A stretch of 64,000 nt of DNA from an uncultured Thermoleophilia bacterium (GTDB lineage Bacteria > Actinomycetota > Thermoleophilia > UBA2241), in NCBI GenBank assembly GCA_963702475.1, contig CAVPCT010000003.1, positions 512,001 through 576,000 of the forward strand, given 5' to 3'. The translations under genes were made by a program, and so were the position numbers. Positions 1 through 64,000 of the stretch are shown here, piece after piece (within the stretch, counting starts at the first letter, position 1; the number at the start of each line of letters is the position of its first letter). The notes below the pieces were generated by a model. That model was given only the letters and a program-made list of their open reading frames with translations, was not told the DNA's origin and did no database searches.

Positions 1-114
1 GAGCTCGGCGCTGAGGCCGTCCCCGACCCGCGTTCGGTCCTCGACCTTTAGGCCTGTAGAGTGACCGCGGCGGGTCTTGGGACTCCCGCCGCGACGACGA
101 CGGGGGGTACGCCC

Positions 115-1200
115 ATGCCGGTCTCGTTTCCCTGCATCCAGGCACGGGGCTCGTACAGGGAGCTGGGGAGAGCCGTGGGAGAGGGTGCACGCGAGCAGAT
201 CGCCGCGGCCATGGAGTTCTACGAGACGCACTTCCGCGTGATGAGCGGCCTGGAGTTCGCCGAGGCCGAGCGACAGGCGCAACAGTACGCGCCGTTCGTG
301 CGCCGGTACCTGCCGCAGTACCTCGAGGAGCTTGAAGGCATGGCCGAGGGCTCGGGGCAGCCTCTGGGCAAGCTTCTGGTGCCGAACTGCGCTGAGGAGT
401 TCACCTGTCCCGTCGACGATGGTCCTGCCGCGCAGGAGGATCCCCCCGGTGCAGGTCACTTCTGCACGGCGGTCGCCGCCATGACCGGCGCGCGGCACCT
501 GGTCGGCCACAACATGGACTGGTATGTCGTCGACGTCGACAAGAACGTCCTGTTCGACCTGACCACGCCCGACGGCACGAGGATCGTCACTATCGCCGGC
601 GTGCCCTACCTGCCGATCCTGGGAATGAACTCGCACGGCATCGCCTACGTGGGCAACTCCGTGTACTGCAACGACGGACGCCCGGGCGTGCCCAACGTGT
701 TCGTGCGCCGCTGGGCCCTCGAGGCCCGCAGCCTCGAGGAGGCGGCGGCGCGCGCCGCGATGCCCGTACGGGCGCGCGGCTCCAACCACCTGATCGCCGA
801 CCGCGCGGGCCGCATCTGGGACCTGGAGACGTCGGCGCACGGCGCGGTGCTCACGGAGCACGAGGGGTTCGCGGCGCACACCAACCACTACGTGGCGCCG
901 GCCATGAGCGTGTACGAGGGCAGCCACAGCCTGGAGTCCCGCGCGCGATTGGCGTTCGCCGAGGCCGCGCTGGCCGGCGGCCTCGCGGCCGGCGAGGATC
1001 CCCGCGCTCTCGTCGACGCCGTGCTGCGCAGCCACCACGGCGCTCCCGACTGTGTCTGCGGCCACCCTGACGACGCGCAGCCGCCCGGCGAGCAGGTGAT
1101 GACCGTGGCCAGCATGGTCTGCGACCTCGACGCCATGGAGCTGCACGCCTGCGCCGGCCCGCCGTGCGAGAACCCGTACACCGTCTGGCCGGTCGCCTGA
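115..1200 (+). CDS. Peptidase C45 family Ntn-hydrolase (acyl-CoA:6-APA acyltransferase-like)
   Basis: ORF 61..1200, likely ATG at 115 after GGGGGG; G..ELG...G N-terminus, autoprocessing Cys in HFCTAVA, GHNMDW, GMNSHG, HTNHY, terminal GPPC. Confidence 0.85.
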   Translation: MPVSFPCIQARGSYRELGRAVGEGAREQIAAAMEFYETHFRVMSGLEFAEAERQAQQYAPFVRRYLPQYLEELEGMAEGSGQPLGKLLVPNCAEEFTCPVDDGPAAQEDPPGAGHFCTAVAAMTGARHLVGHNMDWYVVDVDKNVLFDLTTPDGTRIVTIAGVPYLPILGMNSHGIAYVGNSVYCNDGRPGVPNVFVRRWALEARSLEEAAARAAMPVRARGSNHLIADRAGRIWDLETSAHGAVLTEHEGFAAHTNHYVAPAMSVYEGSHSLESRARLAFAEAALAGGLAAGEDPRALVDAVLRSHHGAPDCVCGHPDDAQPPGEQVMTVASMVCDLDAMELHACAGPPCENPYTVWPVA

Positions 1201-1219
1201 CGTCGCCCGAGGTCCACTA

Positions 1220-2869
1220 GTGCCCACACTCGACCTCGTCATCGCCGACGCCCGTGTCGTGGACGGCTGCGGCAACCCCTGGTTCCGCGCGGACGTCGGC
1301 GTGCGCGGCGACCGCATCGCCGTCATGGCTCCCCCCGGGACGCTGGCCGCGGCGACGTGCGTGCAGGCCGGCGGGCGGTACCTGACGCCGGGCTTCATCG
1401 ATCCGCACACGCACTCGGACCTCACCGTCCTGCTGCACCCCCGGGCCGAGACGGCCGTGCGTCAGGGGGTGACGACACACGTCACCGGCAACTGCGGCAT
1501 GTCGGCGGCGCCGCTCACCGAGAAGCACCGCGACGACGCGGTGCACAACTGGGCGCACTACGCGTGGGGCCTCGAGCGGGTGGCCTGGGACTGGCGCACC
1601 TTCGGGCAGTACCTGAAGGCGCTTCGCCGCATCGGACACGCCGTCAACATCGCCCCGCTCGTCGGACACGGGGCGCTGCGGCTGGCCGTGGTCGGCTTCG
1701 CCGCACGGCCGGTCACCGCGCGCGAGCTGCGACGCATGGAACACCTGCTGGATGAGTCCATGCGGGCCGGCGCACACGGCCTGTCCAGCGGCCTGGTCTA
1801 CCCTCCCGGCTGCTACGCCTCCACCGACGAGCTCGTCGCCCTCTGCCGGGTCGTGGCGCGCTACCACGGCATCTACACGAGCCACGTGCGCGGCGAGCGG
1901 GAGACGATCCTGGACGCCGTGGCGGAGGCCGTCCTCATCGGGCGCGAGGCGGGCGTACCGGTGGAGGTGTCGCACAACGCCCCCAAATGGGGCGCGCCGG
2001 AGGACGCGAGCGCCAACCTGGCGCTCATGGAAGCAGCCCGCGATCAAGGCCAGGACGTCACGACCGACAACGACACGCACCCCGAGCTCGCGCCGCCGCT
2101 CTCGCGGGCTTTGCCGCAGCCCGTGCTCGACCTCGGTCGCGACGAGCTGCTGCGCCTGCTGCGCGACCCGGAGCGGCGCGAGCAGCTGCGGCGCGACGTG
2201 GCCGCCGACGCACTGCCGGGCGCGGGGTACACAGGGCTGCTGCGCCACGGCCGCTTCGACCGCATCGTCGTGCTGCACGCCGCGCGGCAGCCGGAGCTGC
2301 GCGGCCGCTCCGTGTCGGCGATCGCCGCCGAGCGCGGTCGCGACCCGTTCGACACGTTCCTCGACCTCGTGGTGGACAACGACGACGAGGTCGTCGGTAT
2401 TTTCGACTACATCGCCGAGGACGATATCCGCGCCCTGCTGAGGAGCCCGCTGGCCATGGTCTCCTCGGACGGGCTGGTCATGCCGCCGGCCGAGGACCTC
2501 GACGACCCGGCGCTGTACTGGCCCTGCAGCTACGGCGAGTACGCCGGGGTCCTGGCCCGCTTCGTGCGCGACGAGGGTGTGCTGCGCCTCGAGGAGGCCG
2601 TGCGCAAGATGACCTCCTTCCCGGCACAGCGCTTCGGCCTGCACGACCGCGGCGTGCTGCGCCCTGGTCTCAAGGCCGACCTCGTGCTGTTCGACCTTGG
2701 CCGTGTCCGGGACAGGGCCACCAACCCCGCTCCGCACACGTTCCCCTTCGAGAACGTCCCGCACCGGTACGCCGAGGGTTTCGACTGGGTGGTGGTCAAC
2801 GGCGTCCCGGTGGTGGCTGACGGCGAGCACACGGGCGCGCTGCCCGGCCGTGTGCTCAAGCACGCCTGA
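1220..2869 (+). CDS. N-acyl-D-amino-acid deacylase (D-aminoacylase family amidohydrolase)
   Basis: PGFIDPHTHSD, GVTT..TGNCG, GLSSGLVYPPG, SHVRGE, SSDG, LEEAVRKMTSFPAQRFGL. Confidence 0.9.
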   Translation: MPTLDLVIADARVVDGCGNPWFRADVGVRGDRIAVMAPPGTLAAATCVQAGGRYLTPGFIDPHTHSDLTVLLHPRAETAVRQGVTTHVTGNCGMSAAPLTEKHRDDAVHNWAHYAWGLERVAWDWRTFGQYLKALRRIGHAVNIAPLVGHGALRLAVVGFAARPVTARELRRMEHLLDESMRAGAHGLSSGLVYPPGCYASTDELVALCRVVARYHGIYTSHVRGERETILDAVAEAVLIGREAGVPVEVSHNAPKWGAPEDASANLALMEAARDQGQDVTTDNDTHPELAPPLSRALPQPVLDLGRDELLRLLRDPERREQLRRDVAADALPGAGYTGLLRHGRFDRIVVLHAARQPELRGRSVSAIAAERGRDPFDTFLDLVVDNDDEVVGIFDYIAEDDIRALLRSPLAMVSSDGLVMPPAEDLDDPALYWPCSYGEYAGVLARFVRDEGVLRLEEAVRKMTSFPAQRFGLHDRGVLRPGLKADLVLFDLGRVRDRATNPAPHTFPFENVPHRYAEGFDWVVVNGVPVVADGEHTGALPGRVLKHA

Positions 2870-3000
2870 CTTCGGCGGCCCCGTGCTTCGGCGCAGGCCG
2901 GCCCTCACACCCCGGCATGGACCGGCCCACACCAAGTGCCGTCTGCCGCCGACTGGCCGTAACGTCATTCTGAGGGTCGCCGGCCGGTCCAGAACGTAGC

Positions 3001-3066
3001 GTCCAAGTAGGCACCTGAAAAGCACTTGCTCGCCTGTCACTTGGACATCGTGTAGAATCGCGCCCG
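3001..3066 (+). promoter_or_regulatory. Near-leaderless promoter of the PucR gene with upstream inverted repeat
   Basis: TAGAAT at 3053-3058, ATG 8 nt later with no SD; GTCCAAGT (3001-3008) / ACTTGGAC (3039-3046) inverted repeat. Confidence 0.5.
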
Positions 3067-4728
3067 ATGATCACCGTTCAGGACATCCTCGAGATCCCCG
3101 ACCTCGACCTGCGCCTGCTCGCAGGGGCCAAGTCCACCAGCAATCCCGTGCGCTGGGTCCACATCACCGAGGTGCCCGACCCCACCCGTTGGCTCAAGGG
3201 CGGGGAGCTGCTGCTCACCACCGGCTACGGCTTCGCCACCGAGGAGCAGCACCAGATCGACCTGCTCAAGGTGCTCATCGACCACAACATCTCCGGCCTC
3301 GGCTTCGGCACCGGCTTCAGTTTCGACAAGGTGCCGCCGGCCCTGGTGCGCGTGGCCGAGGAGTACGGCTTCCCGCTGTTCGAGGTGCCGTATCACGTGC
3401 CGTTCATCGCCATCACCGAGGCCGTGGCCTCCAAGATCGTCAATGAGCAGTACTCGCTGCTGCAGCGCAGCTTGGCCGTGCACGAGAAGCTCACCAAGAT
3501 CGTGCTGGAGGAGAAAGGCCTCGAGGCGATACTCTCCACGCTCTCGGCCCTCGTCGGCTGCTCAGCCGTCCTCTTCGACTTCCACGGCGTGGTGCTCTGT
3601 GAGGCCGCGTACCGCCGCCGCCTCAGCGCCGAGCTGGTCGCCGACCTGTGGGGCCGCATCAGCGACCGCCGCGCCGATCGCCAGAACTTCGCCCTCTCCA
3701 TCGCCGGTGTCGCTTCAGGCGTGCAGGTGTACCCTGTGGTCGCGTCGCACCGCATCGGTGCGTTCCTCGCGGTGGTCAAGGACAGCGGCGACTTCAGCGA
3801 GTACGACCGCATCATCCTTCACAACGTGGTCACCGTCACGGCCCTCGAGCTGGTGAAGAAGAAGGCCGTCGCCGAGACAGAGAAGCGCCTCGCCGGCGAT
3901 TTCTTCGACGAGCTCATCGCCAGCGACCTCTACGAAGAGGAGATCGCCCGCCGCCTCGCCTTCTTCGGGCTGGACCCGCGGGCGCCGCACCTCATCATGC
4001 TGCTCGACATCGACGACGCCGACGGCGACGCCGCGGCCGAGCGCAGCGAGGCGGCCGTGCAGGATGTCAAGGAGCGCCTGCACTGGGCCGTGGACGAGTT
4101 CATGGCGCGGCGCGACGTGCTGTTCATCTCCGCGTCCCGCGCCGATTCTGTGGTCATCCTCGTGCAGCCGGCCAGGCCGGACGGCGGCGACGTCATCAGC
4201 CTGGCCGGCGAGCTGCAGAGCGGCATCGCCCAGCTCCTTCCGGAGGTCAGCGTGTCACTGGGCATCGGGCGGCCGCACCGCCAGCTCATCGACCTGCGCC
4301 AGAGCTACTACGAGGCCAGCTACGCGATCAAGATCCGTACGCTCAAAGGCGAGCGTCGTGTCATCGCAAGCTTCGACGATCTGGGCTCGTACGGCCTGCT
4401 GCTCGGTCTGCAGGACACGCTCTCGCTGCAGGTGTTCTACGACAGCGTGCTCGGCAGGCTGCAGGAGTACGACGAGCAGAACTCCAGCGACCTGGTCAAG
4501 AGTCTCGCCTGTTTTCTCGAGGCCAACGGCCACTGGGGCGACGCCGCCGAGAAGCTCTACGTGCATCGCCACACGCTGCGCTACCGCATGAAGCGCGTGG
4601 AGGAGATCACCGGGCGCGACCTCGACCAGTCGCAGGACCGCATGGAGTTCTGGCTGGCCCTCAAGGCCAAGGAGCTCATGGACCAGTCCAAGAAGGGCAA
4701 GCACGGCGGGGAGCCCGTCAGGTCCTGA
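3067..4728 (+). CDS. PucR family transcriptional regulator
   Basis: N-terminal PucR domain (VRWVHITE.PDP..WLKGGELLLTTG), C-terminal HTH AAEKLYVHRHTLRYRMKRVEEITG. Confidence 0.95.
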   Translation: MITVQDILEIPDLDLRLLAGAKSTSNPVRWVHITEVPDPTRWLKGGELLLTTGYGFATEEQHQIDLLKVLIDHNISGLGFGTGFSFDKVPPALVRVAEEYGFPLFEVPYHVPFIAITEAVASKIVNEQYSLLQRSLAVHEKLTKIVLEEKGLEAILSTLSALVGCSAVLFDFHGVVLCEAAYRRRLSAELVADLWGRISDRRADRQNFALSIAGVASGVQVYPVVASHRIGAFLAVVKDSGDFSEYDRIILHNVVTVTALELVKKKAVAETEKRLAGDFFDELIASDLYEEEIARRLAFFGLDPRAPHLIMLLDIDDADGDAAAERSEAAVQDVKERLHWAVDEFMARRDVLFISASRADSVVILVQPARPDGGDVISLAGELQSGIAQLLPEVSVSLGIGRPHRQLIDLRQSYYEASYAIKIRTLKGERRVIASFDDLGSYGLLLGLQDTLSLQVFYDSVLGRLQEYDEQNSSDLVKSLACFLEANGHWGDAAEKLYVHRHTLRYRMKRVEEITGRDLDQSQDRMEFWLALKAKELMDQSKKGKHGGEPVRS

Positions 4729-4794
4729 CCGCCCGGGGTGTCAAGCTCCGCCGCGCGCCGCAGGTGCCTCGGCGCTGAGCGTCTGACGGTCTGC

Positions 4795-5553
4795 TCAAGA
4801 CAGTACCAGCGCTCCGTGGTCGACGACGACGTTCGTGCCCGTGACCGCCTCCGTCTCCAGACAGAACCGCACCGCGGCGCCGATGTCGGCCGGGTCGACC
4901 AGCCGGCCGCCCGACAGCTTGAGCGCGGCGCGTTGCGAGGCTTCCCGGTGCTCGTCGTCGGGCAGGTCCACCGGTCCCGGCGCGACGCCGCAGACGCGTA
5001 CGTGGTCGGGGGCCCAGGCGGAGGCCAAGGTCTTGACGAGGTGGATCTGGGCCGCCTTGGCGGCGCCGTGGGCGGCGAAGTTGGGCCACGGCATGATGCC
5101 CATCGAGTCCGTGATCGCCACGATCACGCCCGACTGACGTGCGGGATCCCTTCTGCGGACGAGCTCGTCGTGCGCCGCTCCCGCCGCGAAGAAGAACCCT
5201 CTGGCGATGGTGTCGAGCGAGGCGTCCCACTCGTCTCCGGAGACCCTCTCGGGACGCTGCGGCCTGAACGCGCCGCTGGCCGCGTACACCACGGCGTCGA
5301 GGCCGCCGAGCGCCGCGGCTCCGTCGGCCACGAGCGCGCGCGCGCCCTCAGGCTCGCGCACGTCGCCGGTGGCCAGGACGGCGCCGCCGGCCCCGGCGGC
5401 CAGAAGCTCCGCCAGCCGCTCACCGGCCGGCGGCCCGGCGCTCCGTGAAGTGATGCACAGGCCGGCGCCGCGCTTCGCGAGATCGCCGGCGATCGCCCGA
5501 CCCAGGCGGTGCACGCCGCCGATGACCAGCACTCGTGCCCCCGCGATGTCCAT
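4795..5553 (-). CDS. SDR oxidoreductase, pteridine reductase (PTR1/FolM)-like
   Basis: C-terminal part of ORF 4795..8850; ATG 5553 after GGAGG; GGVHRLGRAIA nucleotide-binding loop, HGAAK, VRVCGVAPGPV, VTG..VVVDHG. Confidence 0.8.
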   Translation of the reverse strand: MDIAGARVLVIGGVHRLGRAIAGDLAKRGAGLCITSRSAGPPAGERLAELLAAGAGGAVLATGDVREPEGARALVADGAAALGGLDAVVYAASGAFRPQRPERVSGDEWDASLDTIARGFFFAAGAAHDELVRRRDPARQSGVIVAITDSMGIMPWPNFAAHGAAKAAQIHLVKTLASAWAPDHVRVCGVAPGPVDLPDDEHREASQRAALKLSGGRLVDPADIGAAVRFCLETEAVTGTNVVVDHGALVLS

Positions 5554-5790
5554 GTCGTCCTCCCGCGCCGTGGCTCTCCACTCGCGTCCACGGCCACCAT
5601 TGTAGTGCCCGCCCGTGAACGCTGCGCGCTGTCCCGGCTTCCCGTGTGACTTCAGTGGGCGAATTCTTTGCATTGTGGGCTTTTCTGTTCGTTCCGATGT
5701 GCTAGAGTGCACAATCGTGCACGACCATGTGCAACCGCGCACGCGCGAGTCGCGAGCGAAACTGAGCGAGCAGAGGAGCGAGGAGGAGCC

Positions 5791-6912
<1,122 letters not shown>

Positions 6913-6923
6913 GCACCCTTTCG

Positions 6924-7053
6924 GCTCCGGTGCGGCCAGTGGCCGCACCGGAGCGGACGTGCCAGAATGGAGCCGCGTTCGGACGACCGTCCGAACGCGG
7001 CTCCATCTGCGTCCGGGCGACGATGTGACCCCGGCCGGCGCTGCCGGCTGGGG
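6924..7053. repeat. Three tandem GC-rich hairpins between ald and aor
   Basis: 14-bp perfect stem 6924-6937/6941-6954; 19-bp perfect stem 6967-6985/6988-7006; 11-bp stem 7029-7039/7043-7053. Confidence 0.85.
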
Positions 7054-7101
7054 AGGGGGCGGAGGGGCCTCAGGCGAGCGCGCACGGCAAAGGAGCGACC
7101 A

Positions 7102-8877
7102 TTGGGCGACCTTCTCCGCATCGACCTCACCGCTGGGACCTGCAGCGAAGAGACCATCCCGCCACAGCTCATCAGGGAGCTCATCGGCGCCAAGGGCGTC
7201 GGCACGCACTACCTGTGTGAGGAGGTCGGGCCGGACGTCGACCCGCTGAGCCCGCAGAACAAGCTCGTCTTCTGCGTCGGACCCATGGGCGGCACGTCCA
7301 TGTACGGAAGCAACCGCTACGCCGTGTACTTCGCCTCGCCGCTCACGGGCGGCTACGGGGAGTGCTACTCCGGCGGCAATCTCACTCCACAGTTCGCGAA
7401 GACCGGCTACAAGGTCGTGATCGTGGAGGGCAGGGCCGACTGCCCCACCTACCTCGAGGTCAGCGAGCAGGGCGCGCAGTTCCACGACGCCTCGGACGTG
7501 TGGGGCATGGACGCGTTCGCCGCGGAGGACGCTCTGCTCGCACGCACCGACAACAAGAAGGCCCAGGCCTGCGTCATCGGACAGGCCGGCGAGCGTCTGG
7601 TGCGCTTCGCCTGCGTCAACAACAACTACTGGCATCAACTCGGCCGCGGCGGCCCCGGCGCGGTGTTCGGCAGCAAGAACCTCAAGGGCATCGTGTGGCA
7701 CGGCGACCAGAAGGTGGAGGTCGCCCGTCCGGACGACTACAAGGCCGTGGTCCGAGACCTCGTGGAGCGCTGCAAAGACGATCCAGGGGTTGCCGCCTAC
7801 CAGCGCGGCGGCACGCTCAACATGCTGCGCATCATGAACACGCAGAACGCATTCCCGACCAGGTACTGGCGCGCGGGCTCCATGGAGACGTTCGAACGCA
7901 TCACGGTCGAGACCATGCTCGAGGAGCACGGCACGGTCAATCAGACCTGCCCGCCGTGCGTGTTCAAGTGCGTCAAGCGCAACACCGTCTTCAAGGGCCG
8001 CCACGAGGGGCTCGTGGTGGAGGGTCCTGAGTACGAGACCGCCTACGTGTTCGGCGGTCTCTGCTGCATCGACGACTTCGCCGAGATCATGTGGCTCAAC
8101 GACCTCTGCGACCGGTACGGCGTCGACAGCATGGACGCGGGCAACCTCTGCGCCCTCGCCATCGAGTGCAGCCAGCGCGGCATCATCGAGGACCAGCTCG
8201 GCTGGAACGATCCCGAGGGGGTAGGCGCCTTCCTCACGAAGCTGTGCCTGCGCGAGGGCATCGGCGACCTCTGGGCCGAAGGCCTCCTTGCCGTGGAGAA
8301 GGAGTACGGCCTGGAGGGCCTTGCCGTGCACTGCAAGGGCATGGCGCCGGCGGGCTACGAACCGCGTCGCATGAAGGGCATGGGTCTGGGCTTCGCCACC
8401 ACCACGCGCGGCGCCTGCCACCTGCGCGCCACGATGTACAAGCCGGAGATCACCGGGGTCATCGATCCTCAGGAGATCGTGGGCAAGGCGGCCATCTACT
8501 GCGACTGGGAGGACCGCCTCACCATCATGGACACGCTCGTCTACTGCCGCTTCTACCGCGACATGGTGCAGTGGCCGTACATCACCGCCGTCGTCAACGC
8601 AGCGGTCGGCACCGACTACACGCCGGACGACCTGCACAAGATCGCCAACCGCATCATCACGATGACCCGCGACTTCAACCTGGCGCGAGGCATCGGTCGC
8701 GAGACCGAGCGGCTGCCCGAGTGGGTGTCCGACGCGCCGCGCGAGGACAACGGCTGGACCTTCCCCCAGAGCGAGATGGAGCACATGCTCCGCGAGTACT
8801 ACGAGATCCGCGGCTGGGGCGAATTGCCCGAGGTCGCACCGGTGGCGCACAACGCGCTGCTCGACGAGAAGATCTGA
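7102..8877 (+). CDS. aor: Aldehyde:ferredoxin oxidoreductase (AOR family, W/Mo-bis-pterin)
   Basis: LLRIDLT, IGAKG.G, DPLSPQNKL, SPLTGGYGE..SGG, IGQAGE.LVRFA, GRGG.GAVFGSKNLK, CPPCVFKC, EGPEYET, RGACH; TTG start after AAGGAG. Confidence 0.93.
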   Translation: MGDLLRIDLTAGTCSEETIPPQLIRELIGAKGVGTHYLCEEVGPDVDPLSPQNKLVFCVGPMGGTSMYGSNRYAVYFASPLTGGYGECYSGGNLTPQFAKTGYKVVIVEGRADCPTYLEVSEQGAQFHDASDVWGMDAFAAEDALLARTDNKKAQACVIGQAGERLVRFACVNNNYWHQLGRGGPGAVFGSKNLKGIVWHGDQKVEVARPDDYKAVVRDLVERCKDDPGVAAYQRGGTLNMLRIMNTQNAFPTRYWRAGSMETFERITVETMLEEHGTVNQTCPPCVFKCVKRNTVFKGRHEGLVVEGPEYETAYVFGGLCCIDDFAEIMWLNDLCDRYGVDSMDAGNLCALAIECSQRGIIEDQLGWNDPEGVGAFLTKLCLREGIGDLWAEGLLAVEKEYGLEGLAVHCKGMAPAGYEPRRMKGMGLGFATTTRGACHLRATMYKPEITGVIDPQEIVGKAAIYCDWEDRLTIMDTLVYCRFYRDMVQWPYITAVVNAAVGTDYTPDDLHKIANRIITMTRDFNLARGIGRETERLPEWVSDAPREDNGWTFPQSEMEHMLREYYEIRGWGELPEVAPVAHNALLDEKI

Positions 8878-8892
8878 GCGCGCGACCGGCTC

Positions 8893-9225
8893 TCAGAGGC
8901 CCAGGTAGTCCCTGACCTTGCGGTACGGCCGCATGCTGTCGTTGAACGCCTGCAGCACCAGGGCGAGGCGGCGCAGGGCGCGGTCGAGGTCGTCCAGGTC
9001 GAGGGCGATGCGGTCGACCTTCTGACCGATGTGGTACGAGAGTGTGGTGAGCTCCTCAGCGCGGCGTGCCAGACCCTCGGCCAGCGGCAAAGCCACTTTG
9101 GAGATGCGGAGGCCGCGTCTGATGAGCCTCCACGCCTTCAGGCCCATGTGGACGGCGAAACCCAGGACCACCACGAAGCACGCGAGGCCGACGATGAGCA
9201 GGTAGATGCCGGTGAACTGATCCAT
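8893..9225 (-). CDS. Small hypothetical membrane protein (N-terminal TM helix, coiled-coil tail)
   Basis: 110-aa ORF, GC3-rich codons, hydrophobic N-terminus, directly downstream of the NlpC/P60 gene. Confidence 0.65.
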   Translation of the reverse strand: MDQFTGIYLLIVGLACFVVVLGFAVHMGLKAWRLIRRGLRISKVALPLAEGLARRAEELTTLSYHIGQKVDRIALDLDDLDRALRRLALVLQAFNDSMRPYRKVRDYLGL

Positions 9226-9273
9226 GGGCGTCAGTCTACCCCGTCGTGGGGGCGCGCGACAGACAAGGCGTCC

Positions 9274-10416
9274 TCAGAGCCCCTGCGGCAGGCGGATAGG
9301 GTATCTGCAGAAGAGGGCGGCGCCGCGGCCGGCGAGCCGGCTGACCTTGACCACGTCGCCCGTGTGCGGCGCCTCGATGAACAGGCCGTTGCCGATGCAG
9401 ATGCCGACGTGGTGGTAGAACGCCGGCGTGCCGAAGAACACGAGGTCCGCCGGCTGGACCCTGCTCGCCGGCACGGGCGTGCCCTGGTACGCCTGCATGG
9501 TCGCCCCGTGCGGGAACTGCACGCCGAACTTGGCGTACACGTACAGCACGAGGCCGGAGCAGTCGAAGCCGCCCGAGGGGGTCGCGCCGGCCCACACGTA
9601 CGGGATGCCGAGGTACTTCATCGTCTCTTTGATGACGGCGACCTGGGCGTCGCTGCCGTTGATGCTCTCGATGTCGACGCCGGCGGCGTCGGCCAGGCGC
9701 TGGGCCGCGGCAGCGTCGCGGAGCTCCTGCTCCCGGACGAGCTCCTTGACGCGCGCGTTCAGGTCGGAGAGCAGGGCCCGCCGATCGGCCAGCTGGTCCT
9801 CGACGTCCGCGCGCCGCGCGCGCAGCTCCTGCTCACTGCGCAGCGCCTCGGCGCGGTCGTCCTCGATCTGGCCGGTGAGCCCGGCGACGCCGGCCTCGAG
9901 CTTCTCTATGCCGGCCACGGTGTCGCGGTCTGCCTGGCTGATCTGGCGGAAGTAGTCGATCTGCGTGTCGATCTCGGTGAAGTCCCCGGCTCCGAGCAGG
10001 ATGTCGAAGACGCTGATACCGCCGTTCTTGTAGATGTCGGCCATGCGCTCGCCGAGCACCGCGCGGGCCACGTCGAGCTGCGTCTGTGCCCGCGCGAGGT
10101 CGGCGCGCATGGAGATGAGCTGGGCGTTGAGGTCGTCCAGCTGGGCGCGGGCGAGGTTGTACTTCTCGACGGTGACCTGGGTCTTGCGGTCCAGCCGCGC
10201 GACCTCCGTGCGCACCTGCGTCGCCTGGGCGCGGGCGGACGCGATGTCGGCGGTGAGGTCGGCCGGCGACGCAGACGGGGCGGGAGTCGCCGAAGACGAG
10301 GCCGCCGCCGCGATGGCGAGGACGGCCGCCGCCAGGGCGACGGCGATCGCCGCCGCCGCGCGGCGCCGTGGGGCGAGTGCGTGCTGCCGGAGCGGGGTCT
10401 TCACGGTCTCGTTCAC
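9274..10416 (-). CDS. Secreted NlpC/P60 peptidoglycan endopeptidase with coiled-coil (RipA/CwlO-like)
   Basis: Signal peptide, long coiled coil, YLGIPYVWAG..GFDCSGLV, PADLVFF, HHVGI; start uncertain (GTG 10416 or 10404) because the longer ORF overlaps the tRNA. Confidence 0.9.
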   Translation of the reverse strand: MNETVKTPLRQHALAPRRRAAAAIAVALAAAVLAIAAAASSSATPAPSASPADLTADIASARAQATQVRTEVARLDRKTQVTVEKYNLARAQLDDLNAQLISMRADLARAQTQLDVARAVLGERMADIYKNGGISVFDILLGAGDFTEIDTQIDYFRQISQADRDTVAGIEKLEAGVAGLTGQIEDDRAEALRSEQELRARRADVEDQLADRRALLSDLNARVKELVREQELRDAAAAQRLADAAGVDIESINGSDAQVAVIKETMKYLGIPYVWAGATPSGGFDCSGLVLYVYAKFGVQFPHGATMQAYQGTPVPASRVQPADLVFFGTPAFYHHVGICIGNGLFIEAPHTGDVVKVSRLAGRGAALFCRYPIRLPQGL

Positions 10417-10465
10417 TGTATCGGATGATACGTCGGCTCCTTTACGTCGTGCGACCGCACGAGGC

Positions 10466-10494
10466 TTTACAATCCTCGGACGGACGTCTAAACT
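10466..10494 (+). promoter_or_regulatory. Sigma-70-type promoter of tRNA-fMet
   Basis: TTTACA-17 nt-TAAACT just upstream of the tRNA. Confidence 0.75.
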
Positions 10495-10511
10495 CTGTGG
10501 TCCAGATACGT

Positions 10512-10588
<77 letters not shown>

Positions 10589-10593
10589 TGTGA

Positions 10594-10623
10594 GAGAGAG
10601 GCGCCCGCAAGGGCGCCTCTCTC
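10594..10623 (+). terminator. Hairpin terminator after tRNA
   Basis: GAGAGAGGCGCCC-GCAA-GGGCGCCTCTCTC, 13-bp stem with GNRA loop. Confidence 0.8.
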
Positions 10624-10737
10624 GTTCACCCACGTGTCCCCGGCCTGTGTGTGCCGTCGCTGTGGTGCAGTCCACCCCGCGTGTGGGTATACAGGCCGCG
10701 ATTCTCAGTCGACCACTCACCTGTGCAGGGGGTCCCC

Positions 10738-11484
10738 ATGAACACTGGAAAGGCAGCCGCGGCGGAGTTCTTCGGCACGTTCTGGCTTGTCTTCGGCGGC
10801 ACCGGCGCCGCGGTGCTCGCCGCGTCCGTCGGGGACAGCGGGATCGGCTGGCTCGGCGTGTCACTCGCCTTCGGACTCACCGTGGTCACGATGGCGTACG
10901 CCGTCGGCCACATCTCCGGGGGGCACTTCAACCCGGCCGTCACGCTCGGCCTCTGGGCCGGCCGGCGCTTTCCCGGGAGCAAGGTGCTCGTCTACCTCGT
11001 CGCTCAGGTCGCCGGCGCCATCTGCGCCAGCGCCGTTCTGTACGTGATCGCCTCCGGAAGGGCCGGATTCACGCTGGCCGACGGCTTCGCGGCCAACGGC
11101 TACGGCGAGCACTCGCCGGCGGGGTACTCGCTGGCGGCCGGTATCGTCATCGAGCTCCTGATGACGTTCGCCTTCCTCCTCGTCATCCACGGCGTCACCG
11201 ACCGGCGCGCACCCGCCGGCCTTGCGCCCCTGGCCATCGGCCTGACGCTGGCGCTGATCCACCTGGTCTCCATCCCGGTCACCAACACGAGCGTGAACCC
11301 GGCCCGAAGCCTGGCTCCGGCGCTCTTCGTGGGGGGCTGGGCGCTGGCACAGCTCTGGGTGTTCATCGTCTTCCCCATCATCGGCGGCCTCGTCGGCGGG
11401 CTCGTGTACCGGTACGTGCTCGAGGTGCCGGCTGAGGCGCGCGACAGGGTGGAGGGTCCGGGCGAGGCGCCCGAGGGGGCCTGA
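10738..11484 (+). CDS. aqpZ: Aquaporin Z
   Basis: [50 protein letters not shown]. Confidence 0.96.
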
Positions 11485-11542
11485 GCCGTCGGGAGGACCG
11501 GCCGGCGAGGCGCAGCGGGTGCGCGGGCCGGTCCTTCTCGGT

Positions 11543-11585
11543 GCAGACGGCCCCGGCGGCGCAGCGCGCCGCCGGGGCCGTCTGC
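11543..11585. repeat. Perfect 20-bp-stem hairpin (possible terminator)
   Basis: GCAGACGGCCCCGGCGGCGC-AGC-GCGCCGCCGGGGCCGTCTGC. Confidence 0.75.
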
Positions 11586-11634
11586 TATGCTCGCAGCCGT
11601 TCCGGAGGGACATCATCCTCAGGAAGGAGGCGCC

Positions 11635-11982
11635 ATGACCGTCCTGCTCGTGGTCTCAACGGCCCCCTACGGGAGCGAGGGGCCGTACAACGCGTTCAGG
11701 CTTGCCGACGCACTCGCGCTGCGCGACGAGCACGTCGAAGTCTTTCTCATGGGCGACGCGGTGTGGGCGGCCCAGGCCGGGCAGGACCCGCGCGGAGCAC
11801 ACACCTCGCTGCAGCAGATGGCCGAGGCCCTGCTGGAGAAGGGTGTGGACGTCACCTGTTGCGGGACTTGCTGCACCACACGCGGCCTGGCCGAACAAGA
11901 CCTCATCCCTCAGGTGCGTCCGGGCACCATCCACGACCTGGCGGCGGCGGTGGCGAGGGCCGACAAGACCGTGTCGTTCTGA
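11635..11982 (+). CDS. DsrE/YchN family protein
   Basis: APYGSE..YNAFRLA, VFLMGDAV.AA.AGQ, CGTC..RGL; SD AAGGAGG. Confidence 0.9.
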   Translation: MTVLLVVSTAPYGSEGPYNAFRLADALALRDEHVEVFLMGDAVWAAQAGQDPRGAHTSLQQMAEALLEKGVDVTCCGTCCTTRGLAEQDLIPQVRPGTIHDLAAAVARADKTVSF

Positions 11983-12018
11983 CGGCCGCCCGGCCCGGCT
12001 GACGCCCGCAGGCCCGTC

Positions 12019-13465
12019 GTGACGCGCGCCGACCCTCACTGCCTGCGCCTTGAGCGGCGGGTGGCCGCCTTCGTAGCCGAGCACGAGGTGCTGAGGCCGG
12101 CCGAACGCGTGCTGCTCATGCTCTCCGGCGGTCCCGACTCCATGGCGCTGTTCGCCATCGTGGCCGCCGTCGACCGGCGTCTCGCGCTCGGGCTCGGCTT
12201 CACGGCGGCGCACGTGGACTACCGGGCGCGCGGCCGTGAGTCGGACCGCGACCGCGAGATCGTGGAGCGCGCCTGCGCCGCGGCCGGCGTTCCGCTGCAC
12301 GTACTGCGTCTGGAGGAGCAGCTCAAGGGAGGCTCTTTCCAAGCGCGCGCGCGCGAGGTGAGGTACCGGCACGCGCGCGAGGTGATGCGGCGCGAGGCGG
12401 CTTCAGTCATCGTCACAGGTCACAACCGCGACGACCAGGCCGAGACGGTGTTGTACCGGCTGGCGAAGTACGCGAGCCCTCGAGGTCTCGCGGGGATGCG
12501 GCCGCGTGACGGCTATCTTGCGCGGCCGCTCCTGTGCCTCGGCGCGGCCGAGGTCCGGTCGTACTGCCGAGCAGCCGGTGTGGCGTTCGGCGAGGACGCG
12601 AGCAACGCCACGGCGGCGTACGCGAGGAACGTGCTGCGCCTCGAGGTCGTACCGCGGCTCGAGGCGCTCAACCCTCGCCTGACCGAGACGCTGGCGGCGG
12701 CGGCGTTGCAGGCCGCCGCCGAGGCCGACGTCCTGGCGGAGGTCGTCCGTGACGCCCGGCGCCGCGCGGCGGCCGACCCGGGCCCGCGTGAGCTGGCGGC
12801 CGTGGACGTCGCCGCGCTGGTGGCGGAACCGCCCGCCGTGCGCGCCCTCGTGCTCCACGACCTCGTCGCGGAGGCGCTCGGCGAGGGCGTATTGGTCGAG
12901 CGACGCGTGGTAGAGGCTCTCCTCGCCCTGGCGGCCCGTCCCGGAGGCGGCAGGACGCACCTCGGCCGCGACCTCGAGGCCGCCCGCGAGGGCGGCCTGC
13001 TCGTCGTCCGCCTGGCGCCGCCGCCGCATGCCTGCGCGCCTGTCGCCATCGACGGTGCCGAGCTGACCGCATCGGGCGAGGGTGTCCGGCTCCCCTTCTG
13101 CGGCAGGCACGTCGGGGTCGCGCTACGGCCGGGCGCCGTCTTCGATCGCGCCGCGGCCCGGTCGGGCGCGGGCTACGCCGGCTTGGCTGCGGCCCCCGCG
13201 CGGGTCGTCGTGCGTCACCCGCGCCGGGGCGAGCGCTTCGCACCGGCGGGCCTGGGTCGCGAGACCACGCTGGCCCGATTCCTGACCGCCGCAGCGTGTG
13301 TCGCCGGACGACCGCCGGTGCGCCGTCGTGCTCGACGTGGACGGCGCCGCCGCCTGGGTCGGCTTTGCTGTCCGCGGCGGCGGGCGCGGCGCGAGGGTTG
13401 CGCAGCCCTTCGTCGTGGACGAAAGTAGTGGCTGTACCCTGCACGTGAAGCTGGAGGAAGCGTGA
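12019..13465 (+). CDS. tilS: tRNA(Ile)-lysidine synthetase (apparent +1 frameshift near 13294)
   Basis: SGGPDSMAL PP-loop, ARAREVRY, GHNRDDQAET, RPLL, D.SN..YARN.LR; C-terminal domain continues in the +1 frame (VSPDDRRCAVVLDVDGAAAWVG...KLEEA*) ending in GTGA overlap with hpt. Confidence 0.9.
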
Positions 13466-14028
13466 GCGACCCCATCGCCGAAGTCCTCATCGGCAGCGAG
13501 GAGCTGGCCCGCCGCGTCGACGAGATCGGCGCCCGGATATCCCGCGACTACGAAGGCAAGGAGCTCCTGCTCGTCTGCGTGCTCAAGGGGGCCGTGTTCT
13601 TCCTGGCCGACCTCGCGCGTCGCATCGAGTGCCCCGTGTCCCTGGACTTCATGGCCGTGTCGAGTTATGGCTCGTCCACCGACTCTTCTGGTGTCGTGCG
13701 CATCCTGAAGGACCTCGATCTCGACATGCGCGGCCGTCACGTCCTCATCGTCGAGGACATCATCGACTCGGGCCTTACGCTCAGCTACCTGCTCAAGAAT
13801 CTGCGCAGTCGCGGGCCCGCCTCGCTGGAGGTGTGCGCGCTCCTCACCAAGCCGTCGCGGCGGCGTATCGAGATCCCCTGCCGGTACGTCGGCTTCGAGA
13901 TCGAGGACAAGTTCGTGGTCGGATACGGTCTCGACCTCGCCGACCACTTCCGCACGCTCGACTTCATCGGCGTCCTCACCCCCGAGGCGGCCGCGGACAT
14001 CATGGACCAGGCGGGTTCTTTGCTGTAG
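13462..14028 (+). CDS. hpt: Hypoxanthine phosphoribosyltransferase
   Basis: VCVLKGAVFF.ADL, VSSYG..T.SSG.V, VLIVEDIIDSG.TL, FVVGYGLD. Confidence 0.97.
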   Translation: MSDPIAEVLIGSEELARRVDEIGARISRDYEGKELLLVCVLKGAVFFLADLARRIECPVSLDFMAVSSYGSSTDSSGVVRILKDLDLDMRGRHVLIVEDIIDSGLTLSYLLKNLRSRGPASLEVCALLTKPSRRRIEIPCRYVGFEIEDKFVVGYGLDLADHFRTLDFIGVLTPEAAADIMDQAGSLL

Positions 14029-14121
14029 AGCAGGGGGTATGCTTAGGTGGCAAGCCGGGCGCGTGCACGTGTCGTGCCTGCCTTCTTTCAGTCCATTCCA
14101 TACCGGCACCAGAGGGTGTAC

Positions 14122-16306
14122 GTGAGCAGATTCATCCGCAGCGCGCTGTTCCCGATCCTCATCGTCATCATCGTGGCGATGTTCATCGAGTGGGTCATCC
14201 AGGGGAACAGCGACAACAACGCGCCGAAGGCCGTGTACTCGGCTCCGGGCATGGCCACAGAGCAGGTCCTCGAGAACGACCTGCGCGCCGGCATCGTCCA
14301 GTCCGTGATCATCGACCCCACGAGCAAGCTGGCCTCGGTCACGCAGGCCGGCGGCGTCTCGTACGTCACCCAGGTCGCAGATCCGGTGCTCCTGAAGACC
14401 GAGCTGACGGAGGTCGAGCCCCCGATCACCGTGAGTGAGGGCGCGGTCACCAAGCCCCCCGTGGTGCCGAGCTTCACCAACGACCTCATCAACGGCAAGG
14501 TCGCCAGCGTGGTGATGAACACCAAAGACCAGGTGCTCGACGTCACGCTGGTCGCCCCGGAGGGAAGCAAGGCCACGCAGTACACCGTGGGCTTCGCCGA
14601 CCCGACCATGACCACGGAGTTGCTCAACCAGTACCAGGTGCCCTACGACGCCAAGAGCCCCAAGTCGCCGTGGTGGACCGGGGCGCTCACGTTCATCCTG
14701 CCGTTCATCCTCATCATCGGGTTCTGGATCTTCATCATGAACCAGATGCAGGGCGGCGGCTCCAAGGTCATGAGCTTCGGCAAGAGCAAGGCGAAGCGCG
14801 TCAGCGTCGACTCGCCCAAGGTGACGTTCAAGGACGTCGCCGGCTGCGAGGAGGCGGTCGAGGAGCTGCACGAGATCAAGGAGTTCCTCGAGAACCCCAA
14901 GAAGTTCCAGCAGCTCGGCGCCCGCATCCCCAAGGGCGTGCTGCTCTTCGGCCCGCCCGGCACCGGCAAGACCCTGCTGGCCAGGGCCGTGGCCGGCGAG
15001 GCGGGCGTGCCGTTCTTTTCCATCAGCGGCTCGGACTTCGTCGAGATGTTCGTCGGTGTCGGCGCGTCACGCGTTCGCGACCTCTTCGAGCAGGCCAAGC
15101 AGAACGCGCCGTGCATCATCTTCGTGGACGAGATCGACGCTGTGGGCCGCCACCGTGGCGCCGGCCTCGGCGGCGGCCACGACGAGCGCGAGCAGACGCT
15201 CAACCAGCTGCTCGTCGAGATGGACGGCTTCGAGATGAAGGACAACATCATCCTCATCGCCGCCACCAACCGCCCCGACATCCTCGACCCGGCGCTGCTG
15301 CGCCCGGGGCGCTTCGACCGGCAGATCGTGGTCGACCGTCCCGACAGGCCGGGGCGCCGCGCGATCCTCGACGTGCACTCGCGCGGCAAGCCGATCAGCA
15401 AGGACATCGACCTCGACGCGCTGGCCGCGCAGACGCCGGGCTTCACCGGCGCCGACCTGGCCAACCTCGTCAACGAAGCGGCCCTGCTGGCGGCGCGCTA
15501 CGGCAAGAAGATCATCGAGATGAACGAGCTCGAAGAGGGCATCATGCGCGTCCTCGCCGGACCCGAGAAGAAGACCCGCATCATCTCCGAGAAGGAGAAG
15601 GCGGTCACGGCCTACCACGAGATGGGCCACGCCCTGGTCGGCCACTTCCTCGAGCACACCGACCCCGTGCACAAGATCTCGCGTGGTCAGCCGCGGCCAG
15701 GCCTTGGGCTTCACGATCTCGCTGCCCACCGAGGACAAGTTCCTCACCACCAAGGGCGAGCTCATGGACACCCTGGCCATGACCCTCGGCGGGCGCGCCG
15801 CCGAGGAGGTCGTGTTCGGTGAGATCACCACCGGCGCCGCCAACGACCTGGAGAAGGCCACGGCCACGGCCAAGCAGATGATCATGCGCTTCGGTATGAG
15901 CGAGGAGCTCGGGCCGCGCACGCTCGGTCACGACCAGTCCATGCCGTTCCTGGGGCGCGAGTTCCAGCAGCAGGCCGACTACTCGGACGAGGTGGCGCGC
16001 CAGATCGACGATGAGATCCGCCGCATCATCGAGGAGGCGCACCAGACGGCCGTCGACCTGCTCACCGAGAAGCGCGACCTGCTCGACACCATCAGCAAGA
16101 TCCTCATGACGCGCGAGACCATCGAGGCCGCCGAGTTCCAGGCCCTCGTCGACGGCGTGCCCGATGAAGAGGTCTTCCGCGAGCGCGACGAGAAGGCGGC
16201 ACAGCGGCGCGCCAAGCTCGGGCAGGACCGCGGCACGCGGCGCCCGTCGCAGCCTCCCGTGCCCAAGCCGGCGCACGTGAACCCGGTCAACCCGGAGACC
16301 ACCTGA
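14122..16306 (+). CDS. ftsH: ATP-dependent zinc metalloprotease FtsH (apparent +1 frameshift at ~15682)
   Basis: Two TM helices, [34 protein letters not shown]; protease domain continues in ORF 15683..16306 (VSRGQALG...GAANDL). Confidence 0.95.
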
Positions 16307-16332
16307 CGGCCCCGGGCCGGCCGGAGACGCTT

Positions 16333-16902
16333 GTGGATCGCGAGAAGATCGAAAGAGGAGTGAGGCTGCTCCTCGAGGGCATCGGGGAGGACCTCGAGCG
16401 CCCCGGGCTGGTCGGCACGCCCCGCCGTGTCGCCGACATGTACGAGGACATCTTCTCGGGCATCGCAGGGTCCGACCCCGCCGAGCTGCTCACAGCCATG
16501 GAGGGCGACCACCACCGCGAGATGGTCATCATCCGCGACATAGACTTCTACTCGGTGTGCGAGCACCATCTGCTGCCGTTCGCCGGCATGGCGCACGTGG
16601 CCTACATCCCCAGCCGGGAGGGGCACATCTGTGGCCTCTCCAAGCTGGCCAGGGTCGTGCGCCAGGTGGCGGCGCGCCCGCAACTGCAGGAGCGCATCAC
16701 CACCGAGGTGGCCGACATCATCGTGCGCGCCCTCAATCCGGCGGGCGCGCTGGTGCTCATCCAGGCCGAGCACCTGTGCATGTCGATGCGCGGCGTGCGC
16801 ACGCCGGGCTCCAAGACCGTCACCAGCGCCGTGCGCGGCATCATCCAGTCGCACGACGCCACACGGGCCGAGGCGTTCGCCCTCATCAACACGCCGCGCT
16901 GA
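16333..16902 (+). CDS. folE: GTP cyclohydrolase I
   Basis: GL..TP.RVA, SVCEHHLLPF, GLSKLAR, QLQER.T, HLCMSMRG. Confidence 0.97.
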   Translation: MDREKIERGVRLLLEGIGEDLERPGLVGTPRRVADMYEDIFSGIAGSDPAELLTAMEGDHHREMVIIRDIDFYSVCEHHLLPFAGMAHVAYIPSREGHICGLSKLARVVRQVAARPQLQERITTEVADIIVRALNPAGALVLIQAEHLCMSMRGVRTPGSKTVTSAVRGIIQSHDATRAEAFALINTPR

Positions 16903-16913
16903 CCTGCCGCCAC

Positions 16914-17756
16914 GTGACCGGCGTCCCGCCCACCTGCTCGCTGGACATCCTCTTCCCCTGCCTCATGGGGGTGGTGAACGTCACCCCCGACTCGTTCTCG
17001 GATGGGGGCAGCTTCTTCGACGCGGAGGATGCCCTGGCGCAGAGCCTCGCGCTCGTACGTGACGGCGCCGCGATCGTCGACATCGGTGGCGAGTCCACGC
17101 GGCCGGGGTCGGATGCGGTGAGCCTCGACGAGGAGATGCGTCGCGTCGTGCCCGTGGTCGAGGCGCTCGCCGAGCGGGTCGGGGTGCCCATCTCCGTCGA
17201 CACCATGAAGGCCGAGGTCGCCCGCCGCGCACTCGCCGCCGGCGCCGCGGTCATCAACGACGTCAGCGCCCTGCGCTTCGACGACGCCATGGTGGACGTC
17301 GTCGCGGAGTCGGGCCGCCCGGTGTGCCTCATGCACATGAAGGGCGAGCCGAAGAGCATGCAGGACGACCCGCGCTACGACGACGTGGTCGACGAGGTCC
17401 AGCGCTTTCTCGAGGAGCGCATGTCGTACGCCCTGGCGCGGGGTGTGCGCGAGGACCAGATCATGCTCGACCCCGGCATCGGCTTCGGCAAGACGGTCGA
17501 GCACAACCTCGCCCTGCTCAGGCATCTCGAGCGCTTCACCGCACTCGGCAGGCCGGTGGTGCTGGGCACGTCGCGCAAGCGGTTCCTTGGGGCCATCCTC
17601 GGCTCCAGCCCTACCGAGCGCATCACGGGGACCGTCGCCACCACGGTCATCGGCCTGCTCGCCGGGGCGCACGTGTTCCGTGTCCACGACGTGCGCCCCA
17701 ATTTCGAGGCGCTCCGTGTCACGCTGGCCGTTCTCGAAGGCACGCCGGCGGCGTGA
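16914..17756 (+). CDS. folP: Dihydropteroate synthase
   Basis: MGVVNVTPDSFSDGG, DIGGESTRPG, SVDT.K, DPGIGFGK, SRKRF, RVHDV; start approximate. Confidence 0.95.
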   Translation: MTGVPPTCSLDILFPCLMGVVNVTPDSFSDGGSFFDAEDALAQSLALVRDGAAIVDIGGESTRPGSDAVSLDEEMRRVVPVVEALAERVGVPISVDTMKAEVARRALAAGAAVINDVSALRFDDAMVDVVAESGRPVCLMHMKGEPKSMQDDPRYDDVVDEVQRFLEERMSYALARGVREDQIMLDPGIGFGKTVEHNLALLRHLERFTALGRPVVLGTSRKRFLGAILGSSPTERITGTVATTVIGLLAGAHVFRVHDVRPNFEALRVTLAVLEGTPAA

Positions 17757-17790
17757 GCTCCGACGGCCGCCGCACCCCCCAGGAGGCTCG

Positions 17791-18156
17791 ATGACACGCA
17801 CCCTTTCCATCGCTCTCGAAGGCATCGAGCTCCGCGGTCGCTGCGGCGTGACCCCCGAGGAGCGCATGATCGGCCAGACGCTCGCCATCAACGTCCGGCT
17901 GGAGCCGGCGGAGTGCAGTGGCGCCGAGACCGACGAGCTTGAGGGTACCGTCAACTACGGGCAGGTCGCGCGGATCGTGCGCGACATCGTGGAGAACGGC
18001 GAGTTCAAGCTGCTCGAGCGGCTGGGCACGGTGCTCTGCGACACGATCTGGGGGGCGTTCGAGCTCCGCTTCCTGGAGGTCTCGGTGGCCAAGATCGCGC
18101 CGCCCACCGTCATCCCCGCCTCCGCGGCGCGCGTGGAGATCGTACGCACGTCGTGA
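17791..18156 (+). CDS. folB: Dihydroneopterin aldolase
   Basis: GVTPEER..GQ, D.L..TVNY, FKLLE.L, V.V.K..PP; between folP and folK; SD AGGAGG. Confidence 0.9.
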   Translation: MTRTLSIALEGIELRGRCGVTPEERMIGQTLAINVRLEPAECSGAETDELEGTVNYGQVARIVRDIVENGEFKLLERLGTVLCDTIWGAFELRFLEVSVAKIAPPTVIPASAARVEIVRTS

Positions 18157-18662
18157 GCGAGGCGCCGGTCAGGCGTGCGTTCCTGTCGCTCGGGTCTAAC
18201 CTGGGCGACCGCGCGGCCACGCTGGCGGCCGCCCGTGAGGCGCTGGCCGCCCTGCCGGGCACCACGATCGTCGCTGTCTCCGGCATCTACGAGACGGCGC
18301 CGCAGGATCGCGAAGGGCAGCCCGAGTTCCTCAACCAGGTGGTGTGTCTGGACACGGGGCTCGACCCTCACGATCTCCTCGCCGAGTGCCAGCGCATAGA
18401 GCACGAGCACGGCCGCACCCGTGAGTTGCGCTTCGGGCCTCGCACGCTCGATGTGGATATACTCCTCGTCCAAGATGTGGAGTCTCGCGACCCGGAGCTC
18501 ACGCTGCCTCACCCGCGCATGCTGCGACGGGCCTTCGTGCTGGTCCCGCTGCGGGAGATCTGGGGTCACGCGCGGGGTATGGACGAGATCGACGTCGCCG
18601 CCTTGGCCGCCGAGGCCGCGCGCGAGCAGCCTGTGCGGCCGTACCGCGCGGCGGAGGCCTGA
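18153..18662 (+). CDS. folK: 2-amino-4-hydroxy-6-hydroxymethyldihydropteridine diphosphokinase
   Basis: LSLGSNLGDR, S.IYET.P, FLNQV, RFGPRTLDVDIL, LPHPRM..RAFVL.PL. Confidence 0.96.
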   Translation: MSEAPVRRAFLSLGSNLGDRAATLAAAREALAALPGTTIVAVSGIYETAPQDREGQPEFLNQVVCLDTGLDPHDLLAECQRIEHEHGRTRELRFGPRTLDVDILLVQDVESRDPELTLPHPRMLRRAFVLVPLREIWGHARGMDEIDVAALAAEAAREQPVRPYRAAEA

Positions 18663-18729
18663 CCCTTTGAGCGCGACTGCCCAGGCCCTCCCGGGGCGCA
18701 GGCCGCGCCGGTCGCGCTGAGGCTCGCCG

Positions 18730-20373
18730 GTGCCGCGCCCGTACATCGCCAGCCGCACGCCAGGCGTGCTCAACCGGCGCACCTTCGACGTGCTCGTGCT
18801 GGGCGGCGGCATAGCCGGCCTCACGGCCGCCATGGGCGCCGCCCGGCGCTGGCGCGTCGGGCTCCTCACCAAGGCCGGGTTCGACGACACCACCACGTTC
18901 CTCGCACAGGGAGGCATCGCCGCCGCCCTGGGACCCACCGATTCGCCGGACCTGCACTTCGAGGACACCGTGAACGCTGGGGCCGGCCTGTGCGACGAGG
19001 CCGCCGTACGTGTGCTGGTGGACGAGGGCCCCGAGCGTGTGCGCGAGCTCATGGACATCTGCCCGCGCTTCGACAAGGTCGATGGGCAGATCGTGCTGGG
19101 TCGCGAGGGTGCCCACTCGGTGGCGCGCGTGGTGCACGCCGGGGGCGACGCTACCGGCAGCGAGGTGTCGAGCGCCCTCGCCGAGGCGGCTCGGGTGGGC
19201 AGCAGCGTGGCGCTCTACGAGAACGAGTTCGTCATCGACCTGCTCACTGTGGACGGCCGCTGCGTCGGAGCCCTCTCGCTGGACCTCGACGACGGCGTGC
19301 CCACGCTGAACGTCGCCATGGTCACCGTGCTCGCCACCGGGGGCGCGGGGCAGGTGTACGGGCGCACCACCAACCCGCGCGTGGCCACCGGCGACGGCGT
19401 CGCCATGGCCTACCGTGCGGGCGCCGCCATCCGCGATCTGGAGTTCGTGCAGTTCCACCCCACAGGGCTCGCCGCACCGGGGCAGGAGACGGTGCTGCTC
19501 ATCACCGAGGCGTTGCGCGGCGAGGGCGCGTACCTGCGCAACGAGGCCGGCGAGCGCTTCATGGCCAAGTACGACGCGCGCGGCGAGCTCGCGTCCCGCG
19601 ACGTGGTAGTGCGTGGCATGGAGGTGGAGATGCGCGCGGCCGGCACCGACCACGTCTATCTCGATGCCACCCATCTCGACGCCGCCTGGCTGCAGGAGCG
19701 TTTCCCCAATGTCACCAAGGGTCTCGCAACTCACGGACTCGACCTGGCCACACAGCTCATCCCCGTGTCGCCGGTGTGCCACTACTTCGTGGGCGGCGTG
19801 GTCACCGACGTGTGGGGCCGCACCACGGTGCCGGGCCTGTACGCCAGTGGGGAGGTGGCGAGCACCGGCGTGCACGGCGCCAACCGGCTGGCCAGCAACT
19901 CGCTTCTCGAGGGCCTCGTGTTCAGCGACCGTGTGGTGCGCGACCTCGACCGGTACGTCGGGCGCCTGGGCGAAGACGTCAGGCGCCTGCGCTTCGATCT
20001 GCCCGAGGCGGCCGGCGACGGCGGCGGCAGCGATGCTGCTCAGGCCCGTCGCCGGCTCACCGCTGTGATGTCGGACAAGGTCGGCGTGGTGCGCCGCGCC
20101 GACGCCCTCGGCGAGGCGCTGGCCGACCTCGGCTCCCTCACCTCGGAGGTGCAGTTCGCGCGGATGGGGGCCCCGGAGTACGAGCTTCTCAACCTGCTCA
20201 CGCTGGGCACCCAGATCGCCAAGTGTGCGCTGCTGCGCGAGGAGTCGCGCGGCGTGCACCTGCGCGAGGACTTCCCGGCGCTCGACGACGAGCAGTGGCG
20301 GCGTCATCTCACGTTGCGGCTGCCGCCCGAGGAGCGCGAGGAGGGTCTCGTGGGCAAGGTGGAACGCCAATGA
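18730..20373 (+). CDS. nadB: L-aspartate oxidase
   Basis: GGGIAGL, AQGGIAA, REGAHS..RVVH..GDATG, QFHPT, LITEALRGEG, TGVHGANRLASNSLLEG. Confidence 0.95.
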   Translation: MPRPYIASRTPGVLNRRTFDVLVLGGGIAGLTAAMGAARRWRVGLLTKAGFDDTTTFLAQGGIAAALGPTDSPDLHFEDTVNAGAGLCDEAAVRVLVDEGPERVRELMDICPRFDKVDGQIVLGREGAHSVARVVHAGGDATGSEVSSALAEAARVGSSVALYENEFVIDLLTVDGRCVGALSLDLDDGVPTLNVAMVTVLATGGAGQVYGRTTNPRVATGDGVAMAYRAGAAIRDLEFVQFHPTGLAAPGQETVLLITEALRGEGAYLRNEAGERFMAKYDARGELASRDVVVRGMEVEMRAAGTDHVYLDATHLDAAWLQERFPNVTKGLATHGLDLATQLIPVSPVCHYFVGGVVTDVWGRTTVPGLYASGEVASTGVHGANRLASNSLLEGLVFSDRVVRDLDRYVGRLGEDVRRLRFDLPEAAGDGGGSDAAQARRRLTAVMSDKVGVVRRADALGEALADLGSLTSEVQFARMGAPEYELLNLLTLGTQIAKCALLREESRGVHLREDFPALDDEQWRRHLTLRLPPEEREEGLVGKVERQ

Positions 20374-21203
20374 ACGCCTGCGAACGGGCGGCGCGCGAGG
20401 TGGCGGCGCGGGCCCTGGCCGAGGACCTCGCCGGGTACGGCGACCTGACGGGCTCGGTGTTCCCGGGTCCAGGCGTTGCGCGCGTCGTGGCGCGTGAGGA
20501 GGGTGTGCTCTCCGGCCTCGTGGCGCTCGCCGCCACGGCCGAGCTCATGGACCCCGTCCTCGGACTGGATGCGTTCGTGGCCGACGGCGAGCGCTTCGCC
20601 GCCGGCGCGGCCCTCGTCGAGCTTCGCGGCCCGTTCGCGAGCATCCTCGCCGCGGAGCGCACCGGCCTGAACTTCCTCTGCCGCCTCTCGGGTGTGGCGA
20701 CGCTCACGGCGCGGTACGTCGCCGAGACGAGCGGCACGAAGGCGCGCATCGCGGCCACGCGCAAGACGACGCCGGGCCTGCGCGCCCTCGAGAAACAGGC
20801 CGTGGTACATGGCGGCGGCACGCCGCACCGCTTCGGCCTGTTCGACGGTGCCATGATCAAGGACAACCATGTCGCCGCGGCCGGGGGCGTCGCCGCGGCC
20901 GTCGCGGCCGTCCGCGCCGCCTCTGCGCACGTCCACAGCCTCGAGGTGGAGGTCGACACACTCGCCCAGCTCGAGGAAGCGCTCGGCGTCGACGTCTCTA
21001 TCGTCCTGCTCGACAACATGGACACACCCACGGTGCGAAAGGCCGTTGCGCTGGTCGCGGGGCGCGCCCTTGTCGAGGTCTCCGGCGGCGTGCGCCTCGA
21101 GCGCGTACGCGAGCTCGCCGAGGCGGGGGTGGACATCATCTCGGTGGGCGCCCTCACCACCAAGGCCCCGTGGCTCGACCTGGGCCTCGACGTGGAGGTG
21201 TGA
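20370..21203 (+). CDS. nadC: Quinolinate phosphoribosyltransferase
   Basis: ALAEDL..GDLT, ERTGLNFL.RLSG, TRKTTPGLR, HRFGL.D..MIKDNH, LLDN, ISVGALT. Confidence 0.96.
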   Translation: MNACERAAREVAARALAEDLAGYGDLTGSVFPGPGVARVVAREEGVLSGLVALAATAELMDPVLGLDAFVADGERFAAGAALVELRGPFASILAAERTGLNFLCRLSGVATLTARYVAETSGTKARIAATRKTTPGLRALEKQAVVHGGGTPHRFGLFDGAMIKDNHVAAAGGVAAAVAAVRAASAHVHSLEVEVDTLAQLEEALGVDVSIVLLDNMDTPTVRKAVALVAGRALVEVSGGVRLERVRELAEAGVDIISVGALTTKAPWLDLGLDVEV

Positions 21204-21204
21204 C

Positions 21205-21978
21205 GTGCTGCTCGCCGTCGACGTCGGCAACACCCAGACGCACATCGGGGTCTCCGAAGCGGGGGAGATCATCAGCGAGTGGCGTCTGGCCACGGTGCGC
21301 CACCGCACCAGCGACGAGATCGCCGGCCTGCTGCAGGGGTTCTTCTCGCTCCAGGGCCTGCGGCTCAAGGAGGCGATCGACGAGGTCGGCATCGCCTCGG
21401 TGGTACCGCGGCTCACGCAGCAGTGGGAGGAGATGTGCGAGAAGCACCTGGGAGTGCGGGCGTTCGTCGTGGGCCCCGGGGGGCGCACCGGCATGCGCAT
21501 CATCATGAAGAACCCGGCCGAGGTGGGCGCCGACCGCATCGTCAACGCGGTCGCGGCCTTCGAGAGGTACGGGGGGCCGTGCATCGTGGCCGACTACGGC
21601 ACGGCCACCACGTTCGACGTGGTCTCCGCGGAGGGTGACTACATCGGCGGCGTCATCGCCCCCGGCATCGAGGTGTCGCTCGAGGCTCTCACTTCGCGTG
21701 CCGCCAAGCTGATCAAGGTCGAGGTCGCCGAGCCCGAGCACGCCATCGGCAAGTCCACTATCGAGGCCCTGCAGTCGGGCGCTGTGTACGGCTTCGCCGG
21801 CGAGATCGAGGGCATCGTGCACGCGGTGTGGCGCGAGCTCGGGCAGGAGGTGCCGGTGATCGCCACCGGCGGTCTCGCCGCGCTCATCGCCCGTCACACC
21901 GACGTCATCTCGTTCGTCGACCCATACCTCACGCTCCGCGGCATCGAGCTGGTGATGCGGCGCCAGCAGCGCGACTGA
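21205..21978 (+). CDS. coaX: Type III pantothenate kinase
   Basis: LLAVDVGNT, SVVP, EVGADRIVN, DYGTATT, GGVIAPG, VIATGG. Confidence 0.96.
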   Translation: MLLAVDVGNTQTHIGVSEAGEIISEWRLATVRHRTSDEIAGLLQGFFSLQGLRLKEAIDEVGIASVVPRLTQQWEEMCEKHLGVRAFVVGPGGRTGMRIIMKNPAEVGADRIVNAVAAFERYGGPCIVADYGTATTFDVVSAEGDYIGGVIAPGIEVSLEALTSRAAKLIKVEVAEPEHAIGKSTIEALQSGAVYGFAGEIEGIVHAVWRELGQEVPVIATGGLAALIARHTDVISFVDPYLTLRGIELVMRRQQRD

Positions 21979-21991
21979 CGCGCGACGCGCC

Positions 21992-23137
21992 GTGAATACC
22001 CCCCGAAGCAGAGGTATCGAGGGGGGCGTCGAAGGCGAGCCCCTCTGCGGCAGGCGCGTGACGGACCAGCCGCCGTCCGGCGGCGAGGCCCGGCCGCACG
22101 ACGAGGCAGGGGGGGCGCCCCGGCCTCCCGGCGGTGGCCAGGGGGCCGTCCCGGCGAAAGGGGACAGCCGGCTGTCGGCGCCCCTGCGCATCGGCCCGCT
22201 CGCGGTCGGCTCGCGCCTGTTCATGGCGCCCATGGCCGGCATCACCACGCCGCCGTTTCGCGCCTCGGTGCGCCGCTGGGGAGCCGGCCTCGTGTTCACG
22301 GAGATGATCTCCGCGTGCGGCGTGCACTACCGCAACCGCCGCACGCTGGACTACCTTGCATGTCGTGAGGACGAGCACCCGATCGGTTACCAGCTGTTCG
22401 GGGCCGAGCCGGAGGTGCTCGCGGACGCCGCCGCAGCGGCCATCGAGGCCGGTGCCGATCTCGTGGACATCAACATGGCGTGCCCGGTGCGCAAGGTCGT
22501 CAAGACCGGTGCGGGCGCGGCGCTGCTGGCCGAGCCGGACCGCGCCTCAGCGATCGTCGCGGCTGTGGTGCGCGCCGCCGGCCCGCGCGTACCGGTCACC
22601 GTCAAGATGCGCTCCGGGCTGCGCGACGGCGACGAGGCGTGGCGCAGGGTGGCGCCGCTCCTCATCGAGGCCGGCGCCGCCGCGCTGTGCATCCACCCGC
22701 GGACGGCCGGGCAGCTGTACCGGGGGCACGCCGATCACGATGTGACGAGGGCGCTCGCGGCCGAGGCACCCGTTCCCGTGATCGCCTCCGGCGACGTGGA
22801 CGGCCGCGCCGCGGCTCTCGCCCTGCTCGACGCCGGCGCCGCGGCGGTGATGCTCGCGCGCGGCGCTCTCGGCCGGCCGTGGCTCTTCCGCGAGGTGCTG
22901 GACGGCGCGCCGCCCCCGCCGCAGGCGGCGCGCCTGGCCGAGCTGCGCGCCTTCGTGGCCGACGTGCTGGCCGACATGGGTCCGCGCGCCGTCGGCCACC
23001 TGCGCCAGTTCTGGCCGCGGTTCCGGCGCAGCGGGACGATCGACAAGCCGCTCTCGCTGGCGCTCATGCACGCGGCCGCGGAGGCCGAGCTCCGCGACCT
23101 CCTCGGCCTTCACGGATCGCCGGCGCCCGGCCGGTGA
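21992..23137 (+). CDS. dusB: tRNA-dihydrouridine synthase (DusB-like)
   Basis: APMAGIT..FR, TEMIS, QLFG, DINMACP, GAGAALL, PVTVKMR.G, HPRT; true start probably further downstream. Confidence 0.88.
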   Translation: MNTPRSRGIEGGVEGEPLCGRRVTDQPPSGGEARPHDEAGGAPRPPGGGQGAVPAKGDSRLSAPLRIGPLAVGSRLFMAPMAGITTPPFRASVRRWGAGLVFTEMISACGVHYRNRRTLDYLACREDEHPIGYQLFGAEPEVLADAAAAAIEAGADLVDINMACPVRKVVKTGAGAALLAEPDRASAIVAAVVRAAGPRVPVTVKMRSGLRDGDEAWRRVAPLLIEAGAAALCIHPRTAGQLYRGHADHDVTRALAAEAPVPVIASGDVDGRAAALALLDAGAAAVMLARGALGRPWLFREVLDGAPPPPQAARLAELRAFVADVLADMGPRAVGHLRQFWPRFRRSGTIDKPLSLALMHAAAEAELRDLLGLHGSPAPGR

Positions 23138-23294
23138 CGGCAGGGTGCCGGCCGCCGCCGGGCTCTTTCCGGCGACCTCGCCGGGTCCTCCGCGACCCGT
23201 TTGCGCGCGCCCCCCCGATGGCCTATACTTTCCGACCGTTCGGCGCGCGGTCGCTCTCTGGCGGCCGCGCCGTCGTGTTGAAGAGGAGGAACCA

Positions 23295-23774
23295 GTGGTC
23301 GACCGCGAGATCATCCTCACCCCCGAGGGCTTCCAGCGCCTCAAGGAGGAGATCGAGTACCTGTCGAGCGTCAAGCGCGACGAGGTCGCCGAGCGCATCC
23401 GGGCATCTCGCGACTTCGGCGACATCTCGGAGAACTCGGAGTACGACGACGCCAAGAACGAACAGGCCATGCTCGAGGCGCGCATCTACGCGCTCGAGGA
23501 GCGACTGCGCAGCGCCATCGTCATCGATTCCGACGCCATCAGCACCGATACCGTGGGCGTGGGCACCAAGGTCACCCTGCAGGACATGAAGGCCGGAGAC
23601 GTTGTCCAGTACAGCATCGTGGGCTCCGCCGAAGCCGACCCGTCGGCGCACAAGCTGTCCAACGAGTCGCCCGTGGGCAGGGCGATCATCGGACACAAGC
23701 CCGGCGACAAGGTCACGGTGAGCGTCCCCCAGGGCTCCAAGAAGTTCAAGGTCCTGGCCATCGAGAAGGCCTGA
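23295..23774 (+). CDS. greA: Transcription elongation factor GreA
   Basis: LTPEG...L.EE, GDISENSEYDDAK, IVGS.EADP...SNESPVG.A; SD GAGGAGG. Confidence 0.97.
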   Translation: MVDREIILTPEGFQRLKEEIEYLSSVKRDEVAERIRASRDFGDISENSEYDDAKNEQAMLEARIYALEERLRSAIVIDSDAISTDTVGVGTKVTLQDMKAGDVVQYSIVGSAEADPSAHKLSNESPVGRAIIGHKPGDKVTVSVPQGSKKFKVLAIEKA

Positions 23775-23784
23775 TCCCGGCGCC

Positions 23785-25269
23785 GTGGAGGAGCGTAGCG
23801 ACCACGGCGACGTCTTCGCCGAGCGTCGCGCCAAGCTCGCGGCGTGGCGCGAGACCGGCGCCGCGTATCCCACCCGGTACCAGCCTCGCGACGAGATAGG
23901 GCCGTTGCACGATGCGTACGCGTCGCTGGAGGCGGGCCAGGATTCGCCCGACGTGCACCGCATCGCCGGCCGTGTCATGGCCCGCCGCGTGCACGGCAAG
24001 CTCACCTTCGTCGTCCTCAAGGACCTGAGCGGCGAGCTGCAGCTCTTCTGCCAGCTCGACGCCTTGGGCGAGGAGAGCTACGCGGCGCTCGAGGGCCTCG
24101 ATCTCGGCGACTTCGTCGGCGCCGAGGGCGCCGTGATGCGCACCCGTCGCGGTGAACTGAGCCTGCGTGTCACCTCCTGGGAGCTGCTCAGCAAATCGCT
24201 GCGCCCGCTGCCGGAGAAGTACCACGGCCTCACCGACGTCGAGACGCGCTATCGCAAGCGCTATCTGGACCTGGCGGCCAACGACGACTCGCGCGAGGTG
24301 TTCATCAAGCGCGCGAAGATCATCGCCACCGTCCGCCGCTTCCTCGATGCGCGCGGGTTCATCGAGGTGGAGACGCCGGTGCTGCAGCCGCTCTACGGCG
24401 GCGCCCTGGCCAAGCCGTTCATCACGCACCACAACGAGCTTGAGCGCGACCTCTACCTGCGCATCGCCGTCGAGTTGTATCTCAAGCGCTGCATCATCGG
24501 CGGCATCGACCGCGTCTACGAGATCGGCAAGGACTTCCGCAACGAGGGCGTGAGCTACAAGCACAACCCCGAGTTCACCATGCTCGAGACGTACGAGGCC
24601 TACGTGGACTACAACCACGTCATGACCATGGTGGAGGAGATGGTCGCCGAGGCGGCTCGCGCCGTCGGCGGCCTCCAGGTGCACTTCCGCGGCCACGACA
24701 TCGACCTCACACCGCCGTGGCCGCGCCTCACCATGCGCAAGGCCATCGAGCAGGAGACCGGCATCGACATCGGCGCCGACGACGCACGCACGGTGGCCGA
24801 CCTGCAGGCGCGCATGCGCGACAAGGGGCTCGACGGGGCTGTTCAACCGGCGCCGACCTGGGGCACCCAGGTCGACGAGCTGTTCAGCGAGTGCGTCGAG
24901 CCCAAGCTCATCCAGCCGGTGTTCATCACCGAGCACCCGCTGGAGACCAGCCCCTTCGCCAAGAAGACGCCACACGACCCGCGCTTCGTGGAGCGCTTCG
25001 AGGGCTTCATCGCCGGCATGGAGACCAGCAACGCCTTCAGCGAGCTCAACGACCCCGACGACCAGCGCGAGCGCTTCGTGCAGCAGATGGCCGACCTGGC
25101 CGACGGCGACGAGACGGCGCACCGGCTGGACGAGGACTTCCTCGAGGCCATGGAGCACGGCATGCCGCCCACCGGCGGACTCGGCATGGGCATCGATCGC
25201 ATCGTGATGATCCTCACCGGGGCGCCGAGCATCCGCGACGTCATCCTGTTTCCGGCGCTGCGCAGCTAG
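23785..25269 (+). CDS. lysS: Lysine--tRNA ligase (class II)
   Basis: LRPLPEKYHGL.D.ETRYR.RYLDL, GGALAKPFITHHN, YEIGKDFRNEG..KHNPEFTMLE, HGMPPTGGLGMGIDR. Confidence 0.98.
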   Translation: MEERSDHGDVFAERRAKLAAWRETGAAYPTRYQPRDEIGPLHDAYASLEAGQDSPDVHRIAGRVMARRVHGKLTFVVLKDLSGELQLFCQLDALGEESYAALEGLDLGDFVGAEGAVMRTRRGELSLRVTSWELLSKSLRPLPEKYHGLTDVETRYRKRYLDLAANDDSREVFIKRAKIIATVRRFLDARGFIEVETPVLQPLYGGALAKPFITHHNELERDLYLRIAVELYLKRCIIGGIDRVYEIGKDFRNEGVSYKHNPEFTMLETYEAYVDYNHVMTMVEEMVAEAARAVGGLQVHFRGHDIDLTPPWPRLTMRKAIEQETGIDIGADDARTVADLQARMRDKGLDGAVQPAPTWGTQVDELFSECVEPKLIQPVFITEHPLETSPFAKKTPHDPRFVERFEGFIAGMETSNAFSELNDPDDQRERFVQQMADLADGDETAHRLDEDFLEAMEHGMPPTGGLGMGIDRIVMILTGAPSIRDVILFPALRS

Positions 25270-25455
25270 CGCGGCAGACTCAGCGTGAGCTTTGCTCGCT
25301 GCCTGCCAACGAACACGGCACGCCAGTGACACCCTGCGGCCGCACGCACCTGGTGCCGTCCCTCGTGCATGATGGGCTTCGTTTCTGCGAGTACCGGCTC
25401 CTCCCGGATCAGGACGTTGACTTCGCCCGCAGTGTCCAGCGGAGGCATGTAGTAG

Positions 25456-25779
25456 ATGGCTAAGGAACTCAGTGAGCTACGCGACGAGTTGTGCCGCAGT
25501 ACGACGGACTTCTGTCACGTGTGCTTTGAAGGCTCCGTCCACCGCCGCGAGCAGAATCCGCCCAATGTGTTCCGCGGTGCAGGGCGCCGAGATCCTGACC
25601 TGTTCTTCGTCTTCGAAAAGCCGAACGACAACGACGCCTTTCGGGCCAGCGATGCCATTCCAGTCTCGGTCTTCGATCCCCGACCACTACTCGGCGTCCG
25701 CCAGCCTAGCTACGAGAACCTCCTTCGCCTTCTCGAGCTCGTCGGCTTGGCGGCCCCTACGCCGGCGCCGCCTGCCTGA
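25456..25779 (+). pseudogene. Truncated uracil-DNA-glycosylase-like (family 4-like) gene fragment
   Basis: SD GGAGG; CxxC then VFRGAG...DLFFVFEKP resembling VFGEG.P.A.LMFVGEAP; 107 aa, ends inside an attC-like hairpin. Confidence 0.45.
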
Positions 25780-25829
25780 CGATTCTCCTGAGGGCGAACG
25801 CGCCGCTGGTGATGCCAGGAACGTTCGGC
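25767..25829 (+). mobile_element. Partial attC-like site (central stem plus right arm, R' GTTCGGC)
   Basis: CGGCGC...GCGCCG stem followed by CTGGTGATGCCAGGAAC-GTTCGGC upstream of the vapB promoter. Confidence 0.45.
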
Positions 25830-25899
25830 TCATGCTGGAAGGTGGGCACAATCGACGGGGTGATGTACACTGACGATGTACATTCGGCGGAGGTGCAGC

Positions 25900-26154
25900 A
25901 TGCAGCGAACCCAGATCTACCTCACGGATCGCGAACAGACGGCGGTCAAGTCGATCGCGCGGCGCTTGGGCAAGACCCAGAGCGAGGTGATCCGCACCGC
26001 GGTGGACCGATTCATCGATCGCGAGACCTCCTCAAGTCAGCTCGACCTGCTTCGCAGCGCAAGGGGACTGTGGAAGGATCGCCAGGACCTGCCCGACGCG
26101 GATGTCCTGCGGCGCGAATGGGACCGGCCGGACGTCGGAGCTGACGACTCGTGA
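25900..26154 (+). CDS. vapB: Ribbon-helix-helix (CopG-like) antitoxin
   Basis: MQRTQIYLT beta-strand, SEVIRTAVDRF helix; overlaps PIN gene (GTGA); SD GGAGG; two TGTACA palindromes upstream (25864-69, 25877-82). Confidence 0.85.
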   Translation: MQRTQIYLTDREQTAVKSIARRLGKTQSEVIRTAVDRFIDRETSSSQLDLLRSARGLWKDRQDLPDADVLRREWDRPDVGADDS

Positions 26155-26540
26155 CGGCGAACCGCTTCCTCCTTGATACCGATGTGATCATCGAGTACCT
26201 GCGCGGCCGCGATGAGGCGATCCGGTATCTCGAGTCTCTCGAAGGCAGGTTGTACGTCTCGGCCATCACTGCGGCGGAGCTCTACTCGGGCGCGAGGGGC
26301 AAGGATGAGGAGTCGGCGCTCGAGCAGTTCCTGGACGCATTCGAGGTCATCCCTGTCGATCGGGCGCTCGCTCGCCTCGGGGGCCTGTGCAGGCAGCGCT
26401 ACCGGCCGGCTCACGGCACCGGACTCGCGGATGCGATCGTGGCGATGTCGGCCGAGTCCGAACATGCGGCGCTGGTGACATTCAACGGACGGCACTATCC
26501 CATGGTCAAGGGCGTCATCGTGCCGTATGTCCGCAGCTGA
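26151..26540 (+). CDS. vapC: PIN-domain toxin
   Basis: LLDTDVIIEYLRG, SAIT.AELY.G, GLADAIVA, LVTFN.RHY. Confidence 0.92.
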   Translation: MTANRFLLDTDVIIEYLRGRDEAIRYLESLEGRLYVSAITAAELYSGARGKDEESALEQFLDAFEVIPVDRALARLGGLCRQRYRPAHGTGLADAIVAMSAESEHAALVTFNGRHYPMVKGVIVPYVRS

Positions 26541-26648
26541 GCAGTGTCGGGCAATGAGATCGAGCCGAAAACGCTACGGGCCGCCTCGCGAGCATGGCGG
26601 GAGACGTCGGGTCTGCCTTCCATACCCGCCGGCACGTGGAGGTCGAAC

Positions 26649-26720
26649 GTGGGCTTCGAGCTCGACGAGGGCAAGAGCCTTGCCAACAAGGCCATAGCCA
26701 GGCACGGCATCGACTGTTGA
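26649..26720 (+). pseudogene. BrnT toxin N-terminal remnant
   Basis: SD GGAGG then GTG: MGFELDEGKSLANKAIARHGIDC*, resembling BrnT MxFEWDxxKxxxNxxKHGIDF. Confidence 0.6.
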
Positions 26721-26947
26721 GCGCCTGGCAATGGCAAGCTGAGCCAGATCGGAGTCCTCACCAGACGCGCGGCTTCTTCGGTCGATTGGCAGGGTGAGTC
26801 GTTCTCCGACACTCCACTGTGCGGCGCCTCACCGCCTCGCGCCTCAGGCGTCCCAGCTCCTCCTGGCCCTGGGGCGTCACGCTCGCTCGGTAGCGGTGGC
26901 GTTGGACAGAACCATGGACCCGGCTGGTCGTCACCCGGTATTCACGC

Positions 26948-26976
26948 TTGACGTTACTAACGCGTAACATTACTAT
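26948..26976 (+). promoter_or_regulatory. higBA promoter with overlapping palindromic operator; leaderless transcript
   Basis: TTGACG-17 nt-TACTAT; GTTAC-N6-GTAAC (26953-26968) in the spacer; ATG begins 7 nt after the -10. Confidence 0.8.
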
Positions 26977-26982
26977 CCAGGC

Positions 26983-27261
26983 ATGATTGTCTCGTTCAAG
27001 GACGGCGACACCGAGCAGCTGGCATCGGGGCGGCGCGTGGTGAGGTTCGTGAACATCGAGGCGGTCGCCCGGCGCAAGCTGCGGCAGCTCGAGATCGCCG
27101 GACGGCTCGAAGACCTGCGCGTGCCCCCAGGTAACCGGCTCGAGGCGTTGCGGGGCGACCGCACCGGCCTGCACAGCATCCGCGTCAACGACCAGTTCCG
27201 TGTCTGCTTCCGCTGGACGGCCGGCGGCGCCGAGGACGTGGAGATCGTGGACTACCACTAG
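26983..27261 (+). CDS. higB: HigB toxin (RelE/ParE family)
   Basis: MIVSFKD..T, VARRKL.QL, DLRVPPGNRLEAL.GDR.G.HSIRVNDQFRVCF.W, VEIVDYH. Confidence 0.95.
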   Translation: MIVSFKDGDTEQLASGRRVVRFVNIEAVARRKLRQLEIAGRLEDLRVPPGNRLEALRGDRTGLHSIRVNDQFRVCFRWTAGGAEDVEIVDYH

Positions 27262-27270
27262 GAGCGACGG

Positions 27271-27573
27271 ATGGACGAGAAGCTCAAGCCCGTGAGCCCC
27301 GGCGAGCTGCTGCTCGAGGAGTTCCTCCTGCCCATGGGTATCACCAAATACCGTCTGGCCAAGGAGATCAGCGTGCCCGCGCAGCGCATCGGCGAGATCG
27401 TTGCGGGCCGGCGCGCCATCACCGCCGACACCGACCTGCGGCTGTGCCGCTTCTTCGGTCTCTCCAACGGCTATTGGCTGCGCGCCCAGGCGGCGCACGA
27501 CACCGAGGTCGCCGAAGTGGCGCTGGCCGACCAGCTGGCGCGGATCAAGCCGTGGAGGGAGTCGGCGGCCTGA
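27271..27573 (+). CDS. higA: HigA antitoxin (XRE HTH)
   Basis: PGELLLEEFL.P.GIT.YRLAKEI.VP..RI.EIV.GRRAITADT.LRL.RFFG. Confidence 0.95.
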   Translation: MDEKLKPVSPGELLLEEFLLPMGITKYRLAKEISVPAQRIGEIVAGRRAITADTDLRLCRFFGLSNGYWLRAQAAHDTEVAEVALADQLARIKPWRESAA

Positions 27574-27586
27574 GGGTGGCGGGTCA

Positions 27587-27673
27587 GTCCAACAAGCGGA
27601 TCAAGCCGATGGCGCCAGCGCTGTTCAAGCGCAAGGGTTCGACCACGGCCACGGTCACTGCCTTCGGATAGAC
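27587..27673 (+). mobile_element. attC-like site after higA (clear left arm, degenerate right arm)
   Basis: R'' GTCCAAC + 5 nt + GATCAAGCCGATGGC; right arm GCCACGGTCACTGC...GATAGAC; R'' is the exact complement of GTTGGAC at 26901-26907 preceding higB. Confidence 0.55.
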
Positions 27674-27704
27674 CGGGCTCGAACGCGGACTGAGGGGATG
27701 GGGA

Positions 27705-28622
27705 ATGGCTGTTCCTGGCTTCGAGTCGCTCATGCTGCCCGTTCTGGCGTTTCTCGGCGACGGGAAGATCCGGCGACCCGCGGAGATCTACGACCCCGTC
27801 GCCGCCAGGCTCGGAATCAGCGCAGAAGACCAGAGCGCCATGCTGCCCAGTGGTGCGATGAGCCGCTACCGGAATCGCATCCTGTGGGCGCTCCATCACA
27901 TGAAGCGCGCGGGTGTGGTCGCCTCTCCCAGCCGCGGCCGGTACGTGATCGCAGACCAGGGCAGGGCGCTGCTCGAGCAGGCTCCGTCCGCCGTCACCAT
28001 GAAGACGCTCGAGCAGTATGCGGAGTACCAGGAGTTCAAGGAGCGCGGGCGTCACAAGCCCACACCATCCGAGGTGACCGCCGACGATGTCGAGACGAGC
28101 ACGCCCGAAGAGCGGCTGCAGGCCGCATACGAGGAGATGCAGGATCACGTCGCGGCTGAGGTCCTCGAACGTCTTCGGGGGGTCGATCCGCTTCGCTTCG
28201 AGGGGATTGTCCTCGAAGTGCTGACGGCGATGGGCTACGGGGGCTCTGACCCTGAACGCGCGACGCTCACCGCCTACAGCCATGACGGTGGGCTGGACGG
28301 CGTCATCAACGAAGACCCGCTCGGTCTCGACCAGGTCGTCGTGCAGGCGAAGCGGCATAACTCCGCGGTCGACGTGAAGCTCATCCGGGAGTTTGCTGGC
28401 TCACTCGACGAGCACGGAACCGACAAGGGGGTGTTCTTCGCGACGGACAAGTTCACAGGACCGGCGCTCGACTACGTGAAGTCCATCAAGAAACGCATCA
28501 TCCTCATCGACGGCGCAGAGCTGGCGCGACTGATGGTCGTTCACGGGGTTGGCGTTGTTGTGGCCCAAGAACTCAAGATCGTCCGAGTCGACGGCGACTT
28601 CTTCGAGGATTCGGGTATCTAG
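27705..28622 (+). CDS. mrr: Mrr type IV restriction endonuclease
   Basis: MAVP.F.SLMLP.L winged-helix N-terminus, LPSG....NR..WA, FE..V..L..MGYG, DGGLDGVINEDPLGLD...VQAKR, ILIDG..L..LM..HGVGV. Confidence 0.93.
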   Translation: MAVPGFESLMLPVLAFLGDGKIRRPAEIYDPVAARLGISAEDQSAMLPSGAMSRYRNRILWALHHMKRAGVVASPSRGRYVIADQGRALLEQAPSAVTMKTLEQYAEYQEFKERGRHKPTPSEVTADDVETSTPEERLQAAYEEMQDHVAAEVLERLRGVDPLRFEGIVLEVLTAMGYGGSDPERATLTAYSHDGGLDGVINEDPLGLDQVVVQAKRHNSAVDVKLIREFAGSLDEHGTDKGVFFATDKFTGPALDYVKSIKKRIILIDGAELARLMVVHGVGVVVAQELKIVRVDGDFFEDSGI

Positions 28623-28695
28623 GCTCGCTCGCGCACGAGTGGGATGGGGCTGTCAGGCACCTGGATGCGACCGAGGCTCCTCGCGACCTCGTGCC

Positions 28696-30853
28696 TCAGG
28701 CCTCCTGAGGCGCCGGCTCGCAGGCGCCGTCGCCCACGGCCGGCGCGTCCGCGGTCTCTCCGTCCAGCTCCTCACGCGCCGCCCGCTTCGTCCAGCGCGG
28801 CCCCGGCCACCCGGCCTTCGGCCCGATCCACAGCGTCAGGCCGGGCACCAGCGCCGTGCGCACCAGGAACGTGTCGATGAGCACGCCGAGCGCCACGCCG
28901 ATGCTGATCTCGGCGAGGTCCTTGACCGGCTGCGAGAGCAGGATGAGGAAGGTGCCGGCGAGGATGATGCCGGCGCTGGTGAGCACCCCGCCGGTGGCCG
29001 CCAGCGCCTTCATCGTGCCGTCCTGAAGCCCGCGCAGCAGGGCCTCACCGCGGATGCGCGTGGTGATGAAGATGTTGTAGTCGCTCCCCAGGGCCACCAG
29101 GAAGATGAACATGTACAGCGGGATGCGGTAGCTGATCTCTCCCCAGCCCAGGATCTTCTCGGTGATGACGATGGTCGCGCCGAGGGCGGCGAGGTACGAG
29201 AGCACGTTGGTCAGGAGCAGGTAGAGCGGGGCGACAAGGGCGCGCAGCAGGAGCGCCAGGATGATGCCGACCACCACCAGGGCGATGGCGGCGACCACGA
29301 GCGTGTCGCGGTTGCTGATCTCCCACGTGTCGGCCTGGATGGCGGTGGGGCCGCCCACCAGAGCTTCGCCCCCTCCCTGGGCGGCCGCCTTGCGCGCCGT
29401 CTCCCGCAGTTGCCGCAGTTGCTGCAACGCCTCCTTGGAGTAGGGGTCACCCTCGAAGATCACCTGGAAGCCGAGAAGCCTGCCGTCGTCGGCCGTGCCG
29501 ATGGGGAAGGCCGCCGCCACGCCCGGGCTCTGGTTGAGCGCGCCGGTGATCATGCCGGCGACGAACTCAGGCGGCGCCTCCTCGGACTTGATCAGGACCG
29601 TGGTCGGCGCCAGCGCCCCCTTGGGGAAGTGCTTCTCGAGCAGGGTGAAGCCCTCCTTGGACGGCATGCTGGTGAGGAAGTCGTCGGTGAAGCTGAAGCG
29701 CGGGCTGTAGTAGAAGCACCCGAGGGCGAGCACGACGAGGATGGCCGCGACCAGCGGCGGCCGCGCGGCGGGGCGAGCGGACGACCCGCTCGGCGACCCG
29801 CTGCCAGGCGCCCTGCTTGCCCGCGTCACCCAGCCTGGGCACGCGCGGCCAGAAGGCGCGGCGTCCGAGCAGCGCGAGGATCGCCGGCATGAGCGTGAGG
29901 GCGGCGATGAGGGTGATGAAGACGCCGCCCCCCAGCACCGGCGCGAACGATGTGTAGTCGCCGTACTCCGCGAAGGCCAGGGTGAGCACGGCCAGCGTCA
30001 CCGTGAGGCCGCTGGCGGCGATGGCCTCCCACGTCTCCGCCAGCGCCGTGGCGAGTGCCGTGCGCGCGTCGGGTTCGTGGCGCAACTCCTCGCGGTAGCG
30101 GGAGATGAGGAGCAGGCCGTAGTCGGTGCCGGCACCGAACAGCAGGATCACCATGAGCGAGGTGGCCTGCCCCGAGAGCGTGTCGCCGAAGGCGTTGGCG
30201 CCGATGGCCAGCAGGCCGCCGGCCACGAAGTAGCCGAAGCCCACCGTGATGAGCGGCACGAACGGGAGCACCGGCGAGCGGTAGATGAGCAGGAGCAGCA
30301 CGAGGACGAGGATCACCGTCCCGATCAGCAGCTTGATGTCGGCGTTGAGAAAGATCTTGTACACGTCGGTGATGAGGCCGCCCGGACCGGTGACGCGGAC
30401 CTGCATGCCGCTCACGGAGTCGCCGAAGTGGTCGCGGATGGCCTGCACCGAGTCGCGGAACGACTCCTCGCCGGGGTTGCCGTCAAGGCTCGCGAACACC
30501 AGCGCCCCCCTGCCGTCCTCAGAGAACTGGACGCTGGCGCTGTTGACGGGCTCGGCGCCGCCGGTGAGCCAGGCCTCGCCTTCGCCGACGGCCGCCTTCT
30601 GCGCCTCGGTCAGTGGCGTGTCGGAGCTGTACACCACGATGATGGGCGTGCCCTTGGCGTCGGCGAACTTCTCCTGCTGCAGGGCGTCGGCGCGCTTGCT
30701 CTCCACCGTGGGGGCCAGGGACTTGGAGGCGTCGTTGCTGGTCACGCTCTGGATGGTCGGGCCCATGGAGAGTGCGCCGGCGATCGCGATCCAGACGGCG
30801 ATCACGATCCACGGGTGCCGGCCGCGCGTTGACCAGGTGATGATGTTTCGCAT
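28696..30853 (-). CDS. MMPL/RND family transporter (apparent +1 frameshift at ~29755)
   Basis: Two half ORFs: GAGTDYGLLLISRYREEL and LVALGSDYNIF..RIR, TGGVLTSAGIILAGTF, DTFLVR..LVP; removing one base joins them into ~718 aa. Confidence 0.9.
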
Positions 30854-30867
30854 CGGGCGGGCGCGCC

Positions 30868-31311
30868 TCAGGACCCGTGCCGGCGGTCCGGTCCGTCATG
30901 CGGCGCGCGACTCGTGCGACGATCGGCCACCGATCTGCGAGCCAGGTCCACGCGCTCCTCCGGCACGAGGCAGGCGCGACCGCCGCGCCGGGCGTCGTTC
31001 TGCGCCTGTATGAGGAGCGTCACGAGGTCGTCGTCCGGCCCGAGAAGCCAGAGGCGCTCCTGCAGCACGCCGTCCTGACCCGGGCCGTCCACTTCTCTCC
31101 ACACGTCGCCGTCGTCCAGGAGCAGGTAGCGCACCTCGGCCGGCCGCTGGCGCGGGTCCTCGAGGAGCCACCCGCGCACTTCTCCGCCGGACGCACCGAA
31201 ATCCACCGAGCAGTTGGGGCTGAGACCGGCCAGGCGAAACGTCTTCAGGTGCTTCAGCACGATCTCTTTGAGCTTCGCCCGAGGGTACTTGGGCTGGTAC
31301 GGGTGCTCCAT
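30868..31311 (-). CDS. Hypothetical protein (147 aa)
   Basis: SD AGGAGG before ATG; ends 14 nt before the MMPL gene; C-terminal RR..DRR...DRR tail. Confidence 0.65.
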
Positions 31312-31567
31312 CGTCCTCCTTCGCGGCGCCGGCGTCTATCGTAACCCGCCGGCCCGAGGCGATGAAGCATCTGGCTCGGCTCCCGCCTCACCCGGCAGAC
31401 TGTCCTCGCGGGAGTTCGAGGACCGGGTCGCGTCTTGGCGTCAATCGGGTACCATAGACCTACGTCAGGTCTCCAGGGGGTACGTTGGAGACCCACAGAG
31501 CAAGCACCGGCGGCCGCCCACGTTCCCATCACCAGCAAGGGCGGCGCTTTCCGGAAGGAGTGGCCTG

Positions 31568-34132
31568 ATGTTCGAACGCTTCACCGAACGCGCCAGGCAG
31601 GTCGTCGTCCTCGCGCAAGAAGAGGCGCGGGCGCTCAAGCACAACTACATCGGCACCGAGCACCTGCTCCTCGGCCTCCTGCGCGAGGAGGAGGGGGTCG
31701 CCGCCCGCGTACTCGACGGCCTCGAGGTGTCGGTGGAGGAGGTGCGGGCCGCCGTCGTGCGCATCGTCGGCTCCGGCGAGGAGTCGCCGCAGGGCCAGAT
31801 CCCGTTCACACCACGGGCCAAGAAGGTCCTCGAACTGGCGCTTCGTGAGGCCCTCAGCCTCGGCCACAACTACATAGGCACCGAGCACATCCTGCTCGGC
31901 CTCGTGCGCGAGGACGAGGGCGTCGCGGCGCGCATCCTGCTCGACCTCGACGCCGAGCCCGAGAAGATCCGCAATGAGGTCATGCGCACGCTCAGCGGTC
32001 CCGGCCGCCGCGGGCAGCAGCAGGGCGGCGCCGAGGGTAAGCGACAGGCGAAGGTCCTGGAGCAGTTCGGGCGCAACCTCACCAAGCTCGCCGAGGACGG
32101 CAAGCTCGATCCCTGCATCGGCCGCGACATCGAGATCGAGCGCGTCATGCAGATCCTCAGCAGGCGCACCAAGAACAACCCCGTGCTCATCGGCGAGCCG
32201 GGCGTCGGCAAGACGGCCATCGTGGAGGGCTTCGCGCAGCGCATCGCCAACCACGAGGTGCCCGAGCTCCTCAAGGGCAAGCAGGTCTACACACTGGACC
32301 TCGCCGCGCTCGTCGCCGGCAGCAAGTACCGCGGCGAGTTCGAGGAGCGCCTCAAGAAGGTGATGAAGGAGATCCGCGACACCGGCGACATCATCATCTT
32401 CATCGACGAGCTCCACAACCTCGTCGGCGCCGGCGCCGCGGAGGGCGCCATCGACGCGGCCAGCATCCTCAAGCCGGCGCTGGCCCGCGGCGAGCTGCAG
32501 ACCATCGGCGCCACGACCATGGACGAGTACCGCAAGTACCTGGAGCGCGACGCCGCGCTGGAGCGCCGCTTCCAGCAGATCAAGGTGGCCGAGCCGTCGG
32601 TCCCGGAGACCGTGGAGATCCTCAAGGGGCTCCGCGACCGCTACGAGGCCCACCACCGCATCCGCATCACCGACGAGGCACTGACATCGGCGGCCGAGCT
32701 GGCCGACCGCTACATCAGCGACCGCTTCCTCCCGGACAAGGCCATCGACCTCATCGACGAGGCCGCCAGCCGCATGCGCATCCGCACCATGACCGCGCCT
32801 CCCAGCTACCGCGAGCTCGAGGAGGAGATCTCCGGTGTGCGCAAGGAGAAAGAGGCGGCGATCGAGGCCCAGGAGTTCGAGAAGGCGGCCAACCTGCGCG
32901 ACAAGGAGCGCAAGCTCAGCCACAAGAAGCTCGAGCTCGAGGACCAGTGGAAGACGAGTGACGAGGGCATGCGCGCCAGCATCGGCGAAGACGAGATCGC
33001 CGAGATCGTCAGCATGTGGACCGGCATCCCGGTGGTCAAGATCACCGAGGCCGAGAGCAAGAAGCTCCTGCGCATGGAAGACGAGCTCCACACGCGGCTC
33101 ATCGGGCAAGACCCGGCGGTGCGCGCCGTCAGCAAGGCCATCCGCCGCAGCCGCGCCGGGCTCAAGGACCCGCGGCGGCCCACGGGCTCGTTCATCTTCC
33201 TGGGTCCCTCCGGCGTCGGCAAGACCGAGCTCGCGCGCACGCTGGCCAACTTCCTCTTCGGCGACGAGGACCACCTCGTGCAGATCGACATGAGCGAGTA
33301 CATGGAGAAGCACTCCGTGTCCCGCCTCGTCGGCTCGCCGCCCGGCTACGTCGGTCACGACGAGGGCGGCCAGCTCACCGAGGTCGTGCGCCGCAAGCCG
33401 TACAGCGTGATCCTGTTCGACGAGATCGAGAAGGCTCACCCGGACGTCTTCAACATCCTCCTCCAGATCCTGGAGGACGGGCGCCTCACCGACTCGCAGG
33501 GCCGCACGGTCGACTTCCGCAACACCATCCTCATCATGACCAGCAACATCGGTGCCGAGATGATCACGCGCGATACGCCGCTGGGTTTCACGCAGACGGC
33601 CAACAAGGGCATGACGTACGAGGACATGAAGAGCCGCATCACCGGCGAGCTCAAGCGCGTGTTCAGGCCCGAGTTCCTCAATCGCGTGGACGAGGTCATC
33701 GTGTTCCACAAGCTGGAGCGCGAGGAGATCGCCCTGATCGTCGACCTGTTCATCGACAGGCTGCGGCACCAGGTGGCCCCGAGCGGCATCACCGTGGAGC
33801 TCACCGACGCCGGCCGCGACCTGCTGGTGGACAAGGGCTTCGACCCCATGCTGGGCGCGCGGCCGCTGCGCCGCGCCATCCAGCGGTACATCGAGGACAA
33901 GCTCAGCGACGCCATGCTCGAGCGGCAGTTCCCGGAGGGGACCATCATCATCGTCGACGCCGCCGAGGACGACACCGTGCTCACCGTCAACGGCGAGCGC
34001 GTGGGAGGGCGCGTCGAGCTGCCCATGGTGGGCCTCGACGAGCCGGTGACGCAGAGCGTCGGGCCGCTCGGCGGCCCGTCCCCTGGCGGTGACGACGGGC
34101 CCGATGCCGGCGGTGCCGCGGCGGGAGCCTGA
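31568..34132 (+). CDS. clpC: ATP-dependent Clp protease ATP-binding subunit ClpC
   Basis: [29 protein letters not shown] repeats, [11 protein letters not shown] coil, [15 protein letters not shown]; SD AAGGAG. Confidence 0.97.
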
Positions 34133-34179
34133 GGAGCCGGTGACCGGGCCGGGCACGACCGGCTGCCGGGCCGCCTGAG

Positions 34180-35652
34180 GTGGCCAAAGGGCAGACGGCG
34201 TTCACGTGCCGCGAGTGCGGGCGGCGCGAGGCCAAGTGGCTCGGGCACTGCCCCGACTGCGGCGCCTGGGACTCGTTCGACGAGGAGCGTGTCGCGGCGG
34301 GCGGCGCCGGCTACGCCGGCAGGGCCCGCCGGGCCAAGAAGAGCGACGGGGCCGAAGGAGGCCGGGCCGGAGGGGGCGGCAGCGCCTCGTCCTCCGGCCC
34401 CGGCTCCTTTGGCCCCGTGCGTCTGTCCGAGGTCGTCTCATCGGCGATGGACCGCTTCTCCAGCGGCATCGCCGAGCTCGACCTGGTGCTCGGTGGCGGC
34501 ATCGTCCCGGGCTCGCTCGTGCTGGTCGGCGGCGAGCCCGGCATCGGCAAGTCCACGCTTCTGCTCCAGGCGCTCGACCGCGTGGCCGCCTCCGGGCGCC
34601 GCGTGCTGCTCGTGTGCGGCGAGGAGTCGGCGGCCCAGGTCAAGATGCGCGCCGAGCGCGTCTGCGCCGACCCCGCGCCCATCGAGGTGTTCGCCGAGAC
34701 CGACCTCGACACCGTCGTCGAGGCGGTCGCGGCGGCGAGGCCGGCGTTCGTGGTCGTCGACTCGGTCCAGACGCTCTACTGCGACGCCTTCACGTCGGCG
34801 CCGGGCAGCGTGAGCCAGGTGCGCGAAGCGGCGGGCTGCTTCCTCCGCCTGGCCAAAGACACCGGCGCCGCCGTGTTCCTCGTCGGGCACGTCACCAAAG
34901 AGGGAGCCATCGCCGGGCCGCGCGTGCTGGAGCACGTGGTCGACACCGTGCTTCAGTTCGAGGGCGACCGCACACGCTTCTTCCGCACGCTGCGGGCTGC
35001 CAAGAACCGCTTCGGCTCCACCAACGAGCTGGGCGTGTTCGAGATGACCGGCGCCGGCCTCGCAGGGGTGGCCGACCCTTCGGCCCTGTTCCTCGGCGCC
35101 GGTGGCCCCGCGGCCGGCGCCGCCGTCCACATCGCCGTGGAGGGAAGCCGCTGCTTCGCCGTCGAGGTCCAGGCGCTGGTGCACCGCACGGAACTCGCCA
35201 TGCCGCGACGCGTGGCCGTCGGCTTCGACCGCAACCGCTTGGCGATGATCGTCGCCGTGCTCGGCCGGCACGCCCATCTGCCTTTGTCATCCAGTGACGT
35301 TTTTGTTACAATTGCAGGCGGAATCCGCATCGACGAACCTGCGGCCGACCTCGCCGTTGCCCTCGCCATCGCCTCTGCCGAGCGTGACGTGCCGTTGCCG
35401 CAAGGTGTCGCCGCAATCGGGGAGGTCAGCCTGACGGGCGAGCTGCGCACCTGCAGTCAGTGTGAACGACGTGTCGTCGAGGCCGGCCGTGCCGGCTTCG
35501 ACCGTGTTGTCGTGCCCACTGCCGACGCGCGACGTCTCGGCGGTGTCGCTGCGGGAAGCGCGGACTTGCGCGGGGCTCTTGGTGCTCTCCTCGGCGGAGC
35601 GTCTCCGTCGCGGCAGGGCTCCGGGGCCGGCAACGACCAATTGGGGGTTTGA
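34180..35652 (+). CDS. radA: DNA repair protein RadA/Sms
   Basis: CRECG...KWLGHCPDC zinc finger, GGEPGIGKSTLL, KNRFG, Lon-like C-terminal domain. Confidence 0.96.
   Translation: MAKGQTAFTCRECGRREAKWLGHCPDCGAWDSFDEERVAAGGAGYAGRARRAKKSDGAEGGRAGGGGSASSSGPGSFGPVRLSEVVSSAMDRFSSGIAELDLVLGGGIVPGSLVLVGGEPGIGKSTLLLQALDRVAASGRRVLLVCGEESAAQVKMRAERVCADPAPIEVFAETDLDTVVEAVAAARPAFVVVDSVQTLYCDAFTSAPGSVSQVREAAGCFLRLAKDTGAAVFLVGHVTKEGAIAGPRVLEHVVDTVLQFEGDRTRFFRTLRAAKNRFGSTNELGVFEMTGAGLAGVADPSALFLGAGGPAAGAAVHIAVEGSRCFAVEVQALVHRTELAMPRRVAVGFDRNRLAMIVAVLGRHAHLPLSSSDVFVTIAGGIRIDEPAADLAVALAIASAERDVPLPQGVAAIGEVSLTGELRTCSQCERRVVEAGRAGFDRVVVPTADARRLGGVAAGSADLRGALGALLGGASPSRQGSGAGNDQLGV
35284..35312 (+). promoter_or_regulatory. 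Putative carD promoter embedded in radA
   Basis: TTGTCA-17 nt-TACAAT with extended -10 TG at 35304-35305, in a local AT-rich patch. Confidence 0.7.
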
Positions 35653-35657
35653 GAACG

Positions 35658-36194
35658 TTGTACTCAGTCGGTGACAAGGTCGTGTACCCGCATCACGGCG
35701 CGGGCAAGATCATGAAGATCGAGCAGAAAGAGATCCTCGGCCAGCAGCGTGACTACCTCACGATCCAGATCCTCCACAACGACATGACCGTCATGGTCCC
35801 GGTGGAGAACGCCGACCGGGCCGGCCTGCGCAAGGTGGTAGAGGCCGACGTCGTCGACCAGGTCCTGGAGGTCCTGCGCGGCGACCCCACCAAGATGCCC
35901 AAGAACTGGAGCCGTCGCTACAAGCACAACCGCGACAAGCTCAAGACGGGCGACATCTTCGAGGTCGCCGAGGTCGTGCGCAACCTGGCCATCCGCCACG
36001 CCATCAAAGGCCTGTCGACCGGCGAGAAGCAGATGTTCTCCAAGGCCAAGAAGATCCTTGCCAGCGAGCTCATGTATGCGCGCGACTTCAGCGAGGACGA
36101 GGCCAACGCGTTCCTCGAAGAGGTCCTCGAGAACATCCATGTCGACGGGGCTCCGGTTGTCGACGAGCCGCTCGAGCCGGCCACCGTCGTCTGA
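35658..36194 (+). CDS. carD: CarD family transcription factor
   Basis: Y.VGDKVVYPHHGAG.I, GLR.V, NWSRRYK.N..KL.TG, L.SEL; TTG start (35658 or 35649). Confidence 0.95.
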   Translation: MYSVGDKVVYPHHGAGKIMKIEQKEILGQQRDYLTIQILHNDMTVMVPVENADRAGLRKVVEADVVDQVLEVLRGDPTKMPKNWSRRYKHNRDKLKTGDIFEVAEVVRNLAIRHAIKGLSTGEKQMFSKAKKILASELMYARDFSEDEANAFLEEVLENIHVDGAPVVDEPLEPATVV

Positions 36195-36234
36195 GGCCGG
36201 ACCCCGGCCGAAGAAGGAGCGCAAGCCGCGGGGC

Positions 36235-37287
36235 GTGCTCGCCCCGGCCGTCCGCACGGTGCTCGCCCTGCTCGGCGCTTTGGCTGGTTACCAGTTCGCC
36301 GACCAGATCCTCGTTTCGTCGTTCGCTCCGGACTTCGGCGAGACCGGCAAGATCGTCTGGCTCGTCGTGGCCACCTTCGTTGGTTTCGCCGTCGGCTACG
36401 TGTGCGGCTTCCTGCTCTCGCGCTACGTGCTGCGGGGATTCCGGCACATGGACGAGGTCATGGCCCGGGCCTCGGGCGCCGAGGTCGTGGTGGCCATCGG
36501 CGGCGTCGTCGTGGGACTGGTCATCGCCACCCTCATCAGCATCGCCCTGGTGCGGATCCCCGTGGTGGGACCGTACCTCACCATCCCCATCTATCTGCTG
36601 GCCGGCTACTTCACCGCCTACGTGGCCGCCAAGAAGCACGTCGAGATCCTGCGGCTGCTCGGCCTGCGCGGAGCGTTCGCCGTGCTCCCCGGCCTCACGC
36701 CGTCGAAGCTGCTCGACTCCAGCGCCATCGTGGACGGCCGCATCCTCGACATCGTGAACACCGGCTTCGTCGAGGGGGAGATCCTGGTGCCGCGCTTCGT
36801 CGTCGAGGAGCTCCAGCACCTGGCCGACTCCAGCGACGCGGAGAAGCGCGTGCGCGGGCGCCGCGGGCTGGACTTCGTGAAGCGTCTTCAGAACACGTCC
36901 GGCGCCGTGCGCATCGACGACACCGACTTCTCCGACATCGACGCCGTCGACAGCAAGCTGGTGCGCCTGGCGCGCGATCTCGGCGCCCAGATCGTCACCA
37001 CCGATCACACGCTCAACAAGGTGGCCGAGATCCAGGGGGTCAAGGTGCTCAACGTCAACGACCTCGCCAACTCCGTCAAGCCGGCCGTGCTGCCGGGCGA
37101 GGTCATCGAGGTCAAGATCCTGCGTGAGGGGCGGGAGCAGGACCAGGGTGTCGGCTACCTCGACGACGGCACCATGATCGTCGTCGAGTCGGGGGCGCTG
37201 CTGGTGGGGTCACGCGTCAAGGCCGAGGTGACCAGCGTGCTGCAGAGCCCGTCTGGAAAGATGATCTTCAGTCGCGTGCTGCCGTAG
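36235..37287 (+). CDS. Membrane PIN/TRAM domain protein (YacL-like)
   Basis: Four TM helices, LDSSAIVDGRI, ELQ.LADS.D..KR.RGRRGLD, VD.KL, QGVGYLDDGTMIVVE, VTSVLQ...GKMIF. Confidence 0.92.
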   Translation: MLAPAVRTVLALLGALAGYQFADQILVSSFAPDFGETGKIVWLVVATFVGFAVGYVCGFLLSRYVLRGFRHMDEVMARASGAEVVVAIGGVVVGLVIATLISIALVRIPVVGPYLTIPIYLLAGYFTAYVAAKKHVEILRLLGLRGAFAVLPGLTPSKLLDSSAIVDGRILDIVNTGFVEGEILVPRFVVEELQHLADSSDAEKRVRGRRGLDFVKRLQNTSGAVRIDDTDFSDIDAVDSKLVRLARDLGAQIVTTDHTLNKVAEIQGVKVLNVNDLANSVKPAVLPGEVIEVKILREGREQDQGVGYLDDGTMIVVESGALLVGSRVKAEVTSVLQSPSGKMIFSRVLP

Positions 37288-37320
37288 GCGCACACGCGGC
37301 CCGACCAGGAGGACTGAGTC

Positions 37321-38037
37321 ATGGAGGACCAGCAAGCCGGAGAGCTCTGGGTCATCGTCGCCGCGGCCGGCGAGAGCCGCCGTATGGGCCTGCCTGACGG
37401 CGAGTCCAAGCAGTTCCTGCTGCTGGGCGGCGAACCCATCCTGAATCACTCGGTGCGTCGCCTGCTGGCCATGCCCGAGGTCTCCGGCATCGTGGTCGTC
37501 CTGCATCCTTCCCACACCATCCGCTTCGCCAGCGAGCTGCTCGCCTTCGACGACACCAAACCGCTGCTCATCGCCGAGGGCGGGCGCACGCGCCTCGATT
37601 CGGTGCGTGCCGGCCTGCTCGAGGTGCCCGAGAGCGCTTCCGCGATCGCCGTGCACGACGGCGCCCGCCCGTTGTTCAGCAAGCATGTGTTCGAGCACTG
37701 CCTCGAGGCCCTGCGCGAGGCCGACGGCGCCGTGCCGGCCCTCGAGGTGAGCGACACGCTCAAGCGCGAGGGCTCGCACTGCCTGGTCGAGGCCAGCGTC
37801 GATCGACGCGGCATGTGGGCGGCGCAGACGCCGCAGGTGTTCCGCGCCGCCGCCCTGCGCGACGTGTACCGGCGCGGCCTCGAACCGGACGCGACCGACG
37901 ACGCAGCGCTCCTCGAGAAGGGTGGCTACAAGGTCCGGCTGGTGCCGTCCACGCCGGCCAACGTCAAGATCACCACGCCGGCGGACCTGCCGCTGGCCGG
38001 CGCGCTCCTGTCCTGGGAGGTCGAGGCAGACGTTTAG
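37321..38037 (+). CDS. ispD: 2-C-methyl-D-erythritol 4-phosphate cytidylyltransferase
   Basis: AAAGESRRMG....KQF, GG.TR.DSV..GL, VHDGARP, QTPQ.F, TDDA, NVKITTP.DL. Confidence 0.95.
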   Translation: MEDQQAGELWVIVAAAGESRRMGLPDGESKQFLLLGGEPILNHSVRRLLAMPEVSGIVVVLHPSHTIRFASELLAFDDTKPLLIAEGGRTRLDSVRAGLLEVPESASAIAVHDGARPLFSKHVFEHCLEALREADGAVPALEVSDTLKREGSHCLVEASVDRRGMWAAQTPQVFRAAALRDVYRRGLEPDATDDAALLEKGGYKVRLVPSTPANVKITTPADLPLAGALLSWEVEADV

Positions 38038-38509
38038 GGTCGGCACCGGCTACGACGCCCACCGCTTCGCCGACGGTCGCCGGCTGGTGCTCTGCGGCGT
38101 CGCGATCGAGCACCCCCAGGGCCTCGCCGGGCACTCCGACGCCGACGTCGCAGTGCATGCCCTCATGGACGCGCTCCTCGGCGCGGCCGGCCTGGGCGAC
38201 ATCGGCGAGTCCTTTCCCGACAGCGACGAGGCCTATCTCGGCGTCTCCAGCATGGAGCTCTTGCAGCAGGTCGTCGACCGGCTGGCCAGGGACGGTTGGG
38301 CGGTGCAGAACGTGGACCTGGTCGTGGTCTGCGAGCGGCCGCGTCTTGCGCCCTACCGGCAGGTCATGCGCGAGAGTCTGGCGGCCGTGCTGGACGTGAC
38401 GCCCTCGGCCGTAGGCGTCAAGGGGACGACCAGCGAGGGCATGGGATGGGAAGGCCGTGGCGAAGGCATCTCCGCCACGGCCGTGTGTCTGCTTTCGCGA
38501 GAAGGGTGA
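38030..38509 (+). CDS. ispF: 2-C-methyl-D-erythritol 2,4-cyclodiphosphate synthase (no canonical start; ACG at 38030 or fused to ispD)
   Basis: RVGTGYDAH, GHSDADV..HA..DALLGA.GLGDIG..FPD, KGTTSEGMG..GRGEGI. Confidence 0.93.
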   Translation, partial: TFRVGTGYDAHRFADGRRLVLCGVAIEHPQGLAGHSDADVAVHALMDALLGAAGLGDIGESFPDSDEAYLGVSSMELLQQVVDRLARDGWAVQNVDLVVVCERPRLAPYRQVMRESLAAVLDVTPSAVGVKGTTSEGMGWEGRGEGISATAVCLLSREG

Positions 38510-38530
38510 GACGCCGGACGGCGCCGGCTC

Positions 38531-38740
38531 TCAGGCGTCGGCCGGCTTGTCGCCCTTGGCCGACGCGATCTCCTGCGCTGCCTTCTCGTCGTCGTCGACC
38601 ACTTCTTCGTTGAGGCCCTGCTTGAACCCCTTGATGCTCTGGCCCATCGAGCGCCCGAGCTTGGGCAGGCGCGTGGCGCCGAAGAGCAGCAGGATGACGA
38701 GGACGATGAGGCCGATCTCCAGAGGACCAATATTGGGCAT
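38531..38740 (-). CDS. tatA: Twin-arginine translocase subunit TatA
   Basis: IGPLEI.LI.LV.LLLFG..RLP.LGRSMG..IK.FK; SD AGGAG. Confidence 0.95.
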   Translation of the reverse strand: MPNIGPLEIGLIVLVILLLFGATRLPKLGRSMGQSIKGFKQGLNEEVVDDDEKAAQEIASAKGDKPADA

Positions 38741-38888
38741 GTCACTCTCCTGGGGTGCTCGGCGCCTTTGGTGCTCTCGACGCCGCTGTGGGCGGGATGT
38801 CGCTTGCCGCTGGAGACACTGTAGGGCCTCGCACGGCGGTTAGCAATCCATCCGGGGGCGAGGGGGGCCGCGTAACGGCCTTCAGGGG

Positions 38889-38937
38889 TTTGCGTGGTCG
38901 GCCGGGCGCATATAATAATGCTAAGTTACTTAGTATT
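38889..38937 (+). promoter_or_regulatory. Promoter and AT-rich 10-1-10 inverted repeat (probable Rrf2 operator)
   Basis: TATAAT 38911-38916 followed by AATGCTAAGT-T-ACTTAGTATT (38917-38937, one mismatch). Confidence 0.7.
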
Positions 38938-38960
38938 GATTTAGCGCACGAGGAGGCCAC

Positions 38961-39266
38961 ATGACCGCGCTCAGCCGACCTGACCTGCCGGTCACGACGA
39001 GGCGTCGCTTTCTGTCGCTGACCGGTCTGGCCGCACTCGGGGCCCTCGTCCTCGACGCGTCCAGGAAGGCGGAGCCGGCGTTGGCCGCCGGCGCTCCGCT
39101 ACTCCGTCCCGCTGCAGCCGGGACCAGCGCAGGCCGCTGTGCCCACTGCGGTTCTCCGTCGCACTCGACGCTGAGCCCGGCCTGCGAACAGGGCGCCGCG
39201 CCGAGGCGCGCCCTGCAGAGTGAGGCACGGCGTCGCGCCGCCGGACGCCGGAGGGCGGCGACATGA
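38961..39266 (+). CDS. Small Tat-signal protein with CxxC-x4-H-x6-C motif
   Basis: SD GAGGAGG; TRRRFL plus hydrophobic stretch and ALA site; CAHCGSPSHSTLSPAC; ATGA overlap with next gene. Confidence 0.7.
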   Translation: MTALSRPDLPVTTRRRFLSLTGLAALGALVLDASRKAEPALAAGAPLLRPAAAGTSAGRCAHCGSPSHSTLSPACEQGAAPRRALQSEARRRAAGRRRAAT

Positions 39267-41995
39267 AGGTCACGCGCCGCGAGCTGCTGGTCGGTGCCGG
39301 CGCCACCGCCGGGACGGCGGCCGTGGCCGGCGCCCTCGGCCCCAAGGCCGCCGACGTCCTCGCCGGCAGGGATGAGACCCCGCAGTCCCTGCCGGTGGAC
39401 CGGGTGGTGCGCACCACGTGCTCGCCCAACTGCACCGGCTCGTGCGGCCAACTCGCGTTCGTGCGCGACGGCAAGGTGGTCAAGGTGCAGCAGGCCGCCG
39501 ACTACCCGGAGAACGAGTACAACCCGCGCGGCTGCATGAAGGGGATCTCGTACCACCTGCTCATCCACGGCCCCGACCGCATCCAGGCCCCATTGGTGCG
39601 CGAGGGCGAACGAGGGTCCGGGGAGTTCCGCGAGGCCACGTGGGAGGAGGTGCTCGACCGCATCGCCGCCGAGCTCAAGCGCATCGGCGACACCTGGGGC
39701 TGGGACTCCGTCCATGTGTTCAGCCAGGTGCCCGGCTCAGGGTATATCCAGAAGGGCGCCGCCTACCGCGCCTGCGCCGCGCTCGGCATGACGCACGGCA
39801 CGAGCTTCGACTTCAACGGCGACCTGCCCATGGGCATGCCGATCACGTTCGGTGTGCAGAACGCCGAGCACGAATCCAAGGATTGGGCCAAGAGCCGCTT
39901 CATCCTCCTGATCGGCGCCAACCCGCTCGAGACGCGCATCCCCGACGCGCACTTCATCCACGACGCCGTGGCCGCCGGCGCGCGCCTCGTGGTCGTCGAC
40001 CCGACCTACTCCTCCACGGCGTCCAAGGCCGACGCCTGGCTGCAGATCAAGCCCGGCACCGACGCGGCGCTCGGACTCGCCCTGTCCCGCCAGGTGATCG
40101 AGGACGACGCTGCCGATTGGGACTTCATGCGCACGTTCACGGACGCGCCACTGTTGGTGCGCGCGGACACCGGCAGGCGCCTGCGCGCGCACGAGCTGGC
40201 GGCCGGGCAGGCGCACGACCCCGGCCCGGCGGCCGGCGTGGGCCTGGGCGAGTACGGCGCCGAGGCGCCGCTCGTCGGCACGGCTCCCGAACAGCCACCG
40301 GGCCCGGCGGCTCACGGCCTGCCGGCCCTGTCCAAGGACCGCTACGTGGCCTGGGACGCCGCGCGCGGCGGTGCCGTCGTCATCGGCACCGACCGGCTCG
40401 GCGTGCCCGAGGGCGCCGACCTCGCCCTCGACGGCGACTACGCCGTCAAGCTCGCCGACGGCTCGCGCGTGCGCGTGACACCCGGTTTCGCGCTCGTGCA
40501 GCAGGAGCTGGCTGCCTGGACGCCGGAGAAGGCCTCGGGGGTCACCGGCGTCCCGGCCGACACCATCGTGCGCCTCGCCCGCTCCTTCGCTGCGCAGCGT
40601 CCTGCCGCCGTCATCATGGGCGGCGGCAGCAACCACTGGTTCCACGGCGATCTCACCGGCCGCGCTTTCGCCCTGCTCGCGTCACTCACCGGCAACGTCG
40701 GCCGCTCCGGCGGCGGCTTCTCCGTGTACGTCGGCCAGTACAAGGTGCGCGTGGACACGTCGCCCTGGTGGGCCCTCGGCGACGTGAAGGCGAAGATCGT
40801 GCCCAGCGTGTACTTCGTGCGCGGCCGCACTGAGACGATGAACCCGCTCGTGCCGTACCCAGAGAACGGCTTCAAGGCGCTGATCTGCACCTTCGCCAAC
40901 ATGTTCCTGCAGGCCATGGACGTGAACCGCCTGCACGAGACCCTGGACGGCTGCGAACTGGTCGTGGTCGTCGACCACCAGATGACCGACACGGTGAAGT
41001 ACGCCGATATCGTGCTGCCGGCCGCCACCTGGTACGAGAAGACCGACCTCACCGCCACGCCCCTGCACCCTTACCTGCAGATCCAGCAGGAGGCCATCCC
41101 GCCGGTGGGCGAGTCCAAGCCCGAGCTGTGGATGTGGCAGGAGATCGTCAAGCGCATCGACCCGGAGCTGTTCGCGCAGTGGTTCGACGTCACGGCGGAG
41201 GAGGCGATCGAGCAGATCCTCGCGCGCGGCGGCGCCACGGCGGGGATCACCCTGGAGCAGCTCCAGGCCGGTCCGGTGCGCCTGGGCGTGCCGGACCCGG
41301 ACGTGGCCTTCGTGCGCCAGGTCCGCGAGCTCGCGCCCTTCCCGCCGGTGTCGCTGCCGGCGCCGCTCGAGGCCACGGCGCAGTTCATCCCCACGCGCCG
41401 GGCCGAGTTCTACAAAGAGGAGGAGCGCTTCATCGAGCTCGACGAGACCGTGCCGACGTACAAGCCGCCGCACGATGACGAGGTGCACGACCCGGCCGAG
41501 TACCCCATCACCCTGCTCTCGCCGCACTCCAAGTGGCGCATCCACTCGAGCTACGCCAACGTGGCGTGGCTGAACGAGATCACCGGCGGCAAGGCGCCCG
41601 TGCTGTTGAGCCCGGAGACCGCTGCGGCGCTGTGCATCGACGAAGGCGACCTCGTGGAGCTCCGCAACACCCGCGGAAGCGTGCGCGCCTGGGCCCACCT
41701 GACCGAGGCGGCCACCCCCGGCACCGCGACCCTGTTCGAGGGCTGGTGGAGCCGTCAGCTGGGCGGCGGCAAGAGCGTCAACGAGCTGACCTCGTCCGAG
41801 GTCAATCCCATCCACGAGGTCCACTACGTCGCCAATATGTGGTCGCCGTCCACGGGCTGGAAGGACTGCCGCTGCCAACTGGCCAAGGTCGTCGACGGCG
41901 AGCCCTTCCTCATGGGCACGCCGGCCGGCATGGAGGAGGAGACGGTGCCGGCGGCCGAAGGTCCCGCGTCCCCGCTGGAGGTGAGTCATGCCTGA
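39263..41995 (+). CDS. Tat-exported Mo-bis-PGD oxidoreductase catalytic subunit, type II (NarG/PcrA/SerA-like)
   Basis: TRRELL signal; FS0 motif CSPNCTGSC...YNPRGCMKG; FDFNGDLP (Asp Mo ligand position); IKPGTDAAL; ADIVLPAATWYEK; PHSKWRIHS. Confidence 0.9.
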   Translation: MKVTRRELLVGAGATAGTAAVAGALGPKAADVLAGRDETPQSLPVDRVVRTTCSPNCTGSCGQLAFVRDGKVVKVQQAADYPENEYNPRGCMKGISYHLLIHGPDRIQAPLVREGERGSGEFREATWEEVLDRIAAELKRIGDTWGWDSVHVFSQVPGSGYIQKGAAYRACAALGMTHGTSFDFNGDLPMGMPITFGVQNAEHESKDWAKSRFILLIGANPLETRIPDAHFIHDAVAAGARLVVVDPTYSSTASKADAWLQIKPGTDAALGLALSRQVIEDDAADWDFMRTFTDAPLLVRADTGRRLRAHELAAGQAHDPGPAAGVGLGEYGAEAPLVGTAPEQPPGPAAHGLPALSKDRYVAWDAARGGAVVIGTDRLGVPEGADLALDGDYAVKLADGSRVRVTPGFALVQQELAAWTPEKASGVTGVPADTIVRLARSFAAQRPAAVIMGGGSNHWFHGDLTGRAFALLASLTGNVGRSGGGFSVYVGQYKVRVDTSPWWALGDVKAKIVPSVYFVRGRTETMNPLVPYPENGFKALICTFANMFLQAMDVNRLHETLDGCELVVVVDHQMTDTVKYADIVLPAATWYEKTDLTATPLHPYLQIQQEAIPPVGESKPELWMWQEIVKRIDPELFAQWFDVTAEEAIEQILARGGATAGITLEQLQAGPVRLGVPDPDVAFVRQVRELAPFPPVSLPAPLEATAQFIPTRRAEFYKEEERFIELDETVPTYKPPHDDEVHDPAEYPITLLSPHSKWRIHSSYANVAWLNEITGGKAPVLLSPETAAALCIDEGDLVELRNTRGSVRAWAHLTEAATPGTATLFEGWWSRQLGGGKSVNELTSSEVNPIHEVHYVANMWSPSTGWKDCRCQLAKVVDGEPFLMGTPAGMEEETVPAAEGPASPLEVSHA

Positions 41996-42701
41996 GAAGG
42001 TCTCGCCCATCGAAGCCCTGCCGCCGGCCTCCCGCGAGTATGGCAGCATCGGCGAGGTGTCCGCGAAACCGCGCTGGGCGATGGTGGTCGACCAGGAGCG
42101 CTGCATCGGTTGCTGGTCGTGCTGCGTCATCTGCAAGTCCGAGAACGACATCCCGCTCGGCATGTGGTGGAATCGCATCGATACGGTCGGGGCGTCGCTC
42201 GACACGCCGCGCCGCGTGTTCGGCGAGCTGGAGATGCACTGGATGCCGCTCGCCTGCCAGCACTGCGAGAACCCGGCCTGCACCAAGGTGTGCCCCGTGC
42301 AGGCCACGTACCCCCGTGAGGACGGCGTGGTGATGCAGGACTCGCAGCGCTGCATCGGCTGCCGCCTCTGCCTGGTGGCGTGTCCCTACGGCGTGCGCAC
42401 GTTCAACTGGGGCAAGCCCGACCGGCCTGTGGACTTCGACACCGGGATGGTGCCGCCGCGTCCCGTCGGCACCATGGAGAAGTGCACCTTCTGCGTGCAC
42501 CGCCTCTCCGAGGGCCAGCTGCCGTCGTGCGTGTGGTCCTGCCCCGCCCAGGCGCGGATCTTCGGTGATCTCAACGATCCGCAGAGCCGCGTGAGCACGC
42601 TGATCAGGGAGCGCGGCGGCGAGCAGTTGCTGGCCGAGCGCGGCACCGACCCGCGCGTCTTCTATCTGCCGCCGCGCCGCAAGAGGGGGCTGGACACATG
42701 A
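41988..42701 (+). CDS. Four-cluster 4Fe-4S subunit (DmsB/NrfC/PsrB type)
   Basis: CIGCWSCCVIC, CQHCENPACTKVCP, CIGCRLCLVACPY, KCTFC...PSCVWSCP. Confidence 0.93.
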   Translation: MPEKVSPIEALPPASREYGSIGEVSAKPRWAMVVDQERCIGCWSCCVICKSENDIPLGMWWNRIDTVGASLDTPRRVFGELEMHWMPLACQHCENPACTKVCPVQATYPREDGVVMQDSQRCIGCRLCLVACPYGVRTFNWGKPDRPVDFDTGMVPPRPVGTMEKCTFCVHRLSEGQLPSCVWSCPAQARIFGDLNDPQSRVSTLIRERGGEQLLAERGTDPRVFYLPPRRKRGLDT

Positions 42702-44050
42702 GCGCAGCCACGACATCCGCGACTCCGGCCGCCCGGCGCCCGTCCCTGAAGACCGTCGACCGCCGCCTGGCGCTGTGGCTGGCGGCCCTGCTGGCCGGCC
42801 TCGTCCTCGGTCTGGGCGCGTGGGCCTATCAGCTGAGCAACGGCCTGGCCGTGACCAACATGCGCAACCCCATGATGTGGGGCTTGTACATCACGCTCTT
42901 CATGTACTTCGTGGGCCTCTCGGCCGGCGGGCTCATCGTCGCCTCCGCCGGCCGGCTGTTCGGGGCCACGCGCCTCAAGCCCATCGTGCGCGTGGCCGTG
43001 CTCGAGGCCGCGGTGGCGGTGCTGATCGCGGCCCTGCTGCTGCTCCCCGACATCGGGCGCCCCGACCGCGTCCTCAACCTGCTGCTGCACGCCCACGCCA
43101 CCTCGCCGCTCATCTGGGACTTTGCCATCGTGACCGTGTACTTCCTGCTCTCGGCGACCTACGTGTGGGTCTACACGCGCGCCGATCTCGCGCGTCGCGG
43201 CAGTTTCATCGCGCTCGGCACCGGCCTCTCCGGGAAAGCCTTGCGCCGCGACGACCTCGCCAAGGGCGTGCTCGCGGCGGTGGGCCTTCCGGCGGCGATC
43301 CTGCTGCACTCCATCACCTCGTGGATCTTCGGCCTGCAGATCGCCCGCGGCTTCTGGTACTCGGCCATCATGGCGCCACTGTTCATCGCCTCGGCACTGG
43401 TCTCCGGCACCGGTCTCATGATCCTGCTCTCGCTCGTGATGCGGCGCCTGGGCAGGGTCGAGTTCAAGGACCGGCTGGTGGCGTACCTGGGCGGCATGCT
43501 GGCGGTGTTCGTGGCTGTCGAGGCGTTCCTGGTGTTCTCGGAGATGCTCACGGCGGCGTACCCGGGTGCCGCCTACGAGGCCGACCCGGCGCGCCGCCTG
43601 CTGTACGGGCCCTACGCGCCGTTCTTCTGGTTCGAAGTGCTGGTCGGCCTGGCCGTGCCGTTCGTGCTGCTGGTCGTGCCTCGCTGGCGGCGGCGTTTGC
43701 CCGTCGTCGCGGTGGCCTCCGTGCTGGCGGTGGTGGGGATCCTGATCCACCGCCTGAACATCGTGCTCAACGGGCTCTCGTACGCGACCGTGCCGTACCC
43801 GCCCGGGGTCTCCATCGGCACCTCGCAGCCGCAGGGCGTGACTTCGTTCGCCCTGCACCTGTTCTACCGTCCGAGCCTCATCGAGTACCTGGTGGCGCTC
43901 GGGGTGCTGTGCTTCGGCGCCCTCGTGTTCACGCTGGCGGCGTGGATCCTGCCGCTGCGGGAGAAGGTGCCGGATCATGGAGAGGACGAGACGACCGAAG
44001 CGCAGGACGGTCCCCTGAAGGCCGCTCGCCTCGACCCGGAGGGCGGTTGA
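42698..44050 (+). CDS. NrfD/PsrC family membrane anchor
   Basis: GLAVTNM....WGLYI..F.YFVGLSAG, DIGRPDR, SPLIWD, HSITSWIFG...R..W.S....PLFIASALVSG; about 10 TM helices. Confidence 0.93.
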   Translation: MSAATTSATPAARRPSLKTVDRRLALWLAALLAGLVLGLGAWAYQLSNGLAVTNMRNPMMWGLYITLFMYFVGLSAGGLIVASAGRLFGATRLKPIVRVAVLEAAVAVLIAALLLLPDIGRPDRVLNLLLHAHATSPLIWDFAIVTVYFLLSATYVWVYTRADLARRGSFIALGTGLSGKALRRDDLAKGVLAAVGLPAAILLHSITSWIFGLQIARGFWYSAIMAPLFIASALVSGTGLMILLSLVMRRLGRVEFKDRLVAYLGGMLAVFVAVEAFLVFSEMLTAAYPGAAYEADPARRLLYGPYAPFFWFEVLVGLAVPFVLLVVPRWRRRLPVVAVASVLAVVGILIHRLNIVLNGLSYATVPYPPGVSIGTSQPQGVTSFALHLFYRPSLIEYLVALGVLCFGALVFTLAAWILPLREKVPDHGEDETTEAQDGPLKAARLDPEGG

Positions 44051-44093
44051 TGGCCAGCCTGCTGTCACCCCCGCGGACACGGCGTAGACTGAC

Positions 44094-44549
44094 GTGGTGC
44101 GACTCGAGCTGACGAAGCGCGGCGATTACGCCATCCGGGCGATGCTCGCCCTCGCCTGCGGCGGGGGCGAGCGGATGCTCAGCGCCCCGCGCATCGCCGA
44201 GGAGATGGTGATGCCACCGCGCTTTCTGCCGCAGGTGATGGGCGACCTCGTGCGCGCGGAGCTGGTGACGAGCGAACCGGGCCGGGCAGGAGGCTATCGC
44301 CTTGCCCGGCCCGCCTCCGCCATCAGTCTGCTGGCCATCATCGAGGCCATCGAGGGCGACAGCCGCCGCCAGACGTGCGTACTGCGCGGCGGCCCGTGCT
44401 CCGCCGGCGGCGTCTGCGCCGTGCACGCCGCCTTCTTCGCCGCGCAAGACGCGCTTCTCGCCGAGCTGGACGGCGTCTCGCTGGCCGACGTCAGCGGACC
44501 CGGGCCTGACTGCCGCCTGCCGGTCGAGCAGCAGGCCGCTCGCGCCTGA
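44094..44549 (+). CDS. Rrf2 family transcriptional regulator with three Cys (Fe-S type)
   Basis: DYAIRAM..LA, FLPQVM.DL, GGYRLARP..ISL..II.AIEG, C-x6-C-x5-C..H; own promoter CTGTCA-17-TAGACT (44062-44090) suggests leaderless start at 44097. Confidence 0.92.
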   Translation: MVRLELTKRGDYAIRAMLALACGGGERMLSAPRIAEEMVMPPRFLPQVMGDLVRAELVTSEPGRAGGYRLARPASAISLLAIIEAIEGDSRRQTCVLRGGPCSAGGVCAVHAAFFAAQDALLAELDGVSLADVSGPGPDCRLPVEQQAARA

Positions 44550-44634
44550 AGACCCGGCCCGGCGCTGGAGTGCCGGTCTGATCGACCGGGACCGTCGGTG
44601 CCGGGTGCGTTCCGCGGGGTCCGGCCCGCGGGAC

Positions 44635-44672
44635 GAGAGGGGGGCGGGGCCACGTGGCCCCGCCCCCTTCTC
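44635..44672. terminator. Hairpin between convergent operons (possible bidirectional terminator)
   Basis: GAGAGGGGGGCGGGGCCA-CG-TGGCCCCGCCCCCTTCTC, followed by (GCGTCT)x3. Confidence 0.65.
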
Positions 44673-44741
44673 GCGTCTGCGTCTGCGTCTGCCAGCCCGT
44701 CCCGGCGCCCTTCCCTCAGGGGCGGCTCACGCCGCCGTGCC

Positions 44742-45575
44742 TCACGCCTTCCAGACCGCGATGTCGCCGACGTTGATGTCGGCGGTGGCGTCCACCGGCC
44801 CCATCTTCACCGGCAGGTAGCCGGCCTTCTCGATGAGCAGCGTGTACGTGCCCGGCTCCAGGTCGCGCAGCCAGAAATCGCCGTAGCTGTCGGTCGTGTC
44901 GGAGCAACTGGCGCCGCTCGTCGTGCTGGTCGCCGTGACCGTCGCGCCCTCGGTGCACTCGTCGGCCTCGCTGTCGTACACCGCGCCGGCGATGAACGGC
45001 CTCGGCAGGCCCTTGTAGAACACGCGCGGCTTGACGTCCTCGTGACCGGCCTTGAGCACGGCCTCGGCTTTGGCGATGAGCGCCACGATCTGCGGGTCGT
45101 CCTCGTCGCCGAACGCGAAGGCGCCCGTCGGACACGCGTCCACGCAGCGCGGCTCGGTCCAGCCGTCGTCCAGCAGGTGCGCGCAGAAGGTGCACTTCTG
45201 GGCGATGTTGAGCGAGTCGTTGAAGTAGATGACGTCCTCGTAGGGGCACGCCTCCAGGCAGAGCTGGTTACCGCGGCACTTGTCCGGGTCGATGATCACG
45301 GCCCCGTCGTCGCGCTTGTAGATGGCGTCGGCGTTGCAGGCCGGGATGCACGGGGCCTCGTCGCAGTGCTGGCAGATGCTGTGCGTGTAGGTGACCTTCA
45401 CCTTCGGCACCTGGCCGCGCACCATGTCGGTGATCTTGTTCCAGAACTGGCCGGTGTCGGGCTGCGGCTTGGCGATGGGCGACCAGTCGTTGGCCACGTG
45501 CTCGTCCTTGCAGGCCACCTGGCAGTTGTAGCAGCCGTTGCAGATGTCGTAGTCGATGACGAGGACCTTGCCCAT
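44742..45575 (-). CDS. Transhydroxylase-family beta subunit (Fe-S plus C-terminal beta-sandwich)
   Basis: CNGCYNCQVACKDEH..NDW, CQHCDEAPC..AC, CRGNQLCLEACPY, KCTFCAHLLDDGW..PRC, T..YGDFWL..LEPG.Y; TGATG coupling to alpha subunit. Confidence 0.9.
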   Translation of the reverse strand: MGKVLVIDYDICNGCYNCQVACKDEHVANDWSPIAKPQPDTGQFWNKITDMVRGQVPKVKVTYTHSICQHCDEAPCIPACNADAIYKRDDGAVIIDPDKCRGNQLCLEACPYEDVIYFNDSLNIAQKCTFCAHLLDDGWTEPRCVDACPTGAFAFGDEDDPQIVALIAKAEAVLKAGHEDVKPRVFYKGLPRPFIAGAVYDSEADECTEGATVTATSTTSGASCSDTTDSYGDFWLRDLEPGTYTLLIEKAGYLPVKMGPVDATADINVGDIAVWKA

Positions 45576-48175
45576 CACGCCCTCCCCCAGATGCAGGCTT
45601 CCAATCCGGGCCCGGCACACGGGTGGAACGGCTTCTCGAACGCTTCCGGATACTTGGCCTTGAGTGCTGCCATGTCGGTCTTCTCGATGTCCACGAGGAA
45701 GCCGCTGACGGCGTGGCCGACGGCGTTCTTCGAGGTGGTGTGCCGCGGGACGATGGTGTTGATGGCGCCGCCGCGGTCGAGCTCGCCGGGGACGATGGGG
45801 TCCCACTTGGCGCCGTGGTCGATGTACACGACGTCGGGCATGATGCGCTCGGTCACGTAGGCGCCGGAGAGCACGGCGCCGCGGTCGTTGAAGATCGTGA
45901 CCACGTCGCCGTCCTTGATGCCGTAGCGCTCTGCCGTGGACGGGTGCAGCCAGATGGGATGGTACTGGTAGCCGTCCGGACCGGTGACCTTGCCGGTGTT
46001 GGGGATCTCACGCAGCCAGGTGATGTCCTCGTGCTGCGAATGCACGCTCCAGCGTGGGTGGTTGGAGACCACGAGCAGCGGATACTTCTTGCTGCGCTCC
46101 GTCTCCAGCGTCTCCTCGTGACTGATGCCGCTGGCGACCCACTTGGGCACCGGCGGCCGCTCGAGGTCGTCGGGGAAGTTTTCCGTAAGGCCCTGCGCCT
46201 CGAACTCGAGCTTGCCGGTGGGCGTGGTGAGCGGGTACTTCTCGGGGTCCTTGTAGAAGTTGTAGAACCCGGCCGGCACGTCCTCCCAGCCGTTGTCCGT
46301 GGGGACCGCGTAGTAGCCCTTCTCGTTGAGCTCCTCCCAGGTGATGAGGTCCTCGCAGCGCGAGGTCTCGTACCCGTACTTGATGAGCTCGGGGATGGTC
46401 TTGCCGCCGGTGTACTCCTCCTTGAGGCCGAGGCGCTCGCTGAGCATGACGGCGATCTCGTAGTCGCTGAAGCTCTCGCCCAGCGGCTCGATGCACTTGT
46501 GCTCGGGAAAGAGGAGGTTGTACTGCCCGCTGAAGATGTCGCCGGCGATATCGTCCTCTTCGAGCTTGGTGTTCACGGGGAGGATGATGTCGGCCAGCAG
46601 GCAGTCGTTCTCCAGCCACGGGTGCTGCGCGAACATGAACTCGATGTCCGGGTGGCGCATGGCGTTCACGTAGTCGTTGCCCGAGTTCCAGCAGGTGATC
46701 CAGCTCGGCGAGTCGGTCCACACCATGTGGACCTTGCTGCAGCCGTCGGCCGGGTACTTGTAGTGCACGAACTGGTTGACGCGGTCGGCGGTCTCGGACT
46801 CGCAGCCGTACCAGTCGCACTCGCCCTCGAGGATGGCCTTGGGGATGTACGTCTTGGGGATGAACGACGGGTGGTTGCTCTCGTCCGGGTGGCCGCCGGT
46901 GTAGGCCTTGCGCAGGTACGGCACGCGCAGCGGCTTGGGCTGGGCGTACTGGTCCGGCTTGTCGAACAGGCCCCATTCGATCATCTTGGCCTGGTTCTGA
47001 CCGGGCTTGCCCAGGCCCTGCATGGCCAGGCAGATGCCCTGCAGGCGCGCCGGCTCGGTGGCGTAGGGGCCGCGGATGCCGGGCCCGCCGTTGCCGATGA
47101 CGACCGTGGTGCGCTTGCTCGCCCACTCGTCGGCGAGGGCCTTGATGACGCGCGCCTTGACGCCGCAGATGGGCTCCGCCCACTCCGGTGACTTCTCCAC
47201 GCCGTCCTCGTCGCCCATCACGTAGGCCTCGAACTTGTCGACGCCCACGGCGTGGGTGTCGAGGTACTCCTTGTCGTAGGTGCCCTGCTTGAACCAGCGG
47301 TGGCAGATCGCCAGGTACAGCGCGGCGTCCGTGTTGGGGAGCACCGGGATCCAGCGGTCGGCGTGCACGGCGGCGGCGTAGTTGAGGTCGGGGCACACGT
47401 AGATCTGCTTGATGCCGATCTCACTCCACCAGTAGCTCAGGCGGCTCGGGAGCTGGCCCTGCCAGCCCCACGGGGTGGTCTCCTGGTCGCAGCCCCAGAA
47501 CAGCAGCAGCTCGGCGTTCTTGGAGATGTCCCAGAGCAGGTTGCTCTGCTGGCCCTGGCCGACCGGCTCGCAGCCCCAGAAGTGCTTGTTGCCCCACCAC
47601 CAGCCTTCCCAGCTGTCGGGCTGGCGGATCTGGAGGGTGAAGCCGCCCCAGGCGCGCAGCAGCTTACGCCCCGCGCCGTGGCAGGCCTGGACGACCTTGT
47701 TCTCGCCGTGCTGGTCGCACTGGTACAGCAGGGCGGTCGGCCCGTACTTCTCCTTGATGCGCTGCATCTCGCCGGTGATGACGTCCAGGGCCTCGTCCCA
47801 GGAGATGCGCTTGTACTTGCTCACGCCGCGGTTCTGCGGGTTGCGCTCGCCGTTGGGGTCGAAGTCCACGCGCATCATGGGGTAGCGGATGCGCGCGGGC
47901 GAGTAGACGCGCTTCTTGTAGGCGATGCTGTACGGCGGGATCAGGGTCTTCATGCTGGGCTCGAACGTGCTGCCGCGCACCTCGAACTTCCAGGGGTTCA
48001 GATCCGCCTTCTTGTACTTCCAGTCGTAGTGCATGGGGCGGATGCGGATGATCTTGCCGTCCTTGACGTCGACCATCGACGCGTTGGAGCCGTTCTCCGG
48101 GACGCCGCAGAAGCTGATGTCACGGATCAGGGTCTTTTCCCCCGAGGCTCCGGTCCTGCTCATGTCCTCCGCCAT
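45575..48175 (-). CDS. Divergent AthL-family cytoplasmic Mo-bis-PGD enzyme, alpha subunit (paralogue 1)
   Basis: No signal, no FS0 cluster; VDVKDGKIIRIRP, RVDFDPNGERNPQNRG, PDSWEGWWWG (Ser ligand), NHPRW..H; SD AGGAGG. Confidence 0.88.
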   Translation of the reverse strand: MAEDMSRTGASGEKTLIRDISFCGVPENGSNASMVDVKDGKIIRIRPMHYDWKYKKADLNPWKFEVRGSTFEPSMKTLIPPYSIAYKKRVYSPARIRYPMMRVDFDPNGERNPQNRGVSKYKRISWDEALDVITGEMQRIKEKYGPTALLYQCDQHGENKVVQACHGAGRKLLRAWGGFTLQIRQPDSWEGWWWGNKHFWGCEPVGQGQQSNLLWDISKNAELLLFWGCDQETTPWGWQGQLPSRLSYWWSEIGIKQIYVCPDLNYAAAVHADRWIPVLPNTDAALYLAICHRWFKQGTYDKEYLDTHAVGVDKFEAYVMGDEDGVEKSPEWAEPICGVKARVIKALADEWASKRTTVVIGNGGPGIRGPYATEPARLQGICLAMQGLGKPGQNQAKMIEWGLFDKPDQYAQPKPLRVPYLRKAYTGGHPDESNHPSFIPKTYIPKAILEGECDWYGCESETADRVNQFVHYKYPADGCSKVHMVWTDSPSWITCWNSGNDYVNAMRHPDIEFMFAQHPWLENDCLLADIILPVNTKLEEDDIAGDIFSGQYNLLFPEHKCIEPLGESFSDYEIAVMLSERLGLKEEYTGGKTIPELIKYGYETSRCEDLITWEELNEKGYYAVPTDNGWEDVPAGFYNFYKDPEKYPLTTPTGKLEFEAQGLTENFPDDLERPPVPKWVASGISHEETLETERSKKYPLLVVSNHPRWSVHSQHEDITWLREIPNTGKVTGPDGYQYHPIWLHPSTAERYGIKDGDVVTIFNDRGAVLSGAYVTERIMPDVVYIDHGAKWDPIVPGELDRGGAINTIVPRHTTSKNAVGHAVSGFLVDIEKTDMAALKAKYPEAFEKPFHPCAGPGLEACIWGRA

Positions 48176-48251
48176 ACTGCTACCTCCTGCTCGACGGCTG
48201 AGGAGCCGTGGCGTCGACCGGCCTCCGGCTCCGTGTGACTCCGTGCGCAAT

Positions 48252-48335
48252 TCTCACGATGCGGAACAGCTCGACCGCATCATGGGCACTACTCTCTGCC
48301 CCGGAACGGGGAGTGTCAAGTGCCGCGATGCGGGA
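48252..48335 (-). promoter_or_regulatory. Promoter of paralogue 1 with IclR-type 15-bp boxes
   Basis: Minus strand: TCCCGCATCGCGGCA, TTGACA (48319-48314), then GCCCATGATGCGGTC-N6-TTCCGCATCGTGAGA. Confidence 0.6.
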
Positions 48336-48408
48336 CTCCGGCTACCCTTGAGGATGCCGGCGGGTGACGTTGCGGGGCGGGCGCAGCGCAGCGCCCGAGG
48401 CCCGCGTG

Positions 48409-48927
48409 TCAGTACGCGCGCAGGGTGTCGAGCCGGGCGGCGAGGAAGGCGGCCAACCCGGCGCCGTCCTCGAGGCCGAAGCGGTGCTCGTGCTCCAGGC
48501 CCGAGTCCGTGACCAGGGCGATGGCCTCGCCGGGGGCGCACAGCGGCTCGGCGTGGCCGGCGCCGAGGCGGAACAGCTCCACGCGGTACGGCGCCGTGCG
48601 CTTGTAGCCTTCGGCGACCACGATGTCGAAGTCGCCGAAGTACGTCTTCACGATCTCGGCGAGTCCGAGCTCGCCGTCGAGCTTGGTGATGAACGCCAGG
48701 CGCTCGGGCGAGGAGATGGCGTAGGCACGGGCTCCGGCCTGGCCGTGCCGCCAGGAATCCTTGCCGGGGTGGTCGATCTCGAAGCTGTGCGCGTCGTGCT
48801 TGACGGTGCCGACGCGCAGGTCGAGCTTGACGAGCTCGGGCACGACCTTCTCGATGAGCGTGGTCTTGCCCGAGTCGCTCTTGCCGACGATGGCGACGAG
48901 GGCCGGCTGCTGCGGTGCGTCGTTCAT
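48409..48927 (-). CDS. mobB: Molybdopterin-guanine dinucleotide biosynthesis protein B
   Basis: IVGKSDSGKTTLIEK, TVKHDAH.FEID.PGKDSWRH..AGA, EGYK. Confidence 0.94.
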   Translation of the reverse strand: MNDAPQQPALVAIVGKSDSGKTTLIEKVVPELVKLDLRVGTVKHDAHSFEIDHPGKDSWRHGQAGARAYAISSPERLAFITKLDGELGLAEIVKTYFGDFDIVVAEGYKRTAPYRVELFRLGAGHAEPLCAPGEAIALVTDSGLEHEHRFGLEDGAGLAAFLAARLDTLRAY

Positions 48928-48978
48928 GCGTGTGATGCTATGCGACGACGCGGTCCCGGCGAAACCCGGCCCGGCAGC

Positions 48979-50037
48979 TCACGCCTCGTACACCTCCACC
49001 TCGACCGCCTTCACCGACACGAACACGGGGCCGCCGTCGTCCAGGTGCATCGAGGCGACGGCGCCATGGGTGACCTCGGCGATGATGGGCAGGTCGCCGC
49101 TCACGTGCGCGCGCACGTGGTTGCCGACGACGTCGAGGTCCTCGACGACGCCTCTCCAGACGTTGCGCGGAGAGCCCTCGGGCAGCGAGCGGTGCAGAGC
49201 CACGGCGCGCGGCGGGATCACGGCGAACACTTCACCGCTGAGCGGGAGCGGGTCGGCGGCGATGAGGCGGTGGCCGCCGGTGAGTACGACGGCGCGCTCC
49301 TCGGCGCGGCCGCGGTACAGGTTCATGCCCAGGAGCTCGGCGACATAGCGCGAGCGCGGGTGCGACGAGAGCTCCTCCGGCGTGCCGGTCTGGACCACGC
49401 GCCCGCCCTCCAGCACGACAAGCCGGTCGGCGAGCGTCATGGCCTCGATGGGGTCGTGGGTGATCACGAGGCAGGTGCCCTCGTAGGCGGCAAGGTGACG
49501 GGAGAGCGCCCGCCGCAGGTCGGCGCGGGCGCCGGCGTCCATGGCGGCCAGCGGCTCGTCGAGCAGCAGGAGCCGCGGGTCGGTCGCCAGGGCCCGCGCC
49601 AGGGCGGCGCGCTGTGCCTGACCGCCGGAGAGGGCGCGCGGCTTTGCCGAGGCGCACGCGTCGAGGCCGACGCGCGCCAGCCAGGCCTGTGCGGCGGCGC
49701 GCGCGGCGGGGCGGTTCGCGCCGCGCGACCGCAGGCCGAACGCCACGTTCTCCAGCACCGTCAGGTGCGGGAACAGCAGGTAGTCCTGGAAGACGACGCC
49801 GATCGCGCGCTGCTCGGTGGGCACGTGGACGCCGGCGGCCGGGTCGTCCAGCACGCTTCCATCCAGGACGACCCGGCCGCCGTCCAGCGGGATCAGGCCG
49901 GCGAGCGCCCGCAGCAGCGTTGTCTTGCCGGCCGCGTTGGGACCGAGCAGGGCCACCACCGTCCCGCTCGCCACGGCGAGCTCCACGTCGAGCGCCAGCT
50001 CACCTTTGCGCAGCGCGACGGCCGCTTCCAGGCTCAC
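48979..50037 (-). CDS. modC: Molybdate ABC transporter ATPase with TOBE domains
   Basis: GPNAAGKTT, VFQDYLLFPHL, LSGGQAQR.ALARALA, LLLDEP, GSPRNVW, SVKAVEV. Confidence 0.9.
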   Translation of the reverse strand: MSLEAAVALRKGELALDVELAVASGTVVALLGPNAAGKTTLLRALAGLIPLDGGRVVLDGSVLDDPAAGVHVPTEQRAIGVVFQDYLLFPHLTVLENVAFGLRSRGANRPAARAAAQAWLARVGLDACASAKPRALSGGQAQRAALARALATDPRLLLLDEPLAAMDAGARADLRRALSRHLAAYEGTCLVITHDPIEAMTLADRLVVLEGGRVVQTGTPEELSSHPRSRYVAELLGMNLYRGRAEERAVVLTGGHRLIAADPLPLSGEVFAVIPPRAVALHRSLPEGSPRNVWRGVVEDLDVVGNHVRAHVSGDLPIIAEVTHGAVASMHLDDGGPVFVSVKAVEVEVYEA

Positions 50038-50059
50038 GCGCTCGCCTCCGCCGGCCGGC

Positions 50060-50998
50060 TCATCTGCTCGGGAACCACCGGCCGCGAAGGGCGACCAGTA
50101 CCGTGAGGCAGATGGCCAGCATGACCAGGCTCAGGGCGATGGCCGAGTCGGGGTCGTTCTGCAGTGCGAGATAGACCGCCAGAGGCATGGTCTGCGTGCT
50201 GCCCGGCAGGTTGCCGGCGAAGGTGATGGTGGCGCCGAACTCGCCGAGGGCGCGGGCCCAGCCCAGCGCGGCGCCGGCGCCCAGCGCCGGCGCGATCAGC
50301 GGCAGGGTCACGCGCCGGAACACAGTCCAGCGTCCGGCGCCAAGTGTGGCCGCCGCGTCCTCGTAGCGCCGATCCATGGCGCGGATGCCGGCCTCCACGG
50401 TGATGATCACGAACGGCATGGCGACGAAGGCCTCGGCGACGATGACGCCGGCCGTTGTGAACGGGAGCGTGAGCCCGAAGGCGTGGTCGAGCACCTGACC
50501 CGCCACGCCGTTGCGCCCGAAGGCGAGCAGCAGCGCCACCCCGCCCACCACCGGCGGCAGCACCATGGGGAGCAGTACGACAGCCCGCACGAGGTTGCGG
50601 CCACGGAACGGTACGCGTGCGAGCAGCCAGGCGAGCGGGACACCGAGCACGAGTGATACGGCGAGGGCCCCGAAGGAGCAGACGAGTGACAGTCTGAGCG
50701 CGGTGAGCACGCCCGGCGCGCCGAGGTCCGAGAGCAGGTGGGGCCAGGGGGCGCGGATCACGAGGGCGGCCAGCGGCAGAGCCAGGAAGGCGACGGCGAG
50801 CACGGCGAGCGGTACGAAGCCGAATGGTGCGCCGGCGCCGCGGCGGGCCGGCGCCTCCGAGCCTCTGCGCTTCCGGCCCCGCGCCCACGGCGACGGCGCT
50901 CCGGCCGGCACGAGCGCGTCACCGGTCACCACGGCGAGGTTCGCCGCGGCCTCCCGCGTGCGCCCTCCCCCCTCGGTCATGTCTGCGCGCTCGTCCAT
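50060..50998 (-). CDS. modB: Molybdate ABC transporter permease
   Basis: LPMVLPPVVGGVALL.AFGR.G, FVAMPF, EDAAATLGA, WARALGEFGATITFAGN.PG.TQTMPLAVY; start uncertain. Confidence 0.93.
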   Translation of the reverse strand: MDERADMTEGGGRTREAAANLAVVTGDALVPAGAPSPWARGRKRRGSEAPARRGAGAPFGFVPLAVLAVAFLALPLAALVIRAPWPHLLSDLGAPGVLTALRLSLVCSFGALAVSLVLGVPLAWLLARVPFRGRNLVRAVVLLPMVLPPVVGGVALLLAFGRNGVAGQVLDHAFGLTLPFTTAGVIVAEAFVAMPFVIITVEAGIRAMDRRYEDAAATLGAGRWTVFRRVTLPLIAPALGAGAALGWARALGEFGATITFAGNLPGSTQTMPLAVYLALQNDPDSAIALSLVMLAICLTVLVALRGRWFPSR

Positions 50999-51017
50999 GG
51001 TGCCCGGCGCCCTCAGC

Positions 51018-51872
51018 TCACTCCGCTGCCCCGAAGCCGAAGCGGCGGAGCGTCTGCTGCCCGGCGTCCGAGAGCACGTACTTGACGAACTGGTCGGCCA
51101 TGAACGTGGAGCCGGCCTCCTTCAGCGTCGCGATGGGGTAGGTGGCCGTGACGTTCTGGTCGCTGGGGATGGTCACCCCGCCGACCTCGCCGCCGGCGGC
51201 CCGCACGTCGCTCACGTAGACGATGCCCGCGTCGGCCTCACCGAGCGCTACCTTGGCGACCACGCCCTTGACGTTCTCCTCGAGCGACACCGGTTTCACC
51301 TTCACGCCCGCGCGCGCGAGGACGTCCGCGGAGTACCTGCCGGCGGGGACCTCGGGCGCGGCCAGGACGACCTTGAGGTCAGGGTCGGCCAGCGAAGCGA
51401 GGCCGGTGACGCCGAGCGGGTTCTCGGGCGCGACGGCGACGGCGAGCTCGTTGGTCGCGAACACCTGAGGAGTGGTCGTGTCGCCGCTGACCCTCTCCAT
51501 GGTCGACGTGTCGGCGGTGGCGAGCACATCGGCCGGCGCCCCTTGTCCGATCTGGGCCACCAGGTCCTGGCTCCCGGCGAAGTCGAACACGACCTTCACG
51601 CCGGGGTGGTCCTGCTCGAAGTCGGCGCCGATCTCGGTGAACGCCTCGCTCAGCGACGCCGCCGCGAGGACGTGCAGCGTGGTCGCATCGTCCCCGGACG
51701 AACCGCCGCAGGCAGCAGAACCCAGCAGGCTCGCGACGGCGAGGGCGAGGAACGCCGCGAAGGCAAGCCTGCGTGCGAGACAGGCGAGAGGTGGTGGCTG
51801 AGCCACCGGCCCGGCCGCCCGCGGCGGTCCTGCCCCGGCGGCCCGACCCGGCGGGGTCGAGCGACGAGTCAT
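51018..51872 (-). CDS. modA: Molybdate ABC transporter binding lipoprotein
   Basis: Lipobox SAAC, AAASL.EAF, FAGS..L..QI..GAPADV, VPAG.Y, GEADAGIVY.SD; SD AAAGGAG. Confidence 0.93.
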   Translation of the reverse strand: MTRRSTPPGRAAGAGPPRAAGPVAQPPPLACLARRLAFAAFLALAVASLLGSAACGGSSGDDATTLHVLAAASLSEAFTEIGADFEQDHPGVKVVFDFAGSQDLVAQIGQGAPADVLATADTSTMERVSGDTTTPQVFATNELAVAVAPENPLGVTGLASLADPDLKVVLAAPEVPAGRYSADVLARAGVKVKPVSLEENVKGVVAKVALGEADAGIVYVSDVRAAGGEVGGVTIPSDQNVTATYPIATLKEAGSTFMADQFVKYVLSDAGQQTLRRFGFGAAE

Positions 51873-51878
51873 GTCCCT

Positions 51879-52018
51879 CGCTCCTTTCCAAGCACGGGGA
51901 GGTCGAGGCGTTTCCACCCCGGCCCACGGCGGCGACACCTCGCCGCCCCACGGTCTTTCCGTGGTACGGCCCGGCGCCCGTAGCAGGCGGGCTGCCGTAG
52001 GGCGAAGGGCTTGGAGTC
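51879..52018 (-). promoter_or_regulatory. Moco RNA motif (molybdenum cofactor riboswitch candidate) upstream of modABC-mobB
   Basis: Minus strand starts CTCCAAGC and ends CCTCCCCGTGCTTGGAAAGGAG, matching the recalled moaA-leader 3' signature CCUCCCGUAUUUGGAAAGG with SD in P1; stems CGCCC..GGGCG, CCACGG-AAAGA-CCGTGG, GGGGTG-GAAA-CGCCTC. Confidence 0.8.
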
Positions 52019-52106
52019 GGACGGGCAGAAGGGTAGCACGGTGGTCGGCGGGTGTGCCAGTCGGCCGGCGGCCTTGTGGCCGGGGCCGCGAGGCCCGCGG
52101 GGACAC

Positions 52107-53243
52107 CTACCGGTCGAAGCCGGCGAGATCGAAGCGCCGGACCAGGTACTCGGCCAGGGCCGGCACCTCGTCGCGGGCGAAGCGGTGGTGGTGTGGCAGG
52201 TCCTCATCGGTGACGAGCGCCAGGGTGACCTGCGCGTCGAGCAGCGGGGCCTCACGGCCCTCGCCGGGGCTGAAGACCTCCACGACCCAGGGCGTCTCGT
52301 GGCGGTACCCTTCGCACACCACGACGTCGTAGGAGCTGAAGTAGCGCGAGACGATCCTGTGCAGGCTGGGCTCGCCGGTCAGGTCGCTGACGAAGGCGAA
52401 CCGCGATGCCGATCCGACGGCGTAGGCGTGCGCGCCGGCCTGGCTGTGACGCCACGAGTCCTTGCCCGGAGTGTCGATGTCGAAGCGTGCCACGCGCTTG
52501 ATGGCTGCCACGCTGAGGCCGCGGCGCGTGAGCTCCGGGATGAGCCTCTCGACGAGTGTCGTCTTGCCGCTCCCCGAGCGGCCGACGACGCCGAGCACGA
52601 GCGGCCCGGAGCCCGTGGCGCCGGGTCCGGCGGCCTCGTCCGGCGCCTCGCCGGCGAGGCGCCGCGCCTCGGCCCAGTCGCCCGGCGTGTTGACGTTGAA
52701 GAACGGCGCCGGGTCGGCGAACGGGATCCGGCGCACCCGCACCAGCGGGAAGAGATCGAGGATGCTGTGCGCGCCGGCGGCCAGCAGCGCCTCGATGTGC
52801 GGCAGGCAGCCAGGCGCATACACGGCGTGCAGCGGCTCCCAGTGGTCGCCGACGACCGGCGTCGCGACGTCCACGCCGGCGGCCTCGCGAAGCACACGCT
52901 CGACGGCCGAGGTCTGCGGAAACGCCACGTCGGTCGCCAGCGCGAAGAACGGCTCGCCGTACCGCGTGAGCACTGAGGCGATCCCGGCGAGCGGCGAGCC
53001 GGTGACGACGTCGGGCACGACCTCCACGCCTGCCGGCAGGTCCTCCGGCGCCTGTGCGGCGTCTCGCACCGAGAGCGCGACGACAGGGAAGATGCCGCGC
53101 AGGAACGCGAGGTTGCGCTGCAGGAGGGTCTCGCCGCCCAGGCTGAGGCGTCGCTTGTCGCGCCCCAGGCGGCGTGCCTCGCCGCCGGCGAGCAGGGCGG
53201 CGACGCGGATGCCGTACGTGTCGATGCGGGCGGACTGGCTCAC
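52107..53243 (-). CDS. mobAB: MobA-MobB fusion (Mo cofactor guanylyltransferase plus MobB domain)
   Basis: LLAGGEARRLGRDK, PLAGI, EPLHAVY, FFNVNTP.D, then VVGRSGSGKTTL...DIDTPGKDSWRH. Confidence 0.9.
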   Translation of the reverse strand: MSQSARIDTYGIRVAALLAGGEARRLGRDKRRLSLGGETLLQRNLAFLRGIFPVVALSVRDAAQAPEDLPAGVEVVPDVVTGSPLAGIASVLTRYGEPFFALATDVAFPQTSAVERVLREAAGVDVATPVVGDHWEPLHAVYAPGCLPHIEALLAAGAHSILDLFPLVRVRRIPFADPAPFFNVNTPGDWAEARRLAGEAPDEAAGPGATGSGPLVLGVVGRSGSGKTTLVERLIPELTRRGLSVAAIKRVARFDIDTPGKDSWRHSQAGAHAYAVGSASRFAFVSDLTGEPSLHRIVSRYFSSYDVVVCEGYRHETPWVVEVFSPGEGREAPLLDAQVTLALVTDEDLPHHHRFARDEVPALAEYLVRRFDLAGFDR

Positions 53244-53416
53244 GGTCCCCGCAGTCTAGCCTACGACGCACCGGCGTCGCGCCCGGCCGGGCGGTTCCCC
53301 CGTTGTGCGGACCCGAACGCATGCATCGCCGCGCTCGGCCGGCCGGTCCGCACGTGCCTCCGCCTCCGCCCCTGCCGTATGATGCGGTCAGGGCACGGAG
53401 CGACGGAGGAGGAATC

Positions 53417-53704
53417 GTGGCGCTGCTCATCATCAACCACGTCGTCGGCAACTACGAGACGTTCAAGGAAGTCTTCCTGGACGACGAGGAGCGCCGCAGG
53501 CGCCTGGGCTCGAAGGGTGCGCGAGTGTACCGCATCGCCGGCGAGCCCAACAACATCCGCGTCGTGCTCGAGTTCGACACGGTCGAGCAGGCCCACGAGC
53601 ACGCCGAGGGCCTTGAGTTGCACGAAGCCATCAAGTGGGCCACCGGTAACGTGTCCATGCCGCGCTTCGAGGTGCTCGAGCACATCATGGACACCGAGGC
53701 CTGA
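53417..53704 (+). CDS. Small dimeric alpha/beta-barrel-like (ABM/cyclase-type) protein
   Basis: SD GGAGGAGG plus GTG; H.V.NY..FK..F...RR..G.....VYR....PN.I.V..EFD pattern; 95 aa. Confidence 0.7.
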   Translation: MALLIINHVVGNYETFKEVFLDDEERRRRLGSKGARVYRIAGEPNNIRVVLEFDTVEQAHEHAEGLELHEAIKWATGNVSMPRFEVLEHIMDTEA

Positions 53705-53790
53705 GCGGGTCTCTCACGCCGGCTTTCGCGTCCTCGCGCGGCGCCGGGGTCCCGCTGGGACCCCGGCGCCGCGCTCGCGTCGGGTAGCAG

Positions 53791-53854
53791 TTGACTCTCC
53801 GCCCCGCGCCGGTAGGATTCCCATAGTGCGGACAGCCGATTCCGCATGCCGGAA
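53791..53854 (+). promoter_or_regulatory. athL promoter with tandem IclR-type boxes
   Basis: TTGACT-16-TAGGAT; TCCCATAGTGCGGAC (53819-33)-N6-TTCCGCATGCCGGAA (53840-54). Confidence 0.7.
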
Positions 53855-53913
53855 CACCAGCGGGCGTCCGCCGTGGGCGCTCTCCATCCCAACGACCAGG
53901 CGGAGGTCACGGT

Positions 53914-56518
53914 ATGGGTCATACGCAGAGGATGACGAACGCCACCACCGGCGGTCCCCTCTTCGTCGACGTGGAGGACGGGAAGATCGTGCGCATGTTC
54001 CCGATCGACCTCGACGAGGAGGACAAGGGCGACTGGGTGATCGAGGCGCGGGGCAGGAAGTTCAGCCCCCCGCGCCGCACCACGCTCTCCCCGCACGCGC
54101 AGGCGCAGCGCTCTATGGTCTACTCGCCGAACCGGATCCTGTACCCGATGAAGCGTGTGGACTGGGACCCGGAGGGCGAGCGCAACATCCAGAACCGCGG
54201 CGTGAGCGGCTACGAGCGCATCAGCTGGGACGAGGCCCTCGACCTGGTCACCACCGAGCTCGTCCGCGAGAAGCGCGAGAACGGTCCCGGATCCATCCTC
54301 ACCACCTGCAGCTCGCACCACCTGTGGGGCAACCTGGGCTACCGGCACAGCGCCTACTACAGGTTCCTGAACCTCATGGGCATGGTCCACACGGCCCACA
54401 ACCCGGACAGCTGGGAAGGCTGGCACTGGGGCGCCATGCCCATGTGGGGCAACTCGCACCGCCTCGGGATCCCGGAGCAGTACGACCTCCTCGAGGACGC
54501 CCTCAAGCACACCGAGATGATCGTGTTCTGGTCGTCCGATCCGGAGTCCACCGGCGGCGGCATCTACAGTGCCTTCGAGAGCACTTCACGGCGCTACTGG
54601 ATGAAGGAGCTCGGCATCAAGATGGTGTTCGTCGACCCGTACTACAACCCGACCGCCGAGCTGTTCAGCGACAAGTGGTTCGCACCGCGCCTGGGCACCG
54701 ACGTCGCCTTCGGCCTCGGCATCGCCCACGTGTGGCTGGCCGAGGACCTGTACGACAAGGAGTACGTGGCCGCGCGCACCCACGGGTTCGACGAGTGGAA
54801 GGACTACGTCCTCGGGCAAGACGGACAACGTGCCGAAGACGCCGGAGTGGGCCGAGACCGAGACCGGCGTCCCCGCCCGCCAGATCCGCGCCCTGGCCCG
54901 CGAGTGGGGCACGAAGAAGACCATGCTCGCCGCCGGCGGCCTGGGCGGCTGGGGCGGTGCCTGCCGCTCCGCCACCGGCAACGAGTGGGCGCGCACCATG
55001 GTCGCCCTGGCCGCCATGCAGGGCTACGGCAAGCCGGGCGTCAACATCTGGGGCACCTCGCAGGGGGCGCCGTCGGACTGCGCCTTCGTCTTTCCCGGCT
55101 ACGCCGAGGGCGGCATGTCCGGCGACCCTGAGAAGTCGGCGGCGGCCTACCGCATGCTCTACCGCCTGTTCGCCCACGACACCGGCCTGCATCCCACGGT
55201 GAACGCGCACGACTCCACCGAGGGCATAGCCGTCCCGCGCCTGCGCATCCCCGAGGCGATGATGCACGAGAAGTTCGAGTGGCGCGGCAAGGGCTTCTGC
55301 GGTCCCAGCATCCAGAGCCAGATGCAGAAGTACGAGTACCCGGCCCCGGGTTACCCCTTCGTGACCATGTACTGGCGCTACGGCGGCTCGTTCTTCGGCA
55401 CCATGCAGCAGACCAACCGCTACGTGAAGGCGTACCGCGAGGGCGGCGTGCGCACCGTGGTCAACCAGTCCATCTGGATGGAGGGCGAGGCCAAGTACGC
55501 CGACATCATCCTGCCGGCCTGCACCAATTTCGAGCGCTGGGACATGAGCGAGTTCGGCAACTGCTCGGGCTACATCCCGGACAACCACAACCAGACCAAC
55601 CACCGCGTGATCGTCTTCCAGAAGAAGTGCATCGAGCCGCTCGGCGAGAGCAAGTCGGACTACGACATCTTCGCCGCCGTGGCCGGGCGCATGGGCCTGG
55701 GCGACGTGTTCACCGAGGGCGGCATGGACGAGTACGACTGGTGCCGCGCCTACTTCGACGCCACCGACCTCCCGAAGATCACCACCTGGGAGCGGTTCGA
55801 GAAGAAGGGCTACGTGGTGGTGCCCTTCCCCGACGACTACAAGAGCACGCCGGCCATGCGCTGGTTCGCCGAGGGCCGCAAGCGCGACACCCCGGACTGG
55901 GGCCCGCGCCCGGGCGACACGGTGGGCTTCCACGGCCTGCAGACGCCGTCCGGCAAGATCGAGTTCGTGAGCAAGACGCTCCAGAACTTCGAGCTGACGG
56001 TCAAGGACCCCGAGCGGCCGGCCATGGGCCCGCAGTTCATCCCCAGCTGGGAGGGCCACCACACCACCGAGCTGTACGACAGGTACCCGCTGCAGATGGT
56101 GAGCCCGCACCCGCGCTTCAGCTTCCACACCATGGGCGACTCCAAGGGCACGTGGCTGAACGAGGTCGACGAGCACCGCATCCTGCACGACGACGGCCAC
56201 CGCTACTGGATCATCCGGCTCAACTCCAAGGACGCGGAGGCGCGCGGCCTCGCCGACGGCGACCTCGTGCGCGCCTACAACGACCGCGGCGAGGTCATCC
56301 TGCACGTCCAGCTGACGGAACGGGTGGCCCCCGGTACGGTACACTCCTACGAGAGCTGCGCCGACTACCTGCCCACCGGCGAGCCGGGGGCGTCGGCCGA
56401 CGTGGCCGGGTGCGTGAACATCCTGACCAGCAAACGGTTCATCACGCCGACGTCCAACGCAATGTCGAACAACTCCTGCCTCATCCAGGTCGAGAAGTGG
56501 GAGGGGAAGGCCTCATGA
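53914..56518 (+). CDS. athL: Pyrogallol hydroxytransferase (transhydroxylase) alpha subunit homologue (apparent +1 frameshift at ~54815)
   Basis: TN..TGGP, SSHHLWGNLGYRHS, HNPDSWEGWHWG, GGLGGWGGACR, FPGYAEGG, GKGF, NCSGYIPDN, DTPDWGPR match recalled Pelobacter acidigallici AthL; deleting one G restores YVLGKTD. Confidence 0.88.
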
Positions 56519-57348
56519 AGAGCTGGCACATGACCATCGACGTGGAGCGCTGCCACGACTGCAACGACTGCTTTCTCGCCGACAAGGACGAGTTCGTCGG
56601 CAACGACTTCCCGCCCTACTCGGCCCCCCAGCCCTGGCACGGCCACCGCTGGATGAACATCAAGCGCAAGGAGCGCGGCCAGTACCCCATCGTGCAGACT
56701 GCCTACCTGCCGACGCCGTGCATGCACTGCGACGCGGCGCCGTGCCTCACCGCCGACGGCGCCGTGCACAAGCGCGCGGACGGCCTCGTCATCATCGACC
56801 CGGTCAAGGCCAAGGGCCGCAAGGAGATCGTCGCGAGCTGCCCCTACAGCGTCATCTACTGGAACGACGAGCTCGAGCTGCCGCAGAAGTGCACCGGCTG
56901 CGCCCACCTGCTCGACGACGGCTGGACCGAGACGCGTTGCAGCCAGGTGTGCCCCACGGAGGCGATCAAGTACGTCTCCTGCGAGGAGGCCGAGTTCGAC
57001 GCGCTCGTGGCCGCCGAGGGCCTCGAGCGCTACCGCGGCAACCTCGGCACCCAGCCGCGCGTCTGGTACAAGAACCTGCACCGCTGGGAGAAGGCCTTCG
57101 TGGCCGCCAGCGTGGTCCGCGGCGACGACGACGAGTGCGCCGAGGGCGCGACCATGAGCGTGGCCCGCGGCGGCCAGGCCTGCGGCGAGGCCGCCGCCGA
57201 CCTCTTCGGCGAGGTGCTCGTCGACAAGCTCGCGCCGGGCGCCGAGTACGACGTCACCATCACGCTCGACGGCTACGAGCCGGCGCAGTGCACGGTGACG
57301 CTGGAGAAGAGCCTCAACCTCGGGACGATCACCCTGGCCGAGGCCTGA
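56515..57348 (+). CDS. bthL: Transhydroxylase beta subunit homologue (three Fe-S clusters)
   Basis: GHRWMNI.R.ERG.YP, PTPCMHC..APC, IIDP.KAKG.KE...CPY, QKCT.CAHLLDD, PRV.YKNL.R.EK; ATGA coupling. Confidence 0.88.
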   Translation: MKSWHMTIDVERCHDCNDCFLADKDEFVGNDFPPYSAPQPWHGHRWMNIKRKERGQYPIVQTAYLPTPCMHCDAAPCLTADGAVHKRADGLVIIDPVKAKGRKEIVASCPYSVIYWNDELELPQKCTGCAHLLDDGWTETRCSQVCPTEAIKYVSCEEAEFDALVAAEGLERYRGNLGTQPRVWYKNLHRWEKAFVAASVVRGDDDECAEGATMSVARGGQACGEAAADLFGEVLVDKLAPGAEYDVTITLDGYEPAQCTVTLEKSLNLGTITLAEA

Positions 57349-57549
57349 GAGGGTGCGGGCGCGGGGCCGGCCCGGCGCCCGCACCCACAGGCCGGTGGCG
57401 GTCGGTGACGCCGCGACGGTCGCCCGTGCCTTCGGTCTGACGCCGCCGCCGCTCCCTCTCGTCCCCGGCGACGGCGACACCACGGAGTGGTTCGGCCGCG
57501 GGACCGGCGTTGGGCGAGGCGGGGCGATGGCAGCGATGCGGGCGGGTCC

Positions 57550-57616
57550 TTGACGCGGTACTCACCCGTCCGTAGCATCGCGCCCGTATGATGAGCTGTA
57601 CGTCCGCATTATGGAC
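57550..57616 (+). promoter_or_regulatory. iclR promoter with tandem boxes (probable autoregulation)
   Basis: TTGACG-17-TAGCAT; GCCCGTATGATGAGC (57582-96)-N5-GTCCGCATTATGGAC (57602-16). Confidence 0.7.
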
Positions 57617-57724
57617 GCATGCCGGTCCCGATGGCCCCGTCACGGTCTGCGCGCAGGCGGCTGCGCGGCGCACGACCGGACGGGGCGCAGGATGCGCGCC
57701 CGCGCGACGCGAGGAGAAGACGGA

Positions 57725-58528
57725 GTGAGCGATACGAGGACCGAGGGCAGCCGGGCCAACCCGCCCGAGCGGCGCATGGGCGTGCAGGTCATCGCCCGCG
57801 CCGCCGAGATCTGCCGCGAGCTGGCGACCGCGGTCGACGGGCTCACCACCGTGGAGCTGGCGGAGCGGCTCGGCCTGTCGCGCCCGACGGTCTACCGCAT
57901 CCTGAGGGCTCTGGCGGACGAGGACTTCGTGCGCGAGTTGTCGCGCGGCCGCTACGCCGTCGGGCCGGCGTTCCTCGTCATCGGCGGGTCGACCTACGGT
58001 GGGCTCCGCCACGACATGCGTCCGTTCATGCGGGAGCTCTCCAACGAACTGGGCGAGACGATCGACCTGGCCATGCTCGACAACGGCGAGGCGCTGTTCG
58101 TCGACCAGTTCGTCTCCGTGCGCGGCCTTCGCGTGGTCGCCCACATGGGCGCGCGGCTGCCGCTCCACTGCACCGCGAGCGGCAAGGCGCTGCTCGCGGC
58201 GCTGGAGCCCGACGAGGTCGGCCGGGCGCTCGCCGAACGCCTGAGCGTGTTCACGCCCAACACCGTCACCGACAAGGCCGTGTTGTTCCAGGAGCTCGGC
58301 CGCGTGCGCGCCGAGGGCGTGGCCTACGACTACGAGGAGTACGTGATGGGCGTGTGCGCCGTGGCGACGCCCGTGACGGACGCCGTGGGGGCCGTGGCCG
58401 CACTCACGGTCGAGGTGCCGGCGGCGCGCTTCCGCGGCAGCGAGGAGCGCATCGTCGATGCCCTGCTGCGCTGCCGGACGCAGGCGCACCGCGCCCTGCT
58501 CGGCTCAGAGCAGCCACATCCGGCCTGA
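57725..58528 (+). CDS. IclR family transcriptional regulator
   Basis: VQVIARA..I, ELAERLGLSRPTVYRIL, L.ETIDL, G.RLPLHCTASGKALLA, D.EEY..GV.AVA.P. Confidence 0.95.
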   Translation: MSDTRTEGSRANPPERRMGVQVIARAAEICRELATAVDGLTTVELAERLGLSRPTVYRILRALADEDFVRELSRGRYAVGPAFLVIGGSTYGGLRHDMRPFMRELSNELGETIDLAMLDNGEALFVDQFVSVRGLRVVAHMGARLPLHCTASGKALLAALEPDEVGRALAERLSVFTPNTVTDKAVLFQELGRVRAEGVAYDYEEYVMGVCAVATPVTDAVGAVAALTVEVPAARFRGSEERIVDALLRCRTQAHRALLGSEQPHPA

Positions 58529-58636
58529 CGGCCGCCCGCCCGCGCGCTCAGGTCGGCCGGCGACCGCGGGCCCGGCGCCGGCCGCCATCGCCGGCGCTCC
58601 TGCTGTTGCCCACCCGCGCGCTCCACTCACAGGTGC

Positions 58637-58703
58637 TTGACCGACCGGTTCCGGCGTCTTAGTATTCCGTCCACAATGTGAGCGATATGTCCGCATTGTG
58701 AGC
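58637..58703 (+). promoter_or_regulatory. Binding-protein promoter with tandem boxes
   Basis: TTGACC-17-TAGTAT; GTCCACAATGTGAGC (58669-83)-N5-GTCCGCATTGTGAGC (58689-703). Confidence 0.75.
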
Positions 58704-58731
58704 TGTGACTCACTACCAAGGGGGACCACGG

Positions 58732-60111
58732 ATGGCTTCTGAGTACGACATGGGCACGTCCCGCCTCGTCACGCGGCGCGACTTCCTGAGGACCGGCGTG
58801 CTCGCCGGCGCCGCGCTCGGCGTAGGGGGCGCCCTGACCGGTTCGCTCGCCGCTTGCGGCACCGTGAGCGAGGACTCGGGTGGCACCAGCAGCGGGAGCA
58901 GCTCCGGCGCCGAGGGCCGCGAGCTCAAGATCGGTTTCGTCACGCCGCTCACCGGGCCGCTCGCCTCGTTCGGCATTCCGGACGCGTGGTGCGTGAAGCA
59001 GTGGGAGGCCGCCGTCGCGGACGGCCTCAAGTGCGGCGACGGCCAGGTCCACCCCATCAAGTTCATCGTGAAGGACACACAGTCGGACACCAACCGCGCC
59101 GCGCAGGTGACCGGCGACCTCATCACCAACGACGGCTGCGACATCATCATGGCGGCTTCCACAGCCGACACCGTGCCGCCGGTGGCCGACACGTGCGAGG
59201 CCATGGCCGAGCCGTGCGTCACCAACGACTGCCCGTGGCAGGCGTACTTCTTCGGCCGCGGCGGCGACCCCGCCGTGGGCTTCGAGTGGACCTATCACAG
59301 CTGGTGGGGACTGGAGGGAATCACCGCGACGTTCGTCTCCATGTGGGACTCGATCAAGACCAACAAGAAGGTCGCCGAGATGTGGCCCAACGACGGCGAC
59401 GGCCTCGCCTGGGCCGATGAGAAGACGGGCCAGCCGCCGGTCCTCAAGGCCGGCGGCTACACCATCATCGACGGCGGCCGCTACCAGGACCTCACCGACG
59501 ACTTCACGCCGCAGATCGCGAAGTTCAAGGCGGCCGGCGCCGAGATCCTGAGCGGCGTCATGCTGCCCCCCGACTTCACCAACTTCTGGAAGCAGTCGCT
59601 GCAGCAGGGCTTCAATCCCACCATCGCCACCGTGGGCAAGGCGCTCCTGTTTCCGCAGTCGCTGGAGGCGCTCGGCGACGTCGGCTACAACCTCTCCAGC
59701 GAGTGCTGGTGGTCGCCGAACCACCCGTTCAAGTCCTCGCTGACCGGCCAGACCTGCAAAGAGATCGCCGACCAGTACGAGGCGGACAACAGCGCGCAGT
59801 GGACGCAGCCGATCCTGCACTACGCCATCTTCGAGGTCGTCGCCGACGCCCTCAAGCGCGCGACGAACGTGGACGACAAGGCCGTCATCCGCGACGCCGT
59901 CGCCTCCACCGACATGGAGACCATCGGCGGCCGCATCACGTGGGACAGCGGTGACAAGGCGCTCAACCCGGTCCCGAACGTCTGCACCACCCCCATCACC
60001 GGCGGCCAGTGGGTCAAGGGCGAGAAGTACCCGTACGACCTGGTGGTAGTGAACAACTCGCAGGCTCCCGAAGTCCCGGTACAGGCCGAGCTGCAGCCGC
60101 TCCAGTACTGA
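58732..60111 (+). CDS. Tat-exported LivJ-like (type I) ABC solute-binding lipoprotein
   Basis: TRRDFL, lipobox LAAC, KIGFVTPLTGPLA.FG, KDTQSD.NRA, PWQ..FFGRG, WWSP.HP..SSLTG, GGQW. Confidence 0.9.
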   Translation: MASEYDMGTSRLVTRRDFLRTGVLAGAALGVGGALTGSLAACGTVSEDSGGTSSGSSSGAEGRELKIGFVTPLTGPLASFGIPDAWCVKQWEAAVADGLKCGDGQVHPIKFIVKDTQSDTNRAAQVTGDLITNDGCDIIMAASTADTVPPVADTCEAMAEPCVTNDCPWQAYFFGRGGDPAVGFEWTYHSWWGLEGITATFVSMWDSIKTNKKVAEMWPNDGDGLAWADEKTGQPPVLKAGGYTIIDGGRYQDLTDDFTPQIAKFKAAGAEILSGVMLPPDFTNFWKQSLQQGFNPTIATVGKALLFPQSLEALGDVGYNLSSECWWSPNHPFKSSLTGQTCKEIADQYEADNSAQWTQPILHYAIFEVVADALKRATNVDDKAVIRDAVASTDMETIGGRITWDSGDKALNPVPNVCTTPITGGQWVKGEKYPYDLVVVNNSQAPEVPVQAELQPLQY

Positions 60112-60175
60112 GCTGCGCAGCAGGCTCAACGTGAGGTGCGCCGCAAGGTACACCGCACACTGAGCACAGCACAGA

Positions 60176-60214
60176 GACCGGGGCGGGCGGGCCCTTCGCC
60201 CGCCCGCCCCGGTC
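60176..60214 (+). terminator. 17-bp-stem hairpin after the binding-protein gene
   Basis: GACCGGGGCGGGCGGGC-CCTTC-GCCCGCCCGCCCCGGTC. Confidence 0.7.
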
Positions 60215-60422
60215 CGTCACCTCCGGTCGCCTGCGGCGCACCCCCTGCGCCGCGGCCCGTGACCGCCCATGGGCTCGGCGGCCGCGAGGTACGCGAGGGG
60301 CGCCGTCCTTCCCACGGGACGGCGCCCCTCTTCTTGGCGGCCGACCCGCTCGACGCGGCCTGCGGGCACTCGTGGGCGCCGCACGCATCCTCCCGAGCAT
60401 CGCGCAGGTGCTCTGCGACCGC

Positions 60423-60488
60423 TTGACCCTGTCCGTGCGCCTGCGCTATCGTTCTATTCAGCGGAATGATAGTTCCGATATTCGGAAC
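60423..60488 (+). promoter_or_regulatory. Paralogue 3 promoter with tandem boxes
   Basis: TTGACC-18-TATCGT; TTCTATTCAGCGGAA (60452-66)-N6-TTCCGATATTCGGAA (60473-87; perfect GTTCCG-N5-CGGAAC). Confidence 0.75.
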
Positions 60489-60540
60489 GAAACGGCGGAT
60501 CCGCAGCGATCCCGCCACGGCTTCAGGCGAGGAGGCGGAC

Positions 60541-63500
60541 ATGGCGACGCGAGGGATGCGGCGGGCGGCGCGCACGCTGGACAGGGCGAAGGGCAAGCTC
60601 GCCGCTATCCAGTTCGCGGCCGCGCTGTCCGGCCTTGAGGTCCTGCTGCGCACCACGGCCGCGCGGCACCCGCGGTTCGCTGCGCGGCTCAGGCAGCGCG
60701 ACCTGGTCGCGCTGATCCGCCTGGCCGACGGCAGCATCGCCCGTGCGTACTCCATCCGTGACGGCAGGGTCCGTTCCCGGTCGGGCCTGCACCCGTCGCC
60801 CGACCTCACGATGACCTTCGACTCGGCGGAGGTCGCCAACCGCGTGATGCGGCCTGACCGCGACTACCTCGAGTTCATCGACGCGCTCAAGAACTTCCAG
60901 ATGCACGTCGAGGGCCCCGACGATCTCGCCGTGTGGTTCTCGGAGACGCTCCAGTCGCTGCTCAGCGCCGGTCTCGAGTTCGGCACCGACGCGGGCGAAG
61001 GCGTGCGCCGCTACACGAGTAACACCAACGGCGGGCCCGGTCTTCGTCTACGTGCGAGGACGGCCGGATCCTGCGCATCACGCCAATCGAGTTCGACGCG
61101 GATGATGCGCAGCCGTGGACCATCCACGCACGCGGCACGGCGTTCACGCCGCCGCGCAAGACCACCGTCAGTTCGCACACGCTGGCCTGGAAGTCGCTGA
61201 TCTACTCGCCCGATCGCCTGCTCTACCCGATGAAGCGCGTGGACTGGGACCCGGACGGCGAGCGCAACCCGCAGAACCGCGGCGTCTCCGGATACGAGCG
61301 CATCGGCTGGGACGAGGCGCTCGACCTGGTGGTCGCGGAGATCAAGCGCGTGAAGCGCGAGCACGGGCCGGGCGCCATCATGAACGGCAGCGGCTCGCAC
61401 CACACCTGGGGCGTGCTCGGCTACTGGCTGAGCGCCCGCATCCGCTTCTTCAACATGCTGGGCTGGACCCCTGTGATGCACAACCCCGACAGCTGGGAGG
61501 GCTGGTACTGGGGCGCCGCCCACCATTGGGGCCAGACGGCGCGAAACGGCGGTGGCGAGACCTACGGCACGGTGGAGGACCTGCTGCGGCACGCGGAGAT
61601 GGTCGTGTTCTGGTCGTCCGACCCGGAGGCCACGAGCGGCGTGTATGGCGCGCACGACGGGACGATCCGCCGGCAGTGGCTCAAGGATCTCGGCATCCCG
61701 CTCGTGCACATCGACCCATACCACAACCACACGGCGTCCTGGATGGGGGGCAAGTGGCTGGCGCCGCGGCCGGGGACGGACAGCGCGCTCGTGCTGGCGA
61801 TCGCGCATGTGTGGATGACGGAGGGTCTCTACGACGCGGAGTACGTCGCCGAGCGGACCGTCGGGTTCGAGAAGTGGCGCGCCTACGTCCTCGGCGAGGA
61901 GGACGACGTCGCCAGAACGCCGGAGTGGCAGGAGGCAGAGACCGGCGTGCCCGCGCGCGAGGTGCGTGCGCTCGCGCGCGCGTGGGGCAAGAAGAAGACC
62001 TACCTCGCCGCCGGCGGCCTCGTCGGCTTCGGCGGCGCCTGCCGCACCGCCACCGGCACTGACTGGGCCCGCGGCGTGGTCTGCCTCATGGCCATGCAGG
62101 GTCTCGGTAAGCCGGGCGTGAACATGGGCTGCCTGCAACAGGGCACGCCGCTCGACACGCACTTCTTCTTTCCGGGGTACGCCGAGGGCGGTTACTCCGG
62201 TGACCTCTACGGCACCGCACTGAGCATCAACATGTACCAGCGCATGCCGCAGCTGCCCACCGTCAACACGGTGTCCCAGGTCGTGCCACGCCTCAGGATC
62301 CCCGAGGCCGTCATGGACGGCCACGTGGAGAGCTGGCCCACGGATTCGAAGTCGATCGAGGGCCAGTTCATGCGCTACGAGTACCCGGCCCCCGGTCACA
62401 GCGAGGTCAAGCTGTACTACAAGTACGGCGGCTCGCACTTCGGCACCATGGTCGACACCAACCGCTACGCGCGCATGTACCGCTCGGACAAGCTGGAGTG
62501 CGTCGTGAACCAGGCCATCTGGATGGAGGGCGAGACGAAGTTCGCCGACCTCATCCTGCCGGCGTGCACCAACTTCGAGCGCTGGGACATCAGCGAGTCC
62601 GCCAACTGCGGCGGCTACATCCAGCACGCCTACACGCAGTGCAACCACCGCGTGCTGGTCATGCAGCACAAGTGCATCGAGCCGCTCGGCGAGTCGCGCT
62701 CCGACCACCAGATCTTCCTCGACATCGCCACGCGGCTGGGCCTGGGGTCCATGTACTCCGAAGGCGTCACCGAGCTGGACTGGTGCAAGCGTCTCTTCGA
62801 CGGCACCGACCTGCCGCGGCGCGTCGGCTGGAAGGAGTTCCTGAAGAAGGGCTACTACGTGGTGCCGGCGCCGCCGGAGGAGCGGCGCGACCCCGTCTCG
62901 TACCGCTGGTTCGCCGAGGGCCGGCAGAAGGACACGCCGGAGCTCACGCCGCTGCCGGCCGACTACACGGGGGACTACGGGTACGGGCTCCAGACGCAGT
63001 CGGGCAAGCTCGAGTTCGAGGCGTCGAGCCTCAAGCGTTTCGACGCGGACGACCCCGAGCGCCCGCCGCTCATGAAGTACGTGCCGGCGTGGGAGGGTCC
63101 GCACGCCGCGGAGCTGTTCGCGAAGTACCCGCTGCAGCTCATCACCCCGCACCCCCGGCACAGCTTCCACACGCAGAGCGACGGCAAGCGCGCGGTGGTG
63201 AACGACGTCAAGGACCACCGCGTGCTGGTGGACGGCTACTACTACTGGGTGGTGCGGGTGAGCCCCGCCGACGCGGCGGCCCGGGGTCTGCGGCACCACC
63301 AGCTGGTCAAGGTCTTCAACGACCGCGGAGCGGTGATCTGCGCGGTCCAGCTGACGGAACGCGTCCCGCCCGGTACAGTGCACGCATACGAGTCGTCGGC
63401 CGTCTACGAGCCCATCGGCGAGCCGGGTGAGTCCCCGGACAGGGGCGGGTGCATGAACACGCTCACGCCGGGGCGCAGCATCATCCGCGCGTCGCACTCC

Positions 63501-63554
63501 CTGGCTGCGAACTCCTGCCTCGTGCAGGTGGAGGCCTGGACGCCGGACGACTGA
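60541..63554 (+). CDS. AthL-family Mo enzyme with N-terminal SCP2-like domain (paralogue 3; two apparent +1 frameshifts at ~61039 and ~61055)
   Basis: SD GAGGAGG; removing two bases gives continuous ...SNTNGGPVFVYVEDGRILRITPIEFD...YPMKRVDWDP (~1003 aa); GSHH, HNPDSWEGWYWG, FPGYAEGG, NCGGY. Confidence 0.85.
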
Positions 63555-63616
63555 AGGACCGGGGCTGTACGCCCGCGGGGCCGGAGGCCCGGCGGGCGTA
63601 CGAAAGGGGTCGTCAG

Positions 63617-64000
63617 ATGGCACGAGCGACGGACGGACGCGGGGTCGACGCGGGGGGTGGGTCAGACAAGGGCGCCATGCAGGTGGTCACGAGGGCCGCC
63701 GCGGTGCTGGGCGCTCTCGCCGAGCCAGGCGGCGGCCGCAGTCTCGGGCAGCTGGCCGATCGCACCGGCCTGCCCAAGACGACGGTGCACCGCATCTGCA
63801 CCGCTCTCGAGAGCGTCGGGTACGTGCAGGTGGATCCGGCCACGGGACAGCGCGAGCTCGGCCCGGCGCTGCTGCGTCTCGCGGTGATCGGCCGGCGCGA
63901 CCTGCGCAGCGTTCTCGAGCCGCACCTGGCGCGCCTCTCCCACGACCTCAACGAGACGGTGGACCTCGCCGTGCTGGACGGAGGCAGCATCCTGTTCGTG
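63617..64000 (+). CDS. Second IclR family regulator (runs off the window end)
   Basis: MQVVTRAAAVL.AL, SLGQLADRTGLPKTTVHRI, LGP.L, L.ETVDLAVLDG; not in the ORF track because it is open at the edge. Confidence 0.9.
   Translation, partial: MARATDGRGVDAGGGSDKGAMQVVTRAAAVLGALAEPGGGRSLGQLADRTGLPKTTVHRICTALESVGYVQVDPATGQRELGPALLRLAVIGRRDLRSVLEPHLARLSHDLNETVDLAVLDGGSILFV

Follow-up and report, generated by a model that had tools for sequence, protein, structure and literature searches.

An island with three AthL-family molybdenum enzyme subunits and phloroglucinol pathway families in a Thermoleophilia bacterium

The window (the whole 64,000-nucleotide stretch of DNA analysed here) probably holds the front half of a conserved ~38-kb island for the oxygen-free breakdown of tri- and dihydroxybenzenes (plant phenols). 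It encodes three cytoplasmic alpha subunits of the AthL family, each with PDSWEGW in its translation, and the order of the genes across the whole island is kept in the relative G003. An earlier sequence-only reading of this DNA is confirmed in its inventory of the window (two beta subunits, modABC, mobB, a mobA-mobB fusion, a Moco RNA motif, IclR genes, and a binding lipoprotein), in its view of the host as actinobacterial (Thermoleophilia type), and in its assignment of the three PDSWEGW proteins to the transhydroxylase family, with active-site positions that differ among the paralogues. Its description of an undescribed three-paralogue system needs correction on two counts. Three paralogues is too narrow, since the island alphas are three among 15 AthL-family alpha gene models genome-wide, one of which, encoded on a different contig together with a beta of its own, is 82% identical to AthL and is the closest AthL orthologue. 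Undescribed is too strong, since alpha2/beta2 is of the orthodox AthL/BthL type, alpha3 falls in a clade that includes a DbhL-named protein, and the downstream genes match a published phloroglucinol pathway. The features are as follows, in window positions.

44742-45569, minus strand: beta1, Fe-S subunit paired with alpha1 (Pfam Fer4_11, CarboxypepD_reg)
45575-48175, minus strand: alpha1, Mo-bisPGD subunit, intact, 866 aa (Pfam AhtL-like_1st, Molybdopterin, Molydop_binding)
48258-48281, unstranded: palindromic operator-like box GATGCGG-N10-CCGCATC upstream of alpha1, 3' of a TTGACA-like hexamer
48409-48927, minus strand: mobB (Pfam MobB, E 1.7e-40)
48979-50037, minus strand: modC (Pfam ABC_tran, TOBE)
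50060-50998, minus strand: modB (Pfam BPD_transp_1)
51018-51872, minus strand: modA (Pfam SBP_bac_11, E 1.6e-47), starting at the first ATG past the riboswitch
51881-52016, minus strand: Moco riboswitch aptamer in the modA leader (Rfam RF01055, 48 bits, gathering score 36, E 2.3e-8)
52107-53243, minus strand: mobA-mobB fusion (Pfam NTP_transf_3, MobB)
53827-53846, unstranded: shorter operator-like inverted repeat TGCGGA-N8-TCCGCA upstream of alpha2 (from sequence)
53914-56518, plus strand: alpha2, AthL-clade catalytic subunit (alpha1-type Pfam domains, on both frame pieces)
56515-57348, plus strand: beta2, Fe-S subunit (Pfam Fer4_11; NCBIfam Fe-S subunit matches)
57611-58528, plus strand: IclR regulator 1, longest ORF (Pfam IclR_C, E 3e-45; HTH_IclR)
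58705-60111, plus strand: Peripla_BP_6-type solute-binding lipoprotein (Pfam, E 5.6e-33)
60473-60487, unstranded: palindrome TTCCGATATTCGGAA of a second operator-like type, upstream of alpha3 (from sequence)
60541-63554, plus strand: alpha3, long-form catalytic subunit (Pfam on the C-terminal part)
60541-61038, plus strand: N-terminal SCP2-fold domain of alpha3 (structure model)
63449-64000, plus strand, running off the window to L087:1411: IclR regulator 2 (Pfam HTH_IclR)
Beyond the window, after IclR regulator 2: two SDRs, 3HCDH, a third IclR, cyclase, BKACE, a binding protein, and ABC transporter genes

The domain order of the island alphas is that of AthL/BthL from Pelobacter acidigallici (PDB 4v4c, 4v4d, 4v4e), which likewise lacks both a Tat signal and an Fe-S domain at the N-terminus. 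Neither Molybdop_Fe4S4 nor TAT_signal was matched in any of the three alphas in the Pfam scan, unlike the PsrA-like neighbour gene (39263-41995), in which the Fe4S4 domain is present. Both alpha1 and alpha2 contain PF21423, as do close homologues of alpha3, whose own scanned piece begins downstream of the PF21423 region. The same family also includes resorcinol hydroxylase RhLS of Azoarcus (Aromatoleum) anaerobius, according to PMC10100899. Gut Coriobacteriia have catechol dehydroxylases (Dadh and related enzymes) that are likewise bis-MGD enzymes of Actinobacteria acting on aromatic hydroxyl groups. These belong to another clade, which PMC7028382 places in a cluster apart from transhydroxylase, and the island proteins match PF21423 and 4v4c instead. 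A careful family tree of 54 rows resolves the three alphas into separate clades, all with good support and with conservation that extends across phyla. The phylogenetic check that had been proposed was run for its AthL and DbhL part, in which alpha2 joins the AthL orthologue, alpha3 joins the DbhL-named protein P0287, and alpha1 forms a separate branch. D174, S175, and H144 are conserved across all three; how residues of AthL act in catalysis was reportedly described by Messerschmidt et al. 2004.

The pair alpha2/beta2 is the most orthodox. Its AthL clade (7 rows, support 99/99) includes L098, an orthologue almost identical to the AthL that was crystallised (2050 bits to 4v4c_A). Alpha2 shares 58-60% identity with the AthL orthologue and agrees with AthL at 12/12 active-site positions checked. 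Beta2 has the three-cluster Cys pattern of BthL, except that in the first group the fourth Cys ligand is replaced by Asp. The CarboxypepD_reg domain was detected in beta1 only, beta2 having been scanned solely within a longer frame. Judged from clade and residues, alpha2/beta2 would be an AthL/BthL-type transhydroxylase that converts pyrogallol to phloroglucinol, and the chief enzyme acting on pyrogallol may be the 82%-identical AthL orthologue rather than alpha2.

The best solved-structure match of alpha3 is 4v4c_A (953.7 bits). Alpha3 is 54% identical to AthL and differs from it in the substitutions R153W and W354F, in the Y404 loop, in an extra SCP2 domain, and in having no beta gene adjoining it in the window. 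The model of this N-terminal domain (pLDDT 92.5) matches SCP2/UbiJ structures at E 1e-5, and the domain is fused in 79/80 related loci. The long clade that contains alpha3 (26 rows, support 100/100) also holds P0287, a long-form Thauera chlorobenzoica protein of 1002 aa with the same N-terminal domain sequence pattern and 66% identity to alpha3 over 829 residues, whose name ('3,5-dihydroxybenzoate hydroxylase large subunit') is a UniRef database label. P0287 belongs to a proteobacterial subclade whose rows other than P0287, where checked, have Tyr153, whereas alpha3 belongs to an anaerobe subclade with Trp153; in the proteobacterial long-clade loci checked, the betas lack the Cys of one cluster. 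The DbhL route leads to hydroxyhydroquinone, whereas alpha3 lies beside phloroglucinol genes. The underlying paper on DbhLS of Thauera is said to be Molina-Fuentes 2015. BKACE, cyclase, or 3HCDH occurs in the compared flanks of 16/80 long-clade loci, from several phyla (all three in 7/80), and none of these markers in the flanks of the other 64; at L012, BKACE, SDR, and 3HCDH lie directly 5' of the long alpha. Alpha3 can be seen as a putative relative of 3,5-dihydroxybenzoate hydroxylase, with its SCP2 domain and an aromatic residue replacing Arg153, that most likely hydroxylates, or passes a hydroxyl to, a different, less polar phenol and so would feed the same pathway.

Alpha1 is 34% identical to AthL and carries the changes H145G, R153C, and W354G, with a Y404 loop that cannot be aligned; its best solved-structure match is again 4v4c_A (448 bits). 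The alpha1 clade comprises 7 rows (support 100/100), and identity to alpha1 is 81-95% across the best 120 database clusters. Beta1 groups in the beta tree with the betas of alpha1-type enzymes and has 15 conserved Cys versus 12 in the BthL orthologue, an extra, partial third Cys group included. The neighbours of alpha1/beta1 vary across phyla. As judged from sequence comparison, alpha1/beta1 is a separate, highly conserved, uncharacterised branch with a predicted remodelled pocket and extra Fe-S site, and this third branch, with its fuller Fe-S chain, probably acts on a related phenol in a step that transfers electrons.

The downstream ring-reduction route that had been sought in the genome lies directly past the window end, where L087 encodes two SDRs, 3HCDH, cyclase (PF04199), and BKACE (PF05853) within 0.4-6.8 kb. 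BKACE genes also adjoin two further AthL-family paralogues of the same genome, and the island cyclase is 68-70% identical to cyclases of the two Desulfuromonadales genomes in which AthL itself is encoded. NCBIfam gives below-cut-off matches only for the downstream enzymes (e.g., BKACE with 269 bits where the cut-off is 382) and no match for the cyclase. The phloroglucinol pathway (PGR-DPGC-TfD-TAL) that PMC10470551 presents for Clostridium scatologenes is made up of the same four families, SDR, 3-hydroxyacyl-CoA dehydrogenase, cyclase, and BKACE, a likeness at family level; the island differs from that pathway in its two SDRs, its two IclR regulators, and an ABC transporter instead of a major-facilitator transporter. 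The co-location of these four families after alpha3 suggests that phloroglucinol would be reduced by an SDR and its ring opened by a cyclase-family hydrolase, followed by oxidation by an enzyme of the 3-hydroxyacyl-CoA dehydrogenase type and cleavage by BKACE. Gallate decarboxylase, the other enzyme proposed for a search, was not found as a UbiD-type gene in the genome, the sole UbiD-family gene being a menaquinone biosynthesis decarboxylase. The Peripla_BP_6 protein has an N-terminus (TRRDFL...SLAACG) like a Tat lipoprotein signal. The binding-protein-dependent transporters would import phenols, and bis-MGD cofactor would be supplied by modABC under the Moco riboswitch together with mobA and mobB, as assigned at family level.

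Related operator boxes had also been claimed, and this claim holds in part. Palindromes lie upstream of the alphas and are conserved in G003, where GATGCGG-N10-CCGCATC precedes both alpha1 and alpha2 (L107 12152 and 19366); the conservation of this box in a second genome fits co-regulation of the two, which appear to share an IclR-type operator. The alpha3 box differs, being a palindrome of the type TTCCG-N5-CGGAA in both genomes, with TTCCGCTAAGCGGAA at the matching place upstream of alpha3 in G003 (L108 4193). The heptamer TCCGCAT is not enriched across the window (10 found versus 9.35 expected), although 4/10 copies lie just upstream of alpha1, alpha2, IclR regulator 1 (57603), and the binding protein (58690). 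The true start of IclR regulator 1 is probably later than 57611.

Other readings of the three enzymes can be weighed against this evidence. It is conceivable, though unlikely, that the paralogues act in sequence, as the earlier reading had suggested: alpha3 and/or alpha1/beta1 would be quinone- or Fe-S-coupled oxidative hydroxylases whose product, hydroxyhydroquinone or 1,2,3,5-tetrahydroxybenzene, serves alpha2/beta2 as substrate or co-substrate in forming phloroglucinol. The transhydroxylase needs the co-substrate. Several observations agree with such a succession: the order alpha2-beta2-...-alpha3 is kept in L007, L008, and G003, alpha3 clusters with a hydroxylase-named protein, its SCP2 domain resembles UbiJ (a binder of quinone intermediates), the genome appears to make menaquinone (a TIGR03701 match above cut-off), beta1 has its extra Fe-S site, and alpha1 and alpha2 share an operator. 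Against it, the long form of other phyla stands by itself, accompanied by its beta and next to phloroglucinol genes, and the locus (L012) contains no short AthL model.

That all three are redundant isoenzymes converting pyrogallol to phloroglucinol is quite improbable; although they share one family, one island, and the three conserved residues, Arg153 is replaced by Cys in alpha1 and by Trp in alpha3, there are further differences at W354 and in the Y404 loop, the three clades are each conserved across phyla, and the AthL orthologue is already present elsewhere in the genome. There is still less reason to regard alpha1/beta1, and possibly alpha3, as cytoplasmic S- or N-oxide reductases rather than phenol enzymes. 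Source labels such as 'trimethylamine-N-oxide reductase' do occur among the homologues, and bisC_fam is the best NCBIfam match of alpha1, but its score of 317.9 is far short of the 1017.55 cut-off, and the TorA models also stay under theirs. Moreover, alpha1 contains PF21423, is paired with a multi-cluster Fe-S beta bearing a BthL-type C-terminal domain, shares its operator with alpha2, and is of a type that co-occurs with AthL in G172 and G156.

A single surplus G in the run 54814-54816 breaks the frame of alpha2, two single extra bases near 61039 and 61055 break that of alpha3, and 6/15 of the AthL-family paralogue models are broken. That alpha2 and alpha3 are true pseudogenes, leaving alpha1/beta1 alone functional, is nonetheless barely credible, since every break is a single-base insertion absent in the orthologues compared (alpha2, 2/2, G003 and L007; alpha3, 3/3, G003, L007, and L008), the alpha2 base is missing from contigs of 3/4 other metagenome runs, ftsH in the window is likewise split, 63 gap openings across 9.2 kb separate two copies of one region that are 93% identical, and outside the breaks the split genes are 86-92% identical to intact orthologues. 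The insertions, their absence from orthologues and other metagenome contigs, and the split ftsH indicate that the breaks are probably assembly errors and the genes intact in nature.

With an oxygen-free phenol breakdown island as the preferred reading, the organism, an uncultured actinobacterium of soil type, would have three versions of a hydroxyl-moving or hydroxyl-adding molybdenum enzyme beside its molybdenum supply and a known pathway of phloroglucinol breakdown. One alpha version looks orthodox, and the other two stand on barely studied or unstudied branches of the family.

Gene calling in the window, based on third-position G+C together with Pfam and NCBIfam, placed the following features in two co-directional runs, with the G+C content remaining at 66-73% throughout. 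The minus-strand run comprises mobA-mobB, a Moco riboswitch, modA, modB, modC, mobB, alpha1 and beta1, while the plus-strand run comprises alpha2, beta2, an IclR gene, a Peripla_BP_6 binding protein, alpha3 and a second IclR gene (alpha1-alpha3 being Mo-bisPGD alpha subunits of the family of AthL, the large subunit of the Pelobacter acidigallici pyrogallol-phloroglucinol transhydroxylase AthL/BthL):

52107-53243, minus strand, mobA-mobB (gene call)
51881-52016, minus strand, Moco riboswitch (RF01055, 48 bits; gathering threshold 36), immediately upstream of modA
51872 down to 48409, minus strand, modA, modB, modC and mobB
48175-45575, minus strand, alpha1
45569-44742, minus strand, beta1
53914-56518, plus strand, alpha2 (PF21423, E 6.8e-26)
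56515-57348, plus strand, beta2
57611-58528, plus strand, IclR gene 1
58705-60111, plus strand, Peripla_BP_6 binding protein, N-terminus resembling a Tat lipoprotein signal
60541-63554, plus strand, alpha3
after alpha3 and extending past the window end, plus strand, second IclR gene

The three AthL-family alpha subunits, two beta subunits, molybdenum genes and Moco motif described in the sequence-only reading were confirmed by Pfam, NCBIfam, Rfam and translation, with PDSWEGW present in the alpha1, alpha2 and alpha3 translations and the riboswitch scoring above its gathering threshold in the leader of a molybdenum-related gene. Pfam detects neither an Fe4S4 domain nor a Tat match in alpha1, alpha2 or alpha3, which differ in this respect from the PsrA-like gene at 39263-41995. 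An identity as S- or N-oxide reductases (BisC, TorA, DmsA) is unlikely, as the best scores of the alpha pieces scanned (130.8-319.8 bits) are far below the bisC_fam cut-off of 1017.55 and the pieces also fall under the cut-offs of the TorA and DmsA NCBIfam models. The PsrA-like gene belongs to a separate respiratory-type molybdoenzyme set (39263-44549) directly beside beta1. In addition to this alpha subunit with its Fe4S4 domain, the set includes an Fe-S subunit with four clusters and the membrane subunit NrfD; an Rrf2 regulator comes next. Between mobA-mobB and alpha2 lies a coding-like open frame of 95 aa (53417-53704) that has no match in NCBIfam, and the matching spacer in the relative genome G003 measures only about 220 bases. 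The window also contains a PucR-type regulator (3019-4728) and a gene of the aldehyde ferredoxin oxidoreductase family (6913-8877).

The reading frame changes once within alpha2 and twice, at most 16 bases apart, within alpha3. Alignment with the orthologous DNA of relatives (G003 and the loci L007 and L008) identifies one extra G in the GGG run at 54814-54816 of alpha2 and two extra single bases near 61039 and 61055 of alpha3, and in G003 each of the two genes occupies a single frame. Contigs of four other metagenome runs were aligned to the region and are informative for the alpha2 site only. Among the differences listed, two runs, each with two contigs, omit a base at 54814 and a third run omits one at 54818, and either omission restores the alpha2 frame. 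Within the source genome (G000), two 93%-identical copies of one 9.2-kb region have 63 gap openings between them. The breaks in alpha2 and alpha3 are read as assembly indels rather than as gene decay; taken literally, they would wrongly label two of the three alpha genes as pseudogenes. Elsewhere in the window, ftsH (14047-16306) is also split, with the AAA domain and the first 35 of 191 M41 positions in the frame 14047-15822 and the remainder (FtsH residues about 293-456, the rest of M41) in another frame (15524-16306), probably as a result of an assembly indel; the next gene, at 16168-16902, encodes GTP cyclohydrolase I. An MMPL-family transporter gene on the minus strand (28696-31335) is broken into two or three overlapping frames.

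An AthL reference was sought in the order around a Desulfuromusa MAG, where six of the 201 genomes searched gave strong matches. Two of the six (the Desulfuromonadales genomes G172 and G156) each encode a protein of 875 aa; the scores against PDB 4v4c_A across residues 1-875 are 2050 and 2046 bits, and one of these proteins (L098) served as AthL in the comparisons. Tree input consisted of the AthL-homologous part of 48 gene models from G000 and 23 loci picked for taxonomic spread, from which seven models with fewer than 600 residues covered were dropped and to which 13 database proteins were added, giving a careful tree of 54 rows and 855 columns (LG+G4). This tree contains an AthL clade of seven rows (support 99/99) with AthL, an orthologue on contig C4 of G000, and alpha2; a sister "long" clade of 26 rows (100/100) with alpha3 and P0287, which comes from Thauera chlorobenzoica, bears the UniRef name of the large subunit of 3,5-dihydroxybenzoate hydroxylase (DbhL) and is 66% identical to alpha3; and an 11-row clade at a distance from these (100/100), where a tight seven-row group includes alpha1. 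The long outgroup branch makes the placement of the root uncertain; a quick tree from which the last four proteins were absent agrees with the careful one. Alpha2 is placed with AthL and alpha3 with the DbhL-named protein; alpha1 is placed away from both. The PDB copy searched contains a solved structure for only one member of the family, and a function is known to have been assigned genetically to only two or three. G172 and G156 (L098, L102, L103, L104, L105, L090, L096) additionally have an enzyme of the alpha1 type (86% identity), long forms with SCP2 and other paralogues, meaning that the lineage of the model organism itself contains the unstudied clades.

The best-supported assignment, drawn from clade and residues, is that alpha2/beta2 would be an orthodox transhydroxylase feeding a phloroglucinol pathway. 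Alpha2 lies inside the clade of the crystallised enzyme, has the first domain of the AthL/BthL type (PF21423 present, Molybdop_Fe4S4 and TAT_signal absent), and equals the AthL orthologue at 12 of the 12 active-site positions checked. Ser175 of AthL is the Mo ligand, and Asp174, His144, Arg153 and Tyr404 belong to the active-site set as well; the roles of H144, R153, D174, S175 and Y404 were reportedly described by Messerschmidt in 2004. The BthL orthologue has 12 Cys (three clusters), and beta2, which may have the three [4Fe-4S] sites, matches this pattern apart from Asp as the fourth ligand residue in the first group, a substitution also present in the beta subunit encoded on C4 of G000; in the beta tree, beta2 is assignable neither to the AthL-type nor to the long-type betas. 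The classical transhydroxylase needs tetrahydroxybenzene as a co-substrate.

The genes following alpha3 encode IclR, two SDR proteins, a protein of the 3-hydroxyacyl-CoA dehydrogenase type (3HCDH), IclR, a cyclase, BKACE, a Tat-signal binding protein, and ABC transporter parts. Genes of all four families of the published phloroglucinol pathway of Clostridium scatologenes (PGR, DPGC, TfD, TAL) are co-located at 1425-7761 of the stretch following the window (L087), with BKACE at C3:581943 and the cyclase-family gene at C3:580454, 4.5-6.7 kb beyond the window end. The ring-reduction route, whose absence would have refuted the sequence-only reading, is present at the family level directly past the window, its genes being putative counterparts of the characterised ones of C. 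scatologenes; NCBIfam gives only generic or below-cut-off matches for the downstream enzymes. A gallate decarboxylase, for which the sequence-only reading had proposed to search the rest of the genome, was not found in UbiD-type form, a point against the phloroglucinol reading; the sole UbiD-family gene (L112 4569-6071, on C5 of G000) is a menaquinone decarboxylase. This gene belongs to futalosine-route menaquinone biosynthesis (TIGR03701, 597 bits versus a cut-off of 495.9).

G003 retains the gene order from beta1 to the transporter, except for the first binding protein (SBP1), which is missing. The island cyclase is 68-70% identical to the cyclases of the AthL-bearing genomes G172 and G156, one of which has cyclase, long alpha and BKACE within 10 kb, and in a deltaproteobacterial locus (L012) the long alpha is immediately preceded by BKACE, SDR and 3HCDH. 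Of the 80 long-clade loci, 16 have one or more of BKACE, cyclase and 3HCDH in the flanks covered, and seven have all three; among the 35 loci of at least 20 kb, BKACE is found in eight and cyclase in six. The remaining 64 of the 80 loci lack BKACE, cyclase and 3HCDH in the flanks covered, which counts against the phloroglucinol reading.

The source genome (4.3 Mb in nine contigs, 93.8% complete, 6.5% contaminated) has 15 gene models for AthL-family alpha subunits, six of them broken and two pairs representing the 93% duplicates, and only seven beta genes were found. Its closest AthL orthologue (C4:267301-269892, L111; 82% identity to AthL) is accompanied by a beta of its own; in the roughly 9 kb to each side, the query set picked up no genes of the phloroglucinol pathway. 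The 93%-identical copies (C9:1-9131 and C2:367626-376761) each carry two tandem AthL-family genes; they represent two strains binned together or else a duplicate with poor polishing. Two other stretches, L088 (C9:170001-186000) and L089 (C2:354001-374000), contain one long-form and one short-form paralogue, each directly beside BKACE and SDR genes, and no beta gene was detected adjoining either paralogue. Within the genus, 16 of the 18 other genomes searched match alpha1 at E <= 0.001, five of them with a full-length orthologue (90-95% identity).

The functions of alpha1 and alpha3 are inferred more loosely than that of alpha2/beta2; with their changed pockets, these enzymes may widen the substrate range or supply a hydroxylated intermediate. 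Relative to AthL, alpha1 has the pocket changes R153C, H145G and W354G and a 400-408 loop (containing Tyr404) that cannot be aligned. These changes are common to all seven rows of its clade; D174, S175 and H144 are retained in all rows compared. Alpha1/beta1 are 79-95% identical across Actinomycetota, Chloroflexota, Aminicenantes, Bacillota and Desulfuromonadales. The best 120 alpha1 clusters (81-95% identical) have source names pointing to Thermoleophilia, Chloroflexota, Dehalococcoidia and Aminicenantes; a Flavonifractor MAG carries an orthologue at 79-81% identity, and the 86%-identical orthologues of G172 and G156 each have a beta1-type partner. In beta1 and the other alpha1-type betas, 15 Cys are conserved, among them part of the group missing in BthL. 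Across phyla, the neighbors of alpha1/beta1 (e.g., AraC or IclR regulators, signalling proteins, an integrase, a transporter) include no shared partner and therefore give no hint of the substrate. No literature was found on this branch, an unusually conserved clade across phyla without an assigned function.

In the best 120 clusters, alpha3 homologues are 73-94% identical and most have lengths of 985-1025 aa; in species-representative genomes, the best 80 of 596 confirmed stretches are 61-87% identical and come from phyla including Actinomycetota, Thermodesulfobacteriota, Chloroflexota, Pseudomonadota and Bacillota. In 79 of the 80 long-clade loci, the alpha subunit carries a fused N-terminal domain of about 145 aa; the 80th is truncated by the end of its contig. 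For this domain of alpha3, Pfam returned no family even at E up to 5 and the protein atlas returned AthL-like clusters only, so that its identification as an SCP2 fold comes from the fold search, in which an AlphaFold model (40-row alignment, pLDDT 92.5) matched UbiJ-SCP2 (6h6o, E 1e-5) as well as an alkylsulfatase SCP2 domain and sterol carrier proteins (E from 1e-5). No literature was found on an SCP2 fusion to an AthL-family alpha subunit. Long-clade enzymes carry W, Y, K or F instead of R153 of AthL, and their substitute for W354 is mostly F (17 of 22 rows); alpha3 itself, with W153 and F354, conforms to this clade in having an aromatic residue at 153. Alpha3 has no beta of its own directly downstream, where an IclR gene comes next. 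Among the 73 long-clade loci with a beta match, the beta directly follows the alpha in 65, lies upstream in seven (all Actinomycetota), and lies upstream on the other strand in one. The betas of proteobacterial long forms have lost the Cys of one cluster in all three checked.

Five promoter regions have a TTGAC-type hexamer followed by boxes. GATGCGG-N10-CCGCATC occurs upstream of alpha1 in the window and, in G003, upstream of alpha2 as well as alpha1; the window alpha2 is preceded by the shorter TGCGGA-N8-TCCGCA, and TTCCG-N5-CGGAA lies upstream of alpha3 in both genomes. Neither TCCGCAT (10 found versus 9.35 expected) nor TGCGG-N8-13-CCGCA (4 versus 2.55) is enriched over the whole window, so the argument for operators rests on position and on conservation in the second genome. 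This arrangement of putative operators points to a common regulon of alpha1 and alpha2, with alpha3 in a different one.

The best-supported reading is that of a catabolic island for plant hydroxybenzenes, in which the alpha2/beta2 transhydroxylase would feed the phloroglucinol pathway and a dedicated molybdenum cofactor supply would accompany the three enzymes. A more far-reaching division of labor, considered rather unlikely, would have the three clades funnel several hydroxybenzenes into one phloroglucinol pathway in strictly or facultatively anaerobic soil actinobacteria, with alpha1/beta1 as a new redox-active phenol hydroxylase or dehydroxylase, alpha3 as a quinone-linked hydroxylase, and one of them making the tetrahydroxybenzene co-substrate; the SCP2-fused alpha3 would then pass electrons to the membrane quinone pool or draw greasy substrate from it. 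In PMC10470551, oxygen-free polyphenol breakdown is tied to carbon storage in peat and wet soils via the "enzyme latch" idea. The catabolic island brings three distinct clades side by side, with related putative operators and the downstream pathway attached, and this compact gene set is suited to probing the function of the two unstudied clades represented by alpha1 and alpha3.
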